A stretch of DNA of 64,000 nt from a phage. Location of the stretch: assembly GCA_019326865.1 (NCBI GenBank), contig GCA_019326865.1_4101.1. One strand, given 5' to 3'. The translations under genes and the position numbers were made by a program. How positions within the stretch are numbered: position 1 is the first letter of the stretch; each line of letters begins with the position of its first letter. A model generated the notes under the pieces. That model searched no databases. It saw only the letters and a program-made list of their open reading frames with translations, and was not told the origin of the DNA. This document shows, one piece after another, positions 1 to 64,000 of this stretch.

Positions 1-1
1 A

Positions 2-772
2 CAGGCTAAATTCTTTGCTATAGCAGCACATGATCCAGAATTTGCAAAGAAAGCGGGAATTTCACAAAGTACGGCTAAAGAATGGAATGCTTCTGATGAA
101 AAGAAAGGATATCTTAAAAAAAATTCTGAACTTCCTGATAAAGTAAAAGAATCAAGTATGCGTAGTTTAGTAGATATTGTACAAGATGCAGAATTGGCTG
201 ATACAAAAAACAGAACTTGTGATATAATTGATTCTTGTGATGAAGACAAAGATACATTGGAAGAAATGCCACAACGTTTTGATAGTTTCCAAGGTCAAGA
301 CCGAGATGAGTTTGTTGACAAAACTGCTAAAATGACTGGTAGACATAACATGGTTAAGTTCTCTGAACATAAAGACTATGATGTGTATATGCACAAAAAC
401 GGAACTGGATTTATTGCTTACGATAAGTCTGGTAAACAGCTTGCCATTGTTAGTGGGCATTTTTCTAATAATGCAGTTCTTGGTGTTCAAAATGTATTTC
501 AGATTGCTGCAACCGCTTCTAAAACTGGAACTAAAGGGATAATTTATACTATCTTCATGGATATGGTATCACGTGGTATGAAAGTTCTGAGTGATAATTT
601 ACATACTGATGATGCAATTAAATTTTGGACCCGTTTAATTGGTTCCCACCAAGTTTATATTGTTGGTGGTGGTGAAGTACTTGCAAAGGCGAGTCCAGAT
701 AAGGTTCATAAGTACTGGAGTGATGACGAATCGAGTCCAAGTGCTGAACTACAACTTATGTTAGTAAAATAA
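2..772 (+). CDS. hypothetical protein, probably 5'-truncated by window edge (frame open from nt 2 with no stop; alternative start ATG at 158)
   Basis: Frame 2 is open from nt 2 through ORF 158..772; no recognisable motif. Confidence 0.5.
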   Translation, partial: QAKFFAIAAHDPEFAKKAGISQSTAKEWNASDEKKGYLKKNSELPDKVKESSMRSLVDIVQDAELADTKNRTCDIIDSCDEDKDTLEEMPQRFDSFQGQDRDEFVDKTAKMTGRHNMVKFSEHKDYDVYMHKNGTGFIAYDKSGKQLAIVSGHFSNNAVLGVQNVFQIAATASKTGTKGIIYTIFMDMVSRGMKVLSDNLHTDDAIKFWTRLIGSHQVYIVGGGEVLAKASPDKVHKYWSDDESSPSAELQLMLVK

Positions 773-779
773 TAAAAAT

Positions 780-809
780 ATCGGGACATCTGGTCCCGAT
801 ATTTTTTTT
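780..809 (+). terminator. rho-independent terminator
   Basis: Hairpin ATCGGGAC/GTCCCGAT followed by T9 run. Confidence 0.6.
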
Positions 810-871
810 GAGACAGAAATAACATTGGTGATACAATGTTTTATGACAAAGAGACATGATAAGGAATTCAA

Positions 872-2836
872 ATGGCTAAGAAAGAAAGTGCTGTTCTACA
901 GGAACATGATGTTCAACGACTCAACGATTATCAACATGCTCGTTTGCGTACAGAGATGTACCTTGGCTCACGTTCTGTGCATGAAAGTCAAGTATTGATT
1001 TTTGGTGAATCTGGATATGAGGTCAAGAACGTAGAATGGGTTCCTGCAATTCTTACTGCTACACGTGAAATTATTGATAACAGCTTAGATGAATTTAAAA
1101 AAGCTGGAACTAAAGAACCCGTTTTGAAAGTTGATTTCAATGAAGAAGAACTATCATTTGAAATTAGTGATAATGGTCGTGGTATCCCAATCGATTACGT
1201 TCCAGAATATCAAAAAAACTTATGTACTATGGTAATGACCGAAACTAAAACTGGTCGTAACTTTGATGATTCAAAACGTGATGAAACTATTGGTCAGAAT
1301 GGTTTGGGTGGTTCTGTTGCGATGATTGTAAGTTCTAAGGCAGAATTGGAAATTCATCGTCAAGGTCGTCCATATAAAACACAAAGTAGCAATGATGGTT
1401 ATGACGGCTTTTATAAGTTCAATCAGAAGTTTGAGGAAGGGACCATCATGTTCCCTGAACTTTATGTACATGAACCTACTATTAGAAAGGTACAAACAGA
1501 TAAAACTGGAACAACAATTCGTTTCACATTGAGTAAAGAAGTTTTTCCAAATAGAAAACTGCCTACTGAATTACTTTATAGTATTCTTAAAGAAATGGCT
1601 GCCGCTAACCCAACTTATAAAATATTTTTAAATGGTAAACGTATTTCTATTAAAGGAAACACTGAAAAAGCATTATTCAACTCACCTAAATTGATGCAGT
1701 TAAATGTTAAAGATGAATCTTTCAATTTTAACAGTACTTTTTATATTGTTCCTAATGCTGTATCTGGTATGAACACTAACTTTCATATGCATGGATTAGT
1801 TAACAATGCACCTGCTTTTGATGGTGGTACACATCTTGACACATTTAAAAAATTCTTTTCTTTAGGTGTTGGAGCAGCACTAGAGAAAGAATCCAAGAAA
1901 CGTAGAATGAAACCAAACCGTTCTGACATTGAAGAAGGATTGTTGATTTATAACGTCACGACGATGAAAGCACCTTCGTTCAATTCACAGATTAAATCTA
2001 AACTAACAAATGAAAATGTAATTCGTCCTATTCAACAAGCAATGAGTTCTGAGTGGTTTGATGAATTGGTTAAGAAGAATAAAGAGTGGGTTGATGAAAT
2101 TTTTGAACGCTGTGCGGCCCGTACTAATAAGAAAGATGCTGAAGAAGATCGCCGTTTGGCTAAAAAGCTTCTAAAAGGTAAGGTTGCAAAATTACTTGAT
2201 AGTACTGGTACTGATAGATCACAGTGTATTTTGTTGATTGCAGAAGGTGACTCAGCAATTTCTAACATGGCAAGTGCTCGTATACCAAGTATTCATGGGA
2301 TTCTACCATTGCGTGGTAAGATTATGAACGTCAGTGGTTCTGAAAAGACCAAAGAATTAATGGATTCGATGGCATTGCATGACATAATGGCTAGTATCAA
2401 TTTAGTGCCAGGGGTCAAAGCTGACCGAGCAGACCTGAACTATGGTAAACTTTATATTTGTGCAGATGAAGATGAAGACGGTAAAAATATCGGAGCATTA
2501 GTATGTAACTTCCTGTTCAAATTCTGGCCTGAGTTGTTCCAAGATCCAGAAAATCCATTTGTGTACATATTCAAAACTCCATTTATCATTCTAGAGAAAG
2601 GTAAGGAAACAAAATACTACTATGGTCATGATGTACATGAATACAATCCTGACGATTGGAAAGGTTGGAAAGCAACTCGTGCAAAAGGGCTTGGTACGTT
2701 AGAAAAATCAAATTTCCGCGACGCATTCACACATAGTGTTGCAGTAGCAATCACAGATGATGGACGTCTTGGTGAAACTCTTGATTTGATTTTCAACAAG
2801 AAACGTGCAGATGATCGTAAGAACTGGATGGAATAA
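872..2836 (+). CDS. 39: DNA topoisomerase II large subunit (gp39, GyrB-like GHKL ATPase + Toprim) fused with gp60-like C-terminal region
   Basis: 654 aa; GHKL motifs EIIDNSLDE, DNGRGIP, GLGGS; Toprim EGDSA...DEDEDG; length about gp39+gp60 of T4. Confidence 0.85.
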   Translation: MAKKESAVLQEHDVQRLNDYQHARLRTEMYLGSRSVHESQVLIFGESGYEVKNVEWVPAILTATREIIDNSLDEFKKAGTKEPVLKVDFNEEELSFEISDNGRGIPIDYVPEYQKNLCTMVMTETKTGRNFDDSKRDETIGQNGLGGSVAMIVSSKAELEIHRQGRPYKTQSSNDGYDGFYKFNQKFEEGTIMFPELYVHEPTIRKVQTDKTGTTIRFTLSKEVFPNRKLPTELLYSILKEMAAANPTYKIFLNGKRISIKGNTEKALFNSPKLMQLNVKDESFNFNSTFYIVPNAVSGMNTNFHMHGLVNNAPAFDGGTHLDTFKKFFSLGVGAALEKESKKRRMKPNRSDIEEGLLIYNVTTMKAPSFNSQIKSKLTNENVIRPIQQAMSSEWFDELVKKNKEWVDEIFERCAARTNKKDAEEDRRLAKKLLKGKVAKLLDSTGTDRSQCILLIAEGDSAISNMASARIPSIHGILPLRGKIMNVSGSEKTKELMDSMALHDIMASINLVPGVKADRADLNYGKLYICADEDEDGKNIGALVCNFLFKFWPELFQDPENPFVYIFKTPFIILEKGKETKYYYGHDVHEYNPDDWKGWKATRAKGLGTLEKSNFRDAFTHSVAVAITDDGRLGETLDLIFNKKRADDRKNWME

Positions 2837-2845
2837 TATAGGCTA

Positions 2846-2870
2846 ATGGGGGACATAGTGTTCCCCTTTT
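2846..2870 (+). terminator. putative terminator
   Basis: GGGGGAC..GTTCCCC hairpin followed by TTTTAT. Confidence 0.45.
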
Positions 2871-2886
2871 ATAAAGAGACAATGGA

Positions 2887-4299
2887 ATGGCTAAAAGTAA
2901 AAAAACAGAAAATCATAACATCGATAACCAAACGCTAACTCTACTAGATTATAACAGTTCTGATTATGTGAATACCACATCATTAGAGTATTCAATGTAC
3001 ACACTAGACCGTGCAATTCCTGGTATTGATGGTCTAAAGAGTTCACAACGAAAAGCAATTTTCACATTATCTAAAATCAGTGGCGAAATTAAAACAGTAT
3101 CATGTGCTGGTAAAATGATCAGTGATGGTATCTATCTTCATGGGGATACATCTGCATCAGGAACACTTCAGAACTTAGCATCACCAGTAGCCAATAATTA
3201 TCCACTAATAGGTAAACGTGGTGGATTTGGTACACAAGTAAATAGCACACCAGCTTCTGCTCGTTATACGTATGTAAAGAAGAATAAAAGTACTGAAATG
3301 CTCGTGTTACGTGATGCTGATATTATTCCAATGAAAGAGAACTATGATGGGACAACATACGAGCCTGTTCACTTCTTGCCTATTATTCCATTATCATTAT
3401 TTGGTAATGATAGTATGTCAGTTGGGTATAAAAGTACAATCCTACCACATAAAATTGAAGATATTATTGACAATTGTATTCGTGCTATTGATAAAAAACC
3501 ACTAAAAGAAATGACACCATACTATGTGTCATGTGGTGCAAGTGATGTAGTAACAAAGCTTGATGAAAATAAGTACGAGTTTTATGGTAAAGCACAAGTT
3601 ATTGATGCCAGCACTGTTAAAGTGACAGGCTTACCACCAAATTATAGTATTGAGAAGTTCATTGAGAAGCTCATTAAAATGTGCGATGATGGAGAGATAC
3701 GTGACTATGATAATAACAGTACTGATGTAATTGATATTACCATTAAACTACCACGTGGAACATCAGCTAAATGGACAGAGAAAGATGTTATTGATTATTT
3801 TGGAATTAACAAAAAGATCACACAACATTTAACTGTCTTAGGTGAAAATGGTAAAGTGAAAGTTTACGATACAACAATGGATTTGATTAAAGACTTCGTG
3901 AATTTCCGTTTCAAATATTACATCAAGCGTTATGAAAAGAAACTTGATGATTGTGCTGCTGAAGTTCGTTATAAAGTTCTAATTAAAGAATGTTTCGATA
4001 ATGATATGATTGCTAAGGTAAAAGGATTTGCCAACCGTGCGGAGATGGTTGAATTCGTTAAATCATTAAATGTCGAAATTCAAGCAACTGAAGATAATAT
4101 TCAAAGTATTGTAAACTTCCCTTCATATCGCTGGACACAAGATAATTATCAATCAGTTCTACAAGATATCCAGGACAATCTTGATTTGATGGATAAGTAC
4201 AATGAACTACTATCTAATCATGACTTAATTTGGGATATCTACAAATCTGAACTCAAAGAACTAAAAAAAACTGACTTTACTCCTAAATCAGACAATTGA
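2887..4299 (+). CDS. 52: DNA topoisomerase II medium subunit (gp52, GyrA-like)
   Basis: 470 aa; GyrA-like N-terminus with SSQRKAIF and RYTYV (active-site Tyr region). Confidence 0.85.
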   Translation: MAKSKKTENHNIDNQTLTLLDYNSSDYVNTTSLEYSMYTLDRAIPGIDGLKSSQRKAIFTLSKISGEIKTVSCAGKMISDGIYLHGDTSASGTLQNLASPVANNYPLIGKRGGFGTQVNSTPASARYTYVKKNKSTEMLVLRDADIIPMKENYDGTTYEPVHFLPIIPLSLFGNDSMSVGYKSTILPHKIEDIIDNCIRAIDKKPLKEMTPYYVSCGASDVVTKLDENKYEFYGKAQVIDASTVKVTGLPPNYSIEKFIEKLIKMCDDGEIRDYDNNSTDVIDITIKLPRGTSAKWTEKDVIDYFGINKKITQHLTVLGENGKVKVYDTTMDLIKDFVNFRFKYYIKRYEKKLDDCAAEVRYKVLIKECFDNDMIAKVKGFANRAEMVEFVKSLNVEIQATEDNIQSIVNFPSYRWTQDNYQSVLQDIQDNLDLMDKYNELLSNHDLIWDIYKSELKELKKTDFTPKSDN

Positions 4300-4308
4300 T
4301 ATATTAAT

Positions 4309-4341
4309 GGAAGACCTTACTGGTCTTCCTTGTCCTTTATA
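4309..4341 (+). terminator. rho-independent terminator
   Basis: GGAAGACC ttac TGGTCTTCC hairpin then T-rich tract. Confidence 0.55.
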
Positions 4342-4385
4342 TAAATAATCTATAGATAATGGTAGCTTGGCTATGGAGAATTACA

Positions 4386-6779
4386 ATGACAACTTTTACC
4401 CCACGCTGGGACATAAAAGCCGATGCTCGATATATACAAGAAGGACAAGACATTCTTGTGCGTTTGAGTATCAATAAAAAAAGCACAACGGATGATAGAT
4501 ATGTATTAAATGAAGAAGAATACTTAGAGATGATTCTTAATATACAATGCTTGGATAGTTCAGGTGCTGTATTTGATCCAGAACCACATTATACTTTTTA
4601 TGTTGGTAATGATGAAAATAGTTTTGTTCCGATTTCTGATGGAACTACTGGTAATAAATTGGTAAATGGTAAGCATAAATGTAAAATTAGCAAAAAAGAA
4701 TTTAACTTATCAGCAAACACTAATAGTGAAGATGTATATTTTATAAAAATCCACTGCAAAAATGATGGAACCTATAACAATACAGAAGTTATTAATTTTT
4801 ATTTGCAAGCAGTAAATGTTATGTATTATGGTAATATCTCACCAAGTGGTGTATTAGGTTCAACCGATGTTACATTAACATATGATAGTCAGGAAGTTTG
4901 GGTTACGCCTGGAGTTGAAATTGGTGATGATAATAAGCTTTATTGTATTGGTGATGTTGAATACGGTTCAAACAGCACACTATTTGTACAAGGATTTGGT
5001 AGAAGACGACCTTTTATATTAGGTACTGACATTACGGATGATATTACACCCCGCGTATTTTTCCCAGCTTATAGATTGCTTGATATGGATATATCAGAAG
5101 TCCCCCAGAAGCATATAACAAAGAATTATGCTGTATTCAAACCAGCACATTCAACATGGCCGATTTCTGGTATAAACAAAGAAGTAAAAGTTAACATTCA
5201 AAATAAGAATGGAAGTCTTATTGATACAGGTATGATTTTTAACCCCAATGGACAATTACTTCAATCATTTTTGTATGACTCTGATGCATGTGATGCATAT
5301 TTTAAAGTTGAGATCGTTGATATATTAAGCACATATTTAGAGGAAAGTGAAAGGTTTGCAATCAATCAACGATATAAAGCATATCAAATGTGGGTATGTC
5401 CTGAAGATATAGATACTATCTATTCTGTTTCAGACAAGCCATTACCCAATCATTTATATCAATTAAAAGATAATGTTGTGTATCCATATGTAATTAGTGG
5501 TGAATATGACAACGGATCACTTAAACCTGTATATGATAGTAGTGATTGGATCGATTTGGGATATTATGACCCTTCTCTTGGTGAGAATATTATTGGTATG
5601 CAAAAAATATTCAGAGTATTGGTTAACGCCGAAGAAGGAAATAATATAAACTTCATCACTGATAGTGACTTAGGGATTATTCATGTCGGTGAATATTTTG
5701 GTAATAGTACTTATCCTAAACTAGAAACTGATAGTACAAGTCAGGTTTCTTATATGTTAGATGGTGGTGATGATATCAGAAAATATGGAATTGACTTGAC
5801 ACCGGATGGGTATCTTATTGGAACAGCATATGCCAAAAGTATTGATTTTAGTCAAAATGATGATATTAAATTATCATTTTATGTTAAAGTATTCAGTACT
5901 GAAGGTGGTGAAGCAAGGAAATTATTCAACCTTAAAATTGTGAGAGGATTTGGACAGAATTATTTGAGTGCACATGTATTACCTTCTGTTGCATTTGAGA
6001 GAGAGTGGTTTAAATGTATTAGTACTTCATCATTCACAAACCAACTTTTTTTCCGTCAATCTGACAACAGATATGGACTTCAAAAAGTACCGAAGATGTT
6101 ATTAAAAGAAAACTTCCTAAGTCAAAATTATCCATATACAAATATTACTGATATTAAAAAAGTATTACGAAAGATTATAGTTAATCCAAATGGAACTACG
6201 ATTCCTAATGGAAAATTTAAAATGGTTATAGGTAATTATAAATTATTATCAGTACTTGACAATCAAGGCAATTTGCAATATGATTTATTATATAGAGAAG
6301 TTTTGCCCGAAGGTTCACTGGTATCAGTATCAAAAAATCCTCGTCAGTATACACAAATAGACAACGGACAACTTGGTGAATTGTTTGGCCTCCGACAAAA
6401 CATATTTCAAGTTATTGGCGAAGATACAACGAACTTGGTCAAAGATCCAACCGATTTACAAAACCGTGGTTTATATGTTGATGCAATACCAAGTGTAAGT
6501 GAAGAAATGCTCGATACTGTTCCTAGGTTCATGAATCATCCATATATTGAAAATGGATTACAGAAAAAATTCATGCCTATAATTCCAGTTGCTTTTTGTC
6601 AACCAGGAAAAGGTGAAGCGTTTTTCAACACTTTACTCCAGAATAATGAACATGGTACAATGGTAGGTCTAGAATTTGAAATCACATCTGTTGAATTCGG
6701 ATACTTTTCACATGAATCAGTTAATTATGTGCCTGATACATTTGTGATTACACTACCAAATAATAACATAGGAGGTTGA
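4386..6779 (+). CDS. large hypothetical protein (about 797 aa)
   Basis: Long ORF; start chosen at ATG 4386 preceded by GGAGA; no recognisable motif. Confidence 0.6.
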   Translation: MTTFTPRWDIKADARYIQEGQDILVRLSINKKSTTDDRYVLNEEEYLEMILNIQCLDSSGAVFDPEPHYTFYVGNDENSFVPISDGTTGNKLVNGKHKCKISKKEFNLSANTNSEDVYFIKIHCKNDGTYNNTEVINFYLQAVNVMYYGNISPSGVLGSTDVTLTYDSQEVWVTPGVEIGDDNKLYCIGDVEYGSNSTLFVQGFGRRRPFILGTDITDDITPRVFFPAYRLLDMDISEVPQKHITKNYAVFKPAHSTWPISGINKEVKVNIQNKNGSLIDTGMIFNPNGQLLQSFLYDSDACDAYFKVEIVDILSTYLEESERFAINQRYKAYQMWVCPEDIDTIYSVSDKPLPNHLYQLKDNVVYPYVISGEYDNGSLKPVYDSSDWIDLGYYDPSLGENIIGMQKIFRVLVNAEEGNNINFITDSDLGIIHVGEYFGNSTYPKLETDSTSQVSYMLDGGDDIRKYGIDLTPDGYLIGTAYAKSIDFSQNDDIKLSFYVKVFSTEGGEARKLFNLKIVRGFGQNYLSAHVLPSVAFEREWFKCISTSSFTNQLFFRQSDNRYGLQKVPKMLLKENFLSQNYPYTNITDIKKVLRKIIVNPNGTTIPNGKFKMVIGNYKLLSVLDNQGNLQYDLLYREVLPEGSLVSVSKNPRQYTQIDNGQLGELFGLRQNIFQVIGEDTTNLVKDPTDLQNRGLYVDAIPSVSEEMLDTVPRFMNHPYIENGLQKKFMPIIPVAFCQPGKGEAFFNTLLQNNEHGTMVGLEFEITSVEFGYFSHESVNYVPDTFVITLPNNNIGG

Positions 6780-6780
6780 C

Positions 6781-7092
6781 ATGTTTAATCCTTTCTTTGA
6801 CCCGTCAGGGATGACCGAAAAGGAACTACAGTTGAAAATTAATGAACAATCAATGCGTTTAACAGCAGCACGTGCTGCTGGGATGAGCAATATGATTATT
6901 GGTAATATGCAAACTGTGTTAAATCAATGTTATGCTGAACTAGAACTTCGTCAAGGACAAAAAGAGAAAAATGTTTATGATGATGAAGGTCCATGTATAT
7001 TTGACATGGATTCCTATCTAACAGATAATGAAGAGGCCCAAAAGAAGAAAAATGAAAGTACAAGGAAACAGATTTATAAGTCCCAATGGTGA
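6781..7092 (+). CDS. hypothetical protein
   Basis: ORF 103 aa immediately after upstream stop. Confidence 0.45.
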   Translation: MFNPFFDPSGMTEKELQLKINEQSMRLTAARAAGMSNMIIGNMQTVLNQCYAELELRQGQKEKNVYDDEGPCIFDMDSYLTDNEEAQKKKNESTRKQIYKSQW

Positions 7093-7570
7093 TGTGAAAT
7101 GTAATCTTAATGCAGTTGTTTATGCAATCAACTGTGGTGTAGATATCCAGTACTTGCAATTACAGGAAATTGATGAACCTGAAAGGTTAAAATTCAATGA
7201 TAACTGTAAAAAATTTGGCTTAGAACAACGTATGCTAGATTATACAATAGAACATGATAAAAATCATGAACTTTGGCGTTATGATCCTGTATACGATAAT
7301 ATAAATCTTCGTGATTATTTTTTAGAAAAGTGTACGTCAGATGAAGCACGAAAACGTGTTGAGTATGAACTTGATTTATATGAATATTATAATATGACTA
7401 AGCTATTGAGATGTATGATATGGCTAGTCGATTATATGGAAGAAAATAAGATCTTTTGGGGTCTTGGGCGTGGAAGCTCTGTTGCATCGTATTGTCTGTT
7501 TTTGATTGGTCTACATATGGTAGATTCATTGAAATATGATCTTGATGTTAATGAATTTTTGAAATGGTAG
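7028..7570 (+). CDS. hypothetical protein with DnaE-like GRGS segment at C-terminus
   Basis: 180 aa; C-terminal LGRGSSVASYCLFLIGL..DSLKYDLDVNEFL resembles the conserved GPGRGSAAGSLVAY..DPL..LLFERFL segment of Pol III alpha; start uncertain (overlaps upstream ORF). Confidence 0.4.
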   Translation: MKRPKRRKMKVQGNRFISPNGDVKCNLNAVVYAINCGVDIQYLQLQEIDEPERLKFNDNCKKFGLEQRMLDYTIEHDKNHELWRYDPVYDNINLRDYFLEKCTSDEARKRVEYELDLYEYYNMTKLLRCMIWLVDYMEENKIFWGLGRGSSVASYCLFLIGLHMVDSLKYDLDVNEFLKW

Positions 7571-7577
7571 AAAAACA

Positions 7578-7588
7578 TGTGATATAAT
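7578..7588 (+). promoter_or_regulatory. extended -10 promoter element TGTGATATAAT
   Basis: TGn-TATAAT followed by GTTTGTT, same element recurs at 32521 and 37068. Confidence 0.4.
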
Positions 7589-7636
7589 GTTTGTTACAGA
7601 AGCATTATATCACACATACAATAAAAGGATTTTTAT

Positions 7637-7981
7637 ATGTCTAAACACACAACTTATCGTGGTACAACTATTGATATGGATATGCTCAAGTACCAAAACC
7701 AATACCAAGTTGCATTAGGTAATGCAAACCTAAATGCTCGCGGTGATAAAATTGGTTCCGGTGGTACAATTGTTAAAACTCGTGAAGAGTTACTTCAAGA
7801 AAAAGAACGAGAAATGCAAATTCCTGATTATATTCCTGAGCATCAACTTCATAGCACTGAGCATAGTACTGACGATGTATGGGACGATGAAAGTTTTGAG
7901 GTTAAGCCCGAAGAACAAGAAGTTAAAGTTTCTGAAGAAAAGAAAGCACCACGCCGAGCTAGAATCAAAGATCAGGAGTAA
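7637..7981 (+). CDS. hypothetical protein
   Basis: ORF 114 aa, acidic C-terminal half. Confidence 0.5.
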   Translation: MSKHTTYRGTTIDMDMLKYQNQYQVALGNANLNARGDKIGSGGTIVKTREELLQEKEREMQIPDYIPEHQLHSTEHSTDDVWDDESFEVKPEEQEVKVSEEKKAPRRARIKDQE

Positions 7982-7989
7982 TATATTAA

Positions 7990-8316
7990 ATGACTAAAAA
8001 AGTAATGACAGCATGTAAAGGTAAAGTTTTAGTAACTGAACTTGAACATGGTGAACGTAAAACAGCAGGTGGTATTGTTTTAACAAACGATGATGGTAAA
8101 ATTCGAGGTATTCGCTCCCGCTGGGCTAGAGTTTATTCTGTCGGTGAGGACATTACCGATATCAAAGAAGGACAATGGATTTTAATCGATCATGGACGAT
8201 GGTCCAGAACGATTGAAGTTGATGGTATCGAATTGAACTTAGTTGATTACCCTGCTGCTGTTAGTTTGGTGTCAGATGAAGACCCCCGAACTAAAATGCT
8301 GACATTTGGACGTTAA
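7990..8316 (+). CDS. GroES-like co-chaperonin (functional analogue of T4 gp31)
   Basis: 108 aa; GroES-like pattern KVLV...KTAGGIVL...G..V.VGEDI..G..IL. Confidence 0.65.
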   Translation: MTKKVMTACKGKVLVTELEHGERKTAGGIVLTNDDGKIRGIRSRWARVYSVGEDITDIKEGQWILIDHGRWSRTIEVDGIELNLVDYPAAVSLVSDEDPRTKMLTFGR

Positions 8317-8329
8317 TATAATATAATTA

Positions 8330-8360
8330 AAGCTCGGAATAATTTCTGGGCTTTTTATTT
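8330..8360 (+). terminator. putative terminator
   Basis: GCTCGGAA..TTCTGGGC hairpin followed by TTTTTATTTT. Confidence 0.45.
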
Positions 8361-8641
8361 TGGACACTTTTATGATAACGGATGATGGAAAATTTAGTTT
8401 TAAAGATGTAACATTGATATCAAAAAACGGAAGATTCATGTTTGAAGATAGAAAAAATACCAAATATGTGTATGAAGTTTCCCATGATATGTTTAAAGTT
8501 TTATTAGTTGCTGCTGCCCAAGCTGAAAGTTCTGGGATTAAAAATAAAGCAAACTCTTTTAATTTTTTATTTAATCAACTAGAAATGACAGAAGAACTTT
8601 TTACGGCTTTATTGTATAATTCAGCCGATTGGATTCTATAA
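8360..8641 (+). CDS. hypothetical small protein (possible weak member of EExFFQ family)
   Basis: ORF 93 aa; C-terminal TEELFTALLYNSADW loosely resembles family motif. Confidence 0.4.
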   Translation: MDTFMITDDGKFSFKDVTLISKNGRFMFEDRKNTKYVYEVSHDMFKVLLVAAAQAESSGIKNKANSFNFLFNQLEMTEELFTALLYNSADWIL

Positions 8642-8665
8642 CACGTACACAGAAGGAAATATAAA

Positions 8666-9619
8666 ATGACCACACTTTGGACTGAAAAATATCGCCCACA
8701 ATCAATGGAAGATTATGTATCAAAAAATGATGCCCTACGCCAGAAAATGGAAGAATGGATTAAAACTGGTGATATTCCACATATTGGTTTTTTTGGCCCA
8801 GCCGGAACTGGTAAAACATCTGCAATTAAAGTTCTTATTAATGGGTTAGTTCAAAATGGACACTTAGACCCAAGTGATGTAACAACACTTAATATGTCAG
8901 ATGAAGGTATTGATGCTGTACGTGATAAAATCGATGCAGCAGCTAAACTATCATGTTTTGGTAGATATCGTATTTTTGTTCTTGAAGAAATGGAGCAGAT
9001 GAATCATAAAGCACAAGGTAGCTTGAAACGTGTAATGGAGGATTATCATGAAAATGCTCGCTTTATTTTAACAAGTAATGAACCACATAAAATTCAAAAG
9101 CCTATCATTTCCCGTGTTCAAGTCATCACTATTGAAAAGCATGACATGGAACAGTTCATGACTAGAATTTACAATATCCTTCTCGCCGAAGGTGTTGACC
9201 TGAGTAGTGATGATAGTGTTGAACAAGTTCAAAAGTACATTAATGCTTCTTATCCTGATTTTCGTAAAACGTTAAACGTATTGCAAAGCTCTGTAGTTGA
9301 TGGTAAACTAGTAAAACTAGAAGATAGTATTGAAAATTCAGCGGGATACCGCACTGCAATCATTGATGCATTGAAGGCGGGAAATATTCGTCAAATGCGA
9401 GAACAGATTGTTCAATCTATTCCTGATGATGAAATGGATGCATTTTTCTCTTACTTATACAGAAATGCTGAAATGTTCAGTACTGATGAAATTACTCTTA
9501 TGAAAATCAAGGTTAAGATTCGTGATGCTGTTGTAAAACAAGCAACTGTATCTGACCGTGAAATGAATCTCAGTGCATTACTGTGTGAAATTGACCTAAT
9601 TTGTTCGGGGAACATGTAA
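8666..9619 (+). CDS. 44: clamp loader large subunit (gp44, RFC-like AAA+ ATPase)
   Basis: 317 aa; RFC box EKYRP, Walker A GPAGTGKT, length matches T4 gp44. Confidence 0.85.
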   Translation: MTTLWTEKYRPQSMEDYVSKNDALRQKMEEWIKTGDIPHIGFFGPAGTGKTSAIKVLINGLVQNGHLDPSDVTTLNMSDEGIDAVRDKIDAAAKLSCFGRYRIFVLEEMEQMNHKAQGSLKRVMEDYHENARFILTSNEPHKIQKPIISRVQVITIEKHDMEQFMTRIYNILLAEGVDLSSDDSVEQVQKYINASYPDFRKTLNVLQSSVVDGKLVKLEDSIENSAGYRTAIIDALKAGNIRQMREQIVQSIPDDEMDAFFSYLYRNAEMFSTDEITLMKIKVKIRDAVVKQATVSDREMNLSALLCEIDLICSGNM

Positions 9620-10245
9620 TGAAAGACCGTTGTATTGTATTCGACTGCGACGAAGTACTGCTAGATCACATTGGCTCATTGGAAGAATATGCAAAACTTC
9701 AGTATGATATCAACCCAACAACACCATACCCACTTGCCTATGATTTATCAGAATGGTTTGGTGTTTCAAAAGAGAAAGTGCAAGAGATCATAACCGAATT
9801 CAATCAACGCTCGTATATGTTTGGTTTACTAAAACCATTGGAACCAAACACTGTAAGTATTATGCATGAAATTCGTGATCGCTTTTACAAGGAAAAATTC
9901 ATCGTACTTACCAAGTGTGGCAAGAAAGGCTATAGTGAAGTTCTTCGCAATACCAATCTTATGCACGTGTTCGGTGAATCATGTTTTGATGAAATCATCA
10001 TTATTGAAATGAATGAATCTAAACGCAAAGCACTAGAAGAATTAAAAGAACGTTATGACGTAAAACTTATGATTGATGATTATATCAATAATATTGAAAC
10101 ATCAATGGAATTGGGTATTCCATCAGTTATGATGCGTGCTTCCCATAATCACATGTATAAGAACGGTTCTGGATATGACTATGTGAATAACTGGGATGAG
10201 CTACGTTTGAAAATCTACTCAGTACTATCAAAATACTACCAATAA
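9619..10245 (+). CDS. putative HAD-family phosphatase / 5'-nucleotidase-like protein
   Basis: ATGA overlap with gp44 stop; HAD motif I IVFDCDEVLL (DxDxV). Confidence 0.5.
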   Translation: MKDRCIVFDCDEVLLDHIGSLEEYAKLQYDINPTTPYPLAYDLSEWFGVSKEKVQEIITEFNQRSYMFGLLKPLEPNTVSIMHEIRDRFYKEKFIVLTKCGKKGYSEVLRNTNLMHVFGESCFDEIIIIEMNESKRKALEELKERYDVKLMIDDYINNIETSMELGIPSVMMRASHNHMYKNGSGYDYVNNWDELRLKIYSVLSKYYQ

Positions 10246-10258
10246 TAAAGTAAAATAT

Positions 10259-10283
10259 AGGGGATTATTTAATCCCCTTTTGA
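10259..10283 (+). terminator. rho-independent terminator
   Basis: AGGGGATTA..TAATCCCCT hairpin followed by TTTT. Confidence 0.55.
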
Positions 10284-10342
10284 TGTTTTTTAAAAGTAGT
10301 AAATAGTATTATATGTGCTAGTTTTTAAGGATAATATAAAAT

Positions 10343-10906
10343 ATGGACGATTTAGATTATACAGATAATGCTATTCAGCAATTGTATGATAACAGTGGTA
10401 TGTTAGATATACTTCTTGCTGTAGAGAAATATTTCGATGATAATGATTTATATGCGTATAAAGGAATTATTGAGGGTGAGTTGGTAGAGGGACCAATCGT
10501 AAGTAAGTATTGGTGTACTGTAACATTTAAATACTATCGTGAAAATTTCCCCGATCCTACAGCATTCTCCATTTTGGAGAAACATGGCACGAAAGTATAT
10601 GTCAAAGCTGATTATGAAATAACACCAATCCAAGAACCAAATCGCCAAGCTGATATGAAAAGCATTGCGACACAATCTGGTTCTGTGCGTATTCCAAAAA
10701 ATGAAAGAATTCCAGTTCTGTTGGTTAGAGTTCAAATTCCAAGAAACTTAATTAATCCAGAAAGTTTTGATGAATATAAACTTATGGCATCTGAATTTAA
10801 TAGTAATCCTATGAATTCTCCCGAAAATACAGAGGAACCAGTTACAGGTGGTGATGTTGATTTGGACGTCGATGTAAATGATGATATGCAAGAAGGTGGA
10901 ATGTAA
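10343..10906 (+). CDS. hypothetical protein with acidic C-terminus
   Basis: ORF 187 aa; C-terminal D/E-rich tail. Confidence 0.5.
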   Translation: MDDLDYTDNAIQQLYDNSGMLDILLAVEKYFDDNDLYAYKGIIEGELVEGPIVSKYWCTVTFKYYRENFPDPTAFSILEKHGTKVYVKADYEITPIQEPNRQADMKSIATQSGSVRIPKNERIPVLLVRVQIPRNLINPESFDEYKLMASEFNSNPMNSPENTEEPVTGGDVDLDVDVNDDMQEGGM

Positions 10907-11586
10907 TGAAAAAGAAATTAAATGAACAGGGATTACGCCCACAGGTTCTTAAAGATTTGATTCATCCTATTATTAGTGTTGACGAATATACTCCTAAAAT
11001 TGAAGATAGTAATATCGTTATTATGTTCCAGGTTCTAAATAATTTTGATGCCGCATATGATTTATCTTCTTTTATTGAAAAATCACCAATTGATGCAATC
11101 GACACAGAGGCAGCAGAAACCCCTAATTTGGATGGTCGATATCAAGTTTATGTTGAAATGGAACGCAATGCGGAGTTCCCTGAAAAACTATTACGTTTAA
11201 TCAAAACAATTGAAAACATTTGCCCAGATCCCGGCTGGAAAATTCAACTATATGGTGTTAATGATCCTATTGATGTTGATTTTGAAGAAATACAGCAGAG
11301 AATTGATTTAGGTATTCCAAGTTCAATTAGTGAGTTTCTTGACTATGCAGGTGTTTCTGCAATTAAAGAAGGTAATATGTTGACACTAAAAACTGCATAT
11401 GGTAAATTACATTATAGCACTGGAAGCGGTTTTGTTTCAGAAACATATGTGAAAAAGTTATTAAAGAATGATACACAATTAGACACTTCGCGTCTTAGTT
11501 CCATACTAGGGGAAAGCTATACAGTACTACGAAGTGGTGATCAATATGTAATTGGAAGGAATGGGAAATATTTGGTGTTGCGATGA
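10906..11586 (+). CDS. hypothetical protein
   Basis: ORF 226 aa, ATGA-coupled to upstream ORF. Confidence 0.5.
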   Translation: MKKKLNEQGLRPQVLKDLIHPIISVDEYTPKIEDSNIVIMFQVLNNFDAAYDLSSFIEKSPIDAIDTEAAETPNLDGRYQVYVEMERNAEFPEKLLRLIKTIENICPDPGWKIQLYGVNDPIDVDFEEIQQRIDLGIPSSISEFLDYAGVSAIKEGNMLTLKTAYGKLHYSTGSGFVSETYVKKLLKNDTQLDTSRLSSILGESYTVLRSGDQYVIGRNGKYLVLR

Positions 11587-12401
11587 GAATTTTAAATATG
11601 CTTAAATCTCTTCACGAAACAACCAAATTACATCAGGATGAAAAGTATCGTCGCAGTCTTACTAAAGATTTAGCATGTCGTATGTATATGCGTAGATTTG
11701 AAATTTCAAGAATTGGTAAAGGATGGGACGATGTAAATCGCGAAGACATTGATCCAGATGCAATTTTTAAAGCATACATGGCTAGAAAAGTTTTCATAAA
11801 TGAAAAAACTTTTTATATTGATAGTGATAGAGAATTAGAAAATAAATTTACAAAAGGTTTATGGAAGATATGGTGTGTTGAAGTATTCGGTGAAGTATTA
11901 CCTGAGCCACCTGTCCCAGAAACTTATAAAGACTTAAAAAGTATTTTTGATAATGAACATATACATTCAAATTTCTCGTTATATGATACTGTGTCAGAAG
12001 CTGTATTTTATGGTGAGTTACATGGTCATAACAAATACTTTGATAGTATGGTTAGTTTTGATTTGTTTTGTCACTTGCCTGGTGTATCAAGTTGGACATG
12101 TGACCAACACAGAGCAAGTAAGATTGATAAGCGAAAATTCTCGGCCCAAAGATTTATGCAAGTTGCTATGAGTATGTATAAACTTGATTATCTTGGTTGT
12201 CCAGAACCATATAAACATTTTTGGAAAGAAAGAGCACAAAAATGTTTAAACTATTGTATAATCCGTTTAATGAACACATACATTCTTAAGTTTAGAAATG
12301 CAACTGTATACGACATGCCTGAACCACCAAAGAATGAAAAATATCCACCTGTCAAGACATTTGTATGGTACAAGGATAAAAGTAACAAAAGGATGCACTA
12401 A
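11583..12401 (+). CDS. hypothetical protein
   Basis: ORF 272 aa, overlaps upstream stop. Confidence 0.5.
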   Translation: MRILNMLKSLHETTKLHQDEKYRRSLTKDLACRMYMRRFEISRIGKGWDDVNREDIDPDAIFKAYMARKVFINEKTFYIDSDRELENKFTKGLWKIWCVEVFGEVLPEPPVPETYKDLKSIFDNEHIHSNFSLYDTVSEAVFYGELHGHNKYFDSMVSFDLFCHLPGVSSWTCDQHRASKIDKRKFSAQRFMQVAMSMYKLDYLGCPEPYKHFWKERAQKCLNYCIIRLMNTYILKFRNATVYDMPEPPKNEKYPPVKTFVWYKDKSNKRMH

Positions 12402-12497
12402 GGTGTGTCCTTTTTTCTTTTCAGGTGTTGACATGCATAGACGAAGTCTGTACAATAACTACATCGCGTGAATTTTAATTGATTATGAGGTTTTATA

Positions 12498-13625
12498 ATG
12501 AAAGGTAAATATTTTTTCATTGAAAATGGGAAAGAAGTTGAGATTCAAGAATTTAACTATAATTATGTACTGAATTCTTTATTGAAACAATATGACCGTT
12601 CATCAAACAAAAAATACATTTACAATGTGATAGTACGTCGTACATATGATTCATTGGGTAATCCGATATTTGATGTAAAAACATTGGCATTAGATGAAAT
12701 CTATTTTGATAATAAACGATTGAAAGTTCTTGATTTAATGAAGGATAAAATTCATTTTAGTAATGTTAAAATTGATCCGAACATGCCAGTTCCACCACTA
12801 GAGCGTGAATATCGTGAATGGAAAGAAGGTCGTTCTAAACCACGTTTAGATATGGTACAAACATCACCAAATGTACCTGCACCTATTGTTCTGAAGAAAA
12901 AATCAATTGACCCAGATGACAACAGAATTGCTGATATTGAACGTTGGGTTGAATTCCCTAGTACTATTGAAAAGAATTCAGTAAAAGTTCTAGACTGGTT
13001 TGTAAACTTACCTGTTTGTGCACAAGAAATTGGAACTAAGATTCAACAAATTTCAGAACGTCAATTGGATCTTAATTCAGCATTACAACAGCATAGTGAT
13101 TATATTAGAATGCTTATGAATAACCTTACTGTTGCGTTGGAAACGTTGTTCCCATTGAAGCCGACCTTTACGCAGAAATTATTTGGTAAAACTGATATAA
13201 AAGTGCAACCATCAGATTTGCCAAAAGTGATGAAAGCACTAAATGAAGCAGTTAAGTATGACACCAATAAGTTTAGTGGTCTTAGTACTATGTTTTCAGA
13301 ACTCCGAAAGGAAGTTCATGAAATCAAAAATGAACTTGAATATGGAAAGTTGGGATGTGAATACGCACTACGTTGTGTGGATGATGCGTTTGAATATGAA
13401 TTAACATTAGAACGTATTATGAAAATGGGAATTACAACATCCATGACTGAAACGAGCATTATTGCAACAAGTAAGCAATATCAAGTTGATATGAATCGTA
13501 TGGTAGATATTCAAACTATTACTATCCCTTTGATTATCAATCGTTTACAATCACAGACAGGTAAAGCTGTAGATGAGGATACAGTAAAAATTATTCGTAA
13601 TCTGGCATATGGTAACAAAGAGTAA
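12498..13625 (+). CDS. hypothetical protein
   Basis: ORF 375 aa. Confidence 0.55.
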   Translation: MKGKYFFIENGKEVEIQEFNYNYVLNSLLKQYDRSSNKKYIYNVIVRRTYDSLGNPIFDVKTLALDEIYFDNKRLKVLDLMKDKIHFSNVKIDPNMPVPPLEREYREWKEGRSKPRLDMVQTSPNVPAPIVLKKKSIDPDDNRIADIERWVEFPSTIEKNSVKVLDWFVNLPVCAQEIGTKIQQISERQLDLNSALQQHSDYIRMLMNNLTVALETLFPLKPTFTQKLFGKTDIKVQPSDLPKVMKALNEAVKYDTNKFSGLSTMFSELRKEVHEIKNELEYGKLGCEYALRCVDDAFEYELTLERIMKMGITTSMTETSIIATSKQYQVDMNRMVDIQTITIPLIINRLQSQTGKAVDEDTVKIIRNLAYGNKE

Positions 13626-13632
13626 AAAATAC

Positions 13633-13661
13633 TTGACTAGCATCTGTGTTGCACGTATAAT
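13633..13661 (+). promoter_or_regulatory. sigma70-like promoter (TTGACT-17-TATAAT)
   Basis: -35 TTGACT, 17-bp spacer, -10 TATAAT upstream of ORF 13710. Confidence 0.5.
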
Positions 13662-13709
13662 GTTTATCACAAAGCAGCACATCATATTAAATTAAACGAG
13701 GAATACTAA

Positions 13710-14858
13710 ATGTCCGAGAAAGAAATCAATCCTAAAAAAACAACTACCGCAGCTAAAACTACAAAACGTTCTACAAAACGTTCTACCAAAACCGCATCCA
13801 AAGGTCATACCATTGATGCAAGTGATATTTTTAACCAAACTACAAAATCACTCCCCGTACTGAAAGATGTTAAGGGAAATACTATGTCTCTAACAGTTCA
13901 AAACATCAACACTGTTGGTACAACTGCTGGTGCTGCTGTTGGGCGATTAGCTGATGAAATCATGTCTAAAGTTAATGTAACTGATGACAATACAGAGTTT
14001 GGAAAATCAATCACCACAATTCTCACATTGACTCGTGCAGTTGATATTGACAGTCTTCAAGAAGATAAATCAATTGTGGGGCGTATTAAGAAATTTTTTG
14101 TTAATGCTCAACAAAAAGTTGGTGATCAGTACAAAAATAGCAAAGAGCAAATTGACGAAATCATGAAAACTCTTCAAACTGGTATTAATCGCCAGCACGG
14201 AGAATGTGAATGGCTTGATAAAGCATATAATGAAAACAAAGAATATTTGTTTGAATTACGTGATACATTAGTTGGTTTGGAAGAAGTAACTAAATCACAA
14301 GATGCATTGTTAGAAGAAATGCAAAAAGACAAAAATGTAGACTCTTTTGCTATTCAAGAGCAGAAGATGATTTGTGAAGCACTTTCTAAACAGGAAGATA
14401 AGATTCGTCGTCTTATTATGATGTGCGAACTAAGTGGTCCACGTCTGATGAGTATGAAAAAAGTAAACTTGAACACTGTTTCTAAGTTTGAAGATTTAAA
14501 ATCTGTTGTTATTCCAGCATGGAAGTCTCAATTGGCTGAACAATTAATTTCCGAGCGTCAACGTAAGGATAATGAACTAGGCAATCTAATTGATAATGAG
14601 ACAAACCGTCTTTTGGAAACTAACTCTAAGATGGTTGCAGCAAATATGTTGGACGCAGCAAAGGCAAACAACCGTGGTATTGTGGATATTAAAACCTTGC
14701 GTAATGTACATAAAACGATGATTGACAGTATTGAAGCAGTTATTGAAGAAGAGAAAAAAGGCAAATTGGAACGTGAACGTGCTAAACAGGAAATTGCACA
14801 ACTTTCCTATGAACTGGAAGACACTCTTCGTGAAATTGCCGAAAAAGCTAACAAGTAA
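13710..14858 (+). CDS. hypothetical protein, basic N-terminus and coiled-coil-rich
   Basis: ORF 382 aa; KTTKRSTKRSTK N-terminus, heptad-like E/K/Q-rich segments. Confidence 0.55.
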   Translation: MSEKEINPKKTTTAAKTTKRSTKRSTKTASKGHTIDASDIFNQTTKSLPVLKDVKGNTMSLTVQNINTVGTTAGAAVGRLADEIMSKVNVTDDNTEFGKSITTILTLTRAVDIDSLQEDKSIVGRIKKFFVNAQQKVGDQYKNSKEQIDEIMKTLQTGINRQHGECEWLDKAYNENKEYLFELRDTLVGLEEVTKSQDALLEEMQKDKNVDSFAIQEQKMICEALSKQEDKIRRLIMMCELSGPRLMSMKKVNLNTVSKFEDLKSVVIPAWKSQLAEQLISERQRKDNELGNLIDNETNRLLETNSKMVAANMLDAAKANNRGIVDIKTLRNVHKTMIDSIEAVIEEEKKGKLERERAKQEIAQLSYELEDTLREIAEKANK

Positions 14859-14861
14859 TAG

Positions 14862-14890
14862 TTGACATATGAGTGCGTTTTTAATATAAT
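14862..14890 (+). promoter_or_regulatory. sigma70-like promoter (TTGACA-17-TATAAT) embedded in a hairpin
   Basis: -35 TTGACA, -10 TATAAT; the -10 lies in the loop of inverted repeat GAGTGCGTTTT / AAAACGCACTC. Confidence 0.45.
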
Positions 14891-14914
14891 CTTATTGAAA
14901 ACGCACTCTTTTTA
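14871..14914 (+). terminator. hairpin plus T-run (terminator-like, overlapping promoter)
   Basis: 11-bp inverted repeat with 16-nt loop followed by TTTTT. Confidence 0.4.
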
Positions 14915-14937
14915 ATGTACAGATAAGGAACTAATTT

Positions 14938-15627
14938 ATGAAACGTCGTCATATTAGTGTTGATATTGAAACTCTTGGAACACCTGAACTTTCCGGTTAT
15001 GATATTATTATCCCAAATTATGCAGCAGTTGTAGTTCCAAGTAAACCTGAAAATGACATTCATCAGTTCTTATATGTTAAATTACCATACCAAGATCAAG
15101 TTGCTGCTGGATTAAAATCAGACGCAGGTGCAATGGATTTTTGGATGAATACATGCCAGAAAGAATATCCAAATGCATATACTGAAGTTGCTAGTACTAT
15201 GAAAATCAAAGCACCTGAATTATATGGACCTAATGAACAATCACGACGTTTTTTTGCATACAGTAGTATTGTTGATTTTTGGAAAGAATTACGTTACAAT
15301 GAACATGGCGAAGAAGTTCCTCATTCTGTATGGGGTAATGGATGCAACTTCGATTGTAGTATTTTACAAGCAAACCATTTAAAATTAATGAACGCGGGTG
15401 AATTGTGGAAGTATGATGCACCTGAAAATGCACGCACATTGAAACGTTTATTGAATGAAGAAGCTCGTATTGAAATGGATGAAATCGTCTCGGTACAATT
15501 GGCTAAATTTGTTACATATGCAAACAAGTGTGGGATCAATGGGTTGGAGTTGCACCACCCACTGTTTGATGCGGCACGTGAAGCAATCCAGATTTCATTT
15601 TGTCTAAACAAGCTTAAAATGGATTAA
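14938..15627 (+). CDS. dexA: exonuclease A (DexA-like, DnaQ-type 3'-5' exonuclease)
   Basis: 229 aa; motifs ISVDIETLG, WGNGCNFDCSIL, HHPLFDAAREA parallel T4 DexA DFETMG / FDFPIL / H..D. Confidence 0.75.
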   Translation: MKRRHISVDIETLGTPELSGYDIIIPNYAAVVVPSKPENDIHQFLYVKLPYQDQVAAGLKSDAGAMDFWMNTCQKEYPNAYTEVASTMKIKAPELYGPNEQSRRFFAYSSIVDFWKELRYNEHGEEVPHSVWGNGCNFDCSILQANHLKLMNAGELWKYDAPENARTLKRLLNEEARIEMDEIVSVQLAKFVTYANKCGINGLELHHPLFDAAREAIQISFCLNKLKMD

Positions 15628-15630
15628 TAC

Positions 15631-16725
15631 ATGAATTTTATTATTCTGTTAATACCTTCTCTAATTGTAGTATTCGTTATGAAATACATGTACGATAAGC
15701 ACATCAGTACTAAAGAATTGATGATTCATATTGGTTGTTGTGTATTAGGTGCTGCTCTTGTACTTGGGATTTCATATGCAATTAATTACAGCCAACTATA
15801 TGATGTAGAGATTTTAAATGGACAAGTAACATCAAAATACAATCATAAAGAAATTTGTACACAATCAAGTTCATGTAAGCACTATACATGGCATGAGAAG
15901 TGTCACACACGATATGATAGCAAAGGTAAATCACATCGTGAGTGTGAATCATATAAAGTATTTGATTACTCATATGAAGTTGATTGGTATGTGAAAAGTA
16001 CAGTAGGTGTGTTTGTGATTGAACGTGTAAACCGTCAAGGCACAATGACACCACCACGTTGGCAACAAGTTATGATTGGTGACTATGCAGCAGCAGAAAG
16101 TTCATATATCAACTATCTATTTGCTGATAAGAACTCATTGTTTAGTCCAGCAGAAATACACAACATGTATGATGAAAAGTATCTTAGTACTATTCCAGAA
16201 TACCCAAGTGTAGTTGATTATTATAAAACCCATCATGTAATTAACACTACAAATTACAACGTTGATGGTTACGATGAATACCTTCGTAATGAGCTAAAAA
16301 CTATGGGTACACGTAAGCAGGTAAACATCCAAGTTCTGGTGTATAATTACAAAGATAGTGATTTTGTTGCTGCAACTCTTGCAAAGTGGCGTGGTGGTAA
16401 GAAGAATGATGTTATTATGTTCTTTGGTATTGATAATGATGGTAATGTTGTTAAATTCAACAGTACCTCATTTGCACAAGGTATGAAGAATGAAGAGTTA
16501 CATGCAAAGATGCGTATTGATGCATTAAATGAAAAATTAACTCTTGACTTACTATCCAAAGAAGTGCATAATATTGATACACAGTTCGAGAGACTCTCTA
16601 ATAAAGAGTTTGAGTACCTATCAGTAAAAATGGAACCTAGAAAAGATGTTCTTATTGGTGCTTCCATTGTATTGTTGATTCTGTCTATTTTCATTGGCCT
16701 TTATATGAGGGATAACAAATTATGA
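15631..16725 (+). CDS. membrane protein (N- and C-terminal TM helices)
   Basis: 364 aa; hydrophobic segments at both ends. Confidence 0.55.
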   Translation: MNFIILLIPSLIVVFVMKYMYDKHISTKELMIHIGCCVLGAALVLGISYAINYSQLYDVEILNGQVTSKYNHKEICTQSSSCKHYTWHEKCHTRYDSKGKSHRECESYKVFDYSYEVDWYVKSTVGVFVIERVNRQGTMTPPRWQQVMIGDYAAAESSYINYLFADKNSLFSPAEIHNMYDEKYLSTIPEYPSVVDYYKTHHVINTTNYNVDGYDEYLRNELKTMGTRKQVNIQVLVYNYKDSDFVAATLAKWRGGKKNDVIMFFGIDNDGNVVKFNSTSFAQGMKNEELHAKMRIDALNEKLTLDLLSKEVHNIDTQFERLSNKEFEYLSVKMEPRKDVLIGASIVLLILSIFIGLYMRDNKL

Positions 16726-17276
16726 ATGGTAAAATTTTTGCGTTGATTGGTATTGTAGTTGTTGTAGGTCTGATGATGATTGGTGCTGTCAGTATGTATG
16801 TTGATACACATGACCGTGCAGTTGAATTCGAAGGTAACATTAAAAAGTACAATGACGCGTCCGAAAGCCAACTGAGTACCTACACTCTTACAATTCAAGA
16901 AAAGGTACAAGTTTCTGATAAGTACAAAGATGCATTGAAAGAAACAATTGAATCATACTTTAAAGGACGTGAAGGTGTTGACCAAAAATTCGTAATGTCA
17001 CAAATCCAACAACAGGTTCCAAATCTCGATCCTAAGATTTATCAGGAACTAATGGCTACAATTGAATCAGGACGTAATAAGTTCAACAATCTTCAGAAAA
17101 TGAAAATTGATCAGTGTACTGATTATGCAAAGTTCCGTAAAGGTTTTTGGAATTCCAGAGTTCTTGATAAAGATATTTTCCCAGGTAAAGAAATTGAACA
17201 TCTATGTACTGTAGTTTCTGATATACGTACTAAGAAAGCAATGGATACTGGTATTCAAGAAGTAATTAAACTATAA
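16722..17276 (+). CDS. membrane-anchored protein (N-terminal TM)
   Basis: 184 aa; N-terminal hydrophobic helix IFALIGIVVVVGLMMIGAV. Confidence 0.55.
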   Translation: MNGKIFALIGIVVVVGLMMIGAVSMYVDTHDRAVEFEGNIKKYNDASESQLSTYTLTIQEKVQVSDKYKDALKETIESYFKGREGVDQKFVMSQIQQQVPNLDPKIYQELMATIESGRNKFNNLQKMKIDQCTDYAKFRKGFWNSRVLDKDIFPGKEIEHLCTVVSDIRTKKAMDTGIQEVIKL

Positions 17277-17285
17277 TTAAATGTT

Positions 17286-17310
17286 GGGGGTACTTTGTAC
17301 CCCCTTTTCT
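17286..17310 (+). terminator. rho-independent terminator
   Basis: GGGGGTAC tttg TACCCCC followed by TTTTCT. Confidence 0.6.
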
Positions 17311-17910
17311 ATGGGATGTACTATGTTTTTAAAAAATACTTATGAATTGATTAAAATGCTTCATCAAATGAAGAAAGGTAGTTTATTTCCCTATTACTCT
17401 GAGGATGAAACACATCGTTTAGTCCTTAAATTGGATGAAACTGGACGTATTATATCATTAAGAACACCAGTTCCGAGTGTGGAAACAGTAATTACACAAT
17501 CAACTCAAAATTCAGGAACTGCTATTAAAACGCCACAAGCATACAACTCTAATTACCAACAACCACAAATGTACACGATTAGCACTCCACCTATTAGACG
17601 AGTTGCTTGTATTGTGAATATAAAAGTATCTAAGGACTTTGATGATTTAATATCAGTTGAATGGTCAGAACTAACATCATCATTAACAAACAACGGGCTT
17701 GTAGTGACAAATGCAGGTATAATGCACAACAACAAAGAAGGACAGCAGATAATGAGTGCGTTATATCTTAGTAATGGTTATGTTATCATCAACGGTAAGT
17801 TGTATAGCGATACTGATCCTATTGCATTCACTGAAGATTTGGTTGGTGACAAAGAATACAGCATTCTTGAAATTATGAATTTAAAAAAGGTGTATGAAAA
17901 CCGTGATTAG
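17311..17910 (+). CDS. hypothetical protein
   Basis: ORF; start moved to ATG 17311 downstream of terminator hairpin. Confidence 0.5.
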   Translation: MGCTMFLKNTYELIKMLHQMKKGSLFPYYSEDETHRLVLKLDETGRIISLRTPVPSVETVITQSTQNSGTAIKTPQAYNSNYQQPQMYTISTPPIRRVACIVNIKVSKDFDDLISVEWSELTSSLTNNGLVVTNAGIMHNNKEGQQIMSALYLSNGYVIINGKLYSDTDPIAFTEDLVGDKEYSILEIMNLKKVYENRD

Positions 17911-18475
17911 ATTTCAACAAGATGATTTGCCATTTATTCAAGAACTAGAAGAACAGGTAATAAGTATTATGGATGAAATTAGTACTTGGGATATAACAGT
18001 GTTTCGAAATGTATATGATAATGTGGTAAATTTTAAAAATGTTAATATTGAAGTAAAACATAATAATTTTTACTTAACAAAACGATTCATTTTGACTCGT
18101 CCTGGTACAAAGCCAGAGAAACGTAATTTGTCATTTGGACGCCTAGTTGGTACAGAACAGGTACATGAAGACTGGATTGACTCCATCTATTCGTATACAA
18201 AAGAGCTTATTCCTGATATTGAGAAAAGATATTATCTTAGTATCACATTAGATGAAAACGGAAATCTTAATGCGTATTCGATAAATTCTTCTTCAAATGT
18301 TCCATTACATTCAATGACGATTGGTGACAAAAAATTACTAATAAATTCTGAAACATGGTACAATAGAGAAAATTTCGCAGCAGAATCATTTCAGTACTCT
18401 GTATCTGAACCTAAGTCACCTTTTGATATAGTGTTTGTAAGTAATATTCTTTTACGTTTTGGTGTAGGAGTGTAA
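17894..18475 (+). CDS. hypothetical protein
   Basis: ORF 193 aa. Confidence 0.5.
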   Translation: MKTVIRFQQDDLPFIQELEEQVISIMDEISTWDITVFRNVYDNVVNFKNVNIEVKHNNFYLTKRFILTRPGTKPEKRNLSFGRLVGTEQVHEDWIDSIYSYTKELIPDIEKRYYLSITLDENGNLNAYSINSSSNVPLHSMTIGDKKLLINSETWYNRENFAAESFQYSVSEPKSPFDIVFVSNILLRFGVGV

Positions 18476-18478
18476 TTT

Positions 18479-18832
18479 ATGCTAATTTATTTAAGTGTTA
18501 TTGTGATTTCATTACTGGTATCATTCGCTGTTCTTAAAATTGTTGCTATTTGTAGAAGTAAGATTGATAGTTTTGAAACTAGATCAGTACTTGACTTGAT
18601 TATGGACCATCCTAAAATCTGTGGTATTATTGTATTATTCGTTGTACTGATTAATACATATATTGTCAGGGAACATTTATATAATATGTATGATTGTAGT
18701 GTGCGTTCTATTTCACAAGGTGTTGAAACAGACTATAGTTGGTACTATGAGAAATGTCGATTTAAAAACCAGCATGGTATTTGGGTTGATTTTGATAAAC
18801 TACGTGGAACACCTTCAGGAGAAGAAGAATAA
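18479..18832 (+). CDS. small membrane protein
   Basis: 117 aa; two hydrophobic segments. Confidence 0.5.
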   Translation: MLIYLSVIVISLLVSFAVLKIVAICRSKIDSFETRSVLDLIMDHPKICGIIVLFVVLINTYIVREHLYNMYDCSVRSISQGVETDYSWYYEKCRFKNQHGIWVDFDKLRGTPSGEEE

Positions 18833-18834
18833 TT

Positions 18835-19326
18835 ATGTTTGAATTCCCAGAAGAGTCATTTAACTTCATTGACCCTACTGATGATGGATACCGACATATT
18901 AACATTTATAGTAAAGCCAGAACGAAGTTGGGTAGAGATCTATCTAACTTTTCTTCGCATAGCTTCACACTTGAACCATATGGTTGGTTCCCTTCAGTTG
19001 AAACATTTTACTTTTGGTTTTTAACTGGGCAAAAACATGATGACCTTAGAAAAGTATCTGGTGCAGCAGCAAAAGCAGCCGCTAACAAATATATGCATGA
19101 TCGAATTGAAATGACGGATGATTGTATTTCTATTATTCAAGATGCTATTTGTGCTAAGATAATTCAAAATCCAGAGTTAGCCGAAAGATTAAGAAAAAGC
19201 AAGTTGCCTTTTTACCATTACTATGTATATGGTGGTAAAGTTGTAGATGTATCCAACGAACATGATTGGTTTGTTAAAACATTCGAATATATAAGAACTG
19301 TGTTAAAGGAAAACTATGATGGGTAA
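18835..19326 (+). CDS. NADAR (YbiA/DUF1768)-like protein
   Basis: 163 aa; LSNF..SVETFYF and AKIIQNPELAERL segments match NADAR pattern (SNF..SEHYFQ / KF.QNP.L). Confidence 0.45.
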   Translation: MFEFPEESFNFIDPTDDGYRHINIYSKARTKLGRDLSNFSSHSFTLEPYGWFPSVETFYFWFLTGQKHDDLRKVSGAAAKAAANKYMHDRIEMTDDCISIIQDAICAKIIQNPELAERLRKSKLPFYHYYVYGGKVVDVSNEHDWFVKTFEYIRTVLKENYDG

Positions 19327-19597
19327 ATGTTGGGTATGCTTCAAGGTGTTTGATGAAGAATATGAAATAATATTAGATGTATTGCCACAGCAGTACATGG
19401 TATGTAATGAAAAATACAAATTGGACACCTACCCGACCCCCAAGTACATGGGAATATGTCCTTTGTGTGATGCAAATGGCGTGTCCAATAGTGAGATTTC
19501 ATTCACTAACCAAGCCACAACTAACTGTGTATCTGGGTATATAAGAGAGAATCGAGAATATTTTATTAGGAGATTATATGAACGACAAAATCTTTGA
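19316..19597 (+). CDS. small Cys-rich (zinc-ribbon-like) protein
   Basis: 93 aa; CWVC...CPLC pairs. Confidence 0.45.
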   Translation: MMGKCWVCFKVFDEEYEIILDVLPQQYMVCNEKYKLDTYPTPKYMGICPLCDANGVSNSEISFTNQATTNCVSGYIRENREYFIRRLYERQNL

Positions 19598-19808
19598 TAC
19601 ATATAACATCGATACTTTACTAACACCATCTGATAACAGTACTGTTAAAATGGACATGTACTGGATTGTCGTTGATAAAAAAGTATTTAGACATAAAATT
19701 ACTAAAGTTTGGCAATGTAATAAAAACAAATCTATTGTTGAAGGATTGGCACAATGCATTCCTAATGCAGAGGTTTTATTTTTACCATATGCATATACAA
19801 AGGAATAA
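19578..19808 (+). CDS. hypothetical protein
   Basis: ORF 76 aa. Confidence 0.4.
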   Translation: MNDKIFDTYNIDTLLTPSDNSTVKMDMYWIVVDKKVFRHKITKVWQCNKNKSIVEGLAQCIPNAEVLFLPYAYTKE

Positions 19809-19809
19809 A

Positions 19810-19971
19810 ATGAAAAAAACTTGGAAAATATTCACAATACCTGCTATAATGTTGTTATTGACACTTTTCACACCACAGAGTCATGTATTATCTCTTAATA
19901 TTGTGGAAATAATTCTTCTTGTAATTCACTGTGTCGTGTGTTATAATTATGTAAAAGGTGATAAAGAATGA
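19810..19971 (+). CDS. small membrane protein
   Basis: 53 aa; ATG preceded by AAGGAA; hydrophobic core. Confidence 0.4.
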   Translation: MKKTWKIFTIPAIMLLLTLFTPQSHVLSLNIVEIILLVIHCVVCYNYVKGDKE

Positions 19972-20390
19972 AGTTCTTTAAAATTCGAATTGGTGTAAGT
20001 TCTGGTTTATCTCATTGGGTATTTTATGATTTACCTGATAGTTATACTATTGATGATGTAATTGATTTATATACCGAAGATCAACAATGGGTGTTAGATA
20101 CCGAAACATATAGAATTGATTGTCAAGAGATTAGTGAAGAAGATTACAAGCACGGAAAGCAAGCCATGAAGTATTTTGAAACAAATATCAAAATGCTGTC
20201 TGAAAACGTATTTCCGGTAAAAGAATGGGCAATTTTACTTGCTAATCCTAAAAAACCTGTTAGAATTGGTTATCCAAATTTTCATATGGTATATCGAATG
20301 AATGATAAACGAGAGCTTAATTATCAATACGATTATGACTCATCTAAGTTTGGGGTTCTTAAACAATTTTTGAAGGCTTATCCAGTATGA
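19968..20390 (+). CDS. hypothetical protein
   Basis: ORF 140 aa, ATGA overlap. Confidence 0.5.
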   Translation: MKFFKIRIGVSSGLSHWVFYDLPDSYTIDDVIDLYTEDQQWVLDTETYRIDCQEISEEDYKHGKQAMKYFETNIKMLSENVFPVKEWAILLANPKKPVRIGYPNFHMVYRMNDKRELNYQYDYDSSKFGVLKQFLKAYPV

Positions 20391-20722
20391 GTGAAGATAG
20401 TAAAGAGTATATTTTACGTTGTTCTTGTGGCGATAAAATGGAGCATTGTGTTCACATTGCACAATTTGACTTGACAGAAGAATATGGAGATGGTAAACTT
20501 GGTCAATGTCTTATTAGTATGCGTTTAAATCCTTTTTTAAAATGGTATAAACGCGTATGGGTGGCAGTAAAGTACATTTTTGGCGTAAACGACTATCAAT
20601 ATGTAGAAGCAACAATTGATGTTGACATTCTAAAAGATGTTGTTTTACAATTAGAAGATACTCGTTCAGATGAGGTTAAGAATGAAGAAAGAAAAAAACG
20701 TACTGATGTGAAGGTTTTATGA
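20387..20722 (+). CDS. hypothetical protein
   Basis: ORF 111 aa. Confidence 0.5.
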   Translation: MSEDSKEYILRCSCGDKMEHCVHIAQFDLTEEYGDGKLGQCLISMRLNPFLKWYKRVWVAVKYIFGVNDYQYVEATIDVDILKDVVLQLEDTRSDEVKNEERKKRTDVKVL

Positions 20723-20913
20723 ATACTGAACTTTATGAAAAAAAGTACTGTACAAATTGTTCAACTGAGTATACAATACAAGGTATGTTAATTTGTACAA
20801 TATGTCAGTCAAAGAAATCAGCCACGTTTATCGTTGATGATAGATTTGGTGACTTAAAACAGTTTAAAGCAAACCGCAATCTTCGTATTTTTAGCAATCT
20901 AAATAAGGAATAA
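20719..20913 (+). CDS. small zinc-ribbon-like protein
   Basis: 64 aa; CTNC...CTIC. Confidence 0.4.
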   Translation: MNTELYEKKYCTNCSTEYTIQGMLICTICQSKKSATFIVDDRFGDLKQFKANRNLRIFSNLNKE

Positions 20914-20916
20914 TAT

Positions 20917-21345
20917 ATGAATATCGAACAAACTATCCGTAATCATTCTTTCTTCGCACCAGAAACTGGACGTGTTATCGAGAATATCAAAATCGAAGAA
21001 CTCATGATTAATGTTAAATACAAAGAACTAAATGATGAGATTAGCAGCACCATTTGTGCTTTACGTGCACCATTTCGTGACGAAAAAGCCAAAAAACCAG
21101 CATATGTTCTTGCAATTGCACTAGGGTGTGTCGTTAAACTGGCAGTTGATGAAAATATTATCAACATCAAAGTCGCCCCATCTAATGACGAAGAGAACAT
21201 TGATTTGAACTTCGATGGTAATCTTGATGAAGATGTATTTTTCCAACAATCACTTGTTTATGATTTCCGCACAGTTACACATTCTCATATCAACTTCGTC
21301 AATGAAATGGTTGATATTGTAGCAAAATATGAAGAATCACTATAA
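20917..21345 (+). CDS. EExFFQ-motif family protein
   Basis: 142 aa; C-terminal DEDVFFQQSLVYDF. Confidence 0.55.
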   Translation: MNIEQTIRNHSFFAPETGRVIENIKIEELMINVKYKELNDEISSTICALRAPFRDEKAKKPAYVLAIALGCVVKLAVDENIINIKVAPSNDEENIDLNFDGNLDEDVFFQQSLVYDFRTVTHSHINFVNEMVDIVAKYEESL

Positions 21346-21354
21346 GTAAATACA

Positions 21355-21380
21355 AAAGCCTCCACTATGGGGGCTTTTCT
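21355..21380 (+). terminator. rho-independent terminator
   Basis: AGCCTCC actat GGGGGCT followed by TTTTCT. Confidence 0.55.
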
Positions 21381-21399
21381 CACATAAGGTAATGAAGAC

Positions 21400-21951
21400 A
21401 TGATTGAACAAATTAAAATTCTCACAAAGCAAATTACCGATTTTCTTTCAGATAAAGATGGTTTTAAAACAGAAGTAAAAATGCACGGTGTTAGTCTTGA
21501 TGTTATTTCTCCTGATTCTAATGTGACAAATTATGATATGTATGAATTATTCCTTTACACGTTAGCAGTACGTAAGTTAGGAAGTGATATTGAACTTAAT
21601 ATTAATACTAATAGCGAAGGAAATAAAATTTTTGCAATCAACACGAGTGCCAAATTTGATATTAATGCAGAAATTAAAAAAATCAATGAAAGTTTTGTTG
21701 GCTTTAAACATAATTCTATTCAAGGTGTTTTTGTAGGAAAACAAACTTCCTCAAGTCAATACCCATACTGCATTATGACTTTATACAAAAATGGCGATTG
21801 GATGCGACAAGATTTAGTTTATGCTGAATTGTTGTATGCGTTTACACATGATCTTGTAATTGAATTGGACGACAGTGCTTTTTGCTTTAAGAAAATCAAA
21901 AAATTAACCAATGACATTCAAACACAACTTAAAGATTTAAATGATAAATAA
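21400..21951 (+). CDS. hypothetical protein
   Basis: ORF 183 aa. Confidence 0.5.
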   Translation: MIEQIKILTKQITDFLSDKDGFKTEVKMHGVSLDVISPDSNVTNYDMYELFLYTLAVRKLGSDIELNINTNSEGNKIFAINTSAKFDINAEIKKINESFVGFKHNSIQGVFVGKQTSSSQYPYCIMTLYKNGDWMRQDLVYAELLYAFTHDLVIELDDSAFCFKKIKKLTNDIQTQLKDLNDK

Positions 21952-22010
21952 ATATACCAGAAATGGTTAACATATCATGTTACTTTCATCCCTTACATAA
22001 TAATTATGCG

Positions 22011-22050
22011 TTATTATATTTTTCATTATTATATTTTTCATTATATTATT
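22011..22050. repeat. 15-bp tandem direct repeat (TTATTATATTTTTCA x2.6) in AT-rich intergenic region
   Basis: Two perfect adjacent units plus partial third. Confidence 0.6.
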
Positions 22051-22084
22051 ATTTTCTTTTTATTGTACATAATCATATTAGTAC

Positions 22085-22110
22085 TGCCCCGTTTTTCGGG
22101 GCATTTTTAT
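22085..22110 (+). terminator. hairpin plus T-run
   Basis: GCCCCG ttttt CGGGGC followed by ATTTTTATT. Confidence 0.5.
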
Positions 22111-22129
22111 TATCTAAAATTGAGGATAT

Positions 22130-22525
22130 ATGAATAATAACATTGGAACTTCAATAATTAACCCACTTTCTTATTACCTTGAGAAATTTAGAAGTACAAA
22201 TGGTAAGAAATTTAATAATATATTTCAGTTTTCTCATAAAGAATATATTACTATTGATCATTTTTCAAAGAAACTAATGTATGTAAATGATAATAATCAT
22301 ATTATTAAATTATCATTTGATATTGAATTAGATAAATTGACATTTACTGAATATATTAATAATAAAACTTCGTTTTTAAGCACATACAATAGAAAAGTAT
22401 ATAGGAACATTTCAATGTACCTAAATGACGAATATTACTTTCAACAATCTACCATAGAAGATGTATTATTCAGTACAGAAGAATTAAAAGAATTATATTA
22501 TTGGTATGAGCAATTTATCTATTGA
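22130..22525 (+). CDS. EExFFQ-motif family protein
   Basis: 131 aa; NDEYYFQQSTIEDV. Confidence 0.55.
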   Translation: MNNNIGTSIINPLSYYLEKFRSTNGKKFNNIFQFSHKEYITIDHFSKKLMYVNDNNHIIKLSFDIELDKLTFTEYINNKTSFLSTYNRKVYRNISMYLNDEYYFQQSTIEDVLFSTEELKELYYWYEQFIY

Positions 22526-22577
22526 CATTGTGGTTCGATTCTTCTACAATACAAGATAATACGTTGAGGAAAAATGA

Positions 22578-22988
22578 ATGAGTTTAGATTTACACAATGA
22601 ACTAAAATATTTTTTAGATTTGGATATATCCAATTTGAGCCAACACGTCAATTATATAACTAGTACTGTGTGGTGGTCTAATGAACAAGATGACCCAATT
22701 ATACAACTAAGTGATAATTCATCAGTTATGCGATTTTATAAGATTAATTATAAAAATAACATCAAGATCACATATATACCATACAAAAACATACTAATAG
22801 CCGAAACACTTAATCCAAGCTCTTTATTAAAAATCACCGATATAGATACATTACAAACAAATGAATCATTATTTCAACGTTCATTGGTTGATGATCTTGG
22901 TGGTATTACTTTTGAAGATATATTACAATTGAAGAATATGTATAGCGAATTGTTAGAGATTAAAAACACTTTAGTAATGGGGGATTGA
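22578..22988 (+). CDS. EExFFQ-motif family protein
   Basis: 136 aa; NESLFQRSLVDDLGGITFEDI. Confidence 0.55.
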   Translation: MSLDLHNELKYFLDLDISNLSQHVNYITSTVWWSNEQDDPIIQLSDNSSVMRFYKINYKNNIKITYIPYKNILIAETLNPSSLLKITDIDTLQTNESLFQRSLVDDLGGITFEDILQLKNMYSELLEIKNTLVMGD

Positions 22989-22989
22989 T

Positions 22990-23388
22990 ATGGTAAGTTT
23001 ACTAGATATTGATAATACCAGTTTAGTGTTGGTGAAAAAAGGTTTAATCCCCAATTCTACAAAAATTGATTATGCTGTTATTGAAACAAATATGGGAAAT
23101 ATTTGGTATGATTCCGAAAGGGATATTGTGATTAGCTGCGTAGACAGTGACCGTGCTGAGTGTTGTAGAGTCGGTCATGACGGACAATTTGTTTTTGAAT
23201 TTCGTTATTGGAAGGACGCAAAATTTCACCAAGAACTTGTTGCTTTGTCAAATGAACTATATACAGAAGAAACTTTCTTTATGGAAAGTACTATTAATGA
23301 TCTTGGTTCAGTAACGTATGAGCACTATAAAAAAGTATACACACTATCCAGAGAAGTTATGAAAATTATCAGAACTGCTGAAAGTTGA
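22990..23388 (+). CDS. EExFFQ-motif family protein
   Basis: 132 aa; EETFFMESTINDLGSVTYE. Confidence 0.55.
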   Translation: MVSLLDIDNTSLVLVKKGLIPNSTKIDYAVIETNMGNIWYDSERDIVISCVDSDRAECCRVGHDGQFVFEFRYWKDAKFHQELVALSNELYTEETFFMESTINDLGSVTYEHYKKVYTLSREVMKIIRTAES

Positions 23389-23395
23389 GAATAAC

Positions 23396-23785
23396 ATGAC
23401 TACTATATATGATATTTTAGATAACTTGAATAAAAATATTGATAAAAATTTAGTTATCGTCGCTAATACTAGATGTATAATTCATCTTCCAGATATAAAT
23501 TATATTCCAACGGATACAACTGATAGATTAATTATTAATACATATTTACAATCATTAACATATCTCTATAATGGGATGGTGATATGGGTTTTTGATATAA
23601 AAGAAAATACAATACGATATGTATATGACTTTAACGATTATTGGTCAAGAACCCATAACATTGATATTGAGGAAGATGAACTGTTTCAATTGTCGTTAAT
23701 CGAGAAAAATGTAATAGGAGTTACCGAAATTGGCATTGTTAAAAAAGCATTGGAATATGCAAATAGTAAATTAAATGGTGAATAA
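23396..23785 (+). CDS. EExFFQ-motif family protein
   Basis: 129 aa; EDELFQLSLIEKNVIGVTEI. Confidence 0.55.
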   Translation: MTTIYDILDNLNKNIDKNLVIVANTRCIIHLPDINYIPTDTTDRLIINTYLQSLTYLYNGMVIWVFDIKENTIRYVYDFNDYWSRTHNIDIEEDELFQLSLIEKNVIGVTEIGIVKKALEYANSKLNGE

Positions 23786-23787
23786 AC

Positions 23788-24234
23788 ATGGATGTTGATA
23801 AAATAGCAAATCATTTTGAAATTGCATTATCTTGTAATTTTGATACCAAAAGCGTAGAATCACCTAAAGAGTATATACATATTAGCTGTTCTTATTCACA
23901 TTCATGTATAGTCCATATTGAAAAGACCTATGACCGTACTGAGTTATCGTTTTACAACCCACTCATCAGAACAACATCAGTTATGTTAATATATAATACA
24001 ATATCTGACATTATTGAAATTATTTCAAATTATACTGATGTAACTTGTACAACTATATATAATGCAAGTACATGCATAACAGAAGAAGGATATTTCCAGG
24101 AGTCACTTATTCAAAATTTTAATTATGATTATAAAGATTTATGTTATATAGTCTTAAGTTTTGAAAAAATAAACGAAATGGTTTTGTCATTATTTGACAT
24201 AATCGAACAAAATCCAAAGGTAATCAAATGCTAA
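23788..24234 (+). CDS. EExFFQ-motif family protein
   Basis: 148 aa; EEGYFQESLIQNF. Confidence 0.55.
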   Translation: MDVDKIANHFEIALSCNFDTKSVESPKEYIHISCSYSHSCIVHIEKTYDRTELSFYNPLIRTTSVMLIYNTISDIIEIISNYTDVTCTTIYNASTCITEEGYFQESLIQNFNYDYKDLCYIVLSFEKINEMVLSLFDIIEQNPKVIKC

Positions 24235-24668
24235 ATCCAATAAAGTTTTTTAATTTATTAGGTATTACATCTATACCGGATTTAACAAGTGAAACAAACG
24301 TATATCGTGATGTTGGAAATGTATCATTGGAATATGATACATTTGACTTTAAATGTTACATAACATATAACATTGAATCCTATACTAAAAAATCATCATA
24401 CATTTTTGTGTTCATATATAATGATTATAGTGGTAATACACTGAATGATGTTCATATTGACACATTTGAAATATGTGGTAATATTATATCAGATGAATCA
24501 TCATCTACATTTGATTTGGAATTAAACAGTACTGAAGAGTCACTTTTTCAGTTGAGTACTATAAGTGACACTATATTAACACCAGATGACATTGAGAAAT
24601 TTAAAGAACATCTTGACGCAGTTCGTGAGATGTTCTATAATCATTATCCAGAAGTGGAGTTCAAATAA
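24228..24668 (+). CDS. EExFFQ-motif family protein
   Basis: 146 aa; TEESLFQLSTISDT. Confidence 0.55.
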   Translation: MLNPIKFFNLLGITSIPDLTSETNVYRDVGNVSLEYDTFDFKCYITYNIESYTKKSSYIFVFIYNDYSGNTLNDVHIDTFEICGNIISDESSSTFDLELNSTEESLFQLSTISDTILTPDDIEKFKEHLDAVREMFYNHYPEVEFK

Positions 24669-24682
24669 CTAAAGGTAATAAG

Positions 24683-24943
24683 ATGACTAAAGTAGTTCGT
24701 AGACGCCATATGATGAACATGGATGAATTTCGCACATTTGACAAATATCGTACTATGTTTCGTATGCTTTCACAGGGCCGCCCAATTGTCATTGTAACAG
24801 AGAATTACATGTCACCTGAGATTATGTTTGGTAATTATGAAAAGGTCTTCATGCTGTACGTGAAGCGTGGATTACTTACAATCAAGACATTAGCTGAAGC
24901 AACTGATGAAGATATGGATGGTGATAATACCTTTACCATGTGA
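24683..24943 (+). CDS. hypothetical protein
   Basis: ORF 86 aa. Confidence 0.45.
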   Translation: MTKVVRRRHMMNMDEFRTFDKYRTMFRMLSQGRPIVIVTENYMSPEIMFGNYEKVFMLYVKRGLLTIKTLAEATDEDMDGDNTFTM

Positions 24944-24982
24944 GGAAATATATGTCTGAAAAACCAAAAGAACCTTTAGATC

Positions 24983-25273
24983 GTGATGATGATTTTTATG
25001 ACGAACGATATGGAGATGATAATGAGTGAACATAGTGCGGTGCTTAAAAAGATTTTAAAGGAAATTGATGGTGAGTTTAATGTCACAGAAGAAGAATATC
25101 AGCATTGGAAGAAAGATTTCGAACAACTAACCGAGTATGATAAAGTGTTCAATATGATTGGTGTAATTAGCCAGTACTTACTTGGTGGAGGACGTGCAAG
25201 TGCTTCAATTCTGGCATCTGCAATCATCTGCACATCACGATGGTGTGATGAAAAAAGTTTGGAAGATTTCTAA
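24983..25273 (+). CDS. hypothetical protein (start uncertain; alternative ATG near 25017)
   Basis: ORF 96 aa. Confidence 0.4.
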   Translation: MMMIFMTNDMEMIMSEHSAVLKKILKEIDGEFNVTEEEYQHWKKDFEQLTEYDKVFNMIGVISQYLLGGGRASASILASAIICTSRWCDEKSLEDF

Positions 25274-25325
25274 ATAAGATGCTATAATATATTATAGTAC
25301 CTTAACAATATAAAAAGGATTTTAT

Positions 25326-27221
25326 ATGAAACCTATCCGAGTACTATCTCTTTTTAATGGGATGAGTGTAGGATACATGGCATTAAAAGATGCTGGTATC
25401 CCTGTTGAAAAATATTATTCATCCGAAATTGACAAATTTGCTATAGCTGAATCCCAAGCTAACTTCCCCGATATCATCCAATTGGGTGATGTAACTAGAT
25501 GGAAAGAATGGGATATCGAATGGGACAAGATAGATCTACTGATGGGTGGTTTTCCATGCTTCCCAGCAGGAACTATGATAATGACAAATAAAGGTCATAA
25601 AGATATAAAAGATATAAAAATTGGTGATATGGTTCTTACACACACTGGACAGTACCAAAAAGTATTGAGTACTTGTGTAAAACAAGCACCAACTAGAATT
25701 ATATCAGGTCAGGGCCATTTACCTATTGAATGTACCGATAATCACCCATTTTATTCGAGAGTTTTGGGTAAAAAATGGAATAATGCCAAACGTCAATATG
25801 ATAGAATAGCAAGCGATGCAGAATGGGTATATGCATCAGAATTAACACCAAATCATTTACTATGTAATGTAAAATCATCGTATGTTCGTGAATCATCATT
25901 GAGAGATGAAAAATTTTGGTATTTTATGGGTAGATTTGCAGGAGATGGGTGGGTATCAAAAGTTAAACGTCAAAAAAGAAAAAATAGTTATGTATATAAA
26001 GTGTTAATGTGTTGTGCACATGATGAATTTGATGAATTGGTTGAATGTTTTGATGGTTTAAAAATGAATTATAATTATACCAAAGAACGCACTTCATATA
26101 AATTTTATATTACATCAAAAACTTTACTTGAATTCTGTGAAAAGATGGGGAAAGGTGCTTCTAATAAAATTGTTCATCCTGAATTATGGTCCGAATGTGT
26201 AGAAAATAAAAAAGCTTTTCTTGAAGGGTACATATCGGCTGACGGTCATTACTATGATGGTAAATGGCACATTACATCAACATCATCAAACATGATATTG
26301 GGTATACAGCAATTAGTCATGGACATTTATGGAAGGCATGTGAATATACATAAAGTCACACCGTCACCCACTAAGATTATTGAGGGACGTATAGTAAATC
26401 AAAAACCGTGGTACAGAATAGAATTCACTGAAAATCCACTAAAACATGAAAATGCTTTTTATGATGATGATACGTATGCTTGGGTAAACGGTGTCAAAAA
26501 AAGTATACCTACAAATGAAATAAAAGACGTATATTCATTTGAAGTTGCAGTAGATAACACATATACGGCGAACAATATTGTAGTTCATAACTGTCAAGCG
26601 TGGTCAGTTGCTGGGAAACAAGGCGGTGTGAATGACCCTCGTGGTATGTTATTCCATACAATGGTTGATATTTACCAGCACATAAAAAGTCTCAATCCAG
26701 ACTTGAAAGTACTGTTCGAGAATGTTAAAATGAAAGAAGATTTCAAGCAATACATTAATAGTGTTCTTGAGATGACACCAGTACTGATAAATTCCCAGCA
26801 TTATACGCCTCACTTCAGGCAGAGATATTACTGGTACAGTACTGATAAACTTTTTATACCACCTGCATTATCCAATGCACCTAAACTTCAAGATATTATT
26901 GAAGATGGTTGGTACACTGACAGAACCGCTTCGTACTGTATAGATGCTAACTATTTTAAGGGTGGTGATTGTAACCAGTACTTTAATAAATCAAGAAGAC
27001 AAATTGTTTTCAAAGAACCTGATATCGATAGGGATTTCCTTCTTGAACATGGTAAGCGAAATGTGGACTATCGTCATTTAACAGTACAAGAGTGTTGCAT
27101 GTTGCAAGGAATTGATGTAAACTACTTCAAAGTTAGTAGTTCAACACAAGCATACAAAATGCTTGGGAATGGATGGACTATGCCAGTTATATCACACTTA
27201 CTACGAGATATATTCTTTTGA
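25326..27221 (+). CDS. DNA (cytosine-5)-methyltransferase precursor interrupted by an intein
   Basis: Extein motifs: I LFNGMSVG, IV GGFP|CQAWSVAGK (split by insert), VI FENV, VIII QRYYW, IX RHLTVQECCMLQGI, X LGNGWTMPV; extein about 286 aa. Confidence 0.8.
   Translation: MKPIRVLSLFNGMSVGYMALKDAGIPVEKYYSSEIDKFAIAESQANFPDIIQLGDVTRWKEWDIEWDKIDLLMGGFPCFPAGTMIMTNKGHKDIKDIKIGDMVLTHTGQYQKVLSTCVKQAPTRIISGQGHLPIECTDNHPFYSRVLGKKWNNAKRQYDRIASDAEWVYASELTPNHLLCNVKSSYVRESSLRDEKFWYFMGRFAGDGWVSKVKRQKRKNSYVYKVLMCCAHDEFDELVECFDGLKMNYNYTKERTSYKFYITSKTLLEFCEKMGKGASNKIVHPELWSECVENKKAFLEGYISADGHYYDGKWHITSTSSNMILGIQQLVMDIYGRHVNIHKVTPSPTKIIEGRIVNQKPWYRIEFTENPLKHENAFYDDDTYAWVNGVKKSIPTNEIKDVYSFEVAVDNTYTANNIVVHNCQAWSVAGKQGGVNDPRGMLFHTMVDIYQHIKSLNPDLKVLFENVKMKEDFKQYINSVLEMTPVLINSQHYTPHFRQRYYWYSTDKLFIPPALSNAPKLQDIIEDGWYTDRTASYCIDANYFKGGDCNQYFNKSRRQIVFKEPDIDRDFLLEHGKRNVDYRHLTVQECCMLQGIDVNYFKVSSSTQAYKMLGNGWTMPVISHLLRDIFF
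25557..26591 (+). mobile_element. intein (about 345 aa) with LAGLIDADG homing-endonuclease motifs, inserted before catalytic Cys of PCQ motif
   Basis: Begins CFPAGTMIMT..IGDMVLTHTG (block A), ..TDNHPFY (block B), LAGLIDADG-like FMGRFAGDGWV and FLEGYISADGHYY, ends NNIVVHN followed by C (+1 Cys of CQAW). Confidence 0.75.
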
Positions 27222-27703
27222 ACATAAACAAACACCAAACTTATATAAAACGTGCAGAAAGTTTCAAACGGCTGGCTGTAAAATCTGAATTAGAATTTAA
27301 TTTGTATTATCCTAATATTGGTGATGAGGTATTTTATTGCTCTCATTCAAAGAATGGAACTTTACTTAAATCGGGTAAAGGAACTATTGTTGATATGACC
27401 GCAAATTTCAGAGGTAAACTTAATGTAATGTACAAAGTACAAGATTCAAGAACTGAGTGTATTCATGAAGTGATGCATAACATACCTGCATATCCAAAAG
27501 ATTTTGTTCAGCTAATATCTCGAAGGGAGAAACCTATGTTCTATTGTGGTTACGACAAATTAACCAAACAAATTATTCCTAATACTATGGGAAAATTTAA
27601 AAGTGATGTAAAATCTGAACTAGAAAAGAAATTTGGTACATCATGGGAAACTGAAAACGAGTTTATCGAAATTCGTTTAATTGAAGTTACTATTCTTGAT
27701 TAA
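27173..27703 (+). CDS. hypothetical protein (start uncertain, overlaps MTase 3' end)
   Basis: ORF 176 aa. Confidence 0.45.
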   Translation: MDYASYITLTTRYILLNINKHQTYIKRAESFKRLAVKSELEFNLYYPNIGDEVFYCSHSKNGTLLKSGKGTIVDMTANFRGKLNVMYKVQDSRTECIHEVMHNIPAYPKDFVQLISRREKPMFYCGYDKLTKQIIPNTMGKFKSDVKSELEKKFGTSWETENEFIEIRLIEVTILD

Positions 27704-27707
27704 TTAT

Positions 27708-27733
27708 AAATCCACGCAATGCGTGGATTTTTC
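27708..27733 (+). terminator. rho-independent terminator
   Basis: AAATCCACGC aat GCGTGGATTT followed by TTC. Confidence 0.55.
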
Positions 27734-27745
27734 ATAGGTGTATAT

Positions 27746-28261
27746 ATGTCAATTCCTTATGTTAAAATTATTAACAATATTCTTGATTCTTGGGAAGATG
27801 TCATTATTGGCAAAAAGAAACCTTTTCCTGTTCATGCACTAACTGGAAGACTACAATTCAGAATGTCAAACAAAACTGAAACGTTTAATAATCATGATAT
27901 TTGTATTACATTAAAAACACCTGTTAGTATTGTAATTAAAAAAAATAAAGATGATGAATTGTCATTATCTATTGGTCGTGATAAAATCATTTTAAGTAAT
28001 TTGTCTGAAGAAGAATTCTTTCAAAGAAGTACTATCATCGACATGAAAGATTTCACATATGAATCATTAGTAGAACTCAATACACGTTTTGATGATATTC
28101 AGGAACGATTGCGACCAATCCTCCGTAGAGAAGAAGAAGCCTGGATTGAAAGTATGAAGAAGATGCAAGAAATGTTAAAAGAAACTATTAACAATATGGG
28201 TCAATCTATTTTGGACATTGGTAAAACTTTTAAACTCAACTTTTCAAAGGAACGTAAATGA
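27746..28261 (+). CDS. EExFFQ-motif family protein
   Basis: Start moved to ATG 27746 past terminator hairpin; SEEEFFQRSTIIDM. Confidence 0.55.
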   Translation: MSIPYVKIINNILDSWEDVIIGKKKPFPVHALTGRLQFRMSNKTETFNNHDICITLKTPVSIVIKKNKDDELSLSIGRDKIILSNLSEEEFFQRSTIIDMKDFTYESLVELNTRFDDIQERLRPILRREEEAWIESMKKMQEMLKETINNMGQSILDIGKTFKLNFSKERK

Positions 28262-28710
28262 AAATCGATGAACTGATTTATATTTTAGGTAACTTGCATA
28301 AAATATTGTTACATCTCCAAGAGATAAAGAACCTTGGGTATAGCATGTCCAATACTAATAAAACCGCATTTGAATACAACCCAACCACGGGTGGAAATTA
28401 TAATATTGTGTATTGTTATGAAACTGACCCAGACTGCTATCAACTTACGTTATACTTTTATCCAACAAACCCTACCATTGTTCAAGACATATCATCAATA
28501 TCACTTGACCCAGATGGTGAAATGAGTATAGAATATAGCTATGATTCTAAAAAAGAATGTTACGTTGAAGATATGAAAAATATGTTTAACGACGAATATG
28601 TGTTCCAGCTAAGTACTGTACATGATGTTGGAAGTACTAATGGACAATTTTGGAATACATGTTATTATCATATGATTGAAATTTGTAAATTACTAAAAGG
28701 CGATGATTAA
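28258..28710 (+). CDS. EExFFQ-motif family protein
   Basis: 150 aa; NDEYVFQLSTVHDV. Confidence 0.55.
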   Translation: MKIDELIYILGNLHKILLHLQEIKNLGYSMSNTNKTAFEYNPTTGGNYNIVYCYETDPDCYQLTLYFYPTNPTIVQDISSISLDPDGEMSIEYSYDSKKECYVEDMKNMFNDEYVFQLSTVHDVGSTNGQFWNTCYYHMIEICKLLKGDD

Positions 28711-29093
28711 TGAAATACAGCATTGAAGTACATTACACTACTGGTGATACTGAAAATCAATATAACATAGTTAAGACCATTGATGTTCAATGGGATACTA
28801 AAGAGGAAGCAGTTGCTGCTTTACAGTGCCTAAAAGAGCATTGGGTGTTTTATATGAAGCAAGATAATTGCTATACAAAAGAACACGAAACTATCGTTAA
28901 AAATGCTAAACAAAAAGAGTGGTTTGACCCAATTTCACCAGAATATTCATTTTTGGTTAAAGTTGGCGGTGTGACAGTTCCCTTACGTACACCGTGGAAC
29001 GGCTACTTTGAAACTCTTCATAATGCACGAGTTGTCGCTGTTGATAATCCTGAACAAATCGATTTCGATTCATTGGACTGGAAAAAACTATGA
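28710..29093 (+). CDS. hypothetical protein
   Basis: ORF 127 aa. Confidence 0.5.
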   Translation: MKYSIEVHYTTGDTENQYNIVKTIDVQWDTKEEAVAALQCLKEHWVFYMKQDNCYTKEHETIVKNAKQKEWFDPISPEYSFLVKVGGVTVPLRTPWNGYFETLHNARVVAVDNPEQIDFDSLDWKKL

Positions 29094-29533
29094 CAGTACT
29101 GCACCAATTGAAGAAGGTTAAGCATCCAGTTGTATATGAGGACTGGAAACGTCAGAAGCTGATGGGTGACTTTTATTACCCAAAATCTAAAGTTCTGGCA
29201 ACGTCAAAAGCTATATACTTGAAATATAAGGATGAAGATTGTTTGTGTATTCAAATGGGATTCCATCCTAAAGTTGGTTTGTTTAAATCAAATCAAACAT
29301 TTTATAAATTTAGAATTCAAAAAGATACATTTAGTATTCATATCGAAAAGCCTGATGTACAAGATACAATTTATCGTGTGGAAAGTCAGCCTTTGAATCT
29401 TGTTGAGATTCCGTACAATAATTTAGAAGAAATGTACTTTCAGCAGTTGACAATACAAGAAGACTTTGGTATGATAGGACTTCAAGAGTTAGAGATGATT
29501 AAACAAATTCGTGATATCTACTTTAAGGAGTAA
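29090..29533 (+). CDS. EExFFQ-motif family protein
   Basis: 147 aa; LEEMYFQQLTIQED. Confidence 0.55.
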   Translation: MTVLHQLKKVKHPVVYEDWKRQKLMGDFYYPKSKVLATSKAIYLKYKDEDCLCIQMGFHPKVGLFKSNQTFYKFRIQKDTFSIHIEKPDVQDTIYRVESQPLNLVEIPYNNLEEMYFQQLTIQEDFGMIGLQELEMIKQIRDIYFKE

Positions 29534-29666
29534 CTATGCCAGTACGTAACAGTACTTCACGCTTTACGCTTCAACAGAAAGCAGATCTTTTGAATATGGC
29601 AAACAAAGATTCTAATTTTCACTATCTAGTGCTCGGTGGGTCAGTAGAAAAGATTGACCTACGTGA

Positions 29667-29864
29667 GTGTATGAAATAACAAAAGGGGCTAAAATGAGTC
29701 TACGTGAATCATGGGAACAATTTAAAGAAGAGATTGGTTATCGTGGTGTTAAGATTGAAAAAATCAATCGTTCTGAAAGCATCAAAGCCAGTTCTAATGG
29801 CACTACTTATGATCGTTATGATGAAAAGTATGGTTTGCATTCTAACCCGAAGGATAGTGAATAA
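29667..29864 (+). CDS. hypothetical small protein
   Basis: ORF 65 aa. Confidence 0.4.
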   Translation: MYEITKGAKMSLRESWEQFKEEIGYRGVKIEKINRSESIKASSNGTTYDRYDEKYGLHSNPKDSE

Positions 29865-30003
29865 TGGTATACACTAACATTTTTACTGGTATTATGCGTA
29901 AATTTATTAATGGTACTGGATACGTATCCAATGACAACGGTAGTACATGGGTAAAAAATAATACATCTGAATCTTTAGTAAAAAGTCTTCCGTATTATAA
30001 AGC

Positions 30004-30032
30004 TTGACACATGAAAATGGAGTATGTATAAT
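30004..30032 (+). promoter_or_regulatory. sigma70-like promoter (TTGACA-17-TATAAT)
   Basis: Consensus hexamers upstream of ORF 30065. Confidence 0.5.
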
Positions 30033-30064
30033 ACTCCTATATTAATTAAACGAGGATATACGAA

Positions 30065-30637
30065 ATGGCGGGTGTTGATAAAATTTGTGAATTCAGTTCA
30101 GATTATGAAGGGTACGAAATGTATAAGTCCAAGCGTAATCACATTCAAGTACTGTCAAAATACCGAAAACATTTTAGAGGGCACAAAGCAACCCTGTATA
30201 TTTTTGAAAACGGATTGAAAGAGGTATGGAAGTCGGGTGCGTTATCTGATGCAACGATGGAATGTGTAAATCCAAACCCAACTGAAGAGAACTGGAATAA
30301 CCACGAATATTTCCGTGTTGCCACACGTACACCTTGGGGTAAAAAGGAATGCTTTGGTGTATTCTTTGATAACATTAATGAATACAAAGCTGCATTAAAA
30401 CAATATCACCAGCGTTTACTAATGAATTATGATTACATTCTTCATGTACCAACTGTTCCAGGACAGGTTAATGGTATCTATACGAACAGTACGCATGATT
30501 TAACTGCGGTGAAACGTCGCCTCAAACGTATGTTGGGTAGTGGTAATTTAACAATCAAGGTTATGCGTAATGAATCAATGTATAACTTTTTAAATATCCT
30601 ACACTACACATTAAAGGATAATAATGGAAACGATTAA
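30065..30637 (+). CDS. hypothetical protein
   Basis: ORF 190 aa. Confidence 0.5.
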   Translation: MAGVDKICEFSSDYEGYEMYKSKRNHIQVLSKYRKHFRGHKATLYIFENGLKEVWKSGALSDATMECVNPNPTEENWNNHEYFRVATRTPWGKKECFGVFFDNINEYKAALKQYHQRLLMNYDYILHVPTVPGQVNGIYTNSTHDLTAVKRRLKRMLGSGNLTIKVMRNESMYNFLNILHYTLKDNNGND

Positions 30638-30821
30638 GTTTATTTTTGAGGTGTTTGTTGCATTCATCTTATGTATTGTATCTATTACTATTTCTTTAAT
30701 CCCAGTCATCGTGTACCAAATTAATGGCGGCACTGATCCAACAGTTGATATGTTTCTTCGTTGCTTTGGATTTTGTATATGGTTAGCGATGTTTATGTTC
30801 TATATGCATCGTGAGGAATAA
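30624..30821 (+). CDS. small membrane protein
   Basis: 65 aa; two hydrophobic helices. Confidence 0.45.
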   Translation: METIKFIFEVFVAFILCIVSITISLIPVIVYQINGGTDPTVDMFLRCFGFCIWLAMFMFYMHREE

Positions 30822-30823
30822 TT

Positions 30824-31654
30824 ATGTCATTGGAAAAAGTAATCATTTCTGAATTCCGAAAGTATATCATGGATTGTGATAGAGATGTGCAACGTAAATT
30901 CAATGAGTATCTTGACAAATATCCGTATTTGATGTTTAATCCGTTTGAAGTTGATAATGATTTATATCTTGGATTTTACATAGGATTTACTTACCGAATT
31001 CTACATAAAGATGAGATGAAACAATCTGAGATTTGGGTAGAAACTGACTCAGCCGAGTCTAATGTTTTTTATCTTTATACATATTATGCCGAAATTGTTA
31101 GAGATATGACACCTGACGGTTGTCTATTTGTACAGTCGTCTGATATTGAAAGAATATATGTAGAACCTGTATCTTTGGACATGGTTGCACAACTTCCAAC
31201 TATCCAACAGTTAGGTGCGGAAGAATTAACTTATTCTGTATTTGAATATTTAAATAGAGATGATTTGACTCAAGAAATTGATAAAATGGTTTCTAAATAT
31301 ACTTCATCCCTTATTTCGGATGGTAAACTCAGATTGGAATTAATTTTTGAAGATACGAGTATTAATCCAGTAAGAGGGGTTACAATTGGAAACGTTACCA
31401 TACGTGTTGTTTACGATAATGAAGTTCTAGGATATATCTCAAAACGTGGTCATGATTTATGTATAATTAGTACATTCGTTATTTCTCGTAAAAAATGGAA
31501 TGATTTAATGCAGAAAATTGTTGACGGTAGTAAAATTCGTGATATAATATGTAATGATATGGTAATAATGAATCCCGATATTGACTGTGATGTATATTTT
31601 CCAGTTCCTGGGTTTACACGAGAAAACTTTAGTAAATTGAAGGATACGAAATGA
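30824..31654 (+). CDS. hypothetical protein
   Basis: ORF 276 aa. Confidence 0.55.
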   Translation: MSLEKVIISEFRKYIMDCDRDVQRKFNEYLDKYPYLMFNPFEVDNDLYLGFYIGFTYRILHKDEMKQSEIWVETDSAESNVFYLYTYYAEIVRDMTPDGCLFVQSSDIERIYVEPVSLDMVAQLPTIQQLGAEELTYSVFEYLNRDDLTQEIDKMVSKYTSSLISDGKLRLELIFEDTSINPVRGVTIGNVTIRVVYDNEVLGYISKRGHDLCIISTFVISRKKWNDLMQKIVDGSKIRDIICNDMVIMNPDIDCDVYFPVPGFTRENFSKLKDTK

Positions 31655-31941
31655 AAATTTTAGAAGTCTTGCTAGAAAAAGATGCATCTGGCACACTTTA
31701 TGTTGGTAATGAGTTCAGTCCAGATCCAATTGATATGTTACAGAGAATCCAAATACTGACACAAAACATCTCGGTTAAAAAACCGTTTCAGAAAGAATTG
31801 GAAATCTTTTGCAATAAAGATATTGAACAGCATGATAATGTGATTGCTGATATTAAAAGTCTATTGACAAAAAATGGTTATGTAGAGTATAATCCTCCTA
31901 TTGTAATCGTTATTCCAGACTTCATGAAAGGAACAATCTAA
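31651..31941 (+). CDS. hypothetical protein
   Basis: ORF 96 aa, ATGA overlap. Confidence 0.5.
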   Translation: MKILEVLLEKDASGTLYVGNEFSPDPIDMLQRIQILTQNISVKKPFQKELEIFCNKDIEQHDNVIADIKSLLTKNGYVEYNPPIVIVIPDFMKGTI

Positions 31942-32210
31942 TGACTAAAGACGAAATGAAATCTCGCTTAAGAAAACTGAAGAACGAACGTAAACTAGTA
32001 CGTTTAGACTGGGATATCCTTAACAGAAAAGATGAGCAATCATATGCAAACTGGAGTTCAGATAAAGTACGCAATGAACGCACTAAAGAAGATACTAAAC
32101 AGTTTATGGCACTAAGCAAACGATTATCATCACTGAATAGTGAAATTACAGGTCTTCAGAAAGAAATCATTTCGATTCTTCAGGATGAGATTAAGTCACT
32201 ATATGAATAA
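31941..32210 (+). CDS. hypothetical protein
   Basis: ORF 89 aa. Confidence 0.5.
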   Translation: MTKDEMKSRLRKLKNERKLVRLDWDILNRKDEQSYANWSSDKVRNERTKEDTKQFMALSKRLSSLNSEITGLQKEIISILQDEIKSLYE

Positions 32211-32499
32211 ACATGAAGTGATTCATTTTGAAGATAAGATCTATGTACCAAATAGTGATAGTACTGAAACATATTACCTAATCAATAAGATCATGGCTGG
32301 AACAAATACTTGTTGTCGCCAACAGCCAGGAAAATATGAGTTCAGTCAGACTATTGGTTTTTACCGATGTGATATGTTAGAATCATTTACTATTGATAAG
32401 TCTAAAGTTATTGACATTCTTGTACAGAATGGATATAATGAAGAACGCGTAAATGATACAGATTTACCAGTTTCAAAAATTGTTCTTTCTAATAATTAA
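32203..32499 (+). CDS. hypothetical Cys-containing protein
   Basis: Start at ATG 32203 overlapping upstream stop; 98 aa. Confidence 0.45.
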   Translation: MNKHEVIHFEDKIYVPNSDSTETYYLINKIMAGTNTCCRQQPGKYEFSQTIGFYRCDMLESFTIDKSKVIDILVQNGYNEERVNDTDLPVSKIVLSNN

Positions 32500-32520
32500 A
32501 CATTGGACAAGAACAAATAT

Positions 32521-32531
32521 TGTGATATAAT
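32521..32531 (+). promoter_or_regulatory. extended -10 promoter element TGTGATATAAT
   Basis: Identical to elements at 7578 and 37068; followed by GTTTGTT. Confidence 0.4.
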
Positions 32532-32566
32532 GTTTGTTATCGGCAGATATTAAAATGCAAACCATT

Positions 32567-32588
32567 CCTCAATGATGAGGGTTTTTTC
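32567..32588 (+). terminator. small hairpin plus T-run about 40 nt downstream of promoter element
   Basis: CCTCA atga TGAGG followed by GTTTTTTC. Confidence 0.35.
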
Positions 32589-32616
32589 ATAAAAAAGAAA
32601 TAAAAAGGGTATTAAA

Positions 32617-32826
32617 ATGGCTAAAGAAATTACCGCACAAGTACTAGATATCACCGACTTTGATCGCACTGTGAACTACATTCAATTCCAGATTCATCAA
32701 GCAGAAGAAGCTCTAGCAGTATTCCACGGTACTGGTGCAAGGCCAATCCGTTTTGCTCACTTAATTGCATGGAAGAAAAGTCTTCAAGAAGAGCTATCTG
32801 AACTGCGTAAAGCAAATCGTAAGTAA
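32617..32826 (+). CDS. hypothetical small protein
   Basis: ORF 69 aa. Confidence 0.45.
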   Translation: MAKEITAQVLDITDFDRTVNYIQFQIHQAEEALAVFHGTGARPIRFAHLIAWKKSLQEELSELRKANRK

Positions 32827-32837
32827 TTTATCTTATC

Positions 32838-32867
32838 GCCTCATCATTTTTTGATGGGGCATTTTAA
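32838..32867 (+). terminator. putative terminator
   Basis: GCCTCATCA tttttt TGATGGGGC hairpin. Confidence 0.45.
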
Positions 32868-32892
32868 TCATATAAAGTAAGAGGATTTATAA

Positions 32893-33399
32893 ATGAGTGT
32901 TGAATATTGGTTTTTGTTTGTGTGTATTGGTACACTTGTATTAATCACAATTGGATTGATTTTCAATACCATGATTAGTGGAAGTAAGTACTTTAAGACA
33001 TTTCAACTTTTAATGTCTGCCATGCCATATAGTTCTGATGCAGAAAAAACAATTTCTCTAATTTTAGATAAGTTCGATGCAAATCTTTTAGTTGCTAAAA
33101 TTTCAGCATGTGATACAAATATTTCATTCTACTCTGTAGACACTGAACTAGATGGAATTGATACACAATACAAAAATCCAGCAGTTGCTGAAATTTTCAT
33201 TGGTTCAAAATATTATGCTTATGGTTATGTAAGAAAATATTATTCAGAAGCAAAAGCTGAGTTGACGAAGAAGCGACCATCAATAAAAACGTTAAAACGC
33301 ATCATTGCGTTGGAAGAATCACTTCGTGGTCAAACAAGCGTTAATGAGCCACCATCAGTGATCAAATCCAAAAAAAGTAATGTTGTGGAGTTGGAGTAA
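32893..33399 (+). CDS. membrane-anchored protein
   Basis: 168 aa; N-terminal TM helix. Confidence 0.5.
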   Translation: MSVEYWFLFVCIGTLVLITIGLIFNTMISGSKYFKTFQLLMSAMPYSSDAEKTISLILDKFDANLLVAKISACDTNISFYSVDTELDGIDTQYKNPAVAEIFIGSKYYAYGYVRKYYSEAKAELTKKRPSIKTLKRIIALEESLRGQTSVNEPPSVIKSKKSNVVELE

Positions 33400-33689
33400 T
33401 GGAACCAGAAAAGTCAAGAAAAATTCTTATTGATGTTCAAACTAAATTATTAGATATTATGGAAATTATCAATGAGCTACCACAGGGTTATAAGTACAAA
33501 GTTCGTGAGATGTTATCTTGTGCCGAAACCGTTGTTTCTATGTACGATGATATTCAACATGGTATTATCCCTGATATTCTCAAAGATGACGTAAATATTA
33601 ACACTGAGGTTAAAGAAACTAAATTAGAATCAGAAACAGTATCTAATAAAAAAATTCTTGACCTTAGTGGTATAAAAATTAATATCTAA
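33399..33689 (+). CDS. hypothetical protein
   Basis: ORF 96 aa. Confidence 0.45.
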   Translation: MEPEKSRKILIDVQTKLLDIMEIINELPQGYKYKVREMLSCAETVVSMYDDIQHGIIPDILKDDVNINTEVKETKLESETVSNKKILDLSGIKINI

Positions 33690-33711
33690 AAAACATCCAA
33701 TAGGAGAAGTA

Positions 33712-33861
33712 ATGAATAATCAAAAAATCGACTTAGTAGTAAAACTTCAAGAGATTCAAGCACTGGCTAAAGAACTTGATAACACACGTGCATCAGTAGT
33801 TGATTCACTATGTGCAACAATCCTGACTGTTTTTACAGATTACGAAAAGAAATCTGATTAA
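33712..33861 (+). CDS. hypothetical small protein (49 aa)
   Basis: ATG preceded by AGGAG; below ORF-track size cutoff. Confidence 0.35.
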   Translation: MNNQKIDLVVKLQEIQALAKELDNTRASVVDSLCATILTVFTDYEKKSD

Positions 33862-33873
33862 ACGTTACTTTGT

Positions 33874-33904
33874 AAATACCCAGTTCTTGACTGGGTATTT
33901 TTTT
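33874..33904 (+). terminator. rho-independent terminator
   Basis: AAATACCCAGT tcttg ACTGGGTATTT followed by TTTT. Confidence 0.65.
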
Positions 33905-33915
33905 AAGGAAATAAA

Positions 33916-34308
33916 ATGACTGAATCTGAACTACATGAAATAATAGATTTCATTTATGAAATGGTACAAGATAAAAATAACATCAATACAATTGCATCAG
34001 GCCCAAGACAAATTGGTAACCAAATAACATATTCTTTGTCCTTATGGTTACACCCGTGCATCAAGGTTGATTGTTTGTATTTCCGTCCTGATATTAATGC
34101 ATATTATTTTGTAAATCATGATGCATTAATGAAACCACATAATCGTCCTGTTGATGATAACTTTGTGACGCACCCATTTTACCTGGCTGATTCTGAAGAA
34201 GATGAGTTTCAAAAGAACACAACGTTAAGCCCAGGTGAAATTTGCATCCCTTATGAACTAAAAGATAAAATGATTTACATCACAGAAGTTATGAAAACAT
34301 GCTGGTAA
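33916..34308 (+). CDS. hypothetical protein
   Basis: ORF 130 aa. Confidence 0.5.
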   Translation: MTESELHEIIDFIYEMVQDKNNINTIASGPRQIGNQITYSLSLWLHPCIKVDCLYFRPDINAYYFVNHDALMKPHNRPVDDNFVTHPFYLADSEEDEFQKNTTLSPGEICIPYELKDKMIYITEVMKTCW

Positions 34309-34355
34309 GTGCAATGAAACTCTGATATAATACTATGACTTACTAAGGAGAACAT

Positions 34356-34925
34356 ATGAACTTTATTAAATTCAACTCATCTGAGTTAGAAGCATACTTT
34401 AATACAAATAATAAATTTAATATTATTCTTAAAGACGGAACGGTTGTTATCGGAGTATCATTGCTTTCATTTGATGGCGAAAAACTCAAAACTGTTTATA
34501 AATTCACCAATCTTGATGGTGATTACTGGGATACGTCAGATGTATCTAAAATTTGCACACATTATGTATTTGAATCTATTGAAGTTGGTGATGGCTGGGC
34601 ATTGACCTGTAATGGTAATAAAGTATTTTCTGGTAACATATTTGGGGTAATTTCCAGTAAAGAAATCGTAGACCATCATCTTCATGTTCTCAATAATAAC
34701 GCCAACACTTATACACCTGATAATATCAAAATTCACGATATTGTAACATATACTGATTATAATGGTTTCAGACATAAAGCAATTGTAACTGAAGTTAAAA
34801 AACCAAAAAATTATTTCGACCACGGTTTAATTGAAGTATATATGGTAGGTGGCGAAAAACAATACTTTGATCATTTCACTTATACTGGTTGGGATAGATT
34901 CCTAACCGTTGTTGAGGAATACTAA
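34356..34925 (+). CDS. hypothetical protein
   Basis: ORF 189 aa. Confidence 0.5.
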   Translation: MNFIKFNSSELEAYFNTNNKFNIILKDGTVVIGVSLLSFDGEKLKTVYKFTNLDGDYWDTSDVSKICTHYVFESIEVGDGWALTCNGNKVFSGNIFGVISSKEIVDHHLHVLNNNANTYTPDNIKIHDIVTYTDYNGFRHKAIVTEVKKPKNYFDHGLIEVYMVGGEKQYFDHFTYTGWDRFLTVVEEY

Positions 34926-34926
34926 C

Positions 34927-35415
34927 ATGCCGATTCGTGGTGTCCCAGAACAATTAAGAGACGTATTAAAGCATATTGAAATTGGGACAAGAGAAGTGAA
35001 TTTTCGCCGCCATAACATATATTATTTGAAAATTTCTGAAATGAGTTCTATACAAATTATCATTGGTACATCCATTAAGATCGTCCGAGTACTTGATGGT
35101 AGTACTGATTTTGTTGAATATAATGTACTTACTAACAAAGTAATACACACATATAAATGGAGTGGGTATAAAACTATTAAGTATGAGTTTGATGTTGCTA
35201 GAACTGAAGAAGAACGATTTATGTTAAGTACTATCAATCCAGCAAACTACCCTGAACTTGATACATTTTTGCTAATTTTAAAACTGTATAATGAAGCAAA
35301 TGGGAAAGCTAAGGAGTATGATAGAATTATGTATGAACGTAAAAAAGAACGTGCTAAGAAAAGTTATGATCTTTATGATAGCCCATATGTAAAATATAAT
35401 AAGGGGAGAAAATGA
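34927..35415 (+). CDS. EExFFQ-motif family protein (divergent)
   Basis: Start ATG 34927 after GAGGAA; TEEERFMLSTINP. Confidence 0.5.
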   Translation: MPIRGVPEQLRDVLKHIEIGTREVNFRRHNIYYLKISEMSSIQIIIGTSIKIVRVLDGSTDFVEYNVLTNKVIHTYKWSGYKTIKYEFDVARTEEERFMLSTINPANYPELDTFLLILKLYNEANGKAKEYDRIMYERKKERAKKSYDLYDSPYVKYNKGRK

Positions 35416-35816
35416 ATAACGAAGTTCAAATTATCATAACTCCACCTATACAAAGTCTTGATGTATCTATTAGTGATTTTTTAGAAAAATATTATGAATG
35501 GTTTAATAATGATTCTACCATTTATGAACATTCATTACCAGATGGTTACGTTGAGCTTATAGAATTAAATTCAAAAACACTATACTTCTGTGTTGAATAC
35601 AATGATTATATGACAGATGAAGCATATCGCTTTCGTTGTACATTGTATCCGAATTATTTTTCAATAGGTTATAAAGACTACCAGTACTGCACCACTAACT
35701 ATAGTGTAGAGGAAGAATTTCAGTACAATTTACTTTATCCAGATTTAGATTATACTATTGCAGTACTGTTATCTAAAATTATGGATTTTTATAAAGGTAA
35801 ATACAGTGCAGCCTAA
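35412..35816 (+). CDS. EExFFQ-motif family protein (divergent)
   Basis: 134 aa; VEEEFQYNLLYPD. Confidence 0.45.
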   Translation: MNNEVQIIITPPIQSLDVSISDFLEKYYEWFNNDSTIYEHSLPDGYVELIELNSKTLYFCVEYNDYMTDEAYRFRCTLYPNYFSIGYKDYQYCTTNYSVEEEFQYNLLYPDLDYTIAVLLSKIMDFYKGKYSAA

Positions 35817-35987
35817 AACATTTGACGAATGGTATCAAATGCATTACAATATAAATGCAGGTGATGTATACTTCTTTAAGTTGGAGTTGTTTTTATTGTT
35901 AAATGAACCCGAATCGTACTATAACAATATCATTCACTGTGATGATTTTAGTACATATTTTAGTATAGCCGTTATGGATATTAAGAG

Positions 35988-36507
<520 letters not shown>

Positions 36508-36508
36508 A

Positions 36509-36688
36509 ATGACACACAAAGAATGGATGTCCAAACAACATAAAGAACATGATTTCTTTGGGAATGGTATTCGTCAGGTACACTATGACATCTTAAGAGA
36601 TGAAAATCTTTTCAGGTCATATGTTTTGGATACCAGAAAACCCTGGTTTATATGCGAACTGGCATTTAGAAAAACAATCAAACAATGA
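36509..36688 (+). CDS. MTH-EW mini-protein family member (59 aa)
   Basis: MTHKEWMSKQHKEHDFF..HYDILRDE.. parallels 35988 copy. Confidence 0.5.
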   Translation: MTHKEWMSKQHKEHDFFGNGIRQVHYDILRDENLFRSYVLDTRKPWFICELAFRKTIKQ

Positions 36689-36758
36689 ATATAGAAAATT
36701 GCGTTAGTGTATCTAAAGCACTTGCATAAATGATTAATTCATTATATAATGATTATCA

Positions 36759-37055
36759 TTGGTTCTAAATGAGGATAATATTATGCATTTTGAAAAATTC
36801 AACACAAGTCGTGACACACGCATTGATGTTCTTTATGAAACACAAGACTCAATTAGTATTCGTACACGTAGTGGTGATGTATATCATGACTGCACTATTG
36901 GTTGGAAACAGGGAAGAACACGTAGTGCAGAATTCGATAATTATCGCTTCTTCCAAGATGACACCACAATCTGGCCTGAAGATGTAGAAGATATTGCAAT
37001 CGAAGATGAACATAAAGATGAATTTATCAAATTTAATCCCCAAACCGAATCATAA
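36759..37055 (+). CDS. hypothetical protein
   Basis: ORF 98 aa. Confidence 0.45.
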   Translation: MVLNEDNIMHFEKFNTSRDTRIDVLYETQDSISIRTRSGDVYHDCTIGWKQGRTRSAEFDNYRFFQDDTTIWPEDVEDIAIEDEHKDEFIKFNPQTES

Positions 37056-37067
37056 ATAATGGGACAG

Positions 37068-37078
37068 CACAAAAAGAT
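37068..37078 (+). promoter_or_regulatory. extended -10 promoter element TGTGATATAAT immediately upstream of tRNA-Arg
   Basis: TGn-TATAAT about 20 nt upstream of tRNA 5' end. Confidence 0.4.
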
Positions 37079-37098
37079 GTGATATAATTATTAGTACT

Positions 37099-37170
37099 GA
37101 GGGGCTAGTTTAACGGATAAAACAGATTCCTTCTAAGAATCCAATCGGAGTTCGATTCTCCGGCCCTTTA
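37099..37170 (+). tRNA. tRNA-Arg (anticodon UCU)
   Basis: Cloverleaf: D stem GTTT/AAAC, anticodon stem GATTC/GAATC loop CTTCTAA, T arm CGGAG-TTCGATT-CTCCG. Confidence 0.7.
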
Positions 37171-37184
37171 TAAAATATAATATT

Positions 37185-37727
<543 letters not shown>

Positions 37728-37761
37728 TACAATTATATTCCATTAATTAAAAGGGAAAACC

Positions 37762-37926
37762 ATGACCCATGAAGAATGGTTAAGTGAACTAAAGTTCAGA
37801 TACTCCGGCATAGGTAATTGGCGAAAATATCATTGGGAGATTATATCAGACCCAGCAGAATACGATAAACTTATAAATCATGAAGTGTATCCGTGGTTCT
37901 TTATTGAAATAATGGTACGAATATGA
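37762..37926 (+). CDS. MTH-EW mini-protein family member (54 aa)
   Basis: MTHEEWLSELKFRYSGIGNW.KYHWE; tandem array member. Confidence 0.5.
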   Translation: MTHEEWLSELKFRYSGIGNWRKYHWEIISDPAEYDKLINHEVYPWFFIEIMVRI

Positions 37927-38083
37927 CGCATGAAGAATGGATGAATGATATTAATTTTAGATATGCAGGTATTGGTAAATGGCTAAAGTATCATTGGGAA
38001 TTCATTTCAAAGTTGCATCTGTATGATAAACTTATCAACGACCCAGAATATAAAAAGTACTTAATTGAACTAATGGTAAGAAT

Positions 38084-38087
<4 letters not shown>
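37923..38087 (+). CDS. MTH-EW mini-protein family member (54 aa)
   Basis: MTHEEWMNDINFRYAGIGKWLKYHWE; ATGA-coupled. Confidence 0.5.
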
Positions 38088-38248
<161 letters not shown>

Positions 38249-38261
38249 TTAAAAAAAAAGC

Positions 38262-38699
<438 letters not shown>

Positions 38700-38708
38700 G
38701 TATTCAAT

Positions 38709-38782
<74 letters not shown>

Positions 38783-38840
38783 AAATTTAATAGGAGATGA
38801 TATGTTTAACGATGAACATCCAGATTTCTAAAAAAAGTTC

Positions 38841-38869
38841 TTGACCAAATAATTCAGAACTGATATCAT
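38841..38869 (+). promoter_or_regulatory. sigma70-like promoter variant (TTGACC-17-TATCAT)
   Basis: Conserved promoter repeat with substitutions. Confidence 0.45.
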
Positions 38870-38901
38870 GTTTGTATATCAACAACAGAGGGTATATCGA
38901 A

Positions 38902-39141
38902 ATGGGTAAATATTTTGTGAGTTATAGTTATAATGTATCACGAAAAATTCCACGTGGTGACGGAATGGGATGGTCTTATGATGCATATACTTTAAATGAG
39001 TCATGTATCATCGAATTAAAAGAAAAAGACCTTGACATTCTAAAAATCAAACAATATATTCTTGATGTTGAATTGGCACATCGTACTGATATCTATCCAG
39101 ATGTAAATAACATCAGCATCTTAGTACTAACCAAAGTATAA
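38902..39141 (+). CDS. hypothetical small protein
   Basis: Start moved to ATG 38902 downstream of predicted transcription start; 79 aa. Confidence 0.45.
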   Translation: MGKYFVSYSYNVSRKIPRGDGMGWSYDAYTLNESCIIELKEKDLDILKIKQYILDVELAHRTDIYPDVNNISILVLTKV

Positions 39142-39152
39142 GATAAAAGCAC

Positions 39153-39443
<291 letters not shown>

Positions 39444-39444
39444 T

Positions 39445-39537
<93 letters not shown>

Positions 39538-39554
39538 TTCACATGATATAGGGA

Positions 39555-39816
<262 letters not shown>

Positions 39817-39824
39817 GAATTTAA

Positions 39825-40226
39825 ATGAAAAAGAATGACTTGATCAAAATGCTTCAAGAAATTGACGGCAATCCAGAGATTGTTATTTGGAATGGATACG
39901 TCGATGATTATATGAACATCGAAAAAGGCTTGACTAAAATCACTCTAGTCAAAGAAACCGAACAGTTTCTTCAGGGTGCATTAGAGCACGAATGGTGTGA
40001 ACGTAACAATACATTCGACATTCCAGAAGACCAACGAACCAAGATTGCAGAACGTGCTAAAGAACTGCATAAGAAACGCGAATACGATTTCCAGAACCCA
40101 TATGTCACTGAAGACGAATTCAATCGCTGGTACGGTAAAAAGAAATTGACAAAGTATGTCCTTTCACCTAAACTACGTGGTAAGACTTCACTTGGTGTAT
40201 TCAACGCCGCAGACTTAAACTACTAG
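39825..40226 (+). CDS. hypothetical protein
   Basis: ORF 133 aa. Confidence 0.5.
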   Translation: MKKNDLIKMLQEIDGNPEIVIWNGYVDDYMNIEKGLTKITLVKETEQFLQGALEHEWCERNNTFDIPEDQRTKIAERAKELHKKREYDFQNPYVTEDEFNRWYGKKKLTKYVLSPKLRGKTSLGVFNAADLNY

Positions 40227-40238
40227 CGGGTATTATAA

Positions 40239-40503
<265 letters not shown>

Positions 40504-40547
40504 GATTCCCGATTCAGTAGTTTTAAAGCTGACCCGTATGTGCCTAT

Positions 40548-40589
<42 letters not shown>

Positions 40590-40590
40590 G

Positions 40591-40647
<57 letters not shown>

Positions 40648-40649
40648 TT

Positions 40650-40730
<81 letters not shown>

Positions 40731-40731
40731 G

Positions 40732-40782
<51 letters not shown>

Positions 40783-40799
40783 TACAACCGACAATGACT

Positions 40800-40874
<75 letters not shown>

Positions 40875-40926
40875 TGCCAAACAGCTTGAAGTACTTTGTA
40901 GTGCTGCACCTATGCCGACACTTGGC

Positions 40927-41027
<101 letters not shown>

Positions 41028-41039
41028 TATCTTACTTCT

Positions 41040-41129
<90 letters not shown>

Positions 41130-41135
41130 TACACT

Positions 41136-41561
41136 ATGACATACAACATTGTTAAAATGGTGAACTATGTATTAAAAAACAACGCATGGTCACTGCATGA
41201 TGTACAATTAGAAGATATTGGTGAAGTTAGAGTATTTTGCTATGATCCAGATTTGAATCAAACCACAGATTTGAGTAAATGTTTTAATATTTTTCTTGGT
41301 TATGAATTCAATAATCATTTTTATTCATTTGATGTGTATTTTGAAAAAGTTATATTCAGAAGTTATAAATGTGATAATGAAGATTATGATTATGATGATG
41401 AATCAATTGAATTGAATGTTAACGATATTGATACTGAAGAAAAATTCTTCCAGTACTGCCTCCTTAACGACACATTAGGATTAACATTTGAGGACATTAA
41501 AGCTATACTTAAAGTTCAAACGTTGATTCCAGAAGAGGTTCTAAATCCATTAAATGACTAG
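41136..41561 (+). CDS. EExFFQ-motif family protein
   Basis: 141 aa; TEEKFFQYCLLNDTLGLTFEDI. Confidence 0.55.
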   Translation: MTYNIVKMVNYVLKNNAWSLHDVQLEDIGEVRVFCYDPDLNQTTDLSKCFNIFLGYEFNNHFYSFDVYFEKVIFRSYKCDNEDYDYDDESIELNVNDIDTEEKFFQYCLLNDTLGLTFEDIKAILKVQTLIPEEVLNPLND

Positions 41562-41919
41562 TCTAATAGTACGTATAATGCAAGATGTTTGTAATAACCT
41601 TTATACAGGCAATTTTGACGATCCGAACATAAAAATATTATGTTATGATGGTTTTACAATGGTACATCCATCCTATTCAAATAATATCTACGTAGCATAT
41701 ACAGGTGAAAATCTATTATATCAATTTGATATATATAGTACAATGACAAAGATAATTTTGGATGCATCTAAACCAGCAATCTTTATTGCTTCTCATGATT
41801 ACAATTACACTGAAGAATCACTATTTCAGTACTCAATGATTAATGACATTGGTGGGTTGACATTGGATGAGGTTAATGCTATACTAGCTGTCTCACGTTT
41901 GGTTAAAACCCACAATTAG
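41554..41919 (+). CDS. EExFFQ-motif family protein
   Basis: 121 aa; TEESLFQYSMINDIGGLTLDEV. Confidence 0.55.
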   Translation: MTSLIVRIMQDVCNNLYTGNFDDPNIKILCYDGFTMVHPSYSNNIYVAYTGENLLYQFDIYSTMTKIILDASKPAIFIASHDYNYTEESLFQYSMINDIGGLTLDEVNAILAVSRLVKTHN

Positions 41920-41928
41920 GAGATTCAT

Positions 41929-42120
41929 ATGTTCTGGAATTTATTATGCTTGTTTGGTCGTACATTGGTTCTTGCTATTATTCATACACCTGGTATTCGT
42001 AATTATGTTTCTTATGAATTTAAGAAAAATTATCACAACAATACTGAAGTTCGTACAACTAAGATGTGCAAAGACTTCAATGTAGATGTTCCACCATTCA
42101 AGAAGTACGAGGATGAATAA
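41929..42120 (+). CDS. hypothetical small protein
   Basis: ORF 63 aa. Confidence 0.4.
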   Translation: MFWNLLCLFGRTLVLAIIHTPGIRNYVSYEFKKNYHNNTEVRTTKMCKDFNVDVPPFKKYEDE

Positions 42121-42404
42121 TGGAATTCATTGTTGCACCTGATGAACTAAAAACATTCACGTTCCGAGACAATAACAATTATCCTTATACAAATCATTCA
42201 TTGAGTTCATTACATGTTATTTCAATCATTGCATCTGAATACAGGGATAATCCATGTATTGATTTTAAAACCACTGATGGCGAATATACATGGGTGATCC
42301 CAAAAGATAAATATAGTTATCAAGGGGCAGTAGAAATTCGTGACTCGATTCTAAAACAAATCGAAGATGGAAATACTCATCCTAAACTAAACACTCAGTA
42401 CTGA
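42120..42404 (+). CDS. hypothetical protein
   Basis: ORF 94 aa. Confidence 0.45.
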   Translation: MEFIVAPDELKTFTFRDNNNYPYTNHSLSSLHVISIIASEYRDNPCIDFKTTDGEYTWVIPKDKYSYQGAVEIRDSILKQIEDGNTHPKLNTQY

Positions 42405-42589
42405 AAATTTACCCTCTGATAGCTTTCAATCAGTACTGATTTTCTCCTTATGTATAGAAGCTATCACAATTACAATGATATTATTATCAATTCATTATAT
42501 TCTTTACCCTCCTAATAGTATCTAATATAAATTTATATAGATACTGTGATTTAGAAGTTGCATTTTAACTTCTTTCCTGTTATACTTAA

Positions 42590-42618
42590 GGCTGATTCGA
42601 TGAATCGGCCTTTTTTTC
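42590..42618 (+). terminator. rho-independent terminator
   Basis: GGCTGATTC gatg AATCGGCC followed by T7. Confidence 0.6.
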
Positions 42619-42635
42619 TTATATAGGGGAATATA

Positions 42636-43052
42636 ATGAATGATTTGTTTACTTTAATGGATAAGTATGTTGACATTGTATACCATCAAGTTTGTAATAA
42701 TACGTTTGAAACAAAAAACTCAATCAGAGATGGTAATTTTGTTGTTATAGTTGGATCATTTTTGAATGGATACACCGAGACATTATACAATAGTAATAAT
42801 ATTTTTATTTCAGTTCAGTCCAGACATACATCAGACTATTCTGTTAGCATTGATATTTGGGAAAATAATATAGAAATAGATATAACTGAATCTACTAATA
42901 TTTGTGTTGATGATTCATTTAATCAATTAACGGAAGAAATGTATTTGCAGTTGAATTTTTTATATAATCTTACCAATATCAGTTATGATACGTTAAGGAA
43001 AATATGTTTTCTTAGTGGGATGATACGTAATAATATGAATAAGGATGATTAG
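42636..43052 (+). CDS. EExFFQ-motif family protein (divergent)
   Basis: 138 aa; LTEEMYLQLNFLYNLTNISYDTL. Confidence 0.45.
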   Translation: MNDLFTLMDKYVDIVYHQVCNNTFETKNSIRDGNFVVIVGSFLNGYTETLYNSNNIFISVQSRHTSDYSVSIDIWENNIEIDITESTNICVDDSFNQLTEEMYLQLNFLYNLTNISYDTLRKICFLSGMIRNNMNKDD

Positions 43053-43473
43053 AATAATGATAAACATTCCACCTACTTCGCTAACATATCTAATTGAATG
43101 TGGTATAAAATTTTCCGAAGGAGATATCTCATCTTATACATCGGTTGATGGTTCTTACAAATTTTTATACCAATCTTATAAAAATAATTCTAAAGTTTCT
43201 TGTAGAGAGGCTGACAACATATTAATAGATGTTTCGTTACATAATGTTCCGAAATTTTATATTGATATCTTTGGTGATTCTTTAACAATTCGAACATATG
43301 ATTATTTTATTAATAAAGACCTCTTGAATCTTTCAATCGATCATGATACAATAGATTCAGAACTTTTCTTTCAACTTTCAACGGTTTCTGATTTACAGGG
43401 TTTAACTGTTGAGCAATTGAATGGTCTGTTTAAGATTTCAAGAAACATACGAAGCAGGAATAAAAATGTCTAA
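43045..43473 (+). CDS. EExFFQ-motif family protein
   Basis: 142 aa; DSELFFQLSTVSDLQGLTVEQL. Confidence 0.55.
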   Translation: MIRIMINIPPTSLTYLIECGIKFSEGDISSYTSVDGSYKFLYQSYKNNSKVSCREADNILIDVSLHNVPKFYIDIFGDSLTIRTYDYFINKDLLNLSIDHDTIDSELFFQLSTVSDLQGLTVEQLNGLFKISRNIRSRNKNV

Positions 43474-43879
43474 TATTTTAAATGAAAAAACAGTTGATAT
43501 TGTCATTGATGTACTAGAGAACAGTAATACATTTGAGAAGAAATATAGAACAGTGTACTTTGGTGAATATTGCTGGATACACTATATTTCAGAAAATTTA
43601 TTTATAATTCGTGTTGAAACGGATGATATTGGATTAACTATAAATGCATCTAATAAAAGTGGTAAGAAAATAACTATTATTTCCGATAAATCAAGTACAT
43701 CTTCTTTCTATGATAGAATTGATGATTGTGATCACTTCACGTCATCATTTTATGAGACAGAAGAAGAACATTTTATGGCTAGTACTGTTAAAGAATTACC
43801 TATTCCATTCAAATTGATGAAAGCGACAAGGGATTTTATCTTAAAATATAAAAAATCAGGAGTTTATAATGACATTTAA
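43466..43879 (+). CDS. EExFFQ-motif family protein (divergent)
   Basis: Start ATG 43466 after AGGAA; TEEEHFMASTVKEL. Confidence 0.5.
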   Translation: MSNILNEKTVDIVIDVLENSNTFEKKYRTVYFGEYCWIHYISENLFIIRVETDDIGLTINASNKSGKKITIISDKSSTSSFYDRIDDCDHFTSSFYETEEEHFMASTVKELPIPFKLMKATRDFILKYKKSGVYNDI

Positions 43880-44318
43880 TGGTAATGTTTCTAAAGTGGG
43901 TTTAGTTTTTGAAAACTGTGAATTTGTTGAGATTGATGTAAATAATGTTTTATGGATGCATATTGCTGATGAAAAGACTCTTTGTAGCCGTTTTTCAAAT
44001 GGACTGACAATTAGTACTGGTATCGGTGAGTTTGGCATTGCATTACGTAGCAATACACCATCTGATTTCTTGGACAACTCCACATTGTTAGAACGTTTGA
44101 AAATGCGTGACGTGACACACGTTTATCTATATGATACTAACGGTGTTATTCAACGTTATGTAGTTGAATGGGCTGATTACAACCTTAATTGTCAATATTC
44201 CATAAACCAGCGTGTACAACTGACACCTGGTGGTAATATTGTGTTTGTTAGTTCAACTGGTAAATTAATCAGTGTAGATGATAAAAATATTGATTTGTTC
44301 ACTTTATATAATCAATAA
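43869..44318 (+). CDS. hypothetical protein
   Basis: ORF 149 aa. Confidence 0.5.
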   Translation: MTFNGNVSKVGLVFENCEFVEIDVNNVLWMHIADEKTLCSRFSNGLTISTGIGEFGIALRSNTPSDFLDNSTLLERLKMRDVTHVYLYDTNGVIQRYVVEWADYNLNCQYSINQRVQLTPGGNIVFVSSTGKLISVDDKNIDLFTLYNQ

Positions 44319-44351
44319 GATGATATTCTACATTTAGGTTGAGGGTAAAAA

Positions 44352-44717
44352 ATGATGAGCTTTATAACATTTACAATTATTTGTTGTATCACTATTATAA
44401 TTTGTCGTCTAATTCATGTATACTCATATCACAAAGCGTTGAGAATTGAGCAAGAGATTTATATTGAAAATCAACCAAAGAAAAAACCACCATCGCCTTA
44501 TGGATTGAAGCGTGAGATGCACTCTAAAAGTAAAGAGTGGGGGTATGCAATCACAAAACATGGTTACATTTATACAGCGAGTAATGGTTATTTTCAAATT
44601 CACCACAATTTAGATGTAGCTGTTAAGATTTTGTGGGAGATGGAGGATATTGGTGGTTATGAGCGTACTGAGTTTGAATTCATATCAAATGATACAGGAA
44701 CTTCACCAGAAGCATGA
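44352..44717 (+). CDS. membrane-anchored protein
   Basis: 121 aa; N-terminal TM helix. Confidence 0.5.
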   Translation: MMSFITFTIICCITIIICRLIHVYSYHKALRIEQEIYIENQPKKKPPSPYGLKREMHSKSKEWGYAITKHGYIYTASNGYFQIHHNLDVAVKILWEMEDIGGYERTEFEFISNDTGTSPEA

Positions 44718-44833
44718 TATAATTATTGAAGGAAGTATACCGTATGTTAGAAGACTTCCAATTAAAAGCATTTATAATGAAGTTCTGTACAGATGAACAT
44801 CTTACTGGACGAGTAATACGTAAGGAGTTGTAA

Positions 44834-45175
44834 ATGAACTTAAGTTCGACAATTCAGTTCTTGAGTAATAATTTCGAGAAAATAATTTCTCGCGGTGGAA
44901 TGATTGTACATCCAGACACAGATGAAATGTACATCATTGGGTTTGATAAAAATTCTTATGATCAAGTACTTGTAATTTCAAAGTTAGAACGTTATAATGA
45001 AGTGGTTCAGTTTTGTTGTACCGAATTTGGTATATACATCAAAGATGCTGAAACCAACACTATTTCACATTATTTTTACCATACGCTGATGGGTACTAAA
45101 GATTTTGGCTTGAAGTTTGATGATTTAGTACAATGTCATTATATGTTTAAAACCTTTCCTGCTAGTGGATACTAA
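44834..45175 (+). CDS. hypothetical protein
   Basis: ORF 113 aa. Confidence 0.5.
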   Translation: MNLSSTIQFLSNNFEKIISRGGMIVHPDTDEMYIIGFDKNSYDQVLVISKLERYNEVVQFCCTEFGIYIKDAETNTISHYFYHTLMGTKDFGLKFDDLVQCHYMFKTFPASGY

Positions 45176-45974
45176 GGAGTATTTCAATATGAACAACATT
45201 TTCTTCAAAACTATTTCTTTCAAAAAATCATCTTATTCTTACGCATATGTTGATGGCAAAGTACTCAATATTGTTCTTGATGGCGTTGATGTACCAGTTC
45301 AATTCAACTCATACGAAGAAGCAATTGATGGAGCAAAAGAATTGAATTCAATTCTTAATGGGGAAGTAAGTCTAAAACAAAATGTAAAATCCGATTTAGA
45401 TGTACTTTTGAAAAAAATTAAAAGTGGGGAAGTTCTGGAAATTTTAGAAAATTGCAATGAAAAACTATCTAATGTAGTAAATGATGTCCGTGAACATATT
45501 CAAGAAAAAGCACTAGACCAAGCATTTAAACATGTATCAAAAAAAGCTGAATCTCGAATCGATGGGATGGTTAAAAATATTGATGATGTTCTATCCCATC
45601 TCTTTACTAAAGAATACGAACAGGCCGCAGAAGAGCCAAAAGAAGAAGCAAAAAAAGAAAAACGTAGTTTTGGGTCCGGTGATGATGTGTTTGGTTTCAC
45701 TAATGTACGAACAAGTTCAGATGAACCAAAGGAAATCAGTGAAATGCTTATTGGTGATATGACAACTACACAGCTTCGTAAAGAAATTGATAAGTTTGTT
45801 ACTACATCAGTACAATCAGAACGTGCACAAAATATGTTTAAAAGCATTAGTGATAATTTTGGACCAGAAGCAACTGAACAAGCACTAACTGCATTTAAAG
45901 AATTGATTTATAATGTAGCTATTCGCAATCCAGAAAAAACGCTTGAAGAAGTTCTGCGTGATAATTTCAAATAA
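45165..45974 (+). CDS. hypothetical protein
   Basis: ORF 269 aa. Confidence 0.55.
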   Translation: MDTKEYFNMNNIFFKTISFKKSSYSYAYVDGKVLNIVLDGVDVPVQFNSYEEAIDGAKELNSILNGEVSLKQNVKSDLDVLLKKIKSGEVLEILENCNEKLSNVVNDVREHIQEKALDQAFKHVSKKAESRIDGMVKNIDDVLSHLFTKEYEQAAEEPKEEAKKEKRSFGSGDDVFGFTNVRTSSDEPKEISEMLIGDMTTTQLRKEIDKFVTTSVQSERAQNMFKSISDNFGPEATEQALTAFKELIYNVAIRNPEKTLEEVLRDNFK

Positions 45975-45987
45975 TTAGATAAAATTA

Positions 45988-46018
45988 AAGCCACTACAGT
46001 GTAGTGGCTTTTTTATTA
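45988..46018 (+). terminator. rho-independent terminator
   Basis: AAGCCACTAC agtg TAGTGGCTT followed by TTTTATT. Confidence 0.65.
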
Positions 46019-46240
46019 TTCGTTGTAACCAACAAATACAGGAGAAATAATATTATCTATATCACAAACGATAATACTAGATCCACTAAACTTATATCTT
46101 CCCCCGATATAATTGTTCTTGACATTTATTACACAATTGGTATAATTATTATAACATATTTATTAGGTATAACAAAAAAATGCTTGACTAGTGCATGACA
46201 AAATGCTACTATATAGCGAATGAATAAATGAGGTGTTTTT

Positions 46241-46825
46241 ATGAATGTTATTGACGATAGATTAGTGCTGAAAAATGGAAAAATGACAGTTAAGTTATAC
46301 AAAGATGAAGCTGATTCATTTATGGCAAAAGCTATTGAGAAATCAGAGAGATATAAACTACTAGCACCTGCAAGTAGATCTCCCTACGGTTTTAATCATG
46401 CACATAGTCATTTTGTTGGTATGGTGTGTGAACATGCATCTTTAGTTCTTTTTAATGAAATTGAAAATAATACCGGTATTAAACTTAACATCGATGCTGC
46501 ATTTCAGAATGAAGCACGTGATGGTGAATGTGATATTAAAGTAAACAATCTTCGCATAGAAGTTAAAGGTATTAAGTATAAATCTTGGACGGACTTTGGT
46601 CCATGTGTTAGTACTCGACAACTAAAAAATATTCAGAAAAAAGCTGACGTGATCCTATGGGTGTTGTATAATGAGAAAAAACAAGAGTTCACGTTTGAGG
46701 GATTTAACTATGTAAAAGATATTAGTTCTATCCCAGTTATTCTAACTGGTGTTCCTGGGCGACCTATGATTGAAAATCACCCAGTGCTAAGTATTATGAA
46801 ACCACTACAGGAGTTACCGTTATGA
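46241..46825 (+). CDS. hypothetical protein, possible PD-(D/E)xK-like nuclease
   Basis: 194 aa; segment NIDAAF..DGECDIKVNNLRIEVKG compatible with D...(D/E)xK core. Confidence 0.35.
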   Translation: MNVIDDRLVLKNGKMTVKLYKDEADSFMAKAIEKSERYKLLAPASRSPYGFNHAHSHFVGMVCEHASLVLFNEIENNTGIKLNIDAAFQNEARDGECDIKVNNLRIEVKGIKYKSWTDFGPCVSTRQLKNIQKKADVILWVLYNEKKQEFTFEGFNYVKDISSIPVILTGVPGRPMIENHPVLSIMKPLQELPL

Positions 46826-47049
46826 TTAATGCAAATGTATATCAAGATATTAATGAAGAATTTAATTCTAAAATTGCTTTTTTGTCATTTCCAGTACTAC
46901 CCGAAATTGGTTCATCTTTAAATTTAAAAATTTGTGGGTTTGAAAAATATTATGAAGTAATAGATATTGAGTACTGTGCTGATGTTTATTCATGTAATAG
47001 TGAATTTGCCATTCCGGTATCAATCGATATTATCGTAAAAGAGGTTTAA
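46822..47049 (+). CDS. hypothetical small protein
   Basis: ORF 75 aa, ATGA overlap. Confidence 0.45.
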   Translation: MINANVYQDINEEFNSKIAFLSFPVLPEIGSSLNLKICGFEKYYEVIDIEYCADVYSCNSEFAIPVSIDIIVKEV

Positions 47050-47052
47050 AAT

Positions 47053-47508
47053 ATGTTTAAAAATTTTATTGTTATTGTAGCAGTACTGTTTGGTGCATCA
47101 TGTTTTATTTCCCCTGTACATGCAGAAGAACAACGACAAACAATTAAAACAATCGGTACTGGTAAAACTCCACCTAAACGTACTGCTGAAGAATATATGC
47201 CTGAGATGCGTGAACGTTATCGCCAGACATATAGGGAAAAACATGCAAATGATAAACCAATCAAGAAACACAAATGGGAAGTCGTTAAATCACCTTCATT
47301 TTGTGCTGGATATGCTAAAGTAAAAGTTGAGCAACACAAAAACCAGTACTACAAAGATATGTATTATTTCTATAACTCCAGAATCTCAGACACTGATATG
47401 ATGGCAGGGAAAGTTAACAAAGAAGAGTTTCTTCAAGGTTATGATATGATGGATGATGATAAGATTATGGAATGTGTGGAAGTATATGAGAAATACAGAG
47501 GGTTCTAA
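47053..47508 (+). CDS. secreted protein (N-terminal signal peptide)
   Basis: 151 aa; signal-like MFKNFIVIVAVLFGASCFISPVHA then charged mature region. Confidence 0.5.
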   Translation: MFKNFIVIVAVLFGASCFISPVHAEEQRQTIKTIGTGKTPPKRTAEEYMPEMRERYRQTYREKHANDKPIKKHKWEVVKSPSFCAGYAKVKVEQHKNQYYKDMYYFYNSRISDTDMMAGKVNKEEFLQGYDMMDDDKIMECVEVYEKYRGF

Positions 47509-47978
47509 TGCTAACAATGGTATTATTATCAAGCCCGTTTGCTTATTTTATTCTGTATAATATTTTTAGTAATGCTCATCATTTTAAATACGCACAAACA
47601 ATTGCAAAACATGAAGGATTTTGGAATTTTTTTCCAGCGTTATTATGTTCCTATCAATATCATGAACGCTATTTTATATTTCCAGAATATCAAAACTATG
47701 CATATGATTCTAAAGTAAATGCATTGATTGAGTACTGCATAAGAAACTATTTGAATAATAGTAATGATAATGTTCAGATACTAATAGGAAATGGTAGGAT
47801 TCCAAGAATAGTTTTTATATCTGATATACAAGACCCGATTTACTTATATCTATATGAATATAGTATCAAGGCTGGTGGTCCTATGCACGGAAGTAGATCC
47901 ATGTATGATTACTTCATATTGCCACCAACGCATATCAGGCTAATAGAAAAATACTTAAAAAATATTGACAAAAAATGA
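47508..47978 (+). CDS. hypothetical protein
   Basis: ORF 156 aa. Confidence 0.5.
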   Translation: MLTMVLLSSPFAYFILYNIFSNAHHFKYAQTIAKHEGFWNFFPALLCSYQYHERYFIFPEYQNYAYDSKVNALIEYCIRNYLNNSNDNVQILIGNGRIPRIVFISDIQDPIYLYLYEYSIKAGGPMHGSRSMYDYFILPPTHIRLIEKYLKNIDKK

Positions 47979-47994
47979 TTAGTAGTATTATAAT
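47965..47994 (+). promoter_or_regulatory. sigma70-like promoter (TTGACA-18-TATAAT)
   Basis: Consensus hexamers upstream of ORF 48027. Confidence 0.45.
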
Positions 47995-48026
47995 CATAAT
48001 ACCATCTAACCAAAGAGGAATGGAAA

Positions 48027-48485
48027 ATGGACGTATTAGCTACCAACTTCAAACGTAATACTGAAGAACGTGAAGGATATCTTAGTATTAATGATGTAGT
48101 TGCCGACAATTTTAAACAATACATTTTTAATAGTGCAATTAAATTAAAATGCACAAAAGATGCACCTGACCGTAGTTTTACTAAATGGATTGCATACTGG
48201 GAAGATTCCCCTATTGCAATTGAAATGACAGTCATTACTACTGTTCTTGAAACTGGTTACATTAAAGCAATTGTAGTTGATAAAAAAGTTCACACACTAG
48301 ATGAAATTAATCCATATCCAGCACGAAACTCTAAAGTTTTTGGTGTATTAGTTGATGGTAAATTTATGATAGAAAAAGATGCAAAGGAATATGTAATTAA
48401 CAAACTTCAATCTACGGCAGAAAAAAAAGAAGTGGTGGACCAAAACTCAGTTGATGCAATTAAAAAAGCATGGGGATTGAACTAA
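48027..48485 (+). CDS. hypothetical protein
   Basis: ORF 152 aa. Confidence 0.5.
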   Translation: MDVLATNFKRNTEEREGYLSINDVVADNFKQYIFNSAIKLKCTKDAPDRSFTKWIAYWEDSPIAIEMTVITTVLETGYIKAIVVDKKVHTLDEINPYPARNSKVFGVLVDGKFMIEKDAKEYVINKLQSTAEKKEVVDQNSVDAIKKAWGLN

Positions 48486-48486
48486 T

Positions 48487-48906
48487 ATGTTCACACTAAG
48501 TAATACAAAATATCTTTTTCTTATTAGTATTATTGGTTGGGTTATGGCTCCAGTGCTAAATGCACTGGGGTTTCCAGATGAACACAAACTTGTCATCGTT
48601 TCAGGCGTAATTCAGGGTATTTCATGGTATACATTGATTATATTTTCAGTGTGCATCAATACATTTGCCCGTGATTATCGACGTTTTTTATATCTGAAAG
48701 TATTTGGAACTACACGATACAGTTTTGTTTATACTTTTATTTTAGTACCGTGCATGTTATATGCATTTGTATTTGATTACTATACATACCTATGGGTATG
48801 TGGAACTATGTTTGTCATGTTGGAATATATCAGAACAGTGCAAAATTCATATGCTGACGAGTATTATGATTTAGAAGTTAAACGACAATTAACGGAGATA
48901 AACTAA
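48487..48906 (+). CDS. integral membrane protein
   Basis: 139 aa; about 4 hydrophobic helices. Confidence 0.5.
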   Translation: MFTLSNTKYLFLISIIGWVMAPVLNALGFPDEHKLVIVSGVIQGISWYTLIIFSVCINTFARDYRRFLYLKVFGTTRYSFVYTFILVPCMLYAFVFDYYTYLWVCGTMFVMLEYIRTVQNSYADEYYDLEVKRQLTEIN

Positions 48907-49331
48907 TGAGAGCGTATAATAAGATTTGTATTTTTGTATTTTTAGTTTGTGCATTCAATTCATTTGGATACTACTGCATCGAAAACAACATTTCATATGG
49001 TTTAAATCCGTTATGGTTTTCAATTGCCAATGTAGTACAAATAAGTATTGCTGTTTTAGCCGCACTTATGTTCTGTCCAATTGTCACAATAGATAGTGAA
49101 TATGAAAAGCTTGGATTTCTACGTGATACGGGAGATGAACCTTACAATAAATGGTTAGTATTGTATCCATTTTTAATGATGCTAGGTATTAATATTCAAT
49201 TAGGTGCAACAACCAATAGTATTACATCAGCAGCCATTGCTGTATTTGCATTCACATTTTTAACGATTCACCGCTCAATATGTCATTGGCACATTACAAA
49301 AATGGCAGAGGAAGGTACTCAAAATACTTGA
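48906..49331 (+). CDS. integral membrane protein
   Basis: 141 aa; about 4 hydrophobic helices. Confidence 0.5.
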   Translation: MRAYNKICIFVFLVCAFNSFGYYCIENNISYGLNPLWFSIANVVQISIAVLAALMFCPIVTIDSEYEKLGFLRDTGDEPYNKWLVLYPFLMMLGINIQLGATTNSITSAAIAVFAFTFLTIHRSICHWHITKMAEEGTQNT

Positions 49332-49355
49332 CATAATTTAGTATTTTATATATAA
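49327..49355 (+). promoter_or_regulatory. sigma70-like promoter (TTGACA-17-TATAAT)
   Basis: Consensus hexamers upstream of ORF 49390. Confidence 0.5.
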
Positions 49356-49389
49356 TTATTTCATAAAAAGAAATTTGAGTGAGGAACTT

Positions 49390-49641
49390 ATGAACATTGA
49401 TAAGGTCAAAGAAATTAGTGCAGCACTAATTAAAAATGAAGAAGTTTGTGAAGAACTTCGCAGTACTATCAAAGTTGAGTACGCGAGATTGCAAGGTATG
49501 CTTCAAGAATCTGAATGGGTAGTAACTAAATCTATCGAAGCAATCTATAAGGATATCGAATCCCTTTTCAACAAGAAAAGTAAGATTGAATCTGATTCAT
49601 ACAATAAGCGTAAAGAATTAAATTCAGCACTCGGTATTTAA
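49390..49641 (+). CDS. hypothetical small protein
   Basis: Start ATG 49390 after GAGGAA; 83 aa. Confidence 0.45.
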   Translation: MNIDKVKEISAALIKNEEVCEELRSTIKVEYARLQGMLQESEWVVTKSIEAIYKDIESLFNKKSKIESDSYNKRKELNSALGI

Positions 49642-49648
49642 AATTCAT

Positions 49649-49676
49649 TTGACATAATAAAAACATGGAGTACAAT
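49649..49676 (+). promoter_or_regulatory. sigma70-like promoter (TTGACA-16-TACAAT)
   Basis: Upstream of ORF 49715. Confidence 0.4.
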
Positions 49677-49714
49677 GTACTCCTAATTTAATTATAAGAT
49701 AAAAGGAAATCATT

Positions 49715-49975
49715 GTGAAATCTATTCTTGTAGCAGTTAATCTTATTGCTTCCCCATCTTTTAACTTCAAAAAAGTTGTTGCTGATAATCTGAAGAAGAT
49801 CTGTCCAAACGCTGAATTGACTTTTTGTGTGTTTGATTCAGAAAAAGTAACTAAAGTTGATTTGAACTATATTTTGAACGATGTACAAGGTATTTCCGGT
49901 GAAAACAACTTAAAAGTTCTTCGTGAGATTGCAGACGATTATGATGACACTTTAGTAATTTCGGAGAAAATCTAA
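49715..49975 (+). CDS. hypothetical small protein (GTG start)
   Basis: ORF 86 aa; AAGGAA upstream. Confidence 0.4.
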   Translation: MKSILVAVNLIASPSFNFKKVVADNLKKICPNAELTFCVFDSEKVTKVDLNYILNDVQGISGENNLKVLREIADDYDDTLVISEKI

Positions 49976-49980
49976 ATCAA

Positions 49981-50400
49981 ATGATTAGATTCATTCAGTA
50001 CTTAATCATTAATTTTTTTGGCTATCATACGATTGAAGGAAAAGCTACACTTGCACATAAAATTTTTGTAGCATTATGTACAGGTGATTATGACGTATTG
50101 AATAAGTACTGTAAATCTCAAGCATGTATTGATATAATGGCACTTCGTATCTATGAGTGCCAGTTCTTTAGATACAATTTTTACCAGTACAGATTTGATA
50201 AACAAGAATTTGATAGTTTTGAAATGTTAAAAAATTTATGCAACAATAAAAAGAATATGCATATATCAGAATTTGTTGCTTTGTATTTTTATTTAAAAAG
50301 TTCATTGTTTATGAATACGAGTCAACTTTTTGATACTAGATTTAATGTATTCAAAGGTAAAGAATTTGACATATATGATAAATTCTTAGATAAGGTGTAA
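49981..50400 (+). CDS. hypothetical protein
   Basis: ORF 139 aa. Confidence 0.5.
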   Translation: MIRFIQYLIINFFGYHTIEGKATLAHKIFVALCTGDYDVLNKYCKSQACIDIMALRIYECQFFRYNFYQYRFDKQEFDSFEMLKNLCNNKKNMHISEFVALYFYLKSSLFMNTSQLFDTRFNVFKGKEFDIYDKFLDKV

Positions 50401-50401
50401 T

Positions 50402-50899
50402 ATGACAACTGTTTATATTGATAAACGATTAAATTTGTTGATTACCGATTCTAGAGTTACATTAACTATACCACGAAACTTATTTGGTCTTTTCCCACTA
50501 AGACCAAAATATCAATATGGAATTGTTAATCAAAAAACTTTGTATGTACATGATCGTTTATTCAGTGCTAGTGGTTCGGTAAGTGAAATTGATAAAGTAC
50601 TTAATTGGTTGATTAACAAAGTACCAATTATCCCTGACAGAAAATTAAGTTGTCATTGTATTCTACTTTCCAAAGATTATATCATTCATTTGATTTTATC
50701 TAATGGTGAGTTTACAAAAAAACTTGAGTATCTACATAAAGACTACACATTCTTTATGGGAAGTGGTGGGGAATACATGGTAGATGCAGCTATTCATGAA
50801 GAGTATACAACTTTATATGATAAAGTACTTAGAACTTTTATGGATGTGCATAATCATGATTGTTTCACCGATGATAATATTAATGTATATCGTTTTTGA
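50402..50899 (+). CDS. hypothetical protein
   Basis: ORF 165 aa. Confidence 0.5.
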   Translation: MTTVYIDKRLNLLITDSRVTLTIPRNLFGLFPLRPKYQYGIVNQKTLYVHDRLFSASGSVSEIDKVLNWLINKVPIIPDRKLSCHCILLSKDYIIHLILSNGEFTKKLEYLHKDYTFFMGSGGEYMVDAAIHEEYTTLYDKVLRTFMDVHNHDCFTDDNINVYRF

Positions 50900-50920
50900 T
50901 TTTTTCATTAGGAGACGTAA

Positions 50921-51874
50921 TTGAAAAAACTAGATTTGAATGCAATTGCAGATGAAGTACTGGATGAATGTTTTTCTAGTGAAGAAGTCAATACACTTGA
51001 TGCATTAGATTCAGTTCAAGATGAAGATAAAGTTCAAAGTAATTTCAAGTTTAATATTAGTCTTAAGCGTCCACATAATGTAACAAATGAAGATCTAATT
51101 CGTGATATTCAAGCTGGAATCAATGTAAAGAAAAACACTGAACTATTAGTTCGTTATAATTATGGACTAATTGTTGATGTTGCAAGTAAATGCACATGTT
51201 ATATCCCATTTGAAGATAAGATATCATATGGTATTGAGGGATTCATGCGAGCACTAAAAACATTTGATCTTAGTAAGAATGTCAAGTTCGTTACATACGC
51301 ATCTTCCAGCATTTATATGACAGTATACAATGAAAGTTCAGATGCCAATCATCTGGTACATTTTCCCCGCTATATGAGTGTTAATAAGATCCAAGTTAAA
51401 CGCTTTTGTCATGAATACGAGCGTAAGCACGGTTGTCGTCCAACACCTGAACAAATTTCAGAGGGAACGGGAATTGAAATTCAACATGTAAAGAATTGTT
51501 TGTTATTCCAAAGTGAATATACGGCATTGGATGCACCATTGGATGGTGTTTCGGATGGTACGTTAAGTGATATTCTTCATACATCTGCTTGCGATTATAA
51601 TCTTAGTGTTGATAGTATTCGTGCACCGTTGCGTTATGTCATTAATGATCTAACACATGAATTGAGTACAAAAGAACGTGAAATTATCCAGCGTGTTCAT
51701 GGTTTAGGTGAATTTAATCCTGAATCACTACGTGAAATTGCTGATAGTGGGTTTGTTGATGACAATGGTAAATGTGTTAAATCAAGATCATCTGTGCACC
51801 GTAAATATAGTGAAGCTATAAAAAAGCTTAAGAAATTAGTACTTGAAAAAGGGTACGAATACGAAGATTTCTAA
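50921..51874 (+). CDS. sigma70-family RNA polymerase sigma factor-like protein (TTG start)
   Basis: 317 aa; region 2.2-like GIEGFMRALKTFDLSKNVKFVTYASSSI, region 2.3/2.4-like HLVHFPRYMSVNKIQ..GCRPTPEQISE, region 4-like EREIIQRVHGLGE..SLREIAD...KSRSSVHRKYSEAIKKLKK; AGGAG before TTG. Confidence 0.6.
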   Translation: MKKLDLNAIADEVLDECFSSEEVNTLDALDSVQDEDKVQSNFKFNISLKRPHNVTNEDLIRDIQAGINVKKNTELLVRYNYGLIVDVASKCTCYIPFEDKISYGIEGFMRALKTFDLSKNVKFVTYASSSIYMTVYNESSDANHLVHFPRYMSVNKIQVKRFCHEYERKHGCRPTPEQISEGTGIEIQHVKNCLLFQSEYTALDAPLDGVSDGTLSDILHTSACDYNLSVDSIRAPLRYVINDLTHELSTKEREIIQRVHGLGEFNPESLREIADSGFVDDNGKCVKSRSSVHRKYSEAIKKLKKLVLEKGYEYEDF

Positions 51875-51881
51875 AGAACAA

Positions 51882-51910
51882 GGGTTGACTTAGGTCAGCC
51901 CTTTTTTTAT
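51882..51910 (+). terminator. rho-independent terminator (GGGTTGAC ttag GTCAGCCC + T7)
   Basis: Member of 3-copy terminator family (also 60001, 62796). Confidence 0.7.
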
Positions 51911-51959
51911 GGGACAAATTATAAAGTTATGATATACTTATTGTGTACAATTTTGTTGA

Positions 51960-52440
51960 ATGCAGAAATGCATATAAATTAGAACCTGATCCTATCGAAA
52001 ATGTAGATGGCAGATGAGCAGTTCAACAATGCGATGAGCAAAAGAAACCCGTTAGATGTGGGCATAGTTTGAACCCCTCACGGCAATGCGGCTCAATAAA
52101 GAACCATGTTAGGATAGATAATGGTTCCTTGATAGACATATAAGGATAACACCTTACGAATTATCTAAGGGAGAGTTATCAAATTTTGTACAGGAAAGTT
52201 GCGTCCAAAATTTGAGTACTCACATTAAGTATTTGATTGCATAGATACTTAATGAAGATACACTATGTTTAAAAGTGTAGACCGTCATATGAAACTGAAG
52301 TAGAGAGAAACAGGATGACCCGCTTTCGCACTCACTATGAGTAATCTTCAATGCAATAGCACTGATACCATCAGCGTCAAATTTCCCTCCGCAGTGGGGG
52401 GAAGAAAAATCACCTCCTCAAATCCCGTCAATATTAAAAG
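51960..52440 (+). other. ORF-free, hairpin-rich region: candidate structured non-coding RNA or cis-regulatory element
   Basis: No ORF >=60 aa on either strand; several nested/serial inverted repeats (AACCAT..ATGGTT; GATAAC[CCTTA..TAAGG]GTTATC; CATTAAGT..ACTTAATG; ACACT..AGTGT; CTGAT..ATCAG). Confidence 0.3.
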
Positions 52441-52443
52441 TCC

Positions 52444-52472
52444 TTGACAGTTATTAATCATTCGCGTAGAAT
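52444..52472 (+). promoter_or_regulatory. sigma70-like promoter (TTGACA-17-TAGAAT)
   Basis: Upstream of ORF 52537. Confidence 0.5.
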
Positions 52473-52536
52473 ACGTAGTATTAGAAGCGAACAGACATCT
52501 CGAAGAGATGGATGATTAACTATTGAGGAATATCCA

Positions 52537-52746
52537 ATGAATTCAGTAATCTTTTTAGTAGTCGCTCTTTCAATTCAATCCGGTGTACAAATTACCCCAA
52601 TGAACTCAATGAACCAATGTTTTTCAGTGCGTGACAGTACTTATGAACAAGTAAACCACATGTCACTTATGACAGTTAGTAAAGAAAGTATGTGGTGTTA
52701 CAATAGTAATACTAACACAAAGCTTATTGTAGGACAAAATCAATGA
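52537..52746 (+). CDS. small protein with signal-peptide-like N-terminus
   Basis: 69 aa; MNSVIFLVVALSIQSGVQ. Confidence 0.45.
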   Translation: MNSVIFLVVALSIQSGVQITPMNSMNQCFSVRDSTYEQVNHMSLMTVSKESMWCYNSNTNTKLIVGQNQ

Positions 52747-52973
52747 GTTATGGTGTTCGTTTTGAGATTCGTTCTATTATTATCAATGACGAGAAACAAG
52801 CATCGTTGGATGGAGATATACGAGAAAAATATCTATCATGTATCCGTGCAAAATCTGAAGCAGATGCATTAGCACAAATGTATAGTTTTAACTTTTTTCA
52901 TGGATACCATTTGGTACGAGTTATCGAAGTTACAAAAATAATTATAGATTGTAGCATGGAAGGATTAATGTAA
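52743..52973 (+). CDS. hypothetical small protein
   Basis: ORF 76 aa, ATGA overlap. Confidence 0.45.
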   Translation: MSYGVRFEIRSIIINDEKQASLDGDIREKYLSCIRAKSEADALAQMYSFNFFHGYHLVRVIEVTKIIIDCSMEGLM

Positions 52974-52974
52974 A

Positions 52975-53763
52975 ATGAGCACTATAGATGAACTGATTCG
53001 ACGGAATTCAAAATACTACAAACCATCAGAAATTGTAGGTAACATTACCAAATCAGAGTTTGGTCCAAATACTCGAAAACTAATTCATGTAATGTCACGT
53101 GATGGCTTTAAATGTGATTGTTGTGGTGCATCCAATGTGGTATTCACTTTGCATAAGCACAGTTCTAAAGACCGTTATAAATTCAGACCTTATGTACTTA
53201 AAGGGAAACGCCTTGTACGCATGACGTTAGACCATAATGTACTGGACTGTCTTCAGGGTGGTAATGATAAAGAGAACATGACTGCATTATGTGAAGATTG
53301 TAACGCATTACGCCAACATAAGTTTGCTGAGTACAGTGAGTTTAAACACTGGTATCATAATGCGGATCGTTCAATCGAGCCGAACGTTAACTACTGCTTC
53401 ATTGAGTACATTAAGAATGCTAAAGATACACATATTCTTAAATCTATGGAACCAATTACCGTGTTTCCAATGAACCTATTCACTACATTAAAGAATAGTT
53501 TTATGGTAGGTGATATTGATGCATTCAAGTATTTTGACAAAGGTGCAAAACATTTTGAAGTTCAATGTCTTAGTACTGCACTATGTGAACTTATTAAAAT
53601 TTACATAAAAGATTATTTGGGTATTGACAATGTACGCGTACCAGAGTATACTTTTTCTATTGATTTCGATTGTGAATCAATCAAAGAGTTTGGGATTCTT
53701 TTCAATAAACAAATAGAACTTGCAATTCAAAACGAAATCAAGTACTATAATACTAACATTTAA
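52975..53763 (+). CDS. HNH endonuclease
   Basis: 262 aa; CDCCG..(H)..TLDHNVLDCLQGGNDKENMTALCEDCNALRQH (HNH core with Cys pairs). Confidence 0.7.
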   Translation: MSTIDELIRRNSKYYKPSEIVGNITKSEFGPNTRKLIHVMSRDGFKCDCCGASNVVFTLHKHSSKDRYKFRPYVLKGKRLVRMTLDHNVLDCLQGGNDKENMTALCEDCNALRQHKFAEYSEFKHWYHNADRSIEPNVNYCFIEYIKNAKDTHILKSMEPITVFPMNLFTTLKNSFMVGDIDAFKYFDKGAKHFEVQCLSTALCELIKIYIKDYLGIDNVRVPEYTFSIDFDCESIKEFGILFNKQIELAIQNEIKYYNTNI

Positions 53764-53778
53764 TCAGAGGAAATTATT

Positions 53779-53961
53779 ATGCAAATCATCATTCTTATCG
53801 TAGGTATCATTCTTGGTGTATATGGTCACTCCTGGATGAACGAGAAGTTCCCTAATACCCGTCCTGAGTATTGCAGCACTAATGTATTTCAGAATGGTGA
53901 GAAACCAAAGGAAAGTATTGGTAAAAAGCTGGACAAAGTACTTGACGTAATCAATGAATAA
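53779..53961 (+). CDS. small membrane protein
   Basis: 60 aa; N-terminal hydrophobic helix. Confidence 0.4.
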   Translation: MQIIILIVGIILGVYGHSWMNEKFPNTRPEYCSTNVFQNGEKPKESIGKKLDKVLDVINE

Positions 53962-53970
53962 GGGTAAAGT

Positions 53971-54171
53971 ATGTTTAAATCAAATACCAATGTTGGTAAG
54001 AAGGTTCAATTACTTGAGGATGTATCCACCTTGAGTGGAATTTTCCCAAGAGGTCACATCATGACTATTATTGCCGAAACATACCGTGGGTGGGATTTGG
54101 AAGATGCTGATGGTAATCGCATCCTTGAGGCTGGATTCTATGGTCATCGTGAATATAAAATCATTGATTGA
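53971..54171 (+). CDS. hypothetical small protein
   Basis: ORF 66 aa. Confidence 0.45.
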   Translation: MFKSNTNVGKKVQLLEDVSTLSGIFPRGHIMTIIAETYRGWDLEDADGNRILEAGFYGHREYKIID

Positions 54172-54265
54172 GGATGCAAACGTGACTTTAGAGATTGTCT
54201 TTGGTATTGTTAGCTTAGTCGTCTGTGTGGGTTGGTTTGGATATATGATGATATTTGGTGACTAA
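54140..54265 (+). CDS. possible small hydrophobic peptide (41 aa)
   Basis: Internal ATG of ORF 54071..54265; hydrophobic C-terminus. Confidence 0.25.
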   Translation: MVIVNIKSLIEDANVTLEIVFGIVSLVVCVGWFGYMMIFGD

Positions 54266-54268
54266 TAC

Positions 54269-54296
54269 TTGACATAAGATATCAGTACTGTATAAT
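54269..54296 (+). promoter_or_regulatory. sigma70-like promoter (TTGACA-16-TATAAT) with ATCAGTACTG in spacer
   Basis: Same family as tRNA-region promoters. Confidence 0.5.
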
Positions 54297-54389
54297 GTTT
54301 ATATCAAAGGGAATGCAGTGAAAGGAAAGACAACATAATCGTACTCGTCACTGCGTTCCCACTCTTTTAAATTAATTAAGGAATTAACT

Positions 54390-54698
54390 ATGTTTCAAAC
54401 TAACACTCAAGGTTTTGTAATCATTGATTTGAATCAAAACAGCGGTAATTGGATGAAACCTACTGACGCATGTATGCAGTTTGATTTCTTAGGTTACAGA
54501 ATTAGTGTAAGTACTGGTGCTTCTGTACTGAGGGGTGGTTGTATCGTTGAACATCTGGTAACTGATCCAGAAGGTCGTGAGTATGAAATCGCAGGTTCAG
54601 TACAAGATGCCATTATGTTTGTATGTCAGCGTGAAATGAATGGTTCGAATTCAAATGCACTGACTCATGCTCTTTCTCAAGAAGTGGAGGTTCGTTAA
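54390..54698 (+). CDS. hypothetical protein
   Basis: ORF 102 aa. Confidence 0.5.
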   Translation: MFQTNTQGFVIIDLNQNSGNWMKPTDACMQFDFLGYRISVSTGASVLRGGCIVEHLVTDPEGREYEIAGSVQDAIMFVCQREMNGSNSNALTHALSQEVEVR

Positions 54699-54949
54699 TG
54701 AAATACATTGTAGCAGTACTCGTCGCATTTTTACTCACTGCATGTGATGCTTCAACCAAAGAACGCACAAGTGATTTTGAACTCCCTACTGAATTAAAAG
54801 AAGCAGGATGTAAGATTTATCGTATGCAACAGGAAGGTGCTGGTGCAACGTTGTATACAGTTTATTGTCCTAATGCAAACACCAGTACTGGATACACTAG
54901 CGGAAAAACACGAATCAACACTTCAGTGATTAATGGAGTACAACAATGA
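54698..54949 (+). CDS. putative lipoprotein
   Basis: 83 aa; signal + lipobox LLTAC. Confidence 0.5.
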   Translation: MKYIVAVLVAFLLTACDASTKERTSDFELPTELKEAGCKIYRMQQEGAGATLYTVYCPNANTSTGYTSGKTRINTSVINGVQQ

Positions 54950-55314
54950 GCCTTGATACAACCCGTGCAACAGATTTATTCACTCGTCTGAATGATGAAG
55001 AATATCTTGCTGAAATAAAGTACAAGCTTGAAAAACTGGCTCGAAGTGCTGAAGTAATTGAAGTTAAAGGTCATTTACCAATGGATCAATTCCATACGTT
55101 CAAAGAAGATATGGTTTATTATCCAAATGAAATTTGGATTGAGTGGGAACATTGGACTAACAAAACTCTACGCATTGAAGGTTATTGTGTGAATTATGAA
55201 TCTGAACCTGGTGATGTTACAAAAACTCTCTCCATTTGGTGTACAAAAACACATGAACTAGTTGAGGTGAATTTGAATTATATGAAAGGTTTCCGTTGGG
55301 GTGATATTCAATGA
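54946..55314 (+). CDS. hypothetical protein
   Basis: ORF 122 aa. Confidence 0.5.
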   Translation: MSLDTTRATDLFTRLNDEEYLAEIKYKLEKLARSAEVIEVKGHLPMDQFHTFKEDMVYYPNEIWIEWEHWTNKTLRIEGYCVNYESEPGDVTKTLSIWCTKTHELVEVNLNYMKGFRWGDIQ

Positions 55315-55586
55315 TTAAAAAACTATTGACAGTTGTCTTTGTATTCTGTACAATGTTTCTTACAGCATGTAATGATGACGGCAGGTTTAGTGCAAAAGAC
55401 TTAGTTCGTCAGGATTGTACATTCACAGGTAAGTCTTTTATTAACGAGTATGAGGTATGTACACAACCAGGCCGTATCTGTGGTGCTTGGGAAAAACGAC
55501 AGGAGCGATTGTATGTATATGAATGCCCTGGACATCTCAACAAAGTAATAAGTACTCACAAACTTGTTTATGATAAGGTTGAATAA
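55311..55586 (+). CDS. putative lipoprotein
   Basis: 91 aa; signal + lipobox FLTAC. Confidence 0.5.
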   Translation: MIKKLLTVVFVFCTMFLTACNDDGRFSAKDLVRQDCTFTGKSFINEYEVCTQPGRICGAWEKRQERLYVYECPGHLNKVISTHKLVYDKVE

Positions 55587-55801
55587 TGACTACAAATGAA
55601 ATGATGCAGGTTATTTGGGATAAAGGTTGTGATATTAAAATCACTAGTACTGATGTTCGTGTGTTCAAAACTGAATACCTAGAGTACTTGGACCTTGATA
55701 CTTATAATAATATTGTAGCAATTGAACACAAAGGTGCAGTACTTGAAACTATTGATGTAGTTCTGAAGAAAGCAACAGACCTATTAGGTTCGTCAGTGTG
55801 A
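55586..55801 (+). CDS. hypothetical small protein
   Basis: ORF 71 aa. Confidence 0.45.
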   Translation: MTTNEMMQVIWDKGCDIKITSTDVRVFKTEYLEYLDLDTYNNIVAIEHKGAVLETIDVVLKKATDLLGSSV

Positions 55802-55941
55802 ATAATAAAGAGTGGGAAGAATACCGAAAAAAATGCCGAGAGTTTGATAAAGAACTCACAGGTACAGTGAACGCGGTAATGTGGGTATCTGCAATTATTG
55901 CAGTACTTGGTTTGGGTGCTATTATTAATAAATTATTCTAA
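55798..55941 (+). CDS. possible small membrane protein (47 aa, GTG start)
   Basis: C-terminal hydrophobic helix; below ORF-track cutoff. Confidence 0.3.
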   Translation: MNNKEWEEYRKKCREFDKELTGTVNAVMWVSAIIAVLGLGAIINKLF

Positions 55942-55949
55942 GGACTAAT

Positions 55950-56150
55950 ATGTTTACTTTATATCTTGCAGTAGCACTAACTAATGGTGAAATCACTCGC
56001 ACCGTTGGTGAAGGTGTATATAATACACCTGAGCAGTGTTACTCTGCGACTCATTGGCCTAGTGATGCTGGTGATAACACTCGCACTGAATACAAATGTA
56101 TGAAGGTTAAAGGTGACTTTGTAAATCTAAAGATTATTGAGACTAAGTAA
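55950..56150 (+). CDS. hypothetical small protein
   Basis: ORF 66 aa. Confidence 0.45.
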   Translation: MFTLYLAVALTNGEITRTVGEGVYNTPEQCYSATHWPSDAGDNTRTEYKCMKVKGDFVNLKIIETK

Positions 56151-56668
56151 TGGATATTAATGAGTTGTTGAACTTATTGTTTAATCGTGAACTCCGCGAT
56201 ACAAGAACAATTGAATATCAAGATGTGATACGTATTGAAACTGATTTTTGTTATGGTAAAACAACTCATGATCTTTTGAATCCATCTGGAAAACGCTATG
56301 CTGATGTTTGTTTTTCTGAAAGAAGTGATGGTTCAGAAATAACAAGTACTGAAATTGTGTTTTATGATAGATCCTCGGCTGGTTCGTATGAAATAGAACT
56401 TATATATTGTCCTTGTTCAGAAACACACAATAAACGTCAGATATTATATGATGTTTATTCACCTCCAGGTATTGCTGAATATTTTGTTATTGATTACAGT
56501 ACTGAAGAAAGTGTGTTTCAACAGAGCTTGATTTATAACTTCCAGTTGAATGATCCATTAGTACCGAAGATTTTCAAACTACTTGACACAATCGATGTTG
56601 AATTTGAATTTGTTATGTGCATTAGAACTTCCTTATTCAATGAATTTGTGGAACTTTTTAATATATGA
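56150..56668 (+). CDS. EExFFQ-motif family protein
   Basis: 172 aa; TEESVFQQSLIYNF. Confidence 0.55.
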   Translation: MDINELLNLLFNRELRDTRTIEYQDVIRIETDFCYGKTTHDLLNPSGKRYADVCFSERSDGSEITSTEIVFYDRSSAGSYEIELIYCPCSETHNKRQILYDVYSPPGIAEYFVIDYSTEESVFQQSLIYNFQLNDPLVPKIFKLLDTIDVEFEFVMCIRTSLFNEFVELFNI

Positions 56669-56886
56669 ATAGATACTATGTTGTGTATGAACACGTTTCT
56701 GAATTTAATAACATACGAGGTTATTCCAGAGTTGTCACAAAGATGGATGTATTCATACGTGCTCTTAGTGAAGTAGAGGCACTGTTTAAATTGTTTGATG
56801 AAATTACAAAGTATAACACACTCAAAACACACCGCTATGTGGAAACTGTACATAGCATTATGCTAACTGAAAGTGAGGAGGAATGA
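56665..56886 (+). CDS. hypothetical small protein
   Basis: ORF 73 aa. Confidence 0.45.
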   Translation: MNRYYVVYEHVSEFNNIRGYSRVVTKMDVFIRALSEVEALFKLFDEITKYNTLKTHRYVETVHSIMLTESEEE

Positions 56887-56889
56887 TAA

Positions 56890-57108
56890 ATGAATTTATA
56901 TCTTGTTGAAGGATTGGTACAAGTCTATAAACCTGAAGGTGAAGGGCAACGTTTTTTGTATGTAGAAGATTTTAAGTATGTTGTAAAGGCATCTTGTCAA
57001 AGCGATGTTGAAATTCAAGTTCGAGAATCATTTCGTAATAAGAATGCAATTGGAAAATTCAAATATCAGCACTTACAATTCAAAGTATGGCCTAGCTTAA
57101 ATGACTAA
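56890..57108 (+). CDS. hypothetical small protein
   Basis: ORF 72 aa. Confidence 0.45.
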   Translation: MNLYLVEGLVQVYKPEGEGQRFLYVEDFKYVVKASCQSDVEIQVRESFRNKNAIGKFKYQHLQFKVWPSLND

Positions 57109-57316
57109 GATGTGGTGGTGTCATGGTGTCTATAACGTGTATGTAAATGGTCAATATAAAATGTCTAGTACCTATGCTAGACGTGTCCATGCGAACAATA
57201 AAGTTGATGCTGCATGTGAGATTATTGAGTGGTATGCTGAGTTCAATACATTTGATTATATGTACGAAATAGTTACAATAAATGTTGTACAAATTGACAC
57301 GTCTCTGATACAATAA
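57101..57316 (+). CDS. hypothetical small protein
   Basis: ORF 71 aa. Confidence 0.45.
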   Translation: MTKMWWCHGVYNVYVNGQYKMSSTYARRVHANNKVDAACEIIEWYAEFNTFDYMYEIVTINVVQIDTSLIQ

Positions 57317-57347
57317 CTACATCAAAAAAACTGCAACTGAGGATACT

Positions 57348-58010
57348 ATGTTAGTAAATCTTAATTTCATCACTTCTCCTGATTGGGCATTACGTGGTGT
57401 TTCTTTGAACTTTAAAGAAACTAATTTCGACTACATTGGGGATTGTACTTTAGTTAATGCTACATTTGATCCTCATCATCCTTTTTGGGCTAAGATTCAT
57501 GATCCTAATGTAAACAATAGTGTATCTGTTATGACTATTGTACAGACGAAATATCCTGGCATTCTCGCAGGTGACCATCCTAAAGTTGCAATTAATCATT
57601 TCACTGATTATGATGTAGTAGATGAGTATCCAATGATTCATGAAGATGGAAGTTTATACACATCTGAAGACGTTCGTGCTATCTTTAATAGTACTGATGA
57701 TATTCTACCAAGTGGACGAGCACGTCCTAAGTCTTATCTTATGCATTCATCTTATGGTGTAGCAGATACGCTTGAGCAGATTATGAAGAAGTACAAGAAC
57801 CTAATTGAAGGTCCAGAAGAAGTTGTCATGTGCTATCATCCAGTACTGAAGTCTGAGCAACCAAAGGATGGTGGTTGGCGTTGGCATAAGAATGGTGATT
57901 ATATCGGTACGAAACGAAGTAAAGAACGTTTTGAGTACTTGTATGATGAGCCAGATGTTGATGTGGTTTTGTGTTATAATTTTATTAAGGTGAAAAAGAA
58001 ATGTATCTAG
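57348..58010 (+). CDS. hypothetical protein
   Basis: ORF 220 aa. Confidence 0.55.
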   Translation: MLVNLNFITSPDWALRGVSLNFKETNFDYIGDCTLVNATFDPHHPFWAKIHDPNVNNSVSVMTIVQTKYPGILAGDHPKVAINHFTDYDVVDEYPMIHEDGSLYTSEDVRAIFNSTDDILPSGRARPKSYLMHSSYGVADTLEQIMKKYKNLIEGPEEVVMCYHPVLKSEQPKDGGWRWHKNGDYIGTKRSKERFEYLYDEPDVDVVLCYNFIKVKKKCI

Positions 58011-58243
58011 TACTAAGTTTTGTTGTTGCACTATTGTTTATGTTTTACCCTACACTGGTAGCACTAGCTACAAGACGAACAGTTGGCGATATCACAACAG
58101 TATTCTTGTTAAACGTGGTTCTGGCACTAGTGTCTATTATAATCCCAGTAAACCCCAATGTTATTGACATGGTAACAGTATTTCTCTTTGTATTCAGTTA
58201 TCTTATTCTTATCGATGAAAAACCTGTTGACAAACAATCTTAG
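58001..58243 (+). CDS. small membrane protein
   Basis: 80 aa; two hydrophobic helices. Confidence 0.45.
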   Translation: MYLVLSFVVALLFMFYPTLVALATRRTVGDITTVFLLNVVLALVSIIIPVNPNVIDMVTVFLFVFSYLILIDEKPVDKQS

Positions 58244-58254
58244 TGCTGTATAAT
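58227..58254 (+). promoter_or_regulatory. sigma70-like promoter (TTGACA-16-TATAAT)
   Basis: Spacer contains TAGTGCTG; overlaps 3' end of ORF 58001. Confidence 0.45.
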
Positions 58255-58295
58255 AGTTCTTGAAATGTAAAAACTTAAATATGAGGGTATAAAAT

Positions 58296-58616
58296 ATGTT
58301 ATCAGTATTGTTTTCAATTCCATCTTTAATTCTAATTTGGATTATTGTGTATGAATGTTTTATTGTAGATGATACGGAGAAAAAAGAATTCAATGAGTTA
58401 TTCATGCTTGATACGCCAGTTGTCCGCATTTTCTATTCTGTAGTTATCGTTTCAGTACTTGCATGGATTGTAAGTTTTATCTTTCCAATGGGTATGATCA
58501 TTAATGTGTTGAATTTGGTTGAAAACACTATTGCTATTCTATGGCTAATTAAAGCGTGGTATTCAGGAAATGTTAATATTTGGATTGATATTATTAAATC
58601 TAAATTTACAAAATAA
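58296..58616 (+). CDS. integral membrane protein
   Basis: 106 aa; 3 hydrophobic helices. Confidence 0.5.
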   Translation: MLSVLFSIPSLILIWIIVYECFIVDDTEKKEFNELFMLDTPVVRIFYSVVIVSVLAWIVSFIFPMGMIINVLNLVENTIAILWLIKAWYSGNVNIWIDIIKSKFTK

Positions 58617-58656
58617 GATGTAACAAGTAATAGTGAAACAACCTAGTTATTATTAA

Positions 58657-58694
58657 ATACTTCTGTACATACATATAGTACAGAAGTATTTCTT
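58657..58694 (+). terminator. hairpin plus T-rich tract
   Basis: ATACTTCTGTAC (9-nt loop) GTACAGAAGTAT followed by TTCTT. Confidence 0.5.
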
Positions 58695-58708
58695 AGTAGA
58701 GGTTTGTT

Positions 58709-59068
58709 ATGAATACTTATATAAAATTAATAGCACTTACTTGCTTGTTATTGTCTTTTTTTAGTTACGGTTCGTCATCTGAAACACAATGTCGTAGTAC
58801 TAATGGAACGATGTATTCATTAACTAACGATCCCGGAAATGGTAAAAATATTGTTATCAATGGTGAAACTTATCGTTTTAAAGTGCAAAGCATTATTGGT
58901 AATAAAAAGATAACGACTTATATTAATGATTCTGGGACACTTGCAAATGTTATATTAATTGTTAATCCAAAAACAGGTAGTGGTGATATCTATATAGTAA
59001 TTTATTTAGATTCAGCACAACAACGAGAATTAGATATAGATGAATTAAATCTTCATTGCAAAATATAG
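58709..59068 (+). CDS. secreted protein (signal peptide)
   Basis: 119 aa; N-terminal hydrophobic signal-like segment. Confidence 0.5.
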   Translation: MNTYIKLIALTCLLLSFFSYGSSSETQCRSTNGTMYSLTNDPGNGKNIVINGETYRFKVQSIIGNKKITTYINDSGTLANVILIVNPKTGSGDIYIVIYLDSAQQRELDIDELNLHCKI

Positions 59069-59078
59069 GGTATAAAAT

Positions 59079-59456
59079 ATGATAGATTCTATGGTAATTG
59101 GGTTGATAAGTATTCCATTTATTTTGTCTTTTATAATTTCCATATGCATGATTGTGTATTTTATATTTGCTGGAATGTATTTTGTTTTAACAAACAAGTA
59201 TATTTTCATTTCTAAGCTTGATTCAATATTTGCATGTGAAACTTTAGCTTACAACTTATGGATAATCTGCTCTAGTATTATGGGATTGACTTACCTTTTA
59301 TATAAATTTGATTTTATTAATGCAAATATTGTATATATTAGTGCTGGATTAGCATTATATCCTGCTACATGGTACTTGATTTATGTTGTGGACATATGGT
59401 ATAGTACTTACAAAGAATACCAGTGTAAAAAATCATCAAAAGTTGAGGGGAAATGA
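59079..59456 (+). CDS. integral membrane protein
   Basis: 125 aa; multiple hydrophobic helices. Confidence 0.5.
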   Translation: MIDSMVIGLISIPFILSFIISICMIVYFIFAGMYFVLTNKYIFISKLDSIFACETLAYNLWIICSSIMGLTYLLYKFDFINANIVYISAGLALYPATWYLIYVVDIWYSTYKEYQCKKSSKVEGK

Positions 59457-59809
59457 TTATGAAAATTATCTTGTTTTTTGTATCTATGTTATTATGCGGA
59501 TTTGTATATGCTGAACCACTCGAAGGCTTAGTTTGCACTGACGGACAAATCAAACATATCTATCAAGGTGATAGTTATGATCATGATATTGTTTATATTG
59601 ATGGTCAACAATATAACTTTGTTAAAGAGCATACTATTGGCGACATTAGCTTCAATGAGTTTTCAAACGATGAAGACCCTAACGCATTGGCATTTATGGA
59701 AGTTGATTTGTATGAAGATAGTAATGGTACACAATATGCTAAACTTGTTATGATGCGTCGTGGTGCTAAAGAAACAAGTTTCGGTGGTTTATGTAAATAT
59801 AAGGATTAA
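59453..59809 (+). CDS. secreted protein (signal peptide)
   Basis: 118 aa; MIMKIILFFVSMLLCGFVYA signal-like. Confidence 0.5.
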   Translation: MIMKIILFFVSMLLCGFVYAEPLEGLVCTDGQIKHIYQGDSYDHDIVYIDGQQYNFVKEHTIGDISFNEFSNDEDPNALAFMEVDLYEDSNGTQYAKLVMMRRGAKETSFGGLCKYKD

Positions 59810-59814
59810 TTATT

Positions 59815-60006
59815 ATGCTGATTTATCAATGTGATAATATTCGTGTTCTACAACATCCTTATCTTCAAATCTTTCATGTTCAGATGTTTATGGAAGGTGA
59901 TAATCCGAGAACTTATGAACGCACATATGATTATTTCACGGTCAAAGAGTGCGACAACATCGATGAAGTACGACGATTAGTACATGAACTCCAAAACAAA
60001 GGTTGA
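59815..60006 (+). CDS. hypothetical small protein
   Basis: ORF 63 aa. Confidence 0.45.
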   Translation: MLIYQCDNIRVLQHPYLQIFHVQMFMEGDNPRTYERTYDYFTVKECDNIDEVRRLVHELQNKG

Positions 60007-60025
60007 CTTCGGTCAGCCTTTTTTG
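60001..60025 (+). terminator. rho-independent terminator (GGTTGAC ttcg GTCAGCC + T6)
   Basis: Member of 3-copy UUCG-loop terminator family. Confidence 0.7.
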
Positions 60026-60060
60026 TTATAATTATTTTATATTCTAATGGAGTTTAAATT

Positions 60061-60501
60061 ATGTTAGTATATCGTTTTGAACTTAAATTTAGTTACATTG
60101 AACCTTATTTGAAACCAGCAACAAATGTTGGTCCATTTGCACGGTATTCTTCAAAATACAGTACTAAAAATGGTTTTGACCGTTTGTATATGTCTACGCC
60201 TACTCAGTTCCAACCTGAACCAACTGATGATGGAATCTATTCAATCAAATATGGATGGGCATTTGGCTGTCAAAGTTTGAATGATTTGTTTCGGTTCTTT
60301 ACTATGGACTTGGGTAAATTACATCGTGCTGGGTTTGCTATTTCCGTATATGACGTACCTGATAATCATGTGGATATTGGTCGTAATCAGGTTCAGTACT
60401 ATTGCGGTAGTGCAATATTGGTTCGTATCATGTCAGTTAAGGATGCAAAGGTGGAGTACCGTCAAAGTAAAAGAGTAATACATGAGGTTCTATATGGATA
60501 A
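60061..60501 (+). CDS. hypothetical protein
   Basis: ORF 146 aa. Confidence 0.5.
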   Translation: MLVYRFELKFSYIEPYLKPATNVGPFARYSSKYSTKNGFDRLYMSTPTQFQPEPTDDGIYSIKYGWAFGCQSLNDLFRFFTMDLGKLHRAGFAISVYDVPDNHVDIGRNQVQYYCGSAILVRIMSVKDAKVEYRQSKRVIHEVLYG

Positions 60502-60838
60502 GACACAAATAGAATTGAAAAAATTTGTATCATTCTATCTACCAAATGATCCACGTAATTCACAAAAAGATTTTGAATATTATAATATCCTAAGTAAACA
60601 GTTAATGAGAAAGTTTCAACAGTGTTTAAGTATATTCAATACCGATGGTAGACGTAGATACCGAATCATTTCAATGAATGATGAAAACGCAAACTACTTT
60701 GATTATGATGTTGTTTTTAGAGCATATAATGATGACCGAATTAAATTAAATTATGAACAAATAATATTTGATCTAAGTGCTATATCTGTTATAATTACTC
60801 ACATCGCCGAGATTAATGGTTTTAAAGAGTGGTATTGA
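60482..60838 (+). CDS. hypothetical protein
   Basis: ORF 118 aa. Confidence 0.5.
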   Translation: MRFYMDKTQIELKKFVSFYLPNDPRNSQKDFEYYNILSKQLMRKFQQCLSIFNTDGRRRYRIISMNDENANYFDYDVVFRAYNDDRIKLNYEQIIFDLSAISVIITHIAEINGFKEWY

Positions 60839-60852
60839 ATAGAGGACAATAT

Positions 60853-61119
60853 ATGAAGCTTAAATTGCAATATAATGGATTTACTTTACGTAATGATACT
60901 GAGTTTGTCAATCGTTCACCTGGTGCTGAACTTTTTTTGCGAGAGATGAACATTCCTTTCATTATCACTACTGTAGGGGATCGTGAAGTTTTACAATACG
61001 CAGAGCATCCTATTATTGATGTTCCTTGGTACTCTGAACATATGTACATGGATATGGCACGTCGCTACAACTGTAAGTTCATAGTAGAAGGTGATAAAAT
61101 TACAGTACAATTTAAATGA
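60853..61119 (+). CDS. hypothetical small protein
   Basis: Start ATG 60853 after AGAGGA; 88 aa. Confidence 0.45.
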   Translation: MKLKLQYNGFTLRNDTEFVNRSPGAELFLREMNIPFIITTVGDREVLQYAEHPIIDVPWYSEHMYMDMARRYNCKFIVEGDKITVQFK

Positions 61120-61260
61120 TGTGAATTGAAATGAACATTTAATCATCATTGCAAATGTAGAAATGGTGTACATGAAGTATAATATAAAAAGGGAAATCAT
61201 ATATGGCTTCCCCTTTTTCTTATTACGTACAATTAAGTACATATATTAATTGAGGAAATT

Positions 61261-61833
61261 ATGAATCGTAAAGGTCGTTTTAAGGTATCAAAGAAGAATA
61301 AGAGTTCTAGGTTTAAACCTATAGTGTTAACAGTTAAAGCTAAAGAAAAATTAACTGCACTTAGTAAAAAGATCATTTCATCTAAGATCAAAATATCATA
61401 TATAAATTCAGTAAAATATCAAAATGTCAAACCACGAGATCAACTTATTTCACTTATATTTAAACGTAATGATTTTGAGATATCAGTAGATGATTATAGA
61501 GCCTATAATGCTAGTTTCATTAATGTTACTTGTACTACAGAACTAACTGAATTAGAACATTTGTCATGTATAGTAAATCTCGATAAAGGTGTAGTGAAAT
61601 ACCACTTTGTACATTTTACTAATATTAATGATGGAACGGGTGTACAATCCAGAACTATAGTACCTACATGCGATGTGACTAAATTATCAAAGCTCAATGA
61701 TGAAGAATACTTTCAAGAAAGCATCGTAACTGAACATTTAGATAATATAATAGCTACTTACAAAGAATGTATATGGGTTTTGAATGCTATCAAGCCTAAA
61801 TTGTGTTTAATGAATATTGTTCGTGATTTATGA
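61261..61833 (+). CDS. EExFFQ-motif family protein
   Basis: 190 aa; NDEEYFQESIVTEHLDNI. Confidence 0.55.
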   Translation: MNRKGRFKVSKKNKSSRFKPIVLTVKAKEKLTALSKKIISSKIKISYINSVKYQNVKPRDQLISLIFKRNDFEISVDDYRAYNASFINVTCTTELTELEHLSCIVNLDKGVVKYHFVHFTNINDGTGVQSRTIVPTCDVTKLSKLNDEEYFQESIVTEHLDNIIATYKECIWVLNAIKPKLCLMNIVRDL

Positions 61834-61846
61834 ATGGGGAATTAAA

Positions 61847-62290
61847 ATGGGTTGGGTAAATGTAAATGCTATTGAACTTAACGAACAAGATATTTTTGCA
61901 TTTGTGAATTTGACCAATAATACAGTACTGAAAGGGCGTTTGTTCAGTGCGAGTGATGGATATAAATGGATCTCGTTGATGGATGATTGTGGTGTGATTT
62001 ATAATGTAATGCAATTGCCACAATGGGTATATAGTAATACTTCTGACGATGTTCTTGCCGCTGTTATGCGTGAGTTTGAAAAACTACCAGGTGGTGATAT
62101 GAAAAACAAAATTTTTAATGCAGAACGTCATAATTATACAGCACAGCAATTGGAATCACTTGCCATTGCTGCATATCAAGCTGCTATTAAGAAGCCAGAG
62201 TGTGTTATTCTTAAGTACGTCCCAGACTTAAAACTCACGTTGGAAGATATGGACGCATTCATTTTTACATCTGAACTGGACCAGTACTGA
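61847..62290 (+). CDS. hypothetical protein
   Basis: Start ATG 61847 after GGGGA; 147 aa. Confidence 0.5.
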   Translation: MGWVNVNAIELNEQDIFAFVNLTNNTVLKGRLFSASDGYKWISLMDDCGVIYNVMQLPQWVYSNTSDDVLAAVMREFEKLPGGDMKNKIFNAERHNYTAQQLESLAIAAYQAAIKKPECVILKYVPDLKLTLEDMDAFIFTSELDQY

Positions 62291-62404
62291 TTTAACTTTG
62301 GGACAAACTTTTCTATAATGATATAATTTCCTTGTCAGATTATTTAAATGACATGTTGAAGTATAAATATTATTGTAACGTTATCTCTTATAGGAGTTAT
62401 AAAA

Positions 62405-62788
62405 ATGGTTGATAAATGGAATAAGAAAGATCCATCCCATGATGTTGATATTTCTGGTCTAGATGATGCACATAAGCATAAGTATCTAGATTCACTAGGT
62501 CTTCTCAAACCGGACCAAAGTCTTGCACACGAACGCCCATCACGTGAAAAAGCATTCAGTCTAGAATCACTTGGTCATGAGCTAAATCGTGTGTTTGAAG
62601 AACACCCAATTTATGTACGTGATATTATTGAGAAACTTAAAGTAACTCCTAAAGAGCACTTTAAAGCAACTGTACATTCTGCATTCCGTGCATTGCATGA
62701 TTCTCTCAAGAAAACTCATAATCTTCGTAAAATTCATGATGAAATTGTGAATGCAATCGAAAGTGAAAAGCATAAGTTTAAGAAGTAA
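62405..62788 (+). CDS. hypothetical protein
   Basis: ORF 127 aa. Confidence 0.5.
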   Translation: MVDKWNKKDPSHDVDISGLDDAHKHKYLDSLGLLKPDQSLAHERPSREKAFSLESLGHELNRVFEEHPIYVRDIIEKLKVTPKEHFKATVHSAFRALHDSLKKTHNLRKIHDEIVNAIESEKHKFKK

Positions 62789-62795
62789 TAGAAAT

Positions 62796-62822
62796 GGGGT
62801 TGACTTCGGTCGGCCTTTTTTT
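62796..62822 (+). terminator. rho-independent terminator (GGGGTTGAC ttcg GTCGGCC + T7)
   Basis: Third copy of UUCG-loop terminator family. Confidence 0.7.
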
Positions 62823-62867
62823 ATATAGTAAATATATGAAATAACAAAGATTCAGGGATTATATTTC

Positions 62868-64000
62868 ATGGCTAGTGGGATACGATTAACACAAGAAGAA
62901 GCTGAAAAATTAGTAGCGAATAGATGTTTAGAACAAAATTATACATATAAACCTTTCACTTATATTAACACTAAAACAATATTAGAACTTAAATGTGATA
63001 ACTTTGAACATGAAGAATGGAAATGTAAATTTAGTAAATTCATTTACAAAAGAACTGGGTGTCCAGAATGTAAAGGAAGAAATTCTTTAAAAGAAAAAAC
63101 AGCAAGAACTAAAGTTCATGAAATATGTGAATTAAAAGGATATACTTATGAACCATTTGATTTTAACGGTGCTATAGGAACAAAAATAATAATTCATTGT
63201 GGAGTTGACTCCCATAAACCACATGAAACTAATTATAATTCTTTAGTTAATAAGAAAAATGGATGTATTGAGTGTGGTGGAAAGTTAAAATTAACCCAAC
63301 AACAAGCAGAATTAAATGTAATTAACATATGTAATACTACTGGATATACTTATAAACCTTTTGAATATAAAAATAATAGAACTAAAATTACATTAAAATG
63401 TTGCAATCCAGACCATGATGAATTTAGTTTAAGTTATGATAAATTTGTATATCAAGGTAATGGGTGTGTAAAATGTGGAAATCAATCCACAGCTAGAAAA
63501 CTTTGTCTTTCACAAGATGAATCAATTAAAAGGCTTAATGAAATTTGTACATCTAAAGGATATACTTATAAACCATTTATATATAAAAATGTACATACAT
63601 TAATTACATTAAAATGTTCAGAATGTGAACATCCTGAATGGACAACTCGATATCAAAATATTGTTCAAAAGCAAAGAGGTTGTCCAAGTTGTAGTCGAGG
63701 TGGATATGACCCAAGTAAACCTGGTTATTTTTATATACATCGAGTTCTAGGTAATGGTAGGATATATTATAAATTTGGTATAACAAACAATTATATATAC
63801 AGATTTGAACAATATAATAAGAACTTATTTAGAACTGAAAAATATAAAACATATTACAGTACTGATGGTATTTTAATCAAAGAACTTGAATATTTTATTA
63901 AACATATGAGTGGCATAAAAAGAAAAGTTATTGATAAAATAAATTATTTGGACGGGTATACTGAAACAATCAATGAATCAGAATATGAAAAATTAATAAA
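62868..64000 (+). CDS. protein with four tandem Cys-rich (zinc-ribbon-like) repeats and C-terminal GIY-YIG-like (T5orf172-like) segment; 3'-truncated by window edge
   Basis: ORF open to window end (not in ORF track); repeats each contain GYTY(K/E)PF ... C..(C/H) ... GC.(E/K/S)C; followed by GYFYIHRVLGNGRIYYKFGIT. Confidence 0.6.
   Translation, partial: MASGIRLTQEEAEKLVANRCLEQNYTYKPFTYINTKTILELKCDNFEHEEWKCKFSKFIYKRTGCPECKGRNSLKEKTARTKVHEICELKGYTYEPFDFNGAIGTKIIIHCGVDSHKPHETNYNSLVNKKNGCIECGGKLKLTQQQAELNVINICNTTGYTYKPFEYKNNRTKITLKCCNPDHDEFSLSYDKFVYQGNGCVKCGNQSTARKLCLSQDESIKRLNEICTSKGYTYKPFIYKNVHTLITLKCSECEHPEWTTRYQNIVQKQRGCPSCSRGGYDPSKPGYFYIHRVLGNGRIYYKFGITNNYIYRFEQYNKNLFRTEKYKTYYSTDGILIKELEYFIKHMSGIKRKVIDKINYLDGYTETINESEYEKLI
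62925..63750 (+). repeat. four tandem about 200-215 bp coding repeats inside ORF 62868-end
   Basis: GGATATACTTATAAACC(A/T)TTT recurs at about 63141, 63345, 63561 with similar downstream Cys codon spacing. Confidence 0.6.

Follow-up and report, generated by a model that had tools for sequence, protein, structure and literature searches.

A highly diverged NADAR-fold protein encoded by an Asteriusvirus-type jumbo coliphage, a candidate ADP-ribosyl N-glycohydrolase of counter-defence

This study focused on a small gene of a jumbo coliphage, and on whether it encodes a NADAR enzyme and what such an enzyme might do for the phage. The window (the whole 64-kb stretch of DNA analysed) comes from an Asteriusvirus-type phage, with ~97% identity over 2 kb to UB, JP4, phAPEC6, SP27 and 121Q, and in every listed relative the gene is annotated as "hypothetical protein". 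An initial annotation had noted a NADAR/YbiA pattern in the ORF, and both the ORF and the quoted strings (RDLSNFSSHSF...PSVETFYF and AKIIQNPELAERLRKSKLPF) were found to be as described. It had also pointed to reports that NADAR enzymes remove ADP-ribose from DNA guanine modified by DarT-type toxins, for which AdfN provides the precedent (PMC11257639, PMC11825919), and had suggested that a phage NADAR could neutralise DarTG-like defence or act on other ADP-ribosylated substrates. Its interpretation is supported as essentially right, and the kind of gene is known, phage NADARs and their counter-defence role having already been published.

The position of the gene and of the residues discussed below is given in Table 1. 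The gene sits in a dense array of genes on the same strand: its start codon lies 2 nt past the stop of the upstream ORF, and its 3' end is overlapped by the ORF downstream. Comparison with the BF17 orthologue gave a dN/dS of ~0.02 (pN 0.04, pS 0.69, with synonymous sites near saturation), and comparison with that of Klebsiella phage K64-1, computed via the JP4 orthologue, gave ~0.05. Because both values are low, the gene is functional and under strong purifying selection.

Table 1. Coordinates of the NADAR-fold gene, its putative ribosome-binding signal and the residues compared with known NADARs
Feature	Position	Strand	Remarks
CDS of the NADAR-fold protein, 163 aa	18835..19326	+	ATG start; stop codon included
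AGGAG, putative Shine-Dalgarno-like motif	18817..18821	+	13 nt 5' of the ATG, within the end of the upstream ORF; read from the sequence
L36-S37-N38-F39, NADAR 'SNF' signature before the first beta-hairpin	18940..18951	+	aligned to LSNF/FSNF of 8BAU and YbiA, and ALSNF of gp30.3
E56, equivalent of the catalytic Glu (PnNADAR E43, E. coli C7 NADAR E88, AdfN-T4 E36)	19000..19002	+	alignments to 8BAU, gp30.3 and YbiA
L63, at the column of the phosphate-binding Lys (Pn K50, C7 K95, AdfN K43)	19021..19023	+	hhalign, opposite gp30.3 K43
K80, aligned to PnNADAR K75 (= C7 K115)	19072..19074	+	profile alignment to 8BAU
N84, at the column of the pyrophosphate-binding Arg (R79) of PnNADAR and YbiA	19084-19086	+	alignment
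H128-Y129-Y130, start of the C-terminal beta-hairpin	19216..19224	+	hhalign, H128 opposite T4 gp30.3 H123
Terminal alpha-helix, residues 144-162, including W145 and R154	19264..19320	+	secondary structure of the model; aligned to the terminal helix of gp30.3

Searches with the single 163-aa protein were empty: Pfam returned no family at E ≤ 10, including PF08719 and PF08010, there was no match in NCBIfam, PDB sequences or PADLOC, and pairwise BLASTP against T4 gp30.3 gave no alignment. Family profiles were therefore needed, and with these the protein was placed in the NADAR superfamily, as a highly diverged member, by five independent tests. A profile made from an alignment of 27 homologous sequences, searched across the PDB, gave two matches only, and both were NADARs: 8BAU (E 1.1e-4), the Phytophthora nicotianae NADAR (PnNADAR) with ADP-ribose, and 2B3W (E 4.8e-4), E. 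coli YbiA. Family alignments of gp30.3 and of YbiA were built separately, and comparison by hhalign matched the protein's family to that of gp30.3 over nearly its full length (96.9%, E 1.5e-10, 139 columns) and to that of YbiA over 134 columns (94.6%, E 6.5e-8); as a benchmark, gp30.3 and YbiA matched each other at 98.1% (E 1e-13, 126 columns). The protein and T4 gp30.3 share phrog_652, which they match at profile positions 115-275 (3.6e-45) and 126-272 (9.2e-51), respectively. As a control for chance, all 362 stop-to-stop ORFs of the window were ranked with an HMM made from gp30.3 relatives only and with one made from YbiA relatives only, and the ORF came first with each; the same HMMs revealed no NADAR paralogue among these ORFs. 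The initial suggestion of a NADAR-like protein is thus supported by the profile matches. The check it had proposed, an HHpred/Pfam search for NADAR (PF08719), succeeded in that the family profile matches NADARs, but the single sequence does not match PF08719 directly.

Judged from these comparisons, the closest lineage is that of the phage gp30.3/AdfN proteins and not that of YbiA. Homologues were detected by tblastn in 504 phage records, among them jumbo phages, Ackermannviridae, and phages of Vibrio, Klebsiella, Erwinia and Pseudomonas; almost all are labelled "hypothetical" and one is annotated as "putative N-glycosidase". An exhaustive profile search with a threshold of E ≤ 1e-3 retrieved 2,089 representatives of clusters formed at 50% identity, of which 646 remained at E ≤ 1e-30. 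The clade is large and dominated by phages, and its carriers include Vibrio phages, Ackermannviridae and jumbo phages such as Asteriusvirus. Existing models capture it poorly. PF08719 matched weakly and in just 5 of 27 relatives (best E 0.024), matches of relatives to PF08010 ranged from E 0.0042 to 4.4e-6, with one member (P0029) scoring 20.4 bits against a cut-off of 36 bits, and the two PHROGs matched by the protein itself, phrog_652 and phrog_11222, carry no known function.

Key positions of NADARs have been described in several families (PMC11543638, PMC11125620). They comprise a Glu that follows the SNF motif, a Lys that stands seven residues further on and binds phosphate, being essential where tested and largely conserved across the superfamily, basic residues K75 and R79 (PnNADAR numbering), and a catalytic residue in the last strand, which is Glu in YbiA, Asp in BC4488/DarG1 and His in the phage gp30.3 type, where it is a hallmark. 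Conservation at these positions was counted across 176 diverse members of the clade. The SNF signature is well kept (L 169/176, S 159/176, N 173/176, F 167/176), E56, whose equivalent has a demonstrated catalytic role (PMC11543638, PMC11257639), is invariant (176/176), and H128 is present in 173 of the 176, followed by Y129 and Y130 (170/176 each). The strands of the C-terminal hairpin fall at residues 129-132 and 135-138 of the predicted structure model; relative to YbiA E125, the register of H128 in the hhalign alignment is ambiguous by a few residues. K80 is likewise conserved (174/176), and its equivalent in C7 is needed for in vivo rescue from DarT1 (PMC11543638). In the terminal helix, R154 lies opposite gp30.3 R149, and loss of this helix in RB69 AdfN has been associated with non-function (PMC11257639).

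Two of the three canonical catalytic features, the Glu and the His, are thus present, but the third, the Lys at Glu+7, is absent. A Lys at this column occurs in just 14 of 176 members (8%), and a check of Lys63-bearing members (n=15) for loss of another basic residue gave no clear signal of compensation. At position 84, Arg or Lys is found in 128 of the 176 (73%), and the Asn of the window protein switches with Lys among orthologues that are 99% identical, one cluster representative (P0001) carrying Lys. About 15 polar or aromatic positions besides E56 and H128 are conserved in the clade. N23 is found in 176/176 members, D17 and H21 in 170/176 each and K108 in 169/176, and D17, H21, N23, Y129, Y130 and W145 are invariants specific to the clade, being absent from gp30.3 and YbiA. 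The protein belongs to a distinct, Lys-less clade, which the curated models PF08719 and PF08010 do not reach, and whose own set of invariants may mean a different substrate.

What the protein does can be approached from a counterpart characterised by experiment. AdfN of T4 (gp30.3), an orphan NADAR, strips ADP-ribose from phage DNA modified by DarT1 and is both necessary and sufficient against DarTG1, and it is inactivated by either of the substitutions E36A and K43A (PMC11257639, PMC11825919). The window protein resembles AdfN-T4 (Pfam PF08010, Phage_30_3) in belonging to the same PHROG, in its size, and in being stand-alone and phage-borne, and the two share the LSNF motif, the Glu (E56/E36), the His (H128/H123) and a terminal helix with an Arg (R154/R149). 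They differ in that neither pairwise BLAST nor PF08010 connects them, that the essential K43 of AdfN aligns to L63, that the N-terminal segment of the window clade is extended and highly conserved (D17-G-x-x-H21-I-N23-I-Y-S-K), and that its members have an 'HYY' motif where gp30.3 has 'HS'. Moreover, AdfN-T4 has been validated by experiment (PMC11825919), whereas the window clade is known by sequence comparison.

By analogy, a stand-alone NADAR-fold protein of this lineage would bind ADP-ribose that is linked to a nucleobase and would hydrolyse the N-glycosidic bond between ribose and base by means of two residues, E56 where helix 1 begins and H128 where the C-terminal hairpin begins. The most likely substrate would be the N2-ADP-ribosyl-guanine that toxins of the DarT1 type leave on phage DNA, and removal of the ADP-ribose would then allow the phage to replicate in hosts carrying DarTG1. 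The analysis shows the fold, membership of the superfamily, the kept Glu and His, the purifying selection and the ADP-ribose-related fusions of relatives; from these we infer catalysis, substrate and counter-defence role, and consider that there is an even chance of the protein being an orphan ADP-ribosyl N-glycohydrolase of counter-defence, directed most likely against guanine ADP-ribosylation of the DarT1 type. This reading is preferred because every NADAR family tested hydrolyses guanine-ADPr (PMC11125620, PMC12945103), and because all three phage NADARs tested counter DarTG1, though not DarTG2 (PMC11825919). Of the possible ways of working, one like that of AdfN, DarG1 and YbiA would be the best supported. 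Against this reading stand the replacement of the Glu+7 Lys by L63 and of the R79 equivalent by N84, the invariants peculiar to the clade, the empty direct searches against PF08719 and PF08010, and the view of the Aravind-lab surveys that soluble derivatives of ADP-ribose are what most phage NADARs act on (PMC9503650).

AdfN-Bas32, from T5-like phages, and AdfN-Bas60, from Vequintavirinae, were acquired independently and are divergent, yet still counter DarTG1, and they group with canonical NADARs of archaea and bacteria rather than with gp30.3 (PMC11825919). The window protein can be likened to them, by description only, as a stand-alone phage-borne NADAR outside the T4 group; phage rV5, taken as a Vequintavirinae proxy for AdfN-Bas60, gave no NADAR-like ORF with any of three HMMs. 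Another group acting on this substrate, the DarG1-type antitoxins (BC4488 family, including E. coli C7 and the G. lovleyi NADAR, PDB 8BAT), was considered and rejected as an identity for the protein, because the gene lacks a DarT partner and the protein lacks the catalytic Asp. No DarT gene is adjacent and no ART domain occurs in the flanks, a His stands in place of the Asp (C7 D171), and the 163-aa protein is without the N-terminal extension of the fold. No toxin neighbour was found in the annotations of relatives, and PADLOC gave no match. Identity to PnNADAR (8BAU) is 17-21%, and its K50, R79 and E125 are not conserved as such.

The missing Lys, the invariants specific to the clade and the fusion contexts of relatives keep in play the alternatives of a soluble substrate, an RNA substrate and a non-catalytic protein. 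In general terms, it is doubtful, but deserving of consideration, that the Lys-less clade, with invariants of its own (D17, H21, N23, H128-Y-Y and W145), acts on something other than DarT1-modified guanine, such as another ADP-ribosylated base or a soluble immune signal derived from NAD, and that the defence countered is other than DarTG1.

The more specific proposal, that the protein hydrolyses low-molecular-weight ADP-ribose derivatives (variants of cyclic ADPR, or ADPr-1''-phosphate) and so blunts NAD-derived signalling defences, seems unlikely, although the relatives lend it some weight. More than half of the best 150 relatives, out of the 2,089 cluster representatives, are multi-domain, and the partners in the 84 multi-domain relatives include DUF4326 (25), YAcAr SLOG (18), DprA-like (10), Macro (6), DUF488-N3a (6) and canonical NADAR (1) domains, as well as phosphoesterases and exonucleases. 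The same set of contexts has been described for viral NADARs in the Aravind-lab surveys, which read such architectures as the multi-step processing of soluble ADPr derivatives (PMC9503650, PMC7824862), and loss of the phosphate-binding Lys, together with the distinct invariants, is compatible with another pose of the ligand. However, no NADAR is known from experiments to act on such signals, all those tested cleaving base-linked ADPr (PMC11125620, PMC12945103), the three phage NADARs mentioned above act against DarTG1, and the window protein is a stand-alone domain. Neighbour scans (PHROG and Pfam) and the JP4 annotation revealed no ART, Macro, Nudix or SLOG gene near it or across the 64-kb window, and the flanking genes fall into PHROGs of unknown function or of virion proteins, which are uninformative on its role.

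It is improbable that the protein instead reverses ADP-ribosylation of RNA (linked to guanine, cytosine or otherwise), or clears ADPr by-products of RNA repair, in protection of phage transcripts or tRNAs. The tested NADAR families do all remove guanine-ADPr from RNA as well, and some remove cytidine-ADPr (PMC12945103), the window holds a tRNA cluster, and a fusion to an Rv2179c-like 3'-5' exoribonuclease occurs in one relative, the same domain being found in a gene 3.2 kb upstream of the NADAR gene (14938-15627, plus strand; Pfam E 3.2e-10). This link is found in 1 of 84 fusions, however, and the shared domain may be coincidental; RNA ligase, KptA and 2H genes were not found nearby, and no anti-phage toxin that ADP-ribosylates guanine in RNA was found in the papers cited here.

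It is quite improbable that the protein, though still of NADAR fold, has lost catalysis or been put to another use, for example as a binder of ADP-ribose or nucleic acid or as a stoichiometric inhibitor. Such a fate would fit the L63 and N84 substitutions and the N/K switching at position 84, but the conservation is that of an enzyme, extending from the Glu and His to the further polar and aromatic positions, selection on the gene is strong, and members of the clade have been fused repeatedly to other enzymes of ADPr metabolism. Very improbable indeed is a metabolic N-glycosidase acting, like YbiA, on intermediates of the riboflavin pathway, for which the 'putative N-glycosidase' label in one phage record could be cited, because the hallmark last-strand Glu and the D130/W133 motif are not conserved, the clade lies nearer to gp30.3 than to YbiA and is overwhelmingly phage-borne with ADPr-type fusion partners, and no riboflavin genes were found nearby.

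The relationship to YbiA itself was also considered. E. coli YbiA (2B3W; PF08719) is a cellular gene of the LexA regulon, unlike the phage gene described here, and its product is an N-glycosidase that acts on riboflavin intermediates and, in vitro, hydrolyses guanine-ADPr as well. Its hallmark K55 is not kept in the window protein, and the residues invariant in the YbiA alignment (E125, D130 and W133) have no conserved counterparts in the window clade, which has H128-Y-Y instead. Membership of the YbiA subfamily was rejected because the last-strand Glu is absent.

With guanine-linked ADP-ribose on phage DNA as the favoured substrate, the gene would add to a class of anti-defence enzymes validated only recently (AdfN against DarTG1). 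Homologues in ~500 deposited phage genomes are almost all labelled "hypothetical protein" and are missed by the curated Pfam and NCBIfam models; once the clade is recognised, anti-defence annotation would reach jumbo coliphages, Ackermannviridae, and many phages of Vibrio, Klebsiella and Erwinia. Some such phages are considered for therapy or biocontrol, and the annotation would predict growth on hosts carrying DarTG1. A strongly conserved clade lacking a Lys that is regarded as indispensable in DarG1 and AdfN also offers a natural test of how NADAR catalysis and specificity are currently understood. The main value of the finding lies in the annotation of a large clade that had gone unrecognised, and in what a NADAR without the canonical Lys acts on, and by what means.

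The immediate neighbours are small genes. The one upstream (18479-18832, plus strand) encodes a small protein whose N-terminal segments are hydrophobic and TM-like and whose C-terminal tail (ETDYSWYYEKCRFKN..G.WVD.D) is conserved. In Klebsiella phage K64-1 its orthologue (L005:2598-2960; 49% identity) is named 'WWE domain-containing protein' in RefSeq, which would imply an ADP-ribose-binding context, but this was rejected, as neither protein has a WWE match in Pfam and each is small, with two TM segments. Downstream, and overlapping the stop of the NADAR gene by 11 nt, lies a gene (19316-19597, plus strand) for a 93-aa Cys-rich protein (phrog_35738) with a zinc-ribbon-like CxxC ... CxxC pattern. 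A small overlapping gene likewise follows the NADAR orthologues of JP4, BF17 and K64-1, and the Cys-rich protein may be a translationally coupled partner. In Xanthomonas phage XbC2 (Mimasvirus), which carries an orthologue of the clade 47.9% identical to the window protein, a 'putative ADP-ribosylglycohydrolase' is annotated ~3 kb downstream of it (L007:6291-6480), an arrangement suggesting that, in some relatives, genes for ADP-ribose processing may lie close together.

A scan for promoters and terminators found promoter-like sites not significantly enriched (65, against 52 ± 8 expected), and therefore no claim is made on the timing of expression. A perfect sigma-70 consensus (TTGACA-17-TATAAT, 12/12) is present at 14862-14890 (plus strand), just upstream of the exonuclease gene, and overlaps a 16-bp terminator-like hairpin at 14871-14908 (plus strand). 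Strong terminator-like hairpins at 17286-17304 and 22085-22103 flank the block that includes the NADAR gene.

Elsewhere, most of the 64 kb consists of small ORFs without family assignment. Further genes with an assignable product on the plus strand, at 872-4299, 13710-14858 and 50921-51874, specify both subunits of a type II topoisomerase (GyrB-like, 654 aa; GyrA/ParC-like, 470 aa), a member of the TelA family and a factor of the sigma-70 family. Between 36194 and 41119 (plus strand) are seven tRNA genes, for Gly-TCC (two), Arg-TCT, Met, Asn, Thr and Ser, the last (92 nt) being assigned the unusual anticodon ACT by ARAGORN, with small ORFs between them; the set at the collinear position of JP4 is somewhat different. 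A 631-aa C5-cytosine DNA methyltransferase (25326-27221, plus strand) contains an intein-like insert, its Pfam DNA_methylase match being split into three stretches and accompanied by Hint_2 and LAGLIDADG_3. At the same place the collinear JP4 encodes an uninterrupted DNA methyltransferase of 287 aa, and so Asteriusviruses appear to differ in whether they carry the intein or homing endonuclease.

Follow-up and report, generated by a model that had tools for sequence, protein, structure and literature searches.

A large family of highly diverged small proteins with a conserved C-terminal motif in RaK2-like jumbo phages

INTRODUCTION

Among jumbo phages, Bacillus phage G carries a zinc-ribbon family of roughly 35 copies that arose by lineage-specific expansion (Iyer et al.; PMC5646251). 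The family described here resembles such expansions in its dozens of small paralogs and its tandem arrays, features that have been read as duplication-driven genome growth. Unlike the arrays of phage G or of the 121Q type, however, it is built from a different protein, reaches 40 to 56 copies per genome, and is shared across genera. Phage 121Q is a congener of the phage studied here. The array reported for it is probably the one located at 51-59 kb in Asteriusvirus EC22.5-2, where 24 genes of 63-104 aa are detectable by BLAST; none of these 24 genes matches the profile of the present family, which is so diverged that BLAST connects only a few of its members.

Small, fast-evolving tandem paralogs are also known from the SUKH/Imm families beside polymorphic toxins, from anti-CRISPR and anti-defense loci, and from the MGF of African swine fever virus. 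In these immunity and inhibitor sets, a conserved scaffold is expressed early and neutralizes the proteins of varied opponents. The likeness to our family would be one of analogy. Pfam models of those families were matched by none of 124 members. The present repertoire also differs from such sets in being stable between strains and in having no known toxin or defense partner.

RESULTS

The window, i.e., the whole stretch of 64,000 nucleotides that was analyzed, belongs to an Asteriusvirus jumbo coliphage (E. coli; 350 kb) of the PBECO4/121Q/UE-S1 group. A first-pass annotation had proposed a diversified paralogous family of about 20 copies here. Profile searches of the window bore this out, assigning 19 plus-strand ORFs of 117-190 aa and one degenerate ORF to a single family. 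All 15 motif strings quoted in that annotation occur in plus-strand ORFs, 29-81 residues from the C terminus. The pattern [FYWLVIM][FYW]Q.[STCL][STLIMV][ILVM] matched 15 times in plus-strand ORFs (50 aa or longer), whereas 500 residue shuffles gave 0.80 +/- 0.88 matches (maximum, 4). Iterative HMM search within the window added four members with variant motifs, at 22990 (FFMES), 34909 (RFMLS), 42636 (YLQLN), and 43421 (HFMAS), for a total of 19 with a summed length of 8403 nt, close to the 8 kb first estimated. Leave-one-out profiles recovered 15 of the 19 members at E<1e-4 and 17 at E<1e-3, the weakest being 61261 (0.007) and 23396 (0.025). An HMM built from outside sequences alone retrieved exactly the 19 window members (E 9e-20 to 8e-8), with a clean gap below them; the next ORF, 35412-35816, scored E 0.026. 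Outside 20917-61833, no further family member was found in the window. The members have a median pI of 4.6 and lack any transmembrane segment; four are basic (pI 7.7-9.5).

All members lie on the plus strand; in the following, the first bracketed E value refers to the outside-only HMM and the second, where given, to the leave-one-out profile. The leftmost, 20917..21345 (142 aa; DEDVFFQQSLVYD at nt 21238; E 5.9e-13 and 4.8e-7), is 45% identical to RaK2 ORF184. An uninterrupted array of six genes at 22130-24668, correctly described at the outset, opens directly downstream of a terminator-like hairpin (22085-22103) with 22130..22525 (131 aa; NDEYYFQQSTIED; E 2.4e-13 and 7.9e-9). It continues with 22578..22988 (136 aa; NESLFQRSLVDD; E 9e-20), which has a sigma-70-like promoter (11/12; 22522-22550) beside it and a tblastn match to RaK2/K64-1 (27% identity, E 2e-4), and with 22990..23388 (132 aa; E 3e-17 and 1.5e-10), where M replaces Q in the variant motif TEETFFMESTIND. 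The most divergent gene of the array, 23396..23785 (129 aa; EEDELFQLSLIEK; E 8.1e-8 and 0.025), shares only 60% identity with its UE-S1 ortholog; it is followed by 23788..24234 (148 aa; TEEGYFQESLIQN; E 3.4e-11 and 1.6e-5) and 24228..24668 (146 aa; TEESLFQLSTISD; E 1.9e-16 and 2.7e-8).

The cluster first delimited as 27746-29533 does hold three members, but 28710-29093 was rejected as a fourth (outside-only E 3.1). The first of the three, 27719..28261 (180 aa; SEEEFFQRSTIID; E 5.1e-17), has a long basic C-terminal extension (pI 8.6) and probably starts at 27746; its PHROG alignment begins at residue 10. The others are 28258..28710 (150 aa; NDEYVFQLSTVHD; E 3.9e-11 and 6.3e-5) and 29090..29533 (147 aa; LEEMYFQQLTIQED; E 3.9e-19). 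Further along lies 34909..35415, a basic protein (pI 9.5) of 168 aa if read from an uncertain TTG start, with the variant motif TEEERFMLSTINP (E 2.3e-9 and 6.2e-4). The neighboring ORF 35412..35816 (134 aa) is a probable, degenerate 20th member: its motif, VEEE-FQYNLLY, has a one-residue deletion, it was repeatedly the top-scoring nonmember in leave-one-out tests, and the combined HMM aligns it over profile positions 24-135 at 16.3 bits.

A solitary member, 38321..38674 (117 aa; TEEEYFQMSTVQE; E 1e-12), sits within the tRNA cluster by a promoter (11/12; 38262-38289). Directly 3' of tRNA-Thr, 41136..41561 (141 aa; TEEKFFQYCLLND; E 2.8e-17), which pairwise phmmer connects to 41554, 43045, and 22578, precedes 41554..41919 (121 aa; TEESLFQYSMIND; E 2.8e-15), whose orthologs occur in 34 Asteriusvirus records. 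A triplet directly downstream of another terminator-like hairpin (42588-42612) comprises 42636..43052 (138 aa; variant motif TEEMYLQLNFLYN; E 9.1e-15), only 43% identical to its fEgEco12 ortholog; 43045..43473 (142 aa; DSELFFQLSTVSD; E 2.6e-14), which starts four codons later in database orthologs; and 43421..43879 (152 aa, the start probably lying later; variant motif TEEEHFMASTVKE; E 1.2e-10 and 4.2e-6). The last two members are solitary: 56150..56668 (172 aa; TEESVFQQSLIYN; E 6.6e-10), whose top database-search match is P0001 (E 1.3e-19), and the basic 61261..61833 (190 aa; pI 9.4; NDEEYFQESIVTE; E 7.5e-8 and 0.007).

The family extends well beyond this locus. A profile made from the window alone, applied to the syntenic region of Klebsiella phage RaK2, detected 13 members that also carry the motif. 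It found 50 members in the whole genome of the close relative EC22.5-2, where the combined profile found 56, and 31 in a RaK2-like phage of Klebsiella, where the combined profile found 40; none of the minus-strand decoy ORFs (520 and 491) was matched. Copies occupy two blocks, with others scattered. A search among 1.84 billion proteins yielded 113 clusters at 50% identity (E<=1e-3), and 134 of the 137 retrieved sequences (ortholog matches plus 50%-cluster representatives) carry the motif. All traceable sources are either jumbo phages or contigs some 350 kb long, the named ones being Munch, SE_PL, 7t3, fENko-Kae01, and Hallingskeid, all jumbo phages. The family spans several jumbo-phage genera and was found only in RaK2-like jumbo phages with genomes of about 350 kb. 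In line with the initial impression that the motif corresponds to no named domain, searches of Pfam, NCBIfam, and PDB gave no match. Orthologs of single paralogs do occur in PHROGs 17453, 24941, 23322, 23719, 21500, 30841, 38573, 28118, 33518, and related PHROGs (E 1e-38 to 1e-117), with weak cross-matches among these located at the motif region. PHROGs divides the family into many groups, every one labeled "unknown function," and the superfamily relationship of the paralogs is not recorded there.

Between 16 and 17 members have one-to-one orthologs in both UE-S1 and fEgEco12. Whole-gene pairwise dN/dS is 0.04-0.65 (median, 0.24) and below 1 in every gene pair, and the genes are functional and under purifying selection. 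Members nonetheless evolve about twice as fast as their neighbors, with a dN of 0.144 versus 0.073 (P=0.007) and ortholog identities of 74.6% versus 87.7%. The N-terminal two thirds are variable even between orthologs, as first noted for the paralogs; this part retains 70.9% identity, versus 88.0% for the motif. The alternative that the family is not real, either because the motif arises by chance in small, AT-rich ORFs of low complexity or because the copies are decaying, unexpressed duplicates, could draw on the undetectable pairwise similarity (phmmer) of 11 of the 19 members and the mean column identity of 18%. This alternative, of negligible probability, is refuted by the shuffle control, by the recovery of members with leave-one-out and independent profiles, by cross-genus detection with zero decoy matches, by dN/dS values well below 1, and by conserved positions beyond the motif. 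The family is genuine, ancient, highly diverged, and greatly expanded.

Near-consensus sigma-70 promoters (at least 11/12) number 36 on the gene strand versus 2 on the opposite strand, with 2.9 expected; for the six-gene array and the 42636 triplet, no strong promoter was found between the terminator-like hairpin and the start. The promoter consensus suggests that the region is probably transcribed early by the host sigma-70 RNA polymerase. The equivalent region has been read as early and devoted to host takeover in the CBB paper (PMC5259590), which supports the placement of these genes in an early, accessory phage region; the accessory setting had been noted at the outset. Family orthologs are absent from the virion proteomes of phAPEC6 (62 proteins, PMC7247149), including gp039c, the ortholog of member 61261, and of RaK2 (54 proteins, PMC3622015 Table S3). 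Absence from these two virion proteomes shows the proteins to be nonstructural and not packaged into virions.

The consensus motif reads [ST]-E-E-x-[YF]-F-Q-x-S-[TL]-[VI]-x-D, with E102, E103, F106, Q107, and S109 conserved at 79-91% in the profile. Conservation extends to Y/F55 (2.97 bits), F/Y33, and L12; neither these positions, the 40-56 copies per genome, nor the spread over several genera had been part of the first-pass annotation. Two independent AlphaFold models of medium to low confidence agree on the topology: a beta-meander leads into a pair of C-terminal helices, the first of which opens with the motif. Model 1 (mf47486318529, member 43045) has a pLDDT of 67 overall and of 83-88 across residues 81-130, a stretch that contains the motif; model 2 (m34cb18133053, member 29090) has a mean pLDDT of 58. 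The members are accordingly predicted to be small, usually acidic, soluble alpha/beta domains in which an N-terminal segment of low conservation precedes an antiparallel beta-meander of five or six strands, with the helix pair last. The motif seems to be a keystone for folding of the scaffold rather than a catalytic or docking site, because it is predicted to form the N-capped first helix, which probably packs on the sheet with the conserved aromatic at profile position 55. We infer this structural role, and the burial of the motif from helical periodicity alone.

DISCUSSION

It was initially suggested that the family might represent a shared partner-binding module. An adaptor family of this kind, in which the C-terminal helix pair with EExFFQxS would dock one common partner (e.g., a host protease, RNA polymerase, or a phage machine) while the variable N-terminal sheet selects cargos or targets, would account for the motif being by far the most conserved element in an otherwise highly variable protein. 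Five of its conserved residues (E102, E103, Q107, S109, and D113) are polar, which is unusual in a purely buried core, and could form a functional site. However, positions 104, 108, and 112, expected to face the solvent, are the least conserved of the helix and form a single i/i+4/i+8 stripe, which argues for a motif belonging to the structural core and against a docking surface. The conserved sheet aromatic Y/F55 likewise suggests intramolecular packing, and T-E-E-x and [LI]-T-x-E-[DE] are presumably ordinary helix N-capping boxes. No candidate partner emerged, and we regard an adaptor role as unlikely.

Cleavage at the motif is far less probable still. Read as E-E-x-Y-F-Q|x, it would be a protease site fitting the TEV/3C-type E-x-x-Y-x-Q, releasing some 30-40 C-terminal residues, or the members would be internal proteins targeted to the capsid, as the T4 IP proteins are. 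TEV protease recognizes ENLYFQ, with which the consensus EEEYFQ agrees at P6, P3, P2, and P1, and the distance between motif and C terminus is fixed. Against this, the motif region is the most confidently modeled part of the protein and is modeled as helix, P3 is frequently occupied by F, L, or V, P1' is seldom G or S, and the orthologs are missing from both virion proteomes. No 3C-like protease was noticed among the window ORFs scanned, which were a subset, and the motif does not fit the L/I-x-E after which T4-type prohead protease cleaves.

The predicted fold weakly resembles the alpha-beta-alpha-alpha fold of eukaryotic MAM33/p32/gC1qBP (Pfam PF02330), to which the family has no sequence-level or profile-level similarity. 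By that comparison, the members might be acidic oligomers acting as rings or decoys, whether as nucleic-acid mimics or as chaperones of basic DNA-binding proteins. We consider both the shared fold and such an action improbable. The predicted sheet is smaller (5-6 strands versus 7) and modeled at low confidence, and a trimeric ring would be conjectural here.

The reading that we tentatively prefer, at a little less than an even chance, is that these real genes of an ancient family encode early, nonstructural, constant-scaffold intracellular binders acting against the host. We hypothesize that the family would constitute a repertoire in which the scaffold stays constant while sheet, loops, and termini diversify. 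Each paralog would bind and neutralize a different host protein, be it a defense or toxin effector or a housekeeping protein hit in host takeover. Such a host-takeover or anti-defense role, also raised in the first-pass annotation, would agree with the early promoters around the genes, with their absence from virions, and with their faster evolution. The repertoire is stable, with one-to-one orthologs across Asteriusvirus and positional orthologs in RaK2, which counts against a fast arms race because the latter would predict copy gain and loss; whole-gene pairwise dN/dS demonstrated no positive selection.

Since roughly one gene in ten of close relatives is a copy of this family, the members are good candidates for a role in disarming the host at an early stage of infection.

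A strongly diverged paralogous family in the window

The first-pass annotation had proposed, from a recurrent C-terminal motif, a family of about 20 small paralogous proteins filling roughly 8 kb. Each motif string that it quoted was located in a plus-strand ORF, 29 to 81 residues from the C-terminus, and 15 plus-strand ORFs matched a permissive regular expression of it, versus 0.80 ± 0.88 in 500 residue shuffles. A hidden Markov model (HMM) built from these 15 motif ORFs and iterated inside the window converged at 19 (15 with strict and 4 with variant forms of the motif), whose genes sum to 8,403 nt, in keeping with the original estimate. In leave-one-out profiles, E was below 1e-4 for 15 of the 19 members and below 1e-3 for 17; the poorest values belonged to the members starting at 61261 (E 0.007) and 23396 (E 0.025). 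The decisive control was an HMM built without any window sequence, which retrieved exactly the 19 members (E 9e-20 to 8e-8), the next ORF scoring 0.026. Its alignment spans profile positions ~5 to 125 in most members, so that similarity extends over the whole domain and not over the motif alone. Pairwise similarity is present for just 8 of the 19, and mean column identity is 18%. The family is thus genuine yet strongly diverged, and the notion of a chance motif or of decayed duplicates is refuted.

ORF 35412-35816 probably belongs to the family as its 20th member: it has a degenerate VEEE-FQYNLLY segment and aligns to the larger part of the profile (16.3 bits). The cluster described at 27746-29533 does hold family members, but ORF 28710-29093 within it is not one of them. 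Gene starts are uncertain for the members 27719, 34909, 43045, and 43421. We define the motif as [ST]-E-E-x-[YFL]-[FL]-[QM]-x-[SCN]-[TL]-[VIL]-x-[DN] in proteins of 115 to 190 aa, and provisionally name the group the TEExFFQxS family of RaK2-like jumbo phages.

The 8 kb around the six-gene tandem array (22130-24668) are 94% identical to Escherichia phage UE-S1 and ~88% identical to PBECO4, 121Q, and phAPEC6, all Asteriusvirus jumbo phages of ~350 kb each. Long ORFs of the window all lie on the plus strand, and its G+C content is ~32%. The initial 19 kb carry replication genes (topoisomerase II subunits, clamp loader) and are followed by a long series of short hypothetical genes, in the midst of which a phage RpoD-like sigma factor (Sigma70_r2 plus Sigma70_r3) is encoded at 50921-51874 (plus strand), orthologous to phAPEC6 gp066c and RaK2 ORF244. 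Seven tRNA genes lie at 36194-41119; they include two copies of tRNA-Gly(TCC), at 36194 and 38709, and a 92-nt tRNA-Ser with anticodon ACT at 39192-39283 (plus strand; ARAGORN). A34 is unusual for a bacterial-type tRNA-Ser. Interspersed with the tRNA genes is a second paralogous family of ~55-aa proteins, unrelated to the TEExFFQxS family (plus strand; 35988-36164, 36509-36688, 37762-37926, 37923-38087, and 38084-38248; pairwise phmmer E 1e-21 to 2.5e-4). A C-5 cytosine DNA methyltransferase gene at 25326-27221 (plus strand, 631 aa) bears an intein, with Hint residues 77 to 123 and a LAGLIDADG homing endonuclease at 295 to 344; the long form also occurs in UE-S1, and phAPEC6 and fEgEco12 carry an 861-nt gene without the intein.

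Distribution and copy number in related phages

With single members as queries, tblastn found 1:1 orthologues in each of the 37 Asteriusvirus records; one member also matched Klebsiella phages RaK2 and K64-1, with 27% identity. The HMM built from window members alone reached further, matching 13 ORFs in the 71-kb syntenic region of RaK2 (E 2e-16 to 4.5e-4), all 13 of which carry the motif (e.g., TEEEFFQQSTIHD and TEESYFQSSLIYD). Because that profile holds nothing from RaK2, these matches are independent confirmation of the family. Searched exhaustively with the profile, 1.84 billion representative proteins yielded 113 clusters at E<=1e-3, with lengths of 62 to 217 aa. The motif is carried by 134 of the 137 sequences retrieved as orthologue matches or cluster representatives, with the consensus xTEEEYFQQSTVxDxGxLTxED. 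Named sources are jumbo phages or ~350-kb contigs, among them Salmonella phages Munch, SE_PL, and 7t3, Klebsiella phage fENko-Kae01, and Erwinia phage Hallingskeid. When the family alignment was used in a word-indexed homologue search, just 27 to 28 close orthologues came back, even at E<=10, and tblastn with the profile consensus gave no matches, probably owing to low-complexity masking.

A survey of related phage genomes for copy number, as initially suggested, was made on the complete genomes of two relatives of the window's own phage, using all ORFs of both strands. At E<0.01, the combined profile detected 56 members in the close relative EC22.5-2 (OR845138, 352 kb) and 40 in a RaK2-like Klebsiella phage (348 kb); the window-only profile detected 50 and 31, respectively. 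Matches lay exclusively on the coding strand; the minus-strand decoy ORFs gave none (0/520 and 0/491). In both genomes, members are arranged in two blocks plus a few scattered copies, one block being the counterpart of the window and the other, denser and at ~51 to 85 kb of each record, holding 21 to 34 members. The window therefore displays about one-third of a superfamily to which roughly 10% of the genes in these relatives belong. The second EC22.5-2 block (57 to 85 kb) is interleaved with similar-sized ORFs, which may be still more diverged members. The same genome has further large paralogue sets at 51096-59000 and 6295-24575, one comprising 16 genes of ~400 aa.

Neither the family nor its motif is described in any paper found in our literature search. 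The RaK2 paper goes no further than to count nearly 10% of gene products as paralogues, and 22 paralogous ORFs are listed for CBB. A published 2017 array, whose source paper has no gene list, is probably distinct from the TEExFFQxS family, since the only tight array detectable by BLAST in EC22.5-2 (24 genes of 63 to 104 aa at 51 to 59 kb) is a different family that the TEExFFQxS profile does not match. An expansion of ~35 zinc-ribbon copies in phage G was termed unprecedented by Iyer et al., which makes the 40 to 56 copies in RaK2-like relatives notable.

Ancient duplication and divergence outside the motif

Compared between the window and fEgEco12, family proteins have a median identity of 74.6%, against 87.7% for other accessory genes (P=0.002) and 88.5% for the replication block. 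Median dN follows the same order (0.144, 0.073 [P=0.007 for family versus other accessory genes], and 0.065), as does median dN/dS (0.24, 0.15, and 0.05), and no family gene pair between the two phages exceeds a dN/dS of 0.65. Orthologues are retained 1:1 for 16 of 17 testable members in fEgEco12 and for 17 of 17 in UE-S1, and several members still have positional orthologues in RaK2. Identity between orthologues is 70.9% in the N-terminal sheet, 88.0% in the motif, and 76.6% in the C-terminal helix. These sequence comparisons suggest that the duplications are old and that the copies have been kept and are functional, with pressure, relaxed or diversifying, falling chiefly on the parts outside the motif. 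A rapid turnover of copies is not what they show.

Predicted fold and the role of the motif

When 124 members were scanned against Pfam and NCBIfam, no entry was common to more than one of them, which sets aside polymorphic-toxin immunity families (SUKH/Imm) and other named Pfam domains, and a PDB sequence search gave no match. A RecQ-1-like_HTH match in Pfam (E 3.7e-12) is confined to the metagenomic protein P0058 (115 aa), a member resembling RaK2 ORF184. The N-terminal 33 residues of P0058 align to the final 25 positions of the domain; the ORF looks chimeric or truncated and not like a genuine fusion, and the match was discarded as uninformative on the family. PHROGs places each paralogue in a separate family of unknown function, with weak cross-matches at the motif. 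The proteins are predicted to be soluble, with no transmembrane segment, and most are acidic, with a median pI of 4.6 and four basic members. That they are p32-like acidic oligomers serving as decoys or chaperones is improbable. The MAM33 profile (PF02330) was matched by 0 of the 124 members at E<=0.01, and hhalign against human p32 (query checked against 1p32_A) gave a probability of 0.06%, so that p32 homology is rejected at the sequence level.

AlphaFold2 models of two paralogues, both of medium to low confidence and made before the deep alignment became available, predict a beta-meander followed by two C-terminal helices. In the model of 43045-43473, from the 19-paralogue alignment (mean pLDDT 67, reaching 83 to 88 over residues 81 to 130), the N-terminus is disordered and is followed by six antiparallel strands and by helices at 105 to 114 and 122 to 140; the motif extends from a short helical turn behind the final strand into the first of the long helices. 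The same topology was predicted at lower confidence for 29090-29533 (pLDDT 58). Foldseek against viral models gave nothing at E<1e-3, and its weak top matches, which include uncharacterized RaK2 and CBB proteins, are probably fellow members. In the profile, conservation extends beyond the motif to Y/F55 (2.97 bits), F/Y33, I50, and L12. The variable motif positions 104, 108, and 112 form one i/i+4/i+8 stripe, the pattern expected when just one helix face meets solvent, and both T-E-E-x and the following [LI]-T-x-E-[DE] resemble helix N-capping boxes. Taken together, the stripe, the conservation outside the motif, the capping boxes, and the models favor a role for the motif as a structural "keystone." We regard as unlikely that it instead serves to dock one common partner, as it would in a family of adaptors.

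The TEV protease recognizes E-x-x-Y-x-Q, as in ENLYFQ. The consensus EEEYFQ fits this pattern, as well as ENLYFQ at P2, and window members contain such segments at 38579 (TEEEYFQMS), 29435 (EEMYFQQL), and 24091 (EEGYFQES). A protease-processing site is nevertheless highly improbable and the resemblance probably a coincidence, as E, Y, and Q fit in only a subset of members, the next residue varies and is rarely G or S, and the segment is predicted with high local confidence to be helical, whereas processing requires an accessible extended stretch.

Promoter context and absence from virions

Sigma-70 promoters that fit the consensus at no fewer than 11 of its 12 positions number 36 on the gene strand of the whole window and 2 on the other, against 2.9 expected. 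Nine sites are perfect 12/12 matches to TTGACA-N16-18-TATAAT (e.g., 30004, 31864, 32411, 46119, 47965, 49328, 54269, and 58227), and promoters at 22522-22550 and 38262-38289 lie immediately 5' of family members. RpoD-like promoters are likewise concentrated in the equivalent short-ORF region of CBB, which also has the sigma factor, and the authors proposed that this region encodes early, host-takeover functions (PMC5259590). As a caveat to early expression, terminator-like hairpins directly precede the six-gene array and the triplet at 42636-43879, with no strong promoter in between and no common promoter motif seen upstream of these two post-terminator arrays. A 16-nt AT-rich unit is duplicated in tandem (TATATTTTTCATTAT TATATTTTTCATTAT) at 22017-22050, directly 5' of the hairpin at 22085-22103 that leads into the six-gene array.

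No mapped member orthologue appears among the 62 proteins of the phAPEC6 virion mass-spectrometry list (PMC7247149), and no RaK2 member among the 54 of the RaK2 virion list (PMC3622015, Table S3). On the basis of these two published proteomes, internal or capsid-targeted virion proteins of the T4 IPI-III type were rejected as an explanation. Promoter context and absence from virions therefore indicate that family proteins are nonstructural and probably expressed early. The 127-aa ORF next after the last member (62405-62788, plus strand) is orthologous to phAPEC6 gp037c (14.8 kDa), which was found in virions with 48% coverage; a structural protein thus sits inside this "early" region.

A putative repertoire of host-protein binders

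Our analysis establishes the TEExFFQxS family as a large, ancient, and undescribed protein family of RaK2-like jumbo phages. Its most likely mechanism, which we put forward tentatively, is that of a repertoire of putative early intracellular binders neutralizing different host proteins. The motif helix would lock a conserved alpha/beta scaffold with surfaces that differ between paralogues, and the host proteins neutralized would accordingly vary from one paralogue to the next, in the service of anti-defense or host takeover. A more far-reaching and rather doubtful reading would join this dedicated putative "binder repertoire" to what is possibly the largest phage multigene family, older than the Asteriusvirus/Alcyoneusvirus split. 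The 19 to 20 genes of the window would then be the visible third of 40 to 56 or more copies, ~10% of all genes, in which one stable scaffold carries a variable sheet diversified against many defense or takeover targets, a phage counterpart to the multigene families that large eukaryotic DNA viruses possess.

Therapies against E. coli, Klebsiella, and Salmonella are being developed from RaK2-like jumbo phages (Asteriusvirus, Alcyoneusvirus, and relatives), in which >80% of genes lack a known function. Assigning about one-tenth of the genes to one family turns dozens of "hypothetical proteins" into a single problem, for which the conserved motif and the modeled fold provide handles. The TEV-like EEEYFQ of many members is also relevant to their purification with TEV-cleavable tags. 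The family is a case of genome gigantism through ancient duplication and divergence past BLAST detection. If its members are host-factor binders, each phage would carry a natural library of up to 50 inhibitors, usable for finding bacterial defense systems or essential targets, and this library would partly explain how these phages attain broad host ranges without a nucleus-like compartment.

Follow-up and report, generated by a model that had tools for sequence, protein, structure and literature searches.

The closest described relative of the element analysed here resides in gp50 of Propionibacterium phage B22 (KX620750), which has been tabulated with a 'DNA methylase, C-5 (IPR001525), class 1, LAGLIDADG' intein (bioRxiv 10.1101/2025.01.02.630785, Supplemental Table 1). 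In that work the B22 intein is an entry of the table, and its site, the catalytic Cys and the proline at position -1 are not discussed. Class-1 LAGLIDADG inteins have also been described in phage DNA methylases of mycobacteriophages, where they are known as DNMT-1 and DNMT-2, e.g. in Pacc40 gp60 (Kelley et al. 2016, PMC5050341). The host protein of the latter is, however, an N6/N4 methylase (PF01555), and the insertion site (HV|CPLQFD) is unrelated to the Pro-Cys motif of the C5 enzymes. Our search of the literature on C5-methyltransferase inteins returned only the B22 entry and these N6/N4 cases, and we found in it no discussion of the Pro|Cys site of C5 methyltransferases as an intein site.

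The window that we studied, i.e. the whole stretch of 64,000 nucleotides of phage DNA, comes from an Asteriusvirus (121Q/PBECO4-like) jumbo coliphage. At 25326..27221 it contains an ORF of 631 aa plus stop which profile searches identify as the precursor of a C5-cytosine DNA methyltransferase with an intein; this ORF and all features described below are on the plus strand, except where mentioned otherwise. We conclude, with a probability of roughly 0.88, that a genuine class-1 intein, equipped with a LAGLIDADG homing endonuclease, splits motif IV right between its Pro and its catalytic Cys. It shares with B22 gp50 the enzyme family, the insertion point (GGSP|CFVAGT…IVVHN|CQDLSMAG) and the architecture. 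The two inteins are 30% identical over their full length, but B22 is an actinophage siphovirus and its methyltransferase belongs to a different subfamily. The identity to the mycobacteriophage inteins is 27%. PI-SceI (the yeast VMA1 intein), TliVMA, PI-PfuI, and PI-PkoII have the same combination of a Hint splicing horseshoe, a LAGLIDADG endonuclease and class-1 residues, but they are only 11-20% identical to the intein of the window and their hosts are a V-ATPase, a ribonucleotide reductase, and a DNA polymerase. With its 345 aa, the intein of the window is also compact, and the additional DNA-recognition region of PI-SceI is missing from it. The kind of element is known, B22 gp50 being listed already, and the one of the window is an ordinary, real intein and a textbook example.

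The methyltransferase gene and the insert in motif IV

The host protein encoded at 25326..27221 is, as judged from its motifs, an orphan C5-cytosine DNA methyltransferase. The N-extein (aa 1-77, 25326..25556) extends from motif I (LFNGMSVG) to the Pro of motif IV (GGFP), as delimited by the Pfam DNA_methylase profile, whose positions 1-72 correspond to aa 4-79, and by the alignment with gp91 of phage 121Q. The C-extein (aa 423-631 plus stop, 26592..27221) starts at the catalytic Cys of motif IV (CQAWSVAGK) and continues with motifs VI (FENV), VIII (QRYYW), IX (RHLTVQECCMLQGI), and X (LGNGWTMPV). The preliminary description had quoted these motifs in support of a C5 methyltransferase; all are in place, and DNA_methylase matches the precursor with E=1.3e-28, split into three stretches. 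Once the insert is removed in silico, motifs I, IV (with its Pro-Cys), VI (ENV), VIII, IX, and X are all present and in order. The spliced product then matches PF00145 with E=6.9e-35 (121.4 bits for a cut-off of 22) and TIGR00675 with 114.4 bits (cut-off 100.65), and its matches in the PDB include the catalytic domains of DNMT3A/3B (E~4e-24) and M.HhaI (E=7e-17). Upstream of the gene one can read a ribosome-binding site (AAGGA, 25315..25319), 6 nt 5' of the ATG. A consensus scan gave a sigma-70-like promoter candidate (TTGGAA-18 nt-TATAAT with TG, 25259..25288), a weak lead only, given that scans of this region for promoters and terminators yielded counts no higher than in shuffled sequences.

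The insert corresponds to aa 78-422 of the precursor (345 aa, 25557..26591). It splits Pro77 from the catalytic Cys of motif IV (GGFP|C…HN|CQAWS) and has the class-1 arrangement of Cys1, a terminal His344-Asn345 pair, and then a +1 Cys. Its N-terminal splicing (Hint) lobe (intein aa 1-110, 25557..25886, approximate boundary) was delimited from the Hint_2 profile, an alignment with the gp41-1 intein (intein aa 5-67), and the structural model. This lobe includes block A (CFPAGTMIMT, 25557..25586) and block B (TDNHPFY, intein aa 60-66, 25734..25754), the latter with the TxxH residues Thr60 and His63. The LAGLIDADG homing-endonuclease domain (intein aa ~111-295, 25887..26441, approximate boundaries), of the monomeric, double-motif type, was placed from the LAGLIDADG_3 profile, the model and its Foldseek matches. 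Its two motifs are FMGRFAGDGWV (intein aa 123-133, 25923..25955), with Asp130, and FLEGYISADGH (intein aa 221-231, 26217..26249), with Asp229. The C-terminal splicing lobe (intein aa ~296-345, 26442..26591), in which the Intein_splicing profile match reaches aa 345, contains block F (VYSFEVAVDNTYTA, 26529..26570) and block G (NNIVVHN, 26571..26591). The insert proposed in the preliminary description, from CFPAGTMIMT to NNIVVHN, and the blocks that it named have thus been recovered. Two Pfam domains exceed their curated cut-offs, Hint_2 (30.6-31.8 bits for 28.4, covering intein aa 1-47) and LAGLIDADG_3 (28.2-30.9 bits for 22.5). TIGR01443 (intein_Cterm) matches precursor aa 401-423 below its cut-off, as do several Hint-type profiles on the insert, which we read as divergence and not as absence of the domains. 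One trait counts against a standard intein: block F has a Ser or Asn where Asp stands in many inteins (VYSFEV). A bacterial intein-like (BIL) domain was also considered and rejected, because such domains have neither the endonuclease nor the conserved-site +1 nucleophile pattern. BLASTP and HMM searches with the intein family revealed no further inteins in the 64-kb window.

The AlphaFold2 (AF2) model of the intein has a pLDDT of 93.4 and a pTM of 0.90. It is all beta-strand through residue 105, and has helices at 118-130 and 215-229, the two LAGLIDADG helices, each of which ends in its Asp. The Hint_2 match and the superposition of the model on the TliVMA, PI-SceI, and PI-PfuI inteins support a Hint fold made of the N- and C-terminal lobes, and the LAGLIDADG_3 score and the Foldseek matches of the endonuclease part support the alpha-beta-beta-alpha-beta-beta-alpha core. 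The top PDB match of the model in Foldseek is the TliVMA intein (7qsu, E=7.6e-19, TM 0.71), with PI-SceI, PI-PfuI, and PI-PkoII among the others (overall range E=1e-15 to 7.6e-19). The endonuclease core resembles I-DmoI (Foldseek E~1.5e-7) and the endonuclease domains of PI-SceI and TliVMA. These results bear on the hypothesis that the insertion is permanent, i.e. that it is kept in the mature enzyme as a variable or target-recognition domain or as a fused nuclease like that of some restriction-modification fusions. C5 methyltransferases do have large variable regions, methyltransferase-nuclease fusions exist, and GenBank annotates all six alleles of this gene without an intein flag. We nevertheless regard this hypothesis as effectively refuted, with a negligible residual probability, on several grounds. 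First, the first residue of the insert is a Cys, and behind its terminal His-Asn pair comes another Cys. Second, it combines Hint and LAGLIDADG domains and is predicted to fold like PI-SceI and TliVMA. Third, the Pro-Cys dipeptide is interrupted by a related element in six or more divergent, unrelated methyltransferase subfamilies. Finally, it lies inside the invariant Pro-Cys of motif IV, not in the variable stretch that separates motifs VIII and IX, and it is missing from 32 of 37 close relatives, where the site is empty and scarless; this excludes a target-recognition or variable region.

Empty and occupied sites among Asteriusvirus alleles

The gp91 gene of phage 121Q (861 bp, 286 aa) is an exact intein-free allele, and its alignment with the precursor has one single gap of 345 aa, between P77 and C78. 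The homologue in Ecwhy_1 is also intein-free, of 286 aa, and has its gap at P77/C78. This clean gap bears out the proposal, made in the preliminary description from the sequence alone, that a precise excision regenerates GGFPCQAWS with the catalytic Cys as the +1 residue. The expected products, of about 33 kDa and 40 kDa, also agree with the masses that we computed, 33.4 kDa for the ligated exteins and 40.0 kDa for the intein alone, out of a precursor of ~73 kDa. Among the 37 related Asteriusvirus records of GenBank, five have the intein at this site (TH47, JNE01, A4, UE-S1, and ph0011); they share with the window the gene, the site and the flanking sequence, and all are unannotated as inteins. 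The exact allele of the window is absent from the INPHARED 2025 phage set, where the best full-gene match has 79% nucleotide identity. An identical 631-aa protein is recorded at NCBI as 'DNA cytosine methyltransferase [Escherichia coli]' (EHU8780973.1 / WP_414104126.1), with the intein unannotated. Since the gene has zero matches among the RefSeq complete E. coli genomes, these records must derive from draft assemblies with phage contigs.

The comparison of the six alleles is also informative on whether the insert could be a group I intron, removed from the RNA and containing a LAGLIDADG ORF in frame. LAGLIDADG enzymes are found in introns as well as in inteins, and phage genes often have group I introns with homing endonucleases, e.g. 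in Lactococcus phage 949, beside its NrdD intein. Yet the reading frame is open through both junctions in all six alleles, with zero stops, and the length of the insert (340-346 aa) differs among them by whole codons. Furthermore, the endonuclease is flanked by Hint splicing lobes, and the residues at the junctions (Cys1, His-Asn, and +1 Cys) are of the protein-splicing type. On this evidence from the reading frame and the encoded protein, we consider an intron extremely improbable.

The inteins of TH47, JNE01, and A4 are 66-67% identical to that of the window, those of UE-S1 and ph0011 51-52%. The splicing blocks of the latter two are near-identical to those of the window, whereas their endonuclease core is very different (20-48% identity). 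The presumed homing site would comprise the last 45 nt of the N-extein (25512..25556) and the first 45 nt of the C-extein (26592..26636), the latter half running into the co-conversion tract; neither half has an assigned strand, and both extents are presumed. The intact target is found in the intein-free phages 121Q and Ecwhy_1 (…ATGGGTGGTTTCCCA|TGCCAAGCCTGGTCAGTTGC…), and the empty site of 121Q gp91 reads …ATGGGTGGTTTCCCATGCCAAGCCTGGTCAGTTGC…. The exteins around the site are mosaic. At nt 241-420 of the spliced CDS, the intein-bearing alleles have an identity of 0.77-1.00 to the window and the intein-free ones of 0.67-0.85. TH47 is window-like directly 3' of the site (nt 301-420, 0.95-0.98) and 121Q-like farther on (nt 661-780, 0.97-0.98), and A4 is window-like at nt 121-300 only (0.95-0.98). 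The sporadic presence of the element and these mosaic tracts appear to fit homing, although ordinary recombination between phages, in which the endonuclease is not needed, could also produce mosaic flanks.

Predicted splicing, homing, and the state of the element

The anatomy of the insert suggests how it might work. The 631-aa precursor would be made as a single chain and would lack methyltransferase activity, since Pro77 and the nucleophilic Cys are kept apart by an intein of 40 kDa. In the second step, Cys1 of the intein would perform an N-S acyl shift on the carbonyl of Pro77. A trans-thioesterification would then move the N-extein to the +1 Cys, the future nucleophile of the methyltransferase. 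The cyclisation of Asn345, aided by His344, would release the intein, and an S-N shift would produce the native GGFP-CQAWS bond and a methyltransferase of 286 aa and 33 kDa. The freed 40-kDa intein would act as a site-specific endonuclease and, in a co-infection, cut the uninterrupted allele around …GGTTTCCCA|TGCCAAGC…; repair off the intein-bearing copy would spread the element with short flanking extein tracts. The splicing steps are those of the established class-1 pathway; the occurrence and the speed of splicing and cleavage are inferred, whereas the anatomy, the empty allele, the predicted fold, the conserved catalytic residues, the purifying selection, the sporadic presence, and the mosaic flanks come from the sequences themselves. 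The dependence of the methyltransferase activity on the predicted splicing is a sound inference.

The residue at position -1 deserves attention. Prolyl thioesters are sluggish acyl donors. Splicing could therefore be slow or conditional in this gene, where the -1 residue is a Pro and the splicing context is poor. The part of the engineering literature consulted here generally advises against inserting inteins near prolines when efficient splicing is sought (PMC8189919, citing Oeemig et al. 2020). On the other hand, the -1 Pro is found in 136 of 144 relatives, which argues that the family copes with it. The other junction residues are similarly constant in these 144 sequences, the terminal His-Asn pair being present in 139 and the +1 Cys in 142. 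In a set of 32 relatives, no substitution is seen at C1, D130, K204, D229, or N345, and conservation reaches at least 90% at H63 and at the +1 Cys.

One may ask if the element is instead decaying, with a dead endonuclease, dead splicing, or both, which would leave the methyltransferase effectively a pseudogene or the intein fixed and immobile. A number of observations could be interpreted in this way, starting with the unfavourable -1 Pro. The methyltransferase looks dispensable: only 36-41% of the query finds a match at the locus of Salmonella phages SD-6 and SD-1, where the annotation gives three separate hypothetical proteins, and the copy of Mannheimia phage 587AP2 is frameshifted shortly past the intein. 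Moreover, the endonuclease domain of the window is merely 36-84% identical to its nearest relatives, and degraded endonucleases are known at the same site (P0004, of 264 aa, and P0026, of 289 aa). Against this stand the 631 open codons, the conservation of all catalytic residues for splicing and endonuclease activity, and four near-identical copies on independent contigs of ~349 kb. Among the window, TH47, JNE01, and A4, the dN/dS is far below 1 both in the N-terminal splicing lobe (0.07-0.19) and in the endonuclease domain (0.10-0.29), ratios that are only rough because dS is near or above 1. The exteins are under strong purifying selection (dN/dS of 0.02-0.17), which is unexpected if their product could never be made. 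The selection on exteins and intein alike is indirect support for splicing. We thus find decay improbable. The preferred reading, an intein with its splicing and endonuclease functions, leaves an element that looks functional and recently mobile, to judge from the mosaic extein tracts that flank the inteins, the low dN/dS, and its presence in only five of the 37 Asteriusvirus records.

The Pro-Cys site in other phages

The preliminary description knew of no earlier account of this insertion site in the host protein, and the suggestion of novelty was overstated. Beyond the tabulated B22 gp50, the same P|C site is filled in many deposited phages and in hundreds of metagenomic clusters. Among the latter, 662 cluster representatives match at E≤1e-30, with ~2,000 hits at E≤1e-10, and the insert is at the P|C site in 132 of the 147 best. 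In deposited genomes, Lactobacillus phage Nyseid, Pseudomonas phage Lana (gp71), Erwinia jumbo phage Y3 (Y3_050), the P1-like RCS47 (Dmt), and Mannheimia phage 587AP2 resemble the window in having an intein directly before the Cys of motif IV (FGFP|C, FSPD|C, GSPP|C, GGTP|C). Their inteins are 26-31% identical to that of the window, and the hosts and the methyltransferase subfamilies differ. We found no literature that describes the methyltransferases of these five phages as containing inteins. Relatives of Erwinia phage Y3 such as Yoloswag and pEp_SNUABM_52 also have a related intein, which we count as a presence and not as an occurrence at the same site. Across the sequence space of phages, this Pro|Cys position in C5 methyltransferases seems to rank among the sites that inteins occupy more commonly. 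As far as sequences can tell, all stages of the homing cycle are represented there, from full-length inteins through the degraded endonucleases mentioned above to mini-inteins of 140-149 aa (P0040, P0042, and P0043).

Two points are of small interest. One is the conserved -1 proline. The other is the thymidylate synthase of Aeromonas phage PS1, which has a related intein at its Pro-Cys catalytic motif (LTP|CHFSF). A broader scenario would be that of a very large and essentially unstudied lineage of inteins specialised on the Pro-Cys dipeptides of enzymes that attack the C6 of pyrimidines. Such a lineage would have switched exteins over at least six subfamilies of C5 methyltransferases, possibly passed into thymidylate synthase, as in PS1, and evolved efficient splicing after a -1 Pro, which defeats the inteins in common engineering use. 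Since the +1 nucleophile of splicing is the catalytic Cys of the methyltransferase, splicing might even gate phage DNA methylation by timing or by redox state. We present this scenario as speculative and consider it rather unlikely.

The result leaves the general understanding of inteins and of methyltransferases unaltered, and its consequences are practical. The annotation of the 631-aa 'DNA cytosine methyltransferase' should be split into an enzyme of 286 aa and a mobile intein, as should those of the alleles in UE-S1, ph0011, TH47, JNE01, and A4. Catalogues of inteins could be extended cheaply by the Pro|Cys position of C5 methyltransferases, on which our literature search yielded no discussion. 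A natural family with a conserved -1 Pro might be of use to intein engineers, because prolines at the junction are normally avoided. Finally, intein sequence drives misannotation: several mycobacteriophage methylases in RefSeq have received the label 'anaerobic ribonucleoside reductase large subunit', and shared intein sequence is the apparent cause.

An intein within a DNMT3-like methyltransferase

The precursor, a 631-aa ORF on the + strand (25326..27221), has a ribosome-binding site, AAGGA, readable in the sequence 6 nt upstream of its ATG. On the same strand, the N-extein (aa 1-77) ends in …LLMGGFP, the 345-aa insert (aa 78-422, 25557..26591) runs from CFPAGTMIMT to NNIVVHN, and the C-extein (aa 423-631) begins with CQAWSVAGK. 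The preliminary description had proposed an intein with LAGLIDADG motifs at the catalytic PCQ motif of a C5-cytosine methyltransferase, and all the motifs it quoted were found in place. Without the insert, the in-silico product is a protein of 286 aa and 33.4 kDa with the sequence GGFPCQAWS; for the insert itself the predicted mass is 40.0 kDa. In Pfam searches, PF00145 (DNA_methylase) matched the precursor in three separate stretches (E=1.3e-28) and the spliced protein better (E=6.9e-35), and the latter also passed the cut-off of TIGR00675 (dcm; 114.4 bits, cut-off 100.65). The spliced extein (25326..25556 plus 26592..27218) matches the catalytic domains of mammalian DNMT3A/3B over nearly its full length (E~4e-24), and the bacterial M.HhaI and M.HaeIII less well (E~1e-16). 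The phage methyltransferase is a compact DNMT3-like enzyme.

The insertion is exact. Protein alignment of the precursor with 121Q gp91, the intein-free allele of a related Asteriusvirus, leaves a single clean 345-aa gap between P77 and C78, the outcome by which the preliminary description had proposed to check its reading. Most of the 37 related records retrieved by megablast with the gene show a two-piece match of exactly 861 bp, the uninterrupted 286-aa gene (e.g., 121Q gp91), and only five (TH47, JNE01, A4, UE-S1 and ph0011) carry an insert at this position.

Several lines of evidence concern the nature of the insert. First, taken alone it exceeds the Hint_2 and LAGLIDADG_3 gathering cut-offs (30.6 bits vs 28.4 and 30.9 bits vs 22.5, respectively), with sub-threshold matches to Intein_splicing, Hom_end_hint, Hint, Vint and Hom_end. 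Second, it matches solved inteins and endonucleases by sequence (gp41-1 intein, TliVMA intein, PI-PkoII). Third, its AlphaFold2 model, built with 31 homologues as input, is confident (pLDDT 93.4, pTM 0.90), and Foldseek against the PDB matched it to the TliVMA intein (7qsu; E=7.6e-19, TM 0.71), PI-SceI, PI-PfuI and PI-PkoII, and its central domain to I-DmoI. Fourth, C1, D130, K204, D229 and N345 are invariant in the family alignment, conservation is 90% or more at H63 (block B, TDNH) and at the +1 Cys, and both catalytic aspartates of the endonuclease are intact. Given the fold matches and the conserved catalytic residues, the insert is an intein of class 1 that carries a LAGLIDADG endonuclease of the double-motif type. 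Profiles, empty site, fold and residues thus agree with the intein originally proposed.

Predicted splicing and the Pro|Cys junction

What our analysis shows is anatomy, empty site, fold, residue conservation, selection and distribution pattern; the splicing steps are those expected from the established class-1 pathway. Cys1 of the intein would undergo an N-S acyl shift at Pro77, the +1 Cys would take the N-extein by trans-thioesterification, cyclisation of Asn345 would free the intein, and an S-N shift would restore GGFP-CQAWS. Because the insert separates the methyltransferase nucleophile (the +1 Cys) from its conserved partner (Pro77), one would expect no catalysis by the precursor and a methyltransferase that is active only after splicing. 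What is least certain in this mechanism is the −1 proline: a passage of PMC8189919, citing Oeemig et al. 2020, advises against insertion sites near prolines for efficient splicing. The near-universal conservation of this proline in the intein family suggests adaptation rather than failure.

The junction is common. A word-indexed protein search with the intein found 47 proteins, among which are mini-inteins (140-149 aa) and forms whose endonuclease is degraded, and in about 40 of the 47 the intein directly precedes a motif-IV-like Cys. The insertion contexts were GGFP|CQAWS, GGSP|CQxFS, FGSP|CQDLS, YSxP|CTDFS, SPD|CTTYS, SPD|CKHFS and HPP|CTFLT, and five of the six spliced exteins tested, SPD|C groups included, matched PF00145. 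Searched exhaustively with HMMER, 1.84 billion cluster representatives yielded 5350 matches at E≤1e-3, of which 1995 reached E≤1e-10 and 662 reached E≤1e-30. The xP|C..S site is present in 132 of the best 147 matches; among the best matches, the −1 residue is Pro in 136/144, the +1 residue Cys in 142/144, and the intein ends in His-Asn in 139/144. Searching deposited phage genomes by tblastn returned 98 records, and the Erwinia records that matched numbered 42 in total. In six of these phages the junction proved to be the same Pro|Cys: Propionibacterium phage B22 (gp50), Lactobacillus phage Nyseid, Pseudomonas phage Lana (gp71), Erwinia phage Y3_050, P1-like RCS47 (Dmt) and, as a broken copy, Mannheimia phage 587AP2.

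Several P1-like phages (RCS47, FO818745, 2270-5557 of our excerpt; OP279344, a P1 isolate; Ro157c2YLVW) have an intein of about 341 aa in dmt, at GGTP|C…HN|CQAFSIAG; the annotation reads 'DNA methyltransferase' and nothing more. In P0062, an 814-aa metagenomic relative, the intein lies after motif VI (ENV) of a C5 methyltransferase, at WENV|C…HN|CGAFSS, which suggests a second site in this family.

Alleles, selection and gene neighbourhood

The window comes from an Asteriusvirus jumbo coliphage of the 121Q/PBECO4 group, with UE-S1 as the closest record (94% identity over 24 kb). Across the window, TH47, JNE01 and A4 alleles, dN/dS was 0.07-0.19 in the N-terminal splicing lobe, 0.10-0.29 in the endonuclease domain and 0.02-0.17 in the exteins, ratios that are rough because dS is near saturation. 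The spliced coding sequences are mosaic around the insertion site. Just 3' of it (nt 301-420), TH47 is like the alleles that carry the intein, with 0.95-0.98 identity to the window, and farther 3' (nt 661-780) it turns 121Q-like (0.97-0.98 to 121Q vs 0.62-0.63 to the window); A4 is window-like at nt 121-300 only. Such mosaic flanks, which may also stem from ordinary recombination, together with the presence of the intein in 5/37 records form the pattern that homing with co-conversion would predict.

The intein alleles are themselves mosaic. UE-S1 (1501-3381 of our excerpt) and ph0011 carry an intein at the site occupied by 25557..26591 in the window. The splicing blocks of UE-S1 are 84-100% identical to those of the window and the endonuclease core only 20-48%, which points to replacement of the endonuclease domain, or recombination between intein alleles, inside one phage genus.

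The methyltransferase gene belongs to a series of small ORFs on one strand, functions unknown (23788..29093), that Asteriusvirus genomes conserve (121Q gp87-95). With no apparent restriction endonuclease partner in this interval, the methyltransferase looks like an orphan. The downstream ORF (27173..27703, 176 aa, phrog_28599, function unknown) shares 49 nt with the 3' end of the methyltransferase gene. Its start-site calls are inconsistent among relatives: that of 121Q gp92 (2358..2843 of our excerpt) is annotated 4 nt before the methyltransferase stop, and the UE-S1 homologue is called 80 nt 3' of the methyltransferase.

Previous descriptions and related inteins

The phage methylase inteins described so far are in mycobacteriophage N6/N4 methylases (PMC5050341; PMC9957025); that of Pacc40 gp60 occupies a site, HV|CPLQFD, unrelated to Pro|Cys. 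A 2025 preprint lists 'DNA methylase … C-5 (IPR001525)' among intein hosts and B22 gene 50 as class 1, LAGLIDADG in its Supplemental Table 1, without discussing the insertion site (10.1101/2025.01.02.630785). The only intein domains that the CBB genome paper reports for Rak2-like jumbo phages are those of the Rak2 and K64-1 large terminase (PMC5259590), and the word 'intein' does not occur in the UE-S1 paper. In a literature that excludes most subscription journals and InBase, we found no paper that describes a C5 methyltransferase with an intein at its Pro-Cys motif. None of the deposited Asteriusvirus alleles bears an intein annotation, and the only NCBI entries for the identical 631-aa protein name it 'DNA cytosine methyltransferase [Escherichia coli]' and lie on contigs of about 349 kb. 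The preliminary description was right in its observation and interpretation and overstated the novelty of the site, which is abundant in databases and catalogued at least once. As an unannotated, new allele of a canonical type of intein, the window element has modest novelty; what interest remains lies in how large an unstudied family occupies this insertion site, in the −1 Pro of that family, and in a related intein in a thymidylate synthase.

The latter, with 27% identity, is found in Aeromonas phage PS1 (MN032614; 781-3039 of our excerpt) at LTP|C…HN|CHFSF, so that the catalytic Cys in the 'PCH' motif of ThyA follows immediately. As in C5 methyltransferases, the junction is Pro|Cys and the Cys is a nucleophile of the pyrimidine-C6 kind, which may reflect extein switching or convergence. 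Another related intein, in the anaerobic ribonucleotide reductase of Lactococcus phage 949 (1439-3688 of our excerpt; RV|C…KN|CGYLS), lies within the glycyl-radical motif RVxGY; two genes further downstream, past the reductase activator gene, the annotation shows a group I intron protein. In RefSeq, intein-containing mycobacteriophage N6/N4 methylases, among others those of Pacc40 (gp60, NC_011287), Brocalys (NC_031262) and Job42 (NC_021538), are named 'anaerobic ribonucleoside reductase large subunit' or 'DNA helicase', which looks like annotation transferred via shared intein sequence. The phage protein family phrog_26446, which bears a ribonucleotide reductase name, matches only the intein part of the window protein (aa 78-434).

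Follow-up and report, generated by a model that had tools for sequence, protein, structure and literature searches.

In the jumbo phage CBB, a protein with sigma regions 2, 3 and 4 (CBB_513) is encoded in the early region, and three classes of promoter were described for the same genome, together with CBB_244, a late sigma of the gp55-like kind (PMC5259590). The supplement of that paper gives "Promoter 1" as TGAAACG or TGGAATG, followed by N13 and TGNTATAAT, and the motif that we call class 2 below was also reported for CBB and GAP32 (PMC5259590). Orthology among the jumbo-phage sigmas and their earlier annotation are covered by three comparative papers (PMC5259590, PMC7824862 and PMC11895373). 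The searchable literature yielded no experimental study of this sigma family, and no demonstration of the promoters its members read or of the mode of reading. Among other phages, SPO1 gp28 and phiEco32 gp36 are middle-gene sigmas that redirect the host core enzyme, both smaller and group 3/4-like. T4 gp55 is also a phage protein of the sigma-70 superfamily acting on the host core, an activity predicted for the protein studied here, but gp55 is a minimal factor with sigma2 only that serves TATAAATA late promoters, whereas our open reading frame (ORF) has sigma3 and sigma4 domains as well and is a different gene.

The window, the whole stretch of 64,000 nucleotides that we analysed, shares 97.7% identity with Escherichia phage UE-S1; 121Q, PBECO4, phAPEC6, Sharanji and others follow at about 88%. 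These phages all belong to Asteriusvirus and have genomes of about 350 kb. The window is therefore an Asteriusvirus, a jumbo phage of the RaK2/121Q-like kind, and not the T4-type phage suggested by an earlier reading made from the sequence alone. T4-like replication genes, namely those for topoisomerase II subunits and a clamp loader, are present in the window. The gene of interest and its translation signal are as follows.

50910..50914, + strand: ribosome-binding site AGGAG, 6 nt 5' of the TTG, with the same site annotated in UE-S1
50921..51874, + strand: gene for a sigma-70-family RNA polymerase sigma factor of 317 aa, with a TTG start and a TAA stop at 51872-51874

The ORF is thus as the sequence-only reading described it, and its start codon is supported both by the N-terminus MKKLDLN, invariant across the 14 homologues aligned, and by the identical coding sequence annotated in UE-S1. 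A tblastn search recovered the sigma in 87 phage records, and the majority of those with annotation call it a sigma factor. Identity falls from 98.4% (UES1_148 of UE-S1, five residues different) through 84% (121Q gp167), 60% (the Ecwhy_1/WPEC5 group) and 42% (RaK2 and K64-1) to 33-37% in GAP32, CBB, Serratia phage BF, Yersinia phage fHe-Yen9 and Xanthomonas phage XaC1. The annotated RaK2-like sigmas (UES1_148, 121Q gp167, CBB_513 and those of PBECO4, RaK2, K64-1, GAP32 and Serratia BF) are orthologues of our ORF, 98% to 33% identical over the full length. All of them, our ORF included, have lost the Trp-Trp pair and gained an insertion in region 4.2. The marks of this RaK2-like jumbo-phage clade, a subset of PHROG 351, were all found in the ORF: full-length similarity, SS, TT or AA in place of Trp-Trp, the pattern G-[FY]-x-D-x-x-G-[KR] in region 4.2, and a location in the early region. 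We saw no difference of substance from the known members, and the ORF represents one more allele. The gene is thus already known, from the annotation of dozens of GenBank records as well as from comparative papers; since RaK2/121Q-type jumbo phages all carry this described sigma, the finding is an ordinary one. Nor is a full-length sigma exceptional among phages in general: a Foldseek search against predicted viral structures returned many other phage sigma factors, some of them in cyanophages. As first stated, then, the sigma gene adds nothing new, and what interest it has lies in its mechanism, given a region 2.3 without Trp-Trp and a region 4.2 interrupted by extra residues.

Profile searches, proposed in the sequence-only reading as a check, place the protein firmly in the sigma-70 family. 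Pfam Sigma70_r3 matched aa 158-222 (E 2.3e-10; 40.9 bits against a cut-off of 25.3), Sigma70_r2 (PF04542) matched aa 76-137 (E 2.2e-5; 24.6 bits against 24), and the NCBIfam model of the sigma-70 superfamily, TIGR02937, passed its cut-off over aa 76-305 (47.2 bits against 42.9). Region 4 (PF04545) fell short, at E 0.027 and 14.4 bits against 24.1, and the match covered the first half alone (aa 247-275); we attribute this weak score to an 8-aa insertion that splits the helix-turn-helix. The Pfam models of regions 1.1 and 1.2 (PF03979 and PF00140) did not match the 317-aa protein. Beyond Pfam, the ORF matched PHROG 351, "RNA polymerase sigma factor", at 1.1e-53, and a phmmer search against the PDB returned sigma factors only (RpoD, SigA, SigB and RpoS, 1e-14 to 1e-10). 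None of the equivalog or group 3 models tried reached its cut-off: 79 bits against 354 for RpoD (TIGR02393), 68.7 against 378.7 for RpoS (TIGR02394), 55.6 against 189.6 for FliA/WhiG (TIGR02479) and 54 against 234 for SigB/F/G (TIGR02980). The ORF encodes a genuine if divergent member of the sigma-70 family, almost certainly orthologous to the sigma annotated in other jumbo phages. It represents the "complete" sigma conserved among RaK2/121Q-type (group 2) jumbo phages, and the protein probably works as a sigma on the host core polymerase.

Alignments and an AlphaFold model built from a 14-sequence alignment (mean pLDDT 67.9, pTM 0.35) divide the protein into the following parts.

50921..51058, + strand: N-terminal tail (aa 1-46), acidic and predicted to be disordered, pLDDT < 50
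51068..51340, + strand: sigma2 domain (aa ~50-140; remnant of region 1.2 and regions 2.1-2.4), from Pfam r2, alignments and pLDDT 72-86
51350..51586, + strand: sigma3 domain (aa ~144-222; regions 3.0 and 3.1), from Pfam Sigma70_r3, with helices at 144-170, 176-183 and 187-195
51629..51850, + strand: sigma4 domain (aa ~237-310; regions 4.1 and 4.2), from the weak Pfam r4 match, pLDDT 78-91 and alignment with cellular RpoD-like proteins
51749..51778, + strand: insertion peculiar to the family, G277-V286 (GFVDDNGKCV), separating the two helices of the helix-turn-helix in region 4.2, seen as an 8-aa gap against cellular sigmas

The confident blocks of the model are aa 50-140 (sigma2), 160-195 (sigma3) and 240-310 (sigma4). 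Structural comparison also supported a sigma factor, with Foldseek aligning the model to sigmaS and SigA chains over 260-285 columns (E ~1e-10 to 1e-8); the low TM-scores reflect a domain arrangement that is not the same in the free model as in chains bound in holoenzyme. The sigma2-sigma3-sigma4 order is shared with RpoD, RpoS and SigA, which are the best profile and structure matches. Unlike them, the phage sigma (25-27% identical) has no region 1.1 and no non-conserved region, its region 1.2 is cut down to "ISLKRP", and it has an 8-aa hairpin in the helix-turn-helix of region 4.2 and S/S at W433/W434. The "complete" factor of the sequence-only reading is thus complete in its three domains but not in region 1. 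That reading had correctly located regions 2.2/2.3 and 4.2, but the segment FPRYMSVNKIQ..GCRPTPEQISEGTGI, which it assigned to region 2.3/2.4, belongs to region 3.0/3.1 (sigma70 452 onward, Pfam r3). The first 18 residues (MKKLDLNAIADEVLDECF) are highly conserved, with K2, L4, D5, L6, I9, L14 and F18 invariant.

We then compared individual residues by aligning the protein to E. coli sigma70 and four cellular RpoD-like proteins, region 2 aligning to sigma70 374-453. The numbering and roles of sigma70 residues follow the established sigma70 literature. Equivalents of F419, F427, Y430, P453 and R584 are kept in the phage sigma, and E420 is present as Asp. The Trp-Trp pair of region 2.3 (W433/W434) corresponds to S129/S130, and homologue alignments showed this pair in no member of the family, CBB_513 included. 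Further replacements are Y/M/Y at R436/Q437/T440, Y151/V154 at H455/E458, and S/H/R at the region 4.2 positions E585/R588/Q589. The core-binding segment of region 2.2 has S and Y at the equivalents of Q406 and E407, and binding of the core polymerase by the phage sigma is for this reason assumed here. Both helices of region 4.2 are present in the alignment with cellular sigmas and in the model, with the 8-aa insertion between them. The insertion is modelled as a beta-hairpin (strands 277-278 and 284-285, pLDDT ~88); G277, D280 and G283 in it are invariant, and in the most distant homologue it is 10 aa long. The DNA-facing elements vary between genera: region 2.4 reads IYMT in Asteriusvirus and IRQH in CBB, with the Arg-Gln of "IRQ" retained in more distant family members, and the recognition helix reads SRSSVHRKY in Asteriusvirus and SKATLSRRY in CBB.

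The surroundings of the gene point to early expression. Its operon includes the following features.

49328..49356, + strand: host sigma-70-type early promoter TTGACA-17-TATAAT at the operon head, 12/12 consensus
49375..50899, + strand: four tightly packed, co-oriented ORFs (88, 86, 139 and 165 aa) upstream of the sigma gene, from the ORF list
49649..49676, + strand: second sigma-70-type promoter TTGACA-16-TACAAT, inside the sigma operon, 11/12 consensus
51880..51903, + strand: intrinsic terminator closing the operon, a 10-bp stem with a T-run, with a terminator also annotated in UE-S1

The sigma gene is the last in an operon headed by near-perfect host sigma-70 promoters. A scan of positions 44001-64000 listed no terminator-like site between 49715 and 50921, and the terminator at the end of the operon is one of three related units in the window. 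The four upstream ORFs had no Pfam match and fall in PHROGs of unknown function, with no transcription partner identified among them; the 165-aa product weakly matched the HslV-family peptidases. Because host-type promoters head this operon and an intrinsic terminator ends it, we predict that the sigma is an early gene transcribed by the unmodified host holoenzyme. CBB is similar in this respect, its sigma gene lying in the early region 3' of an RpoD-like promoter (Porf_510). Promoters of this kind abound in the window: the pattern TTGAC[AT]-N16-18-TAnAnT was found at 28 places on the + strand and at a single one on the - strand (2.06 expected), and the perfect TTGACA-N16-18-TATAAT nine times on the + strand and never on the - strand (0.1 expected). 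The sequence-only reading had proposed that a full sigma factor implies a distinct promoter class, which might explain the conserved promoter repeats. The conspicuous repeats are host sigma-70 consensus promoters, the type that drives the sigma operon itself, and do not require the phage sigma; a distinct, non-host class does exist in the window, as described next.

This class 2 combines TGRRAC at the -35 position with the extended -10 element TGnTATAAT, and after the CBB supplement we relaxed the pattern to TGRRANN-N13-TGNTAYAAT. Its sites in the window are listed below.

809..837, + strand: TGAGACA-N13-TGATACAAT, preceding the gene for the large subunit of topoisomerase II (872), a candidate target of the phage sigma
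7560..7588, + strand: TGAAATG-N13-TGATATAAT, upstream of the ORF at 7637
19822..19850, + strand: promoter-like site TGGAAAA-N13-TGCTATAAT
25260..25288, + strand: TGGAAGA-N13-TGCTATAAT, preceding the gene for a cytosine methyltransferase with an intein (25326)
37060..37088, + strand: TGGGACA-N13-TGATATAAT, immediately 5' of a tRNA gene (37099)
51910..51938, + strand: class-2-like promoter TGGGACA-N13-TGATATACT, just 3' of the sigma terminator and predicted to drive a structured RNA
62299..62327, + strand: TGGGACA-N13-TGATATAAT, upstream of the ORF at 62405

A search for TG[AG][AG]ANN-N12-14-TGNTA[TC]A[AG]T across the window found six sites on the + strand, all with 13-nt spacing, and one on the - strand, with 0.33 expected. 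With a relaxed -10 pattern the counts rose to seven and three, respectively, against a null of 1.4, the seventh + strand site being that at 51910. The plain extended -10, TGNTAYAAT, is uninformative because it is not strand-biased (26 versus 19). The TGRRAC element can be placed at -35 because it starts 23 nt before the -10 hexamer, the same distance as TTGACA with a 17-nt spacer. The class-2 -10 is identical in Asteriusvirus and CBB, and the -35 alone varies slightly; the strict CBB-type TGAAACG with its -10 had no convincing gene-proximal site in the window. In the Asteriusvirus SD-6_S16, TGGGACA-N13-TGCTATAAT precedes the gp55-like gene, and the same arrangement is found in CBB (Porf_244). 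The window showed no over-represented class of promoter-like sites beyond the early promoters, class 2 and TATAAATA.

The last of these motifs concerns late transcription. A T4-late-like TATAAATA motif precedes the virion protein gene at 4340. The full sigma does not replace gp55: the relatives WPEC5 and SD-6_S16, which bear the same sigma, also encode a separate gp55-like late sigma, the C-terminal half of which matches cyanophage gp55. CBB_244 itself had no match in the window; its orthologues are present in Asteriusvirus genomes, in a gene distinct from the sigma. A query 100% identical to T4 AsiA detected no homologue in the window, nor any among the jumbo-phage records of about 350 kb that were listed.

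Taken together, these observations suggest a cascade. Host sigma-70 would transcribe the early genes, the phage sigma among them; the phage sigma, made by the host sigma-70 holoenzyme, would bind the host core RNA polymerase and send it to class-2 (middle) promoters, which serve replication genes, tRNAs, the RNA family described below and the gp55-like gene; and the gp55-like sigma would then read the T4-late-like TATAAATA promoters. The different -35 element may be accounted for by the altered region 4.2, with its S, H and R at E585, R588 and Q589 and its 8-aa hairpin. We infer the link between the sigma and class 2 from the expected order of expression, the placing of the new element at the canonical -35, the changes in region 4.2, and the fact that no AsiA was detected in the window or among the listed records. 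As a target for the phage sigma, class 2 is the strongest candidate, and we give this assignment an even chance. The fuller proposal is tentative, and we hold it to be slightly below an even chance: a dedicated middle sigma in a three-sigma cascade, which would recognise TGRRAC through its hairpin-split region 4.2, open promoters without a Trp-Trp wedge, and control replication genes, tRNAs, the late sigma gene and the ~450-nt RNAs. By analogy, it would resemble SPO1 gp28 and phiEco32 gp36, in that an early sigma supplied by the host holoenzyme would switch the polymerase to the next temporal class; the SPO1 sigma cascade is summarised in PMC13401047. The conserved class-2 set, which includes the late-sigma gene, makes the specificity of the sigma simple to probe in vitro.

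The strongest competing explanation accepts a functional sigma but has class 2 read by host sigma-70 with the help of an activator or appropriator from the phage, much as T4 uses MotA/AsiA; the phage sigma would in that case act at some other promoter set, or replace a limiting or inactivated host sigma. Host sigma-70 with such a partner could read class 2, because its -10 is the textbook host extended -10, perfect in TGnTATAAT, whereas the residues with which sigma70 reads the -12T and the TG motif are replaced in the phage sigma (Q437 to M, T440 to Y, H455 to Y and E458 to V). Region 2.4, moreover, varies between phage genera while the -10 stays constant. Against this, the upstream element lies exactly at -35, 23 nt from the -10 hexamer, which fits sigma4 on the flap rather than a site of the MotA-box type. 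No AsiA homologue turned up in the window or among the listed jumbo-sized records, and the window showed no further over-represented class beyond early, class 2 and TATAAATA. On balance, we regard this explanation as unlikely, but as one to be taken seriously.

A sigma-like decoy, which would occupy the core or compete with host sigmas to shut off the host and would not direct initiation, appears improbable. The loss of the Trp-Trp pair that group 1 sigmas need for melting would suit a decoy, as would the several substitutions in regions 2.2 and 2.4 and the interrupted helix-turn-helix of region 4.2. However, alternative sigmas of groups 3 and 4 initiate without this pair. The pocket for -11A is conserved in homologues 33-99% identical (F115, D116, F123 and Y126, corresponding to sigma70 F419, E420, F427 and Y430), and so are R294 and Y296 of the recognition helix, together with H293 except in CBB; conservation at these positions argues for selection on DNA contacts. 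The insertion is itself conserved and confidently modelled.

That the gene is a host rpoD or rpoS copy, acquired recently as an accessory gene and still specific for host promoters, is highly improbable and effectively refuted. Its appeal lies in the top matches, which are the RpoD C-terminal (79 bits) and RpoS (69 bits) profiles and the sigmaS and SigA structures, but the profile scores are far under the equivalog cut-offs (354 and 379 bits), identity to the nearest cellular proteins found is just 25-27%, region 1.1 and Trp-Trp are missing with 1.2 reduced, and the gene occurs across phage genera, at identities as low as 33%, with insertions that its family members share. Equally remote is the notion that the sigma is this phage's equivalent of the T4 gp55 late sigma, which draws on the T4-like replication genes in the window and nothing else, and is opposed by the separate gp55-like gene of related genomes, the early-type operon of the sigma gene and the TATAAATA late-type motif in front of the virion protein gene at 4340.

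Two subjects at this locus seem worth pursuing: the promoter specificity of the atypical sigma and the RNA family that adjoins it. The 660-bp gap 3' of the sigma gene, in which the + strand has no ORF of at least 40 aa, contains one further element.

51945..52435, + strand: conserved structured non-coding RNA of ~450 nt, separate from the sigma gene, from conservation and covariation

This RNA is apparently an undescribed, multi-copy family so far restricted to these jumbo phages. Rfam gave no hit for the gap region at gathering thresholds or at E ≤ 1, and none on the element in seven orthologous RNA loci even at E ≤ 10; a literature search found no paper on it. The gap contains no tandem repeats and has no second copy in the window. 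A supposed likeness to the core of the T4 td group I intron had no support in the Rfam searches. PA5oct ncRNA002, a 451-nt RNA verified by RNA-seq, was considered as a homologue and set aside, as it shares none of the invariant motifs. We consider the RNA more interesting than the sigma. Few large structured RNAs lack a known function, and with E. coli phages among its carriers this one seems open to experiment.

Conservation of the RNA core (about 51985-52435) exceeds that of the sigma gene. Phages with a sigma protein ~60% identical to ours have a core with 93.5% nucleotide identity, and in CBB, Serratia BF and the Erwinia phages, whose sigma protein is down to 33%, the core still reaches 70-73%. 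Eight viral contigs, all of 348-378 kb, contain an invariant 32-nt core motif. Some genomes carry at least three copies: the motif gives three in 121Q and three in Serratia BF, and two in CBB. Paralogues within one genome are 62-76% identical; no protein family is common to the neighbourhoods of different paralogues. A class-2 promoter lies 124-172 nt upstream of the core motif in 21 of the 23 RNA instances, a count over fetched loci of which some duplicate the same copy. RNAalifold, applied to a 19-sequence alignment, predicted 63 pairs, 37 of which keep pairing through two-sided changes. Paired cells reached 97.6%, compared with 40-49% when the partners were slid by 1-3 columns, and the covariation score was 0.473, compared with 0.07-0.11; none of 500 shuffles attained the observed values. 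The G·U pairs of this structure place the RNA on the + strand.

Directly 3′ of the gene for the phage's divergent sigma-70-family factor (50921-51874, + strand) we identified a structured non-coding RNA, listed here with the other features of the window considered below.

25326-27221, C-5 cytosine DNA methyltransferase gene with an intein inside
37099-41118, six clustered tRNA genes (each matching Rfam tRNA at 50-68 bits)
51883-51922, 60001-40 and 62798-837, three related 40-nt units, each an intrinsic terminator hairpin plus promoter
51945-52435, structured non-coding RNA of ~450 nt, with a promoter at 51910-51938
52975-53763, gene for a free-standing HNH endonuclease (PHROG 35175, E 1e-180)
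63123-63590, three direct repeats of ~48 nt each (ATATGTnnnnnnAnnGGATATACTTATAAACC...)

Covariation in the RNA was strong, with compensatory changes in 37 of 63 pairs, and paired cells in the alignment reached 97.6%, versus 40-49% in slid controls. The element is better conserved than the sigma gene itself: its nucleotide identity was 93% in phages whose sigma protein is at 60%, and 70% in those whose sigma protein is at 33%. All eight contigs carrying its core motif, an invariant 32-nt stretch, were jumbo phages of ~350 kb, and some genomes hold two to three or more copies of the RNA. A class-2 promoter (TGRRAC at the -35 position and an extended -10, TGnTATAAT), the candidate target of the phage sigma factor, precedes the RNA in 21 of 23 instances, a set in which some copies are represented more than once. 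An Rfam search with the element returned zero matches, even at E ≤ 10, and we found no paper on it in the literature searched.

The 40-nt units carry TTGACT within the terminator stem, GGTTGACTTCGGTCAGCC. In two of the units a promoter, TTGACT-N18-TATAAT or TATAGT, overlaps the terminator: the stem TTGACT, at 60003 and 62800, doubles as its -35, and the terminator's T-run falls in its spacer; in the unit 3′ of the sigma gene, a class-2 promoter comes next instead. Class-2 promoters also occur 5′ of the methyltransferase gene and, at 37060, in the tRNA cluster, where near-identical host-type promoters are scattered among the six genes (TTGACTaaatagttcagtRctgaTATAAT at 38671 and 39153).

Downstream of the RNA, and separated from it by two small ORFs, lies the HNH endonuclease gene. 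It is present in the annotations of some relatives and missing from those of others, and this patchy distribution suggests a mobile homing gene. The methyltransferase ORF matches methylases at both termini (aa 4-79 and 423-629; Pfam, PHROG), with Hint and LAGLIDADG domains in its centre (aa 77-434).

In the sigma factor, residues 1-18 (50921-50974), MKKLDLNAIADEVLDECF, are almost invariant across the phage family, are modelled with low confidence by AlphaFold, and are followed by an acidic, variable linker. They could serve for docking, or take over the function of region 1.1.

Near the window's end, the direct repeats are spaced by 204 and 216 nt. A simple ORF picker called no gene over this stretch. 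The repeats may form a repeat array or belong to protein-coding modules that recur.
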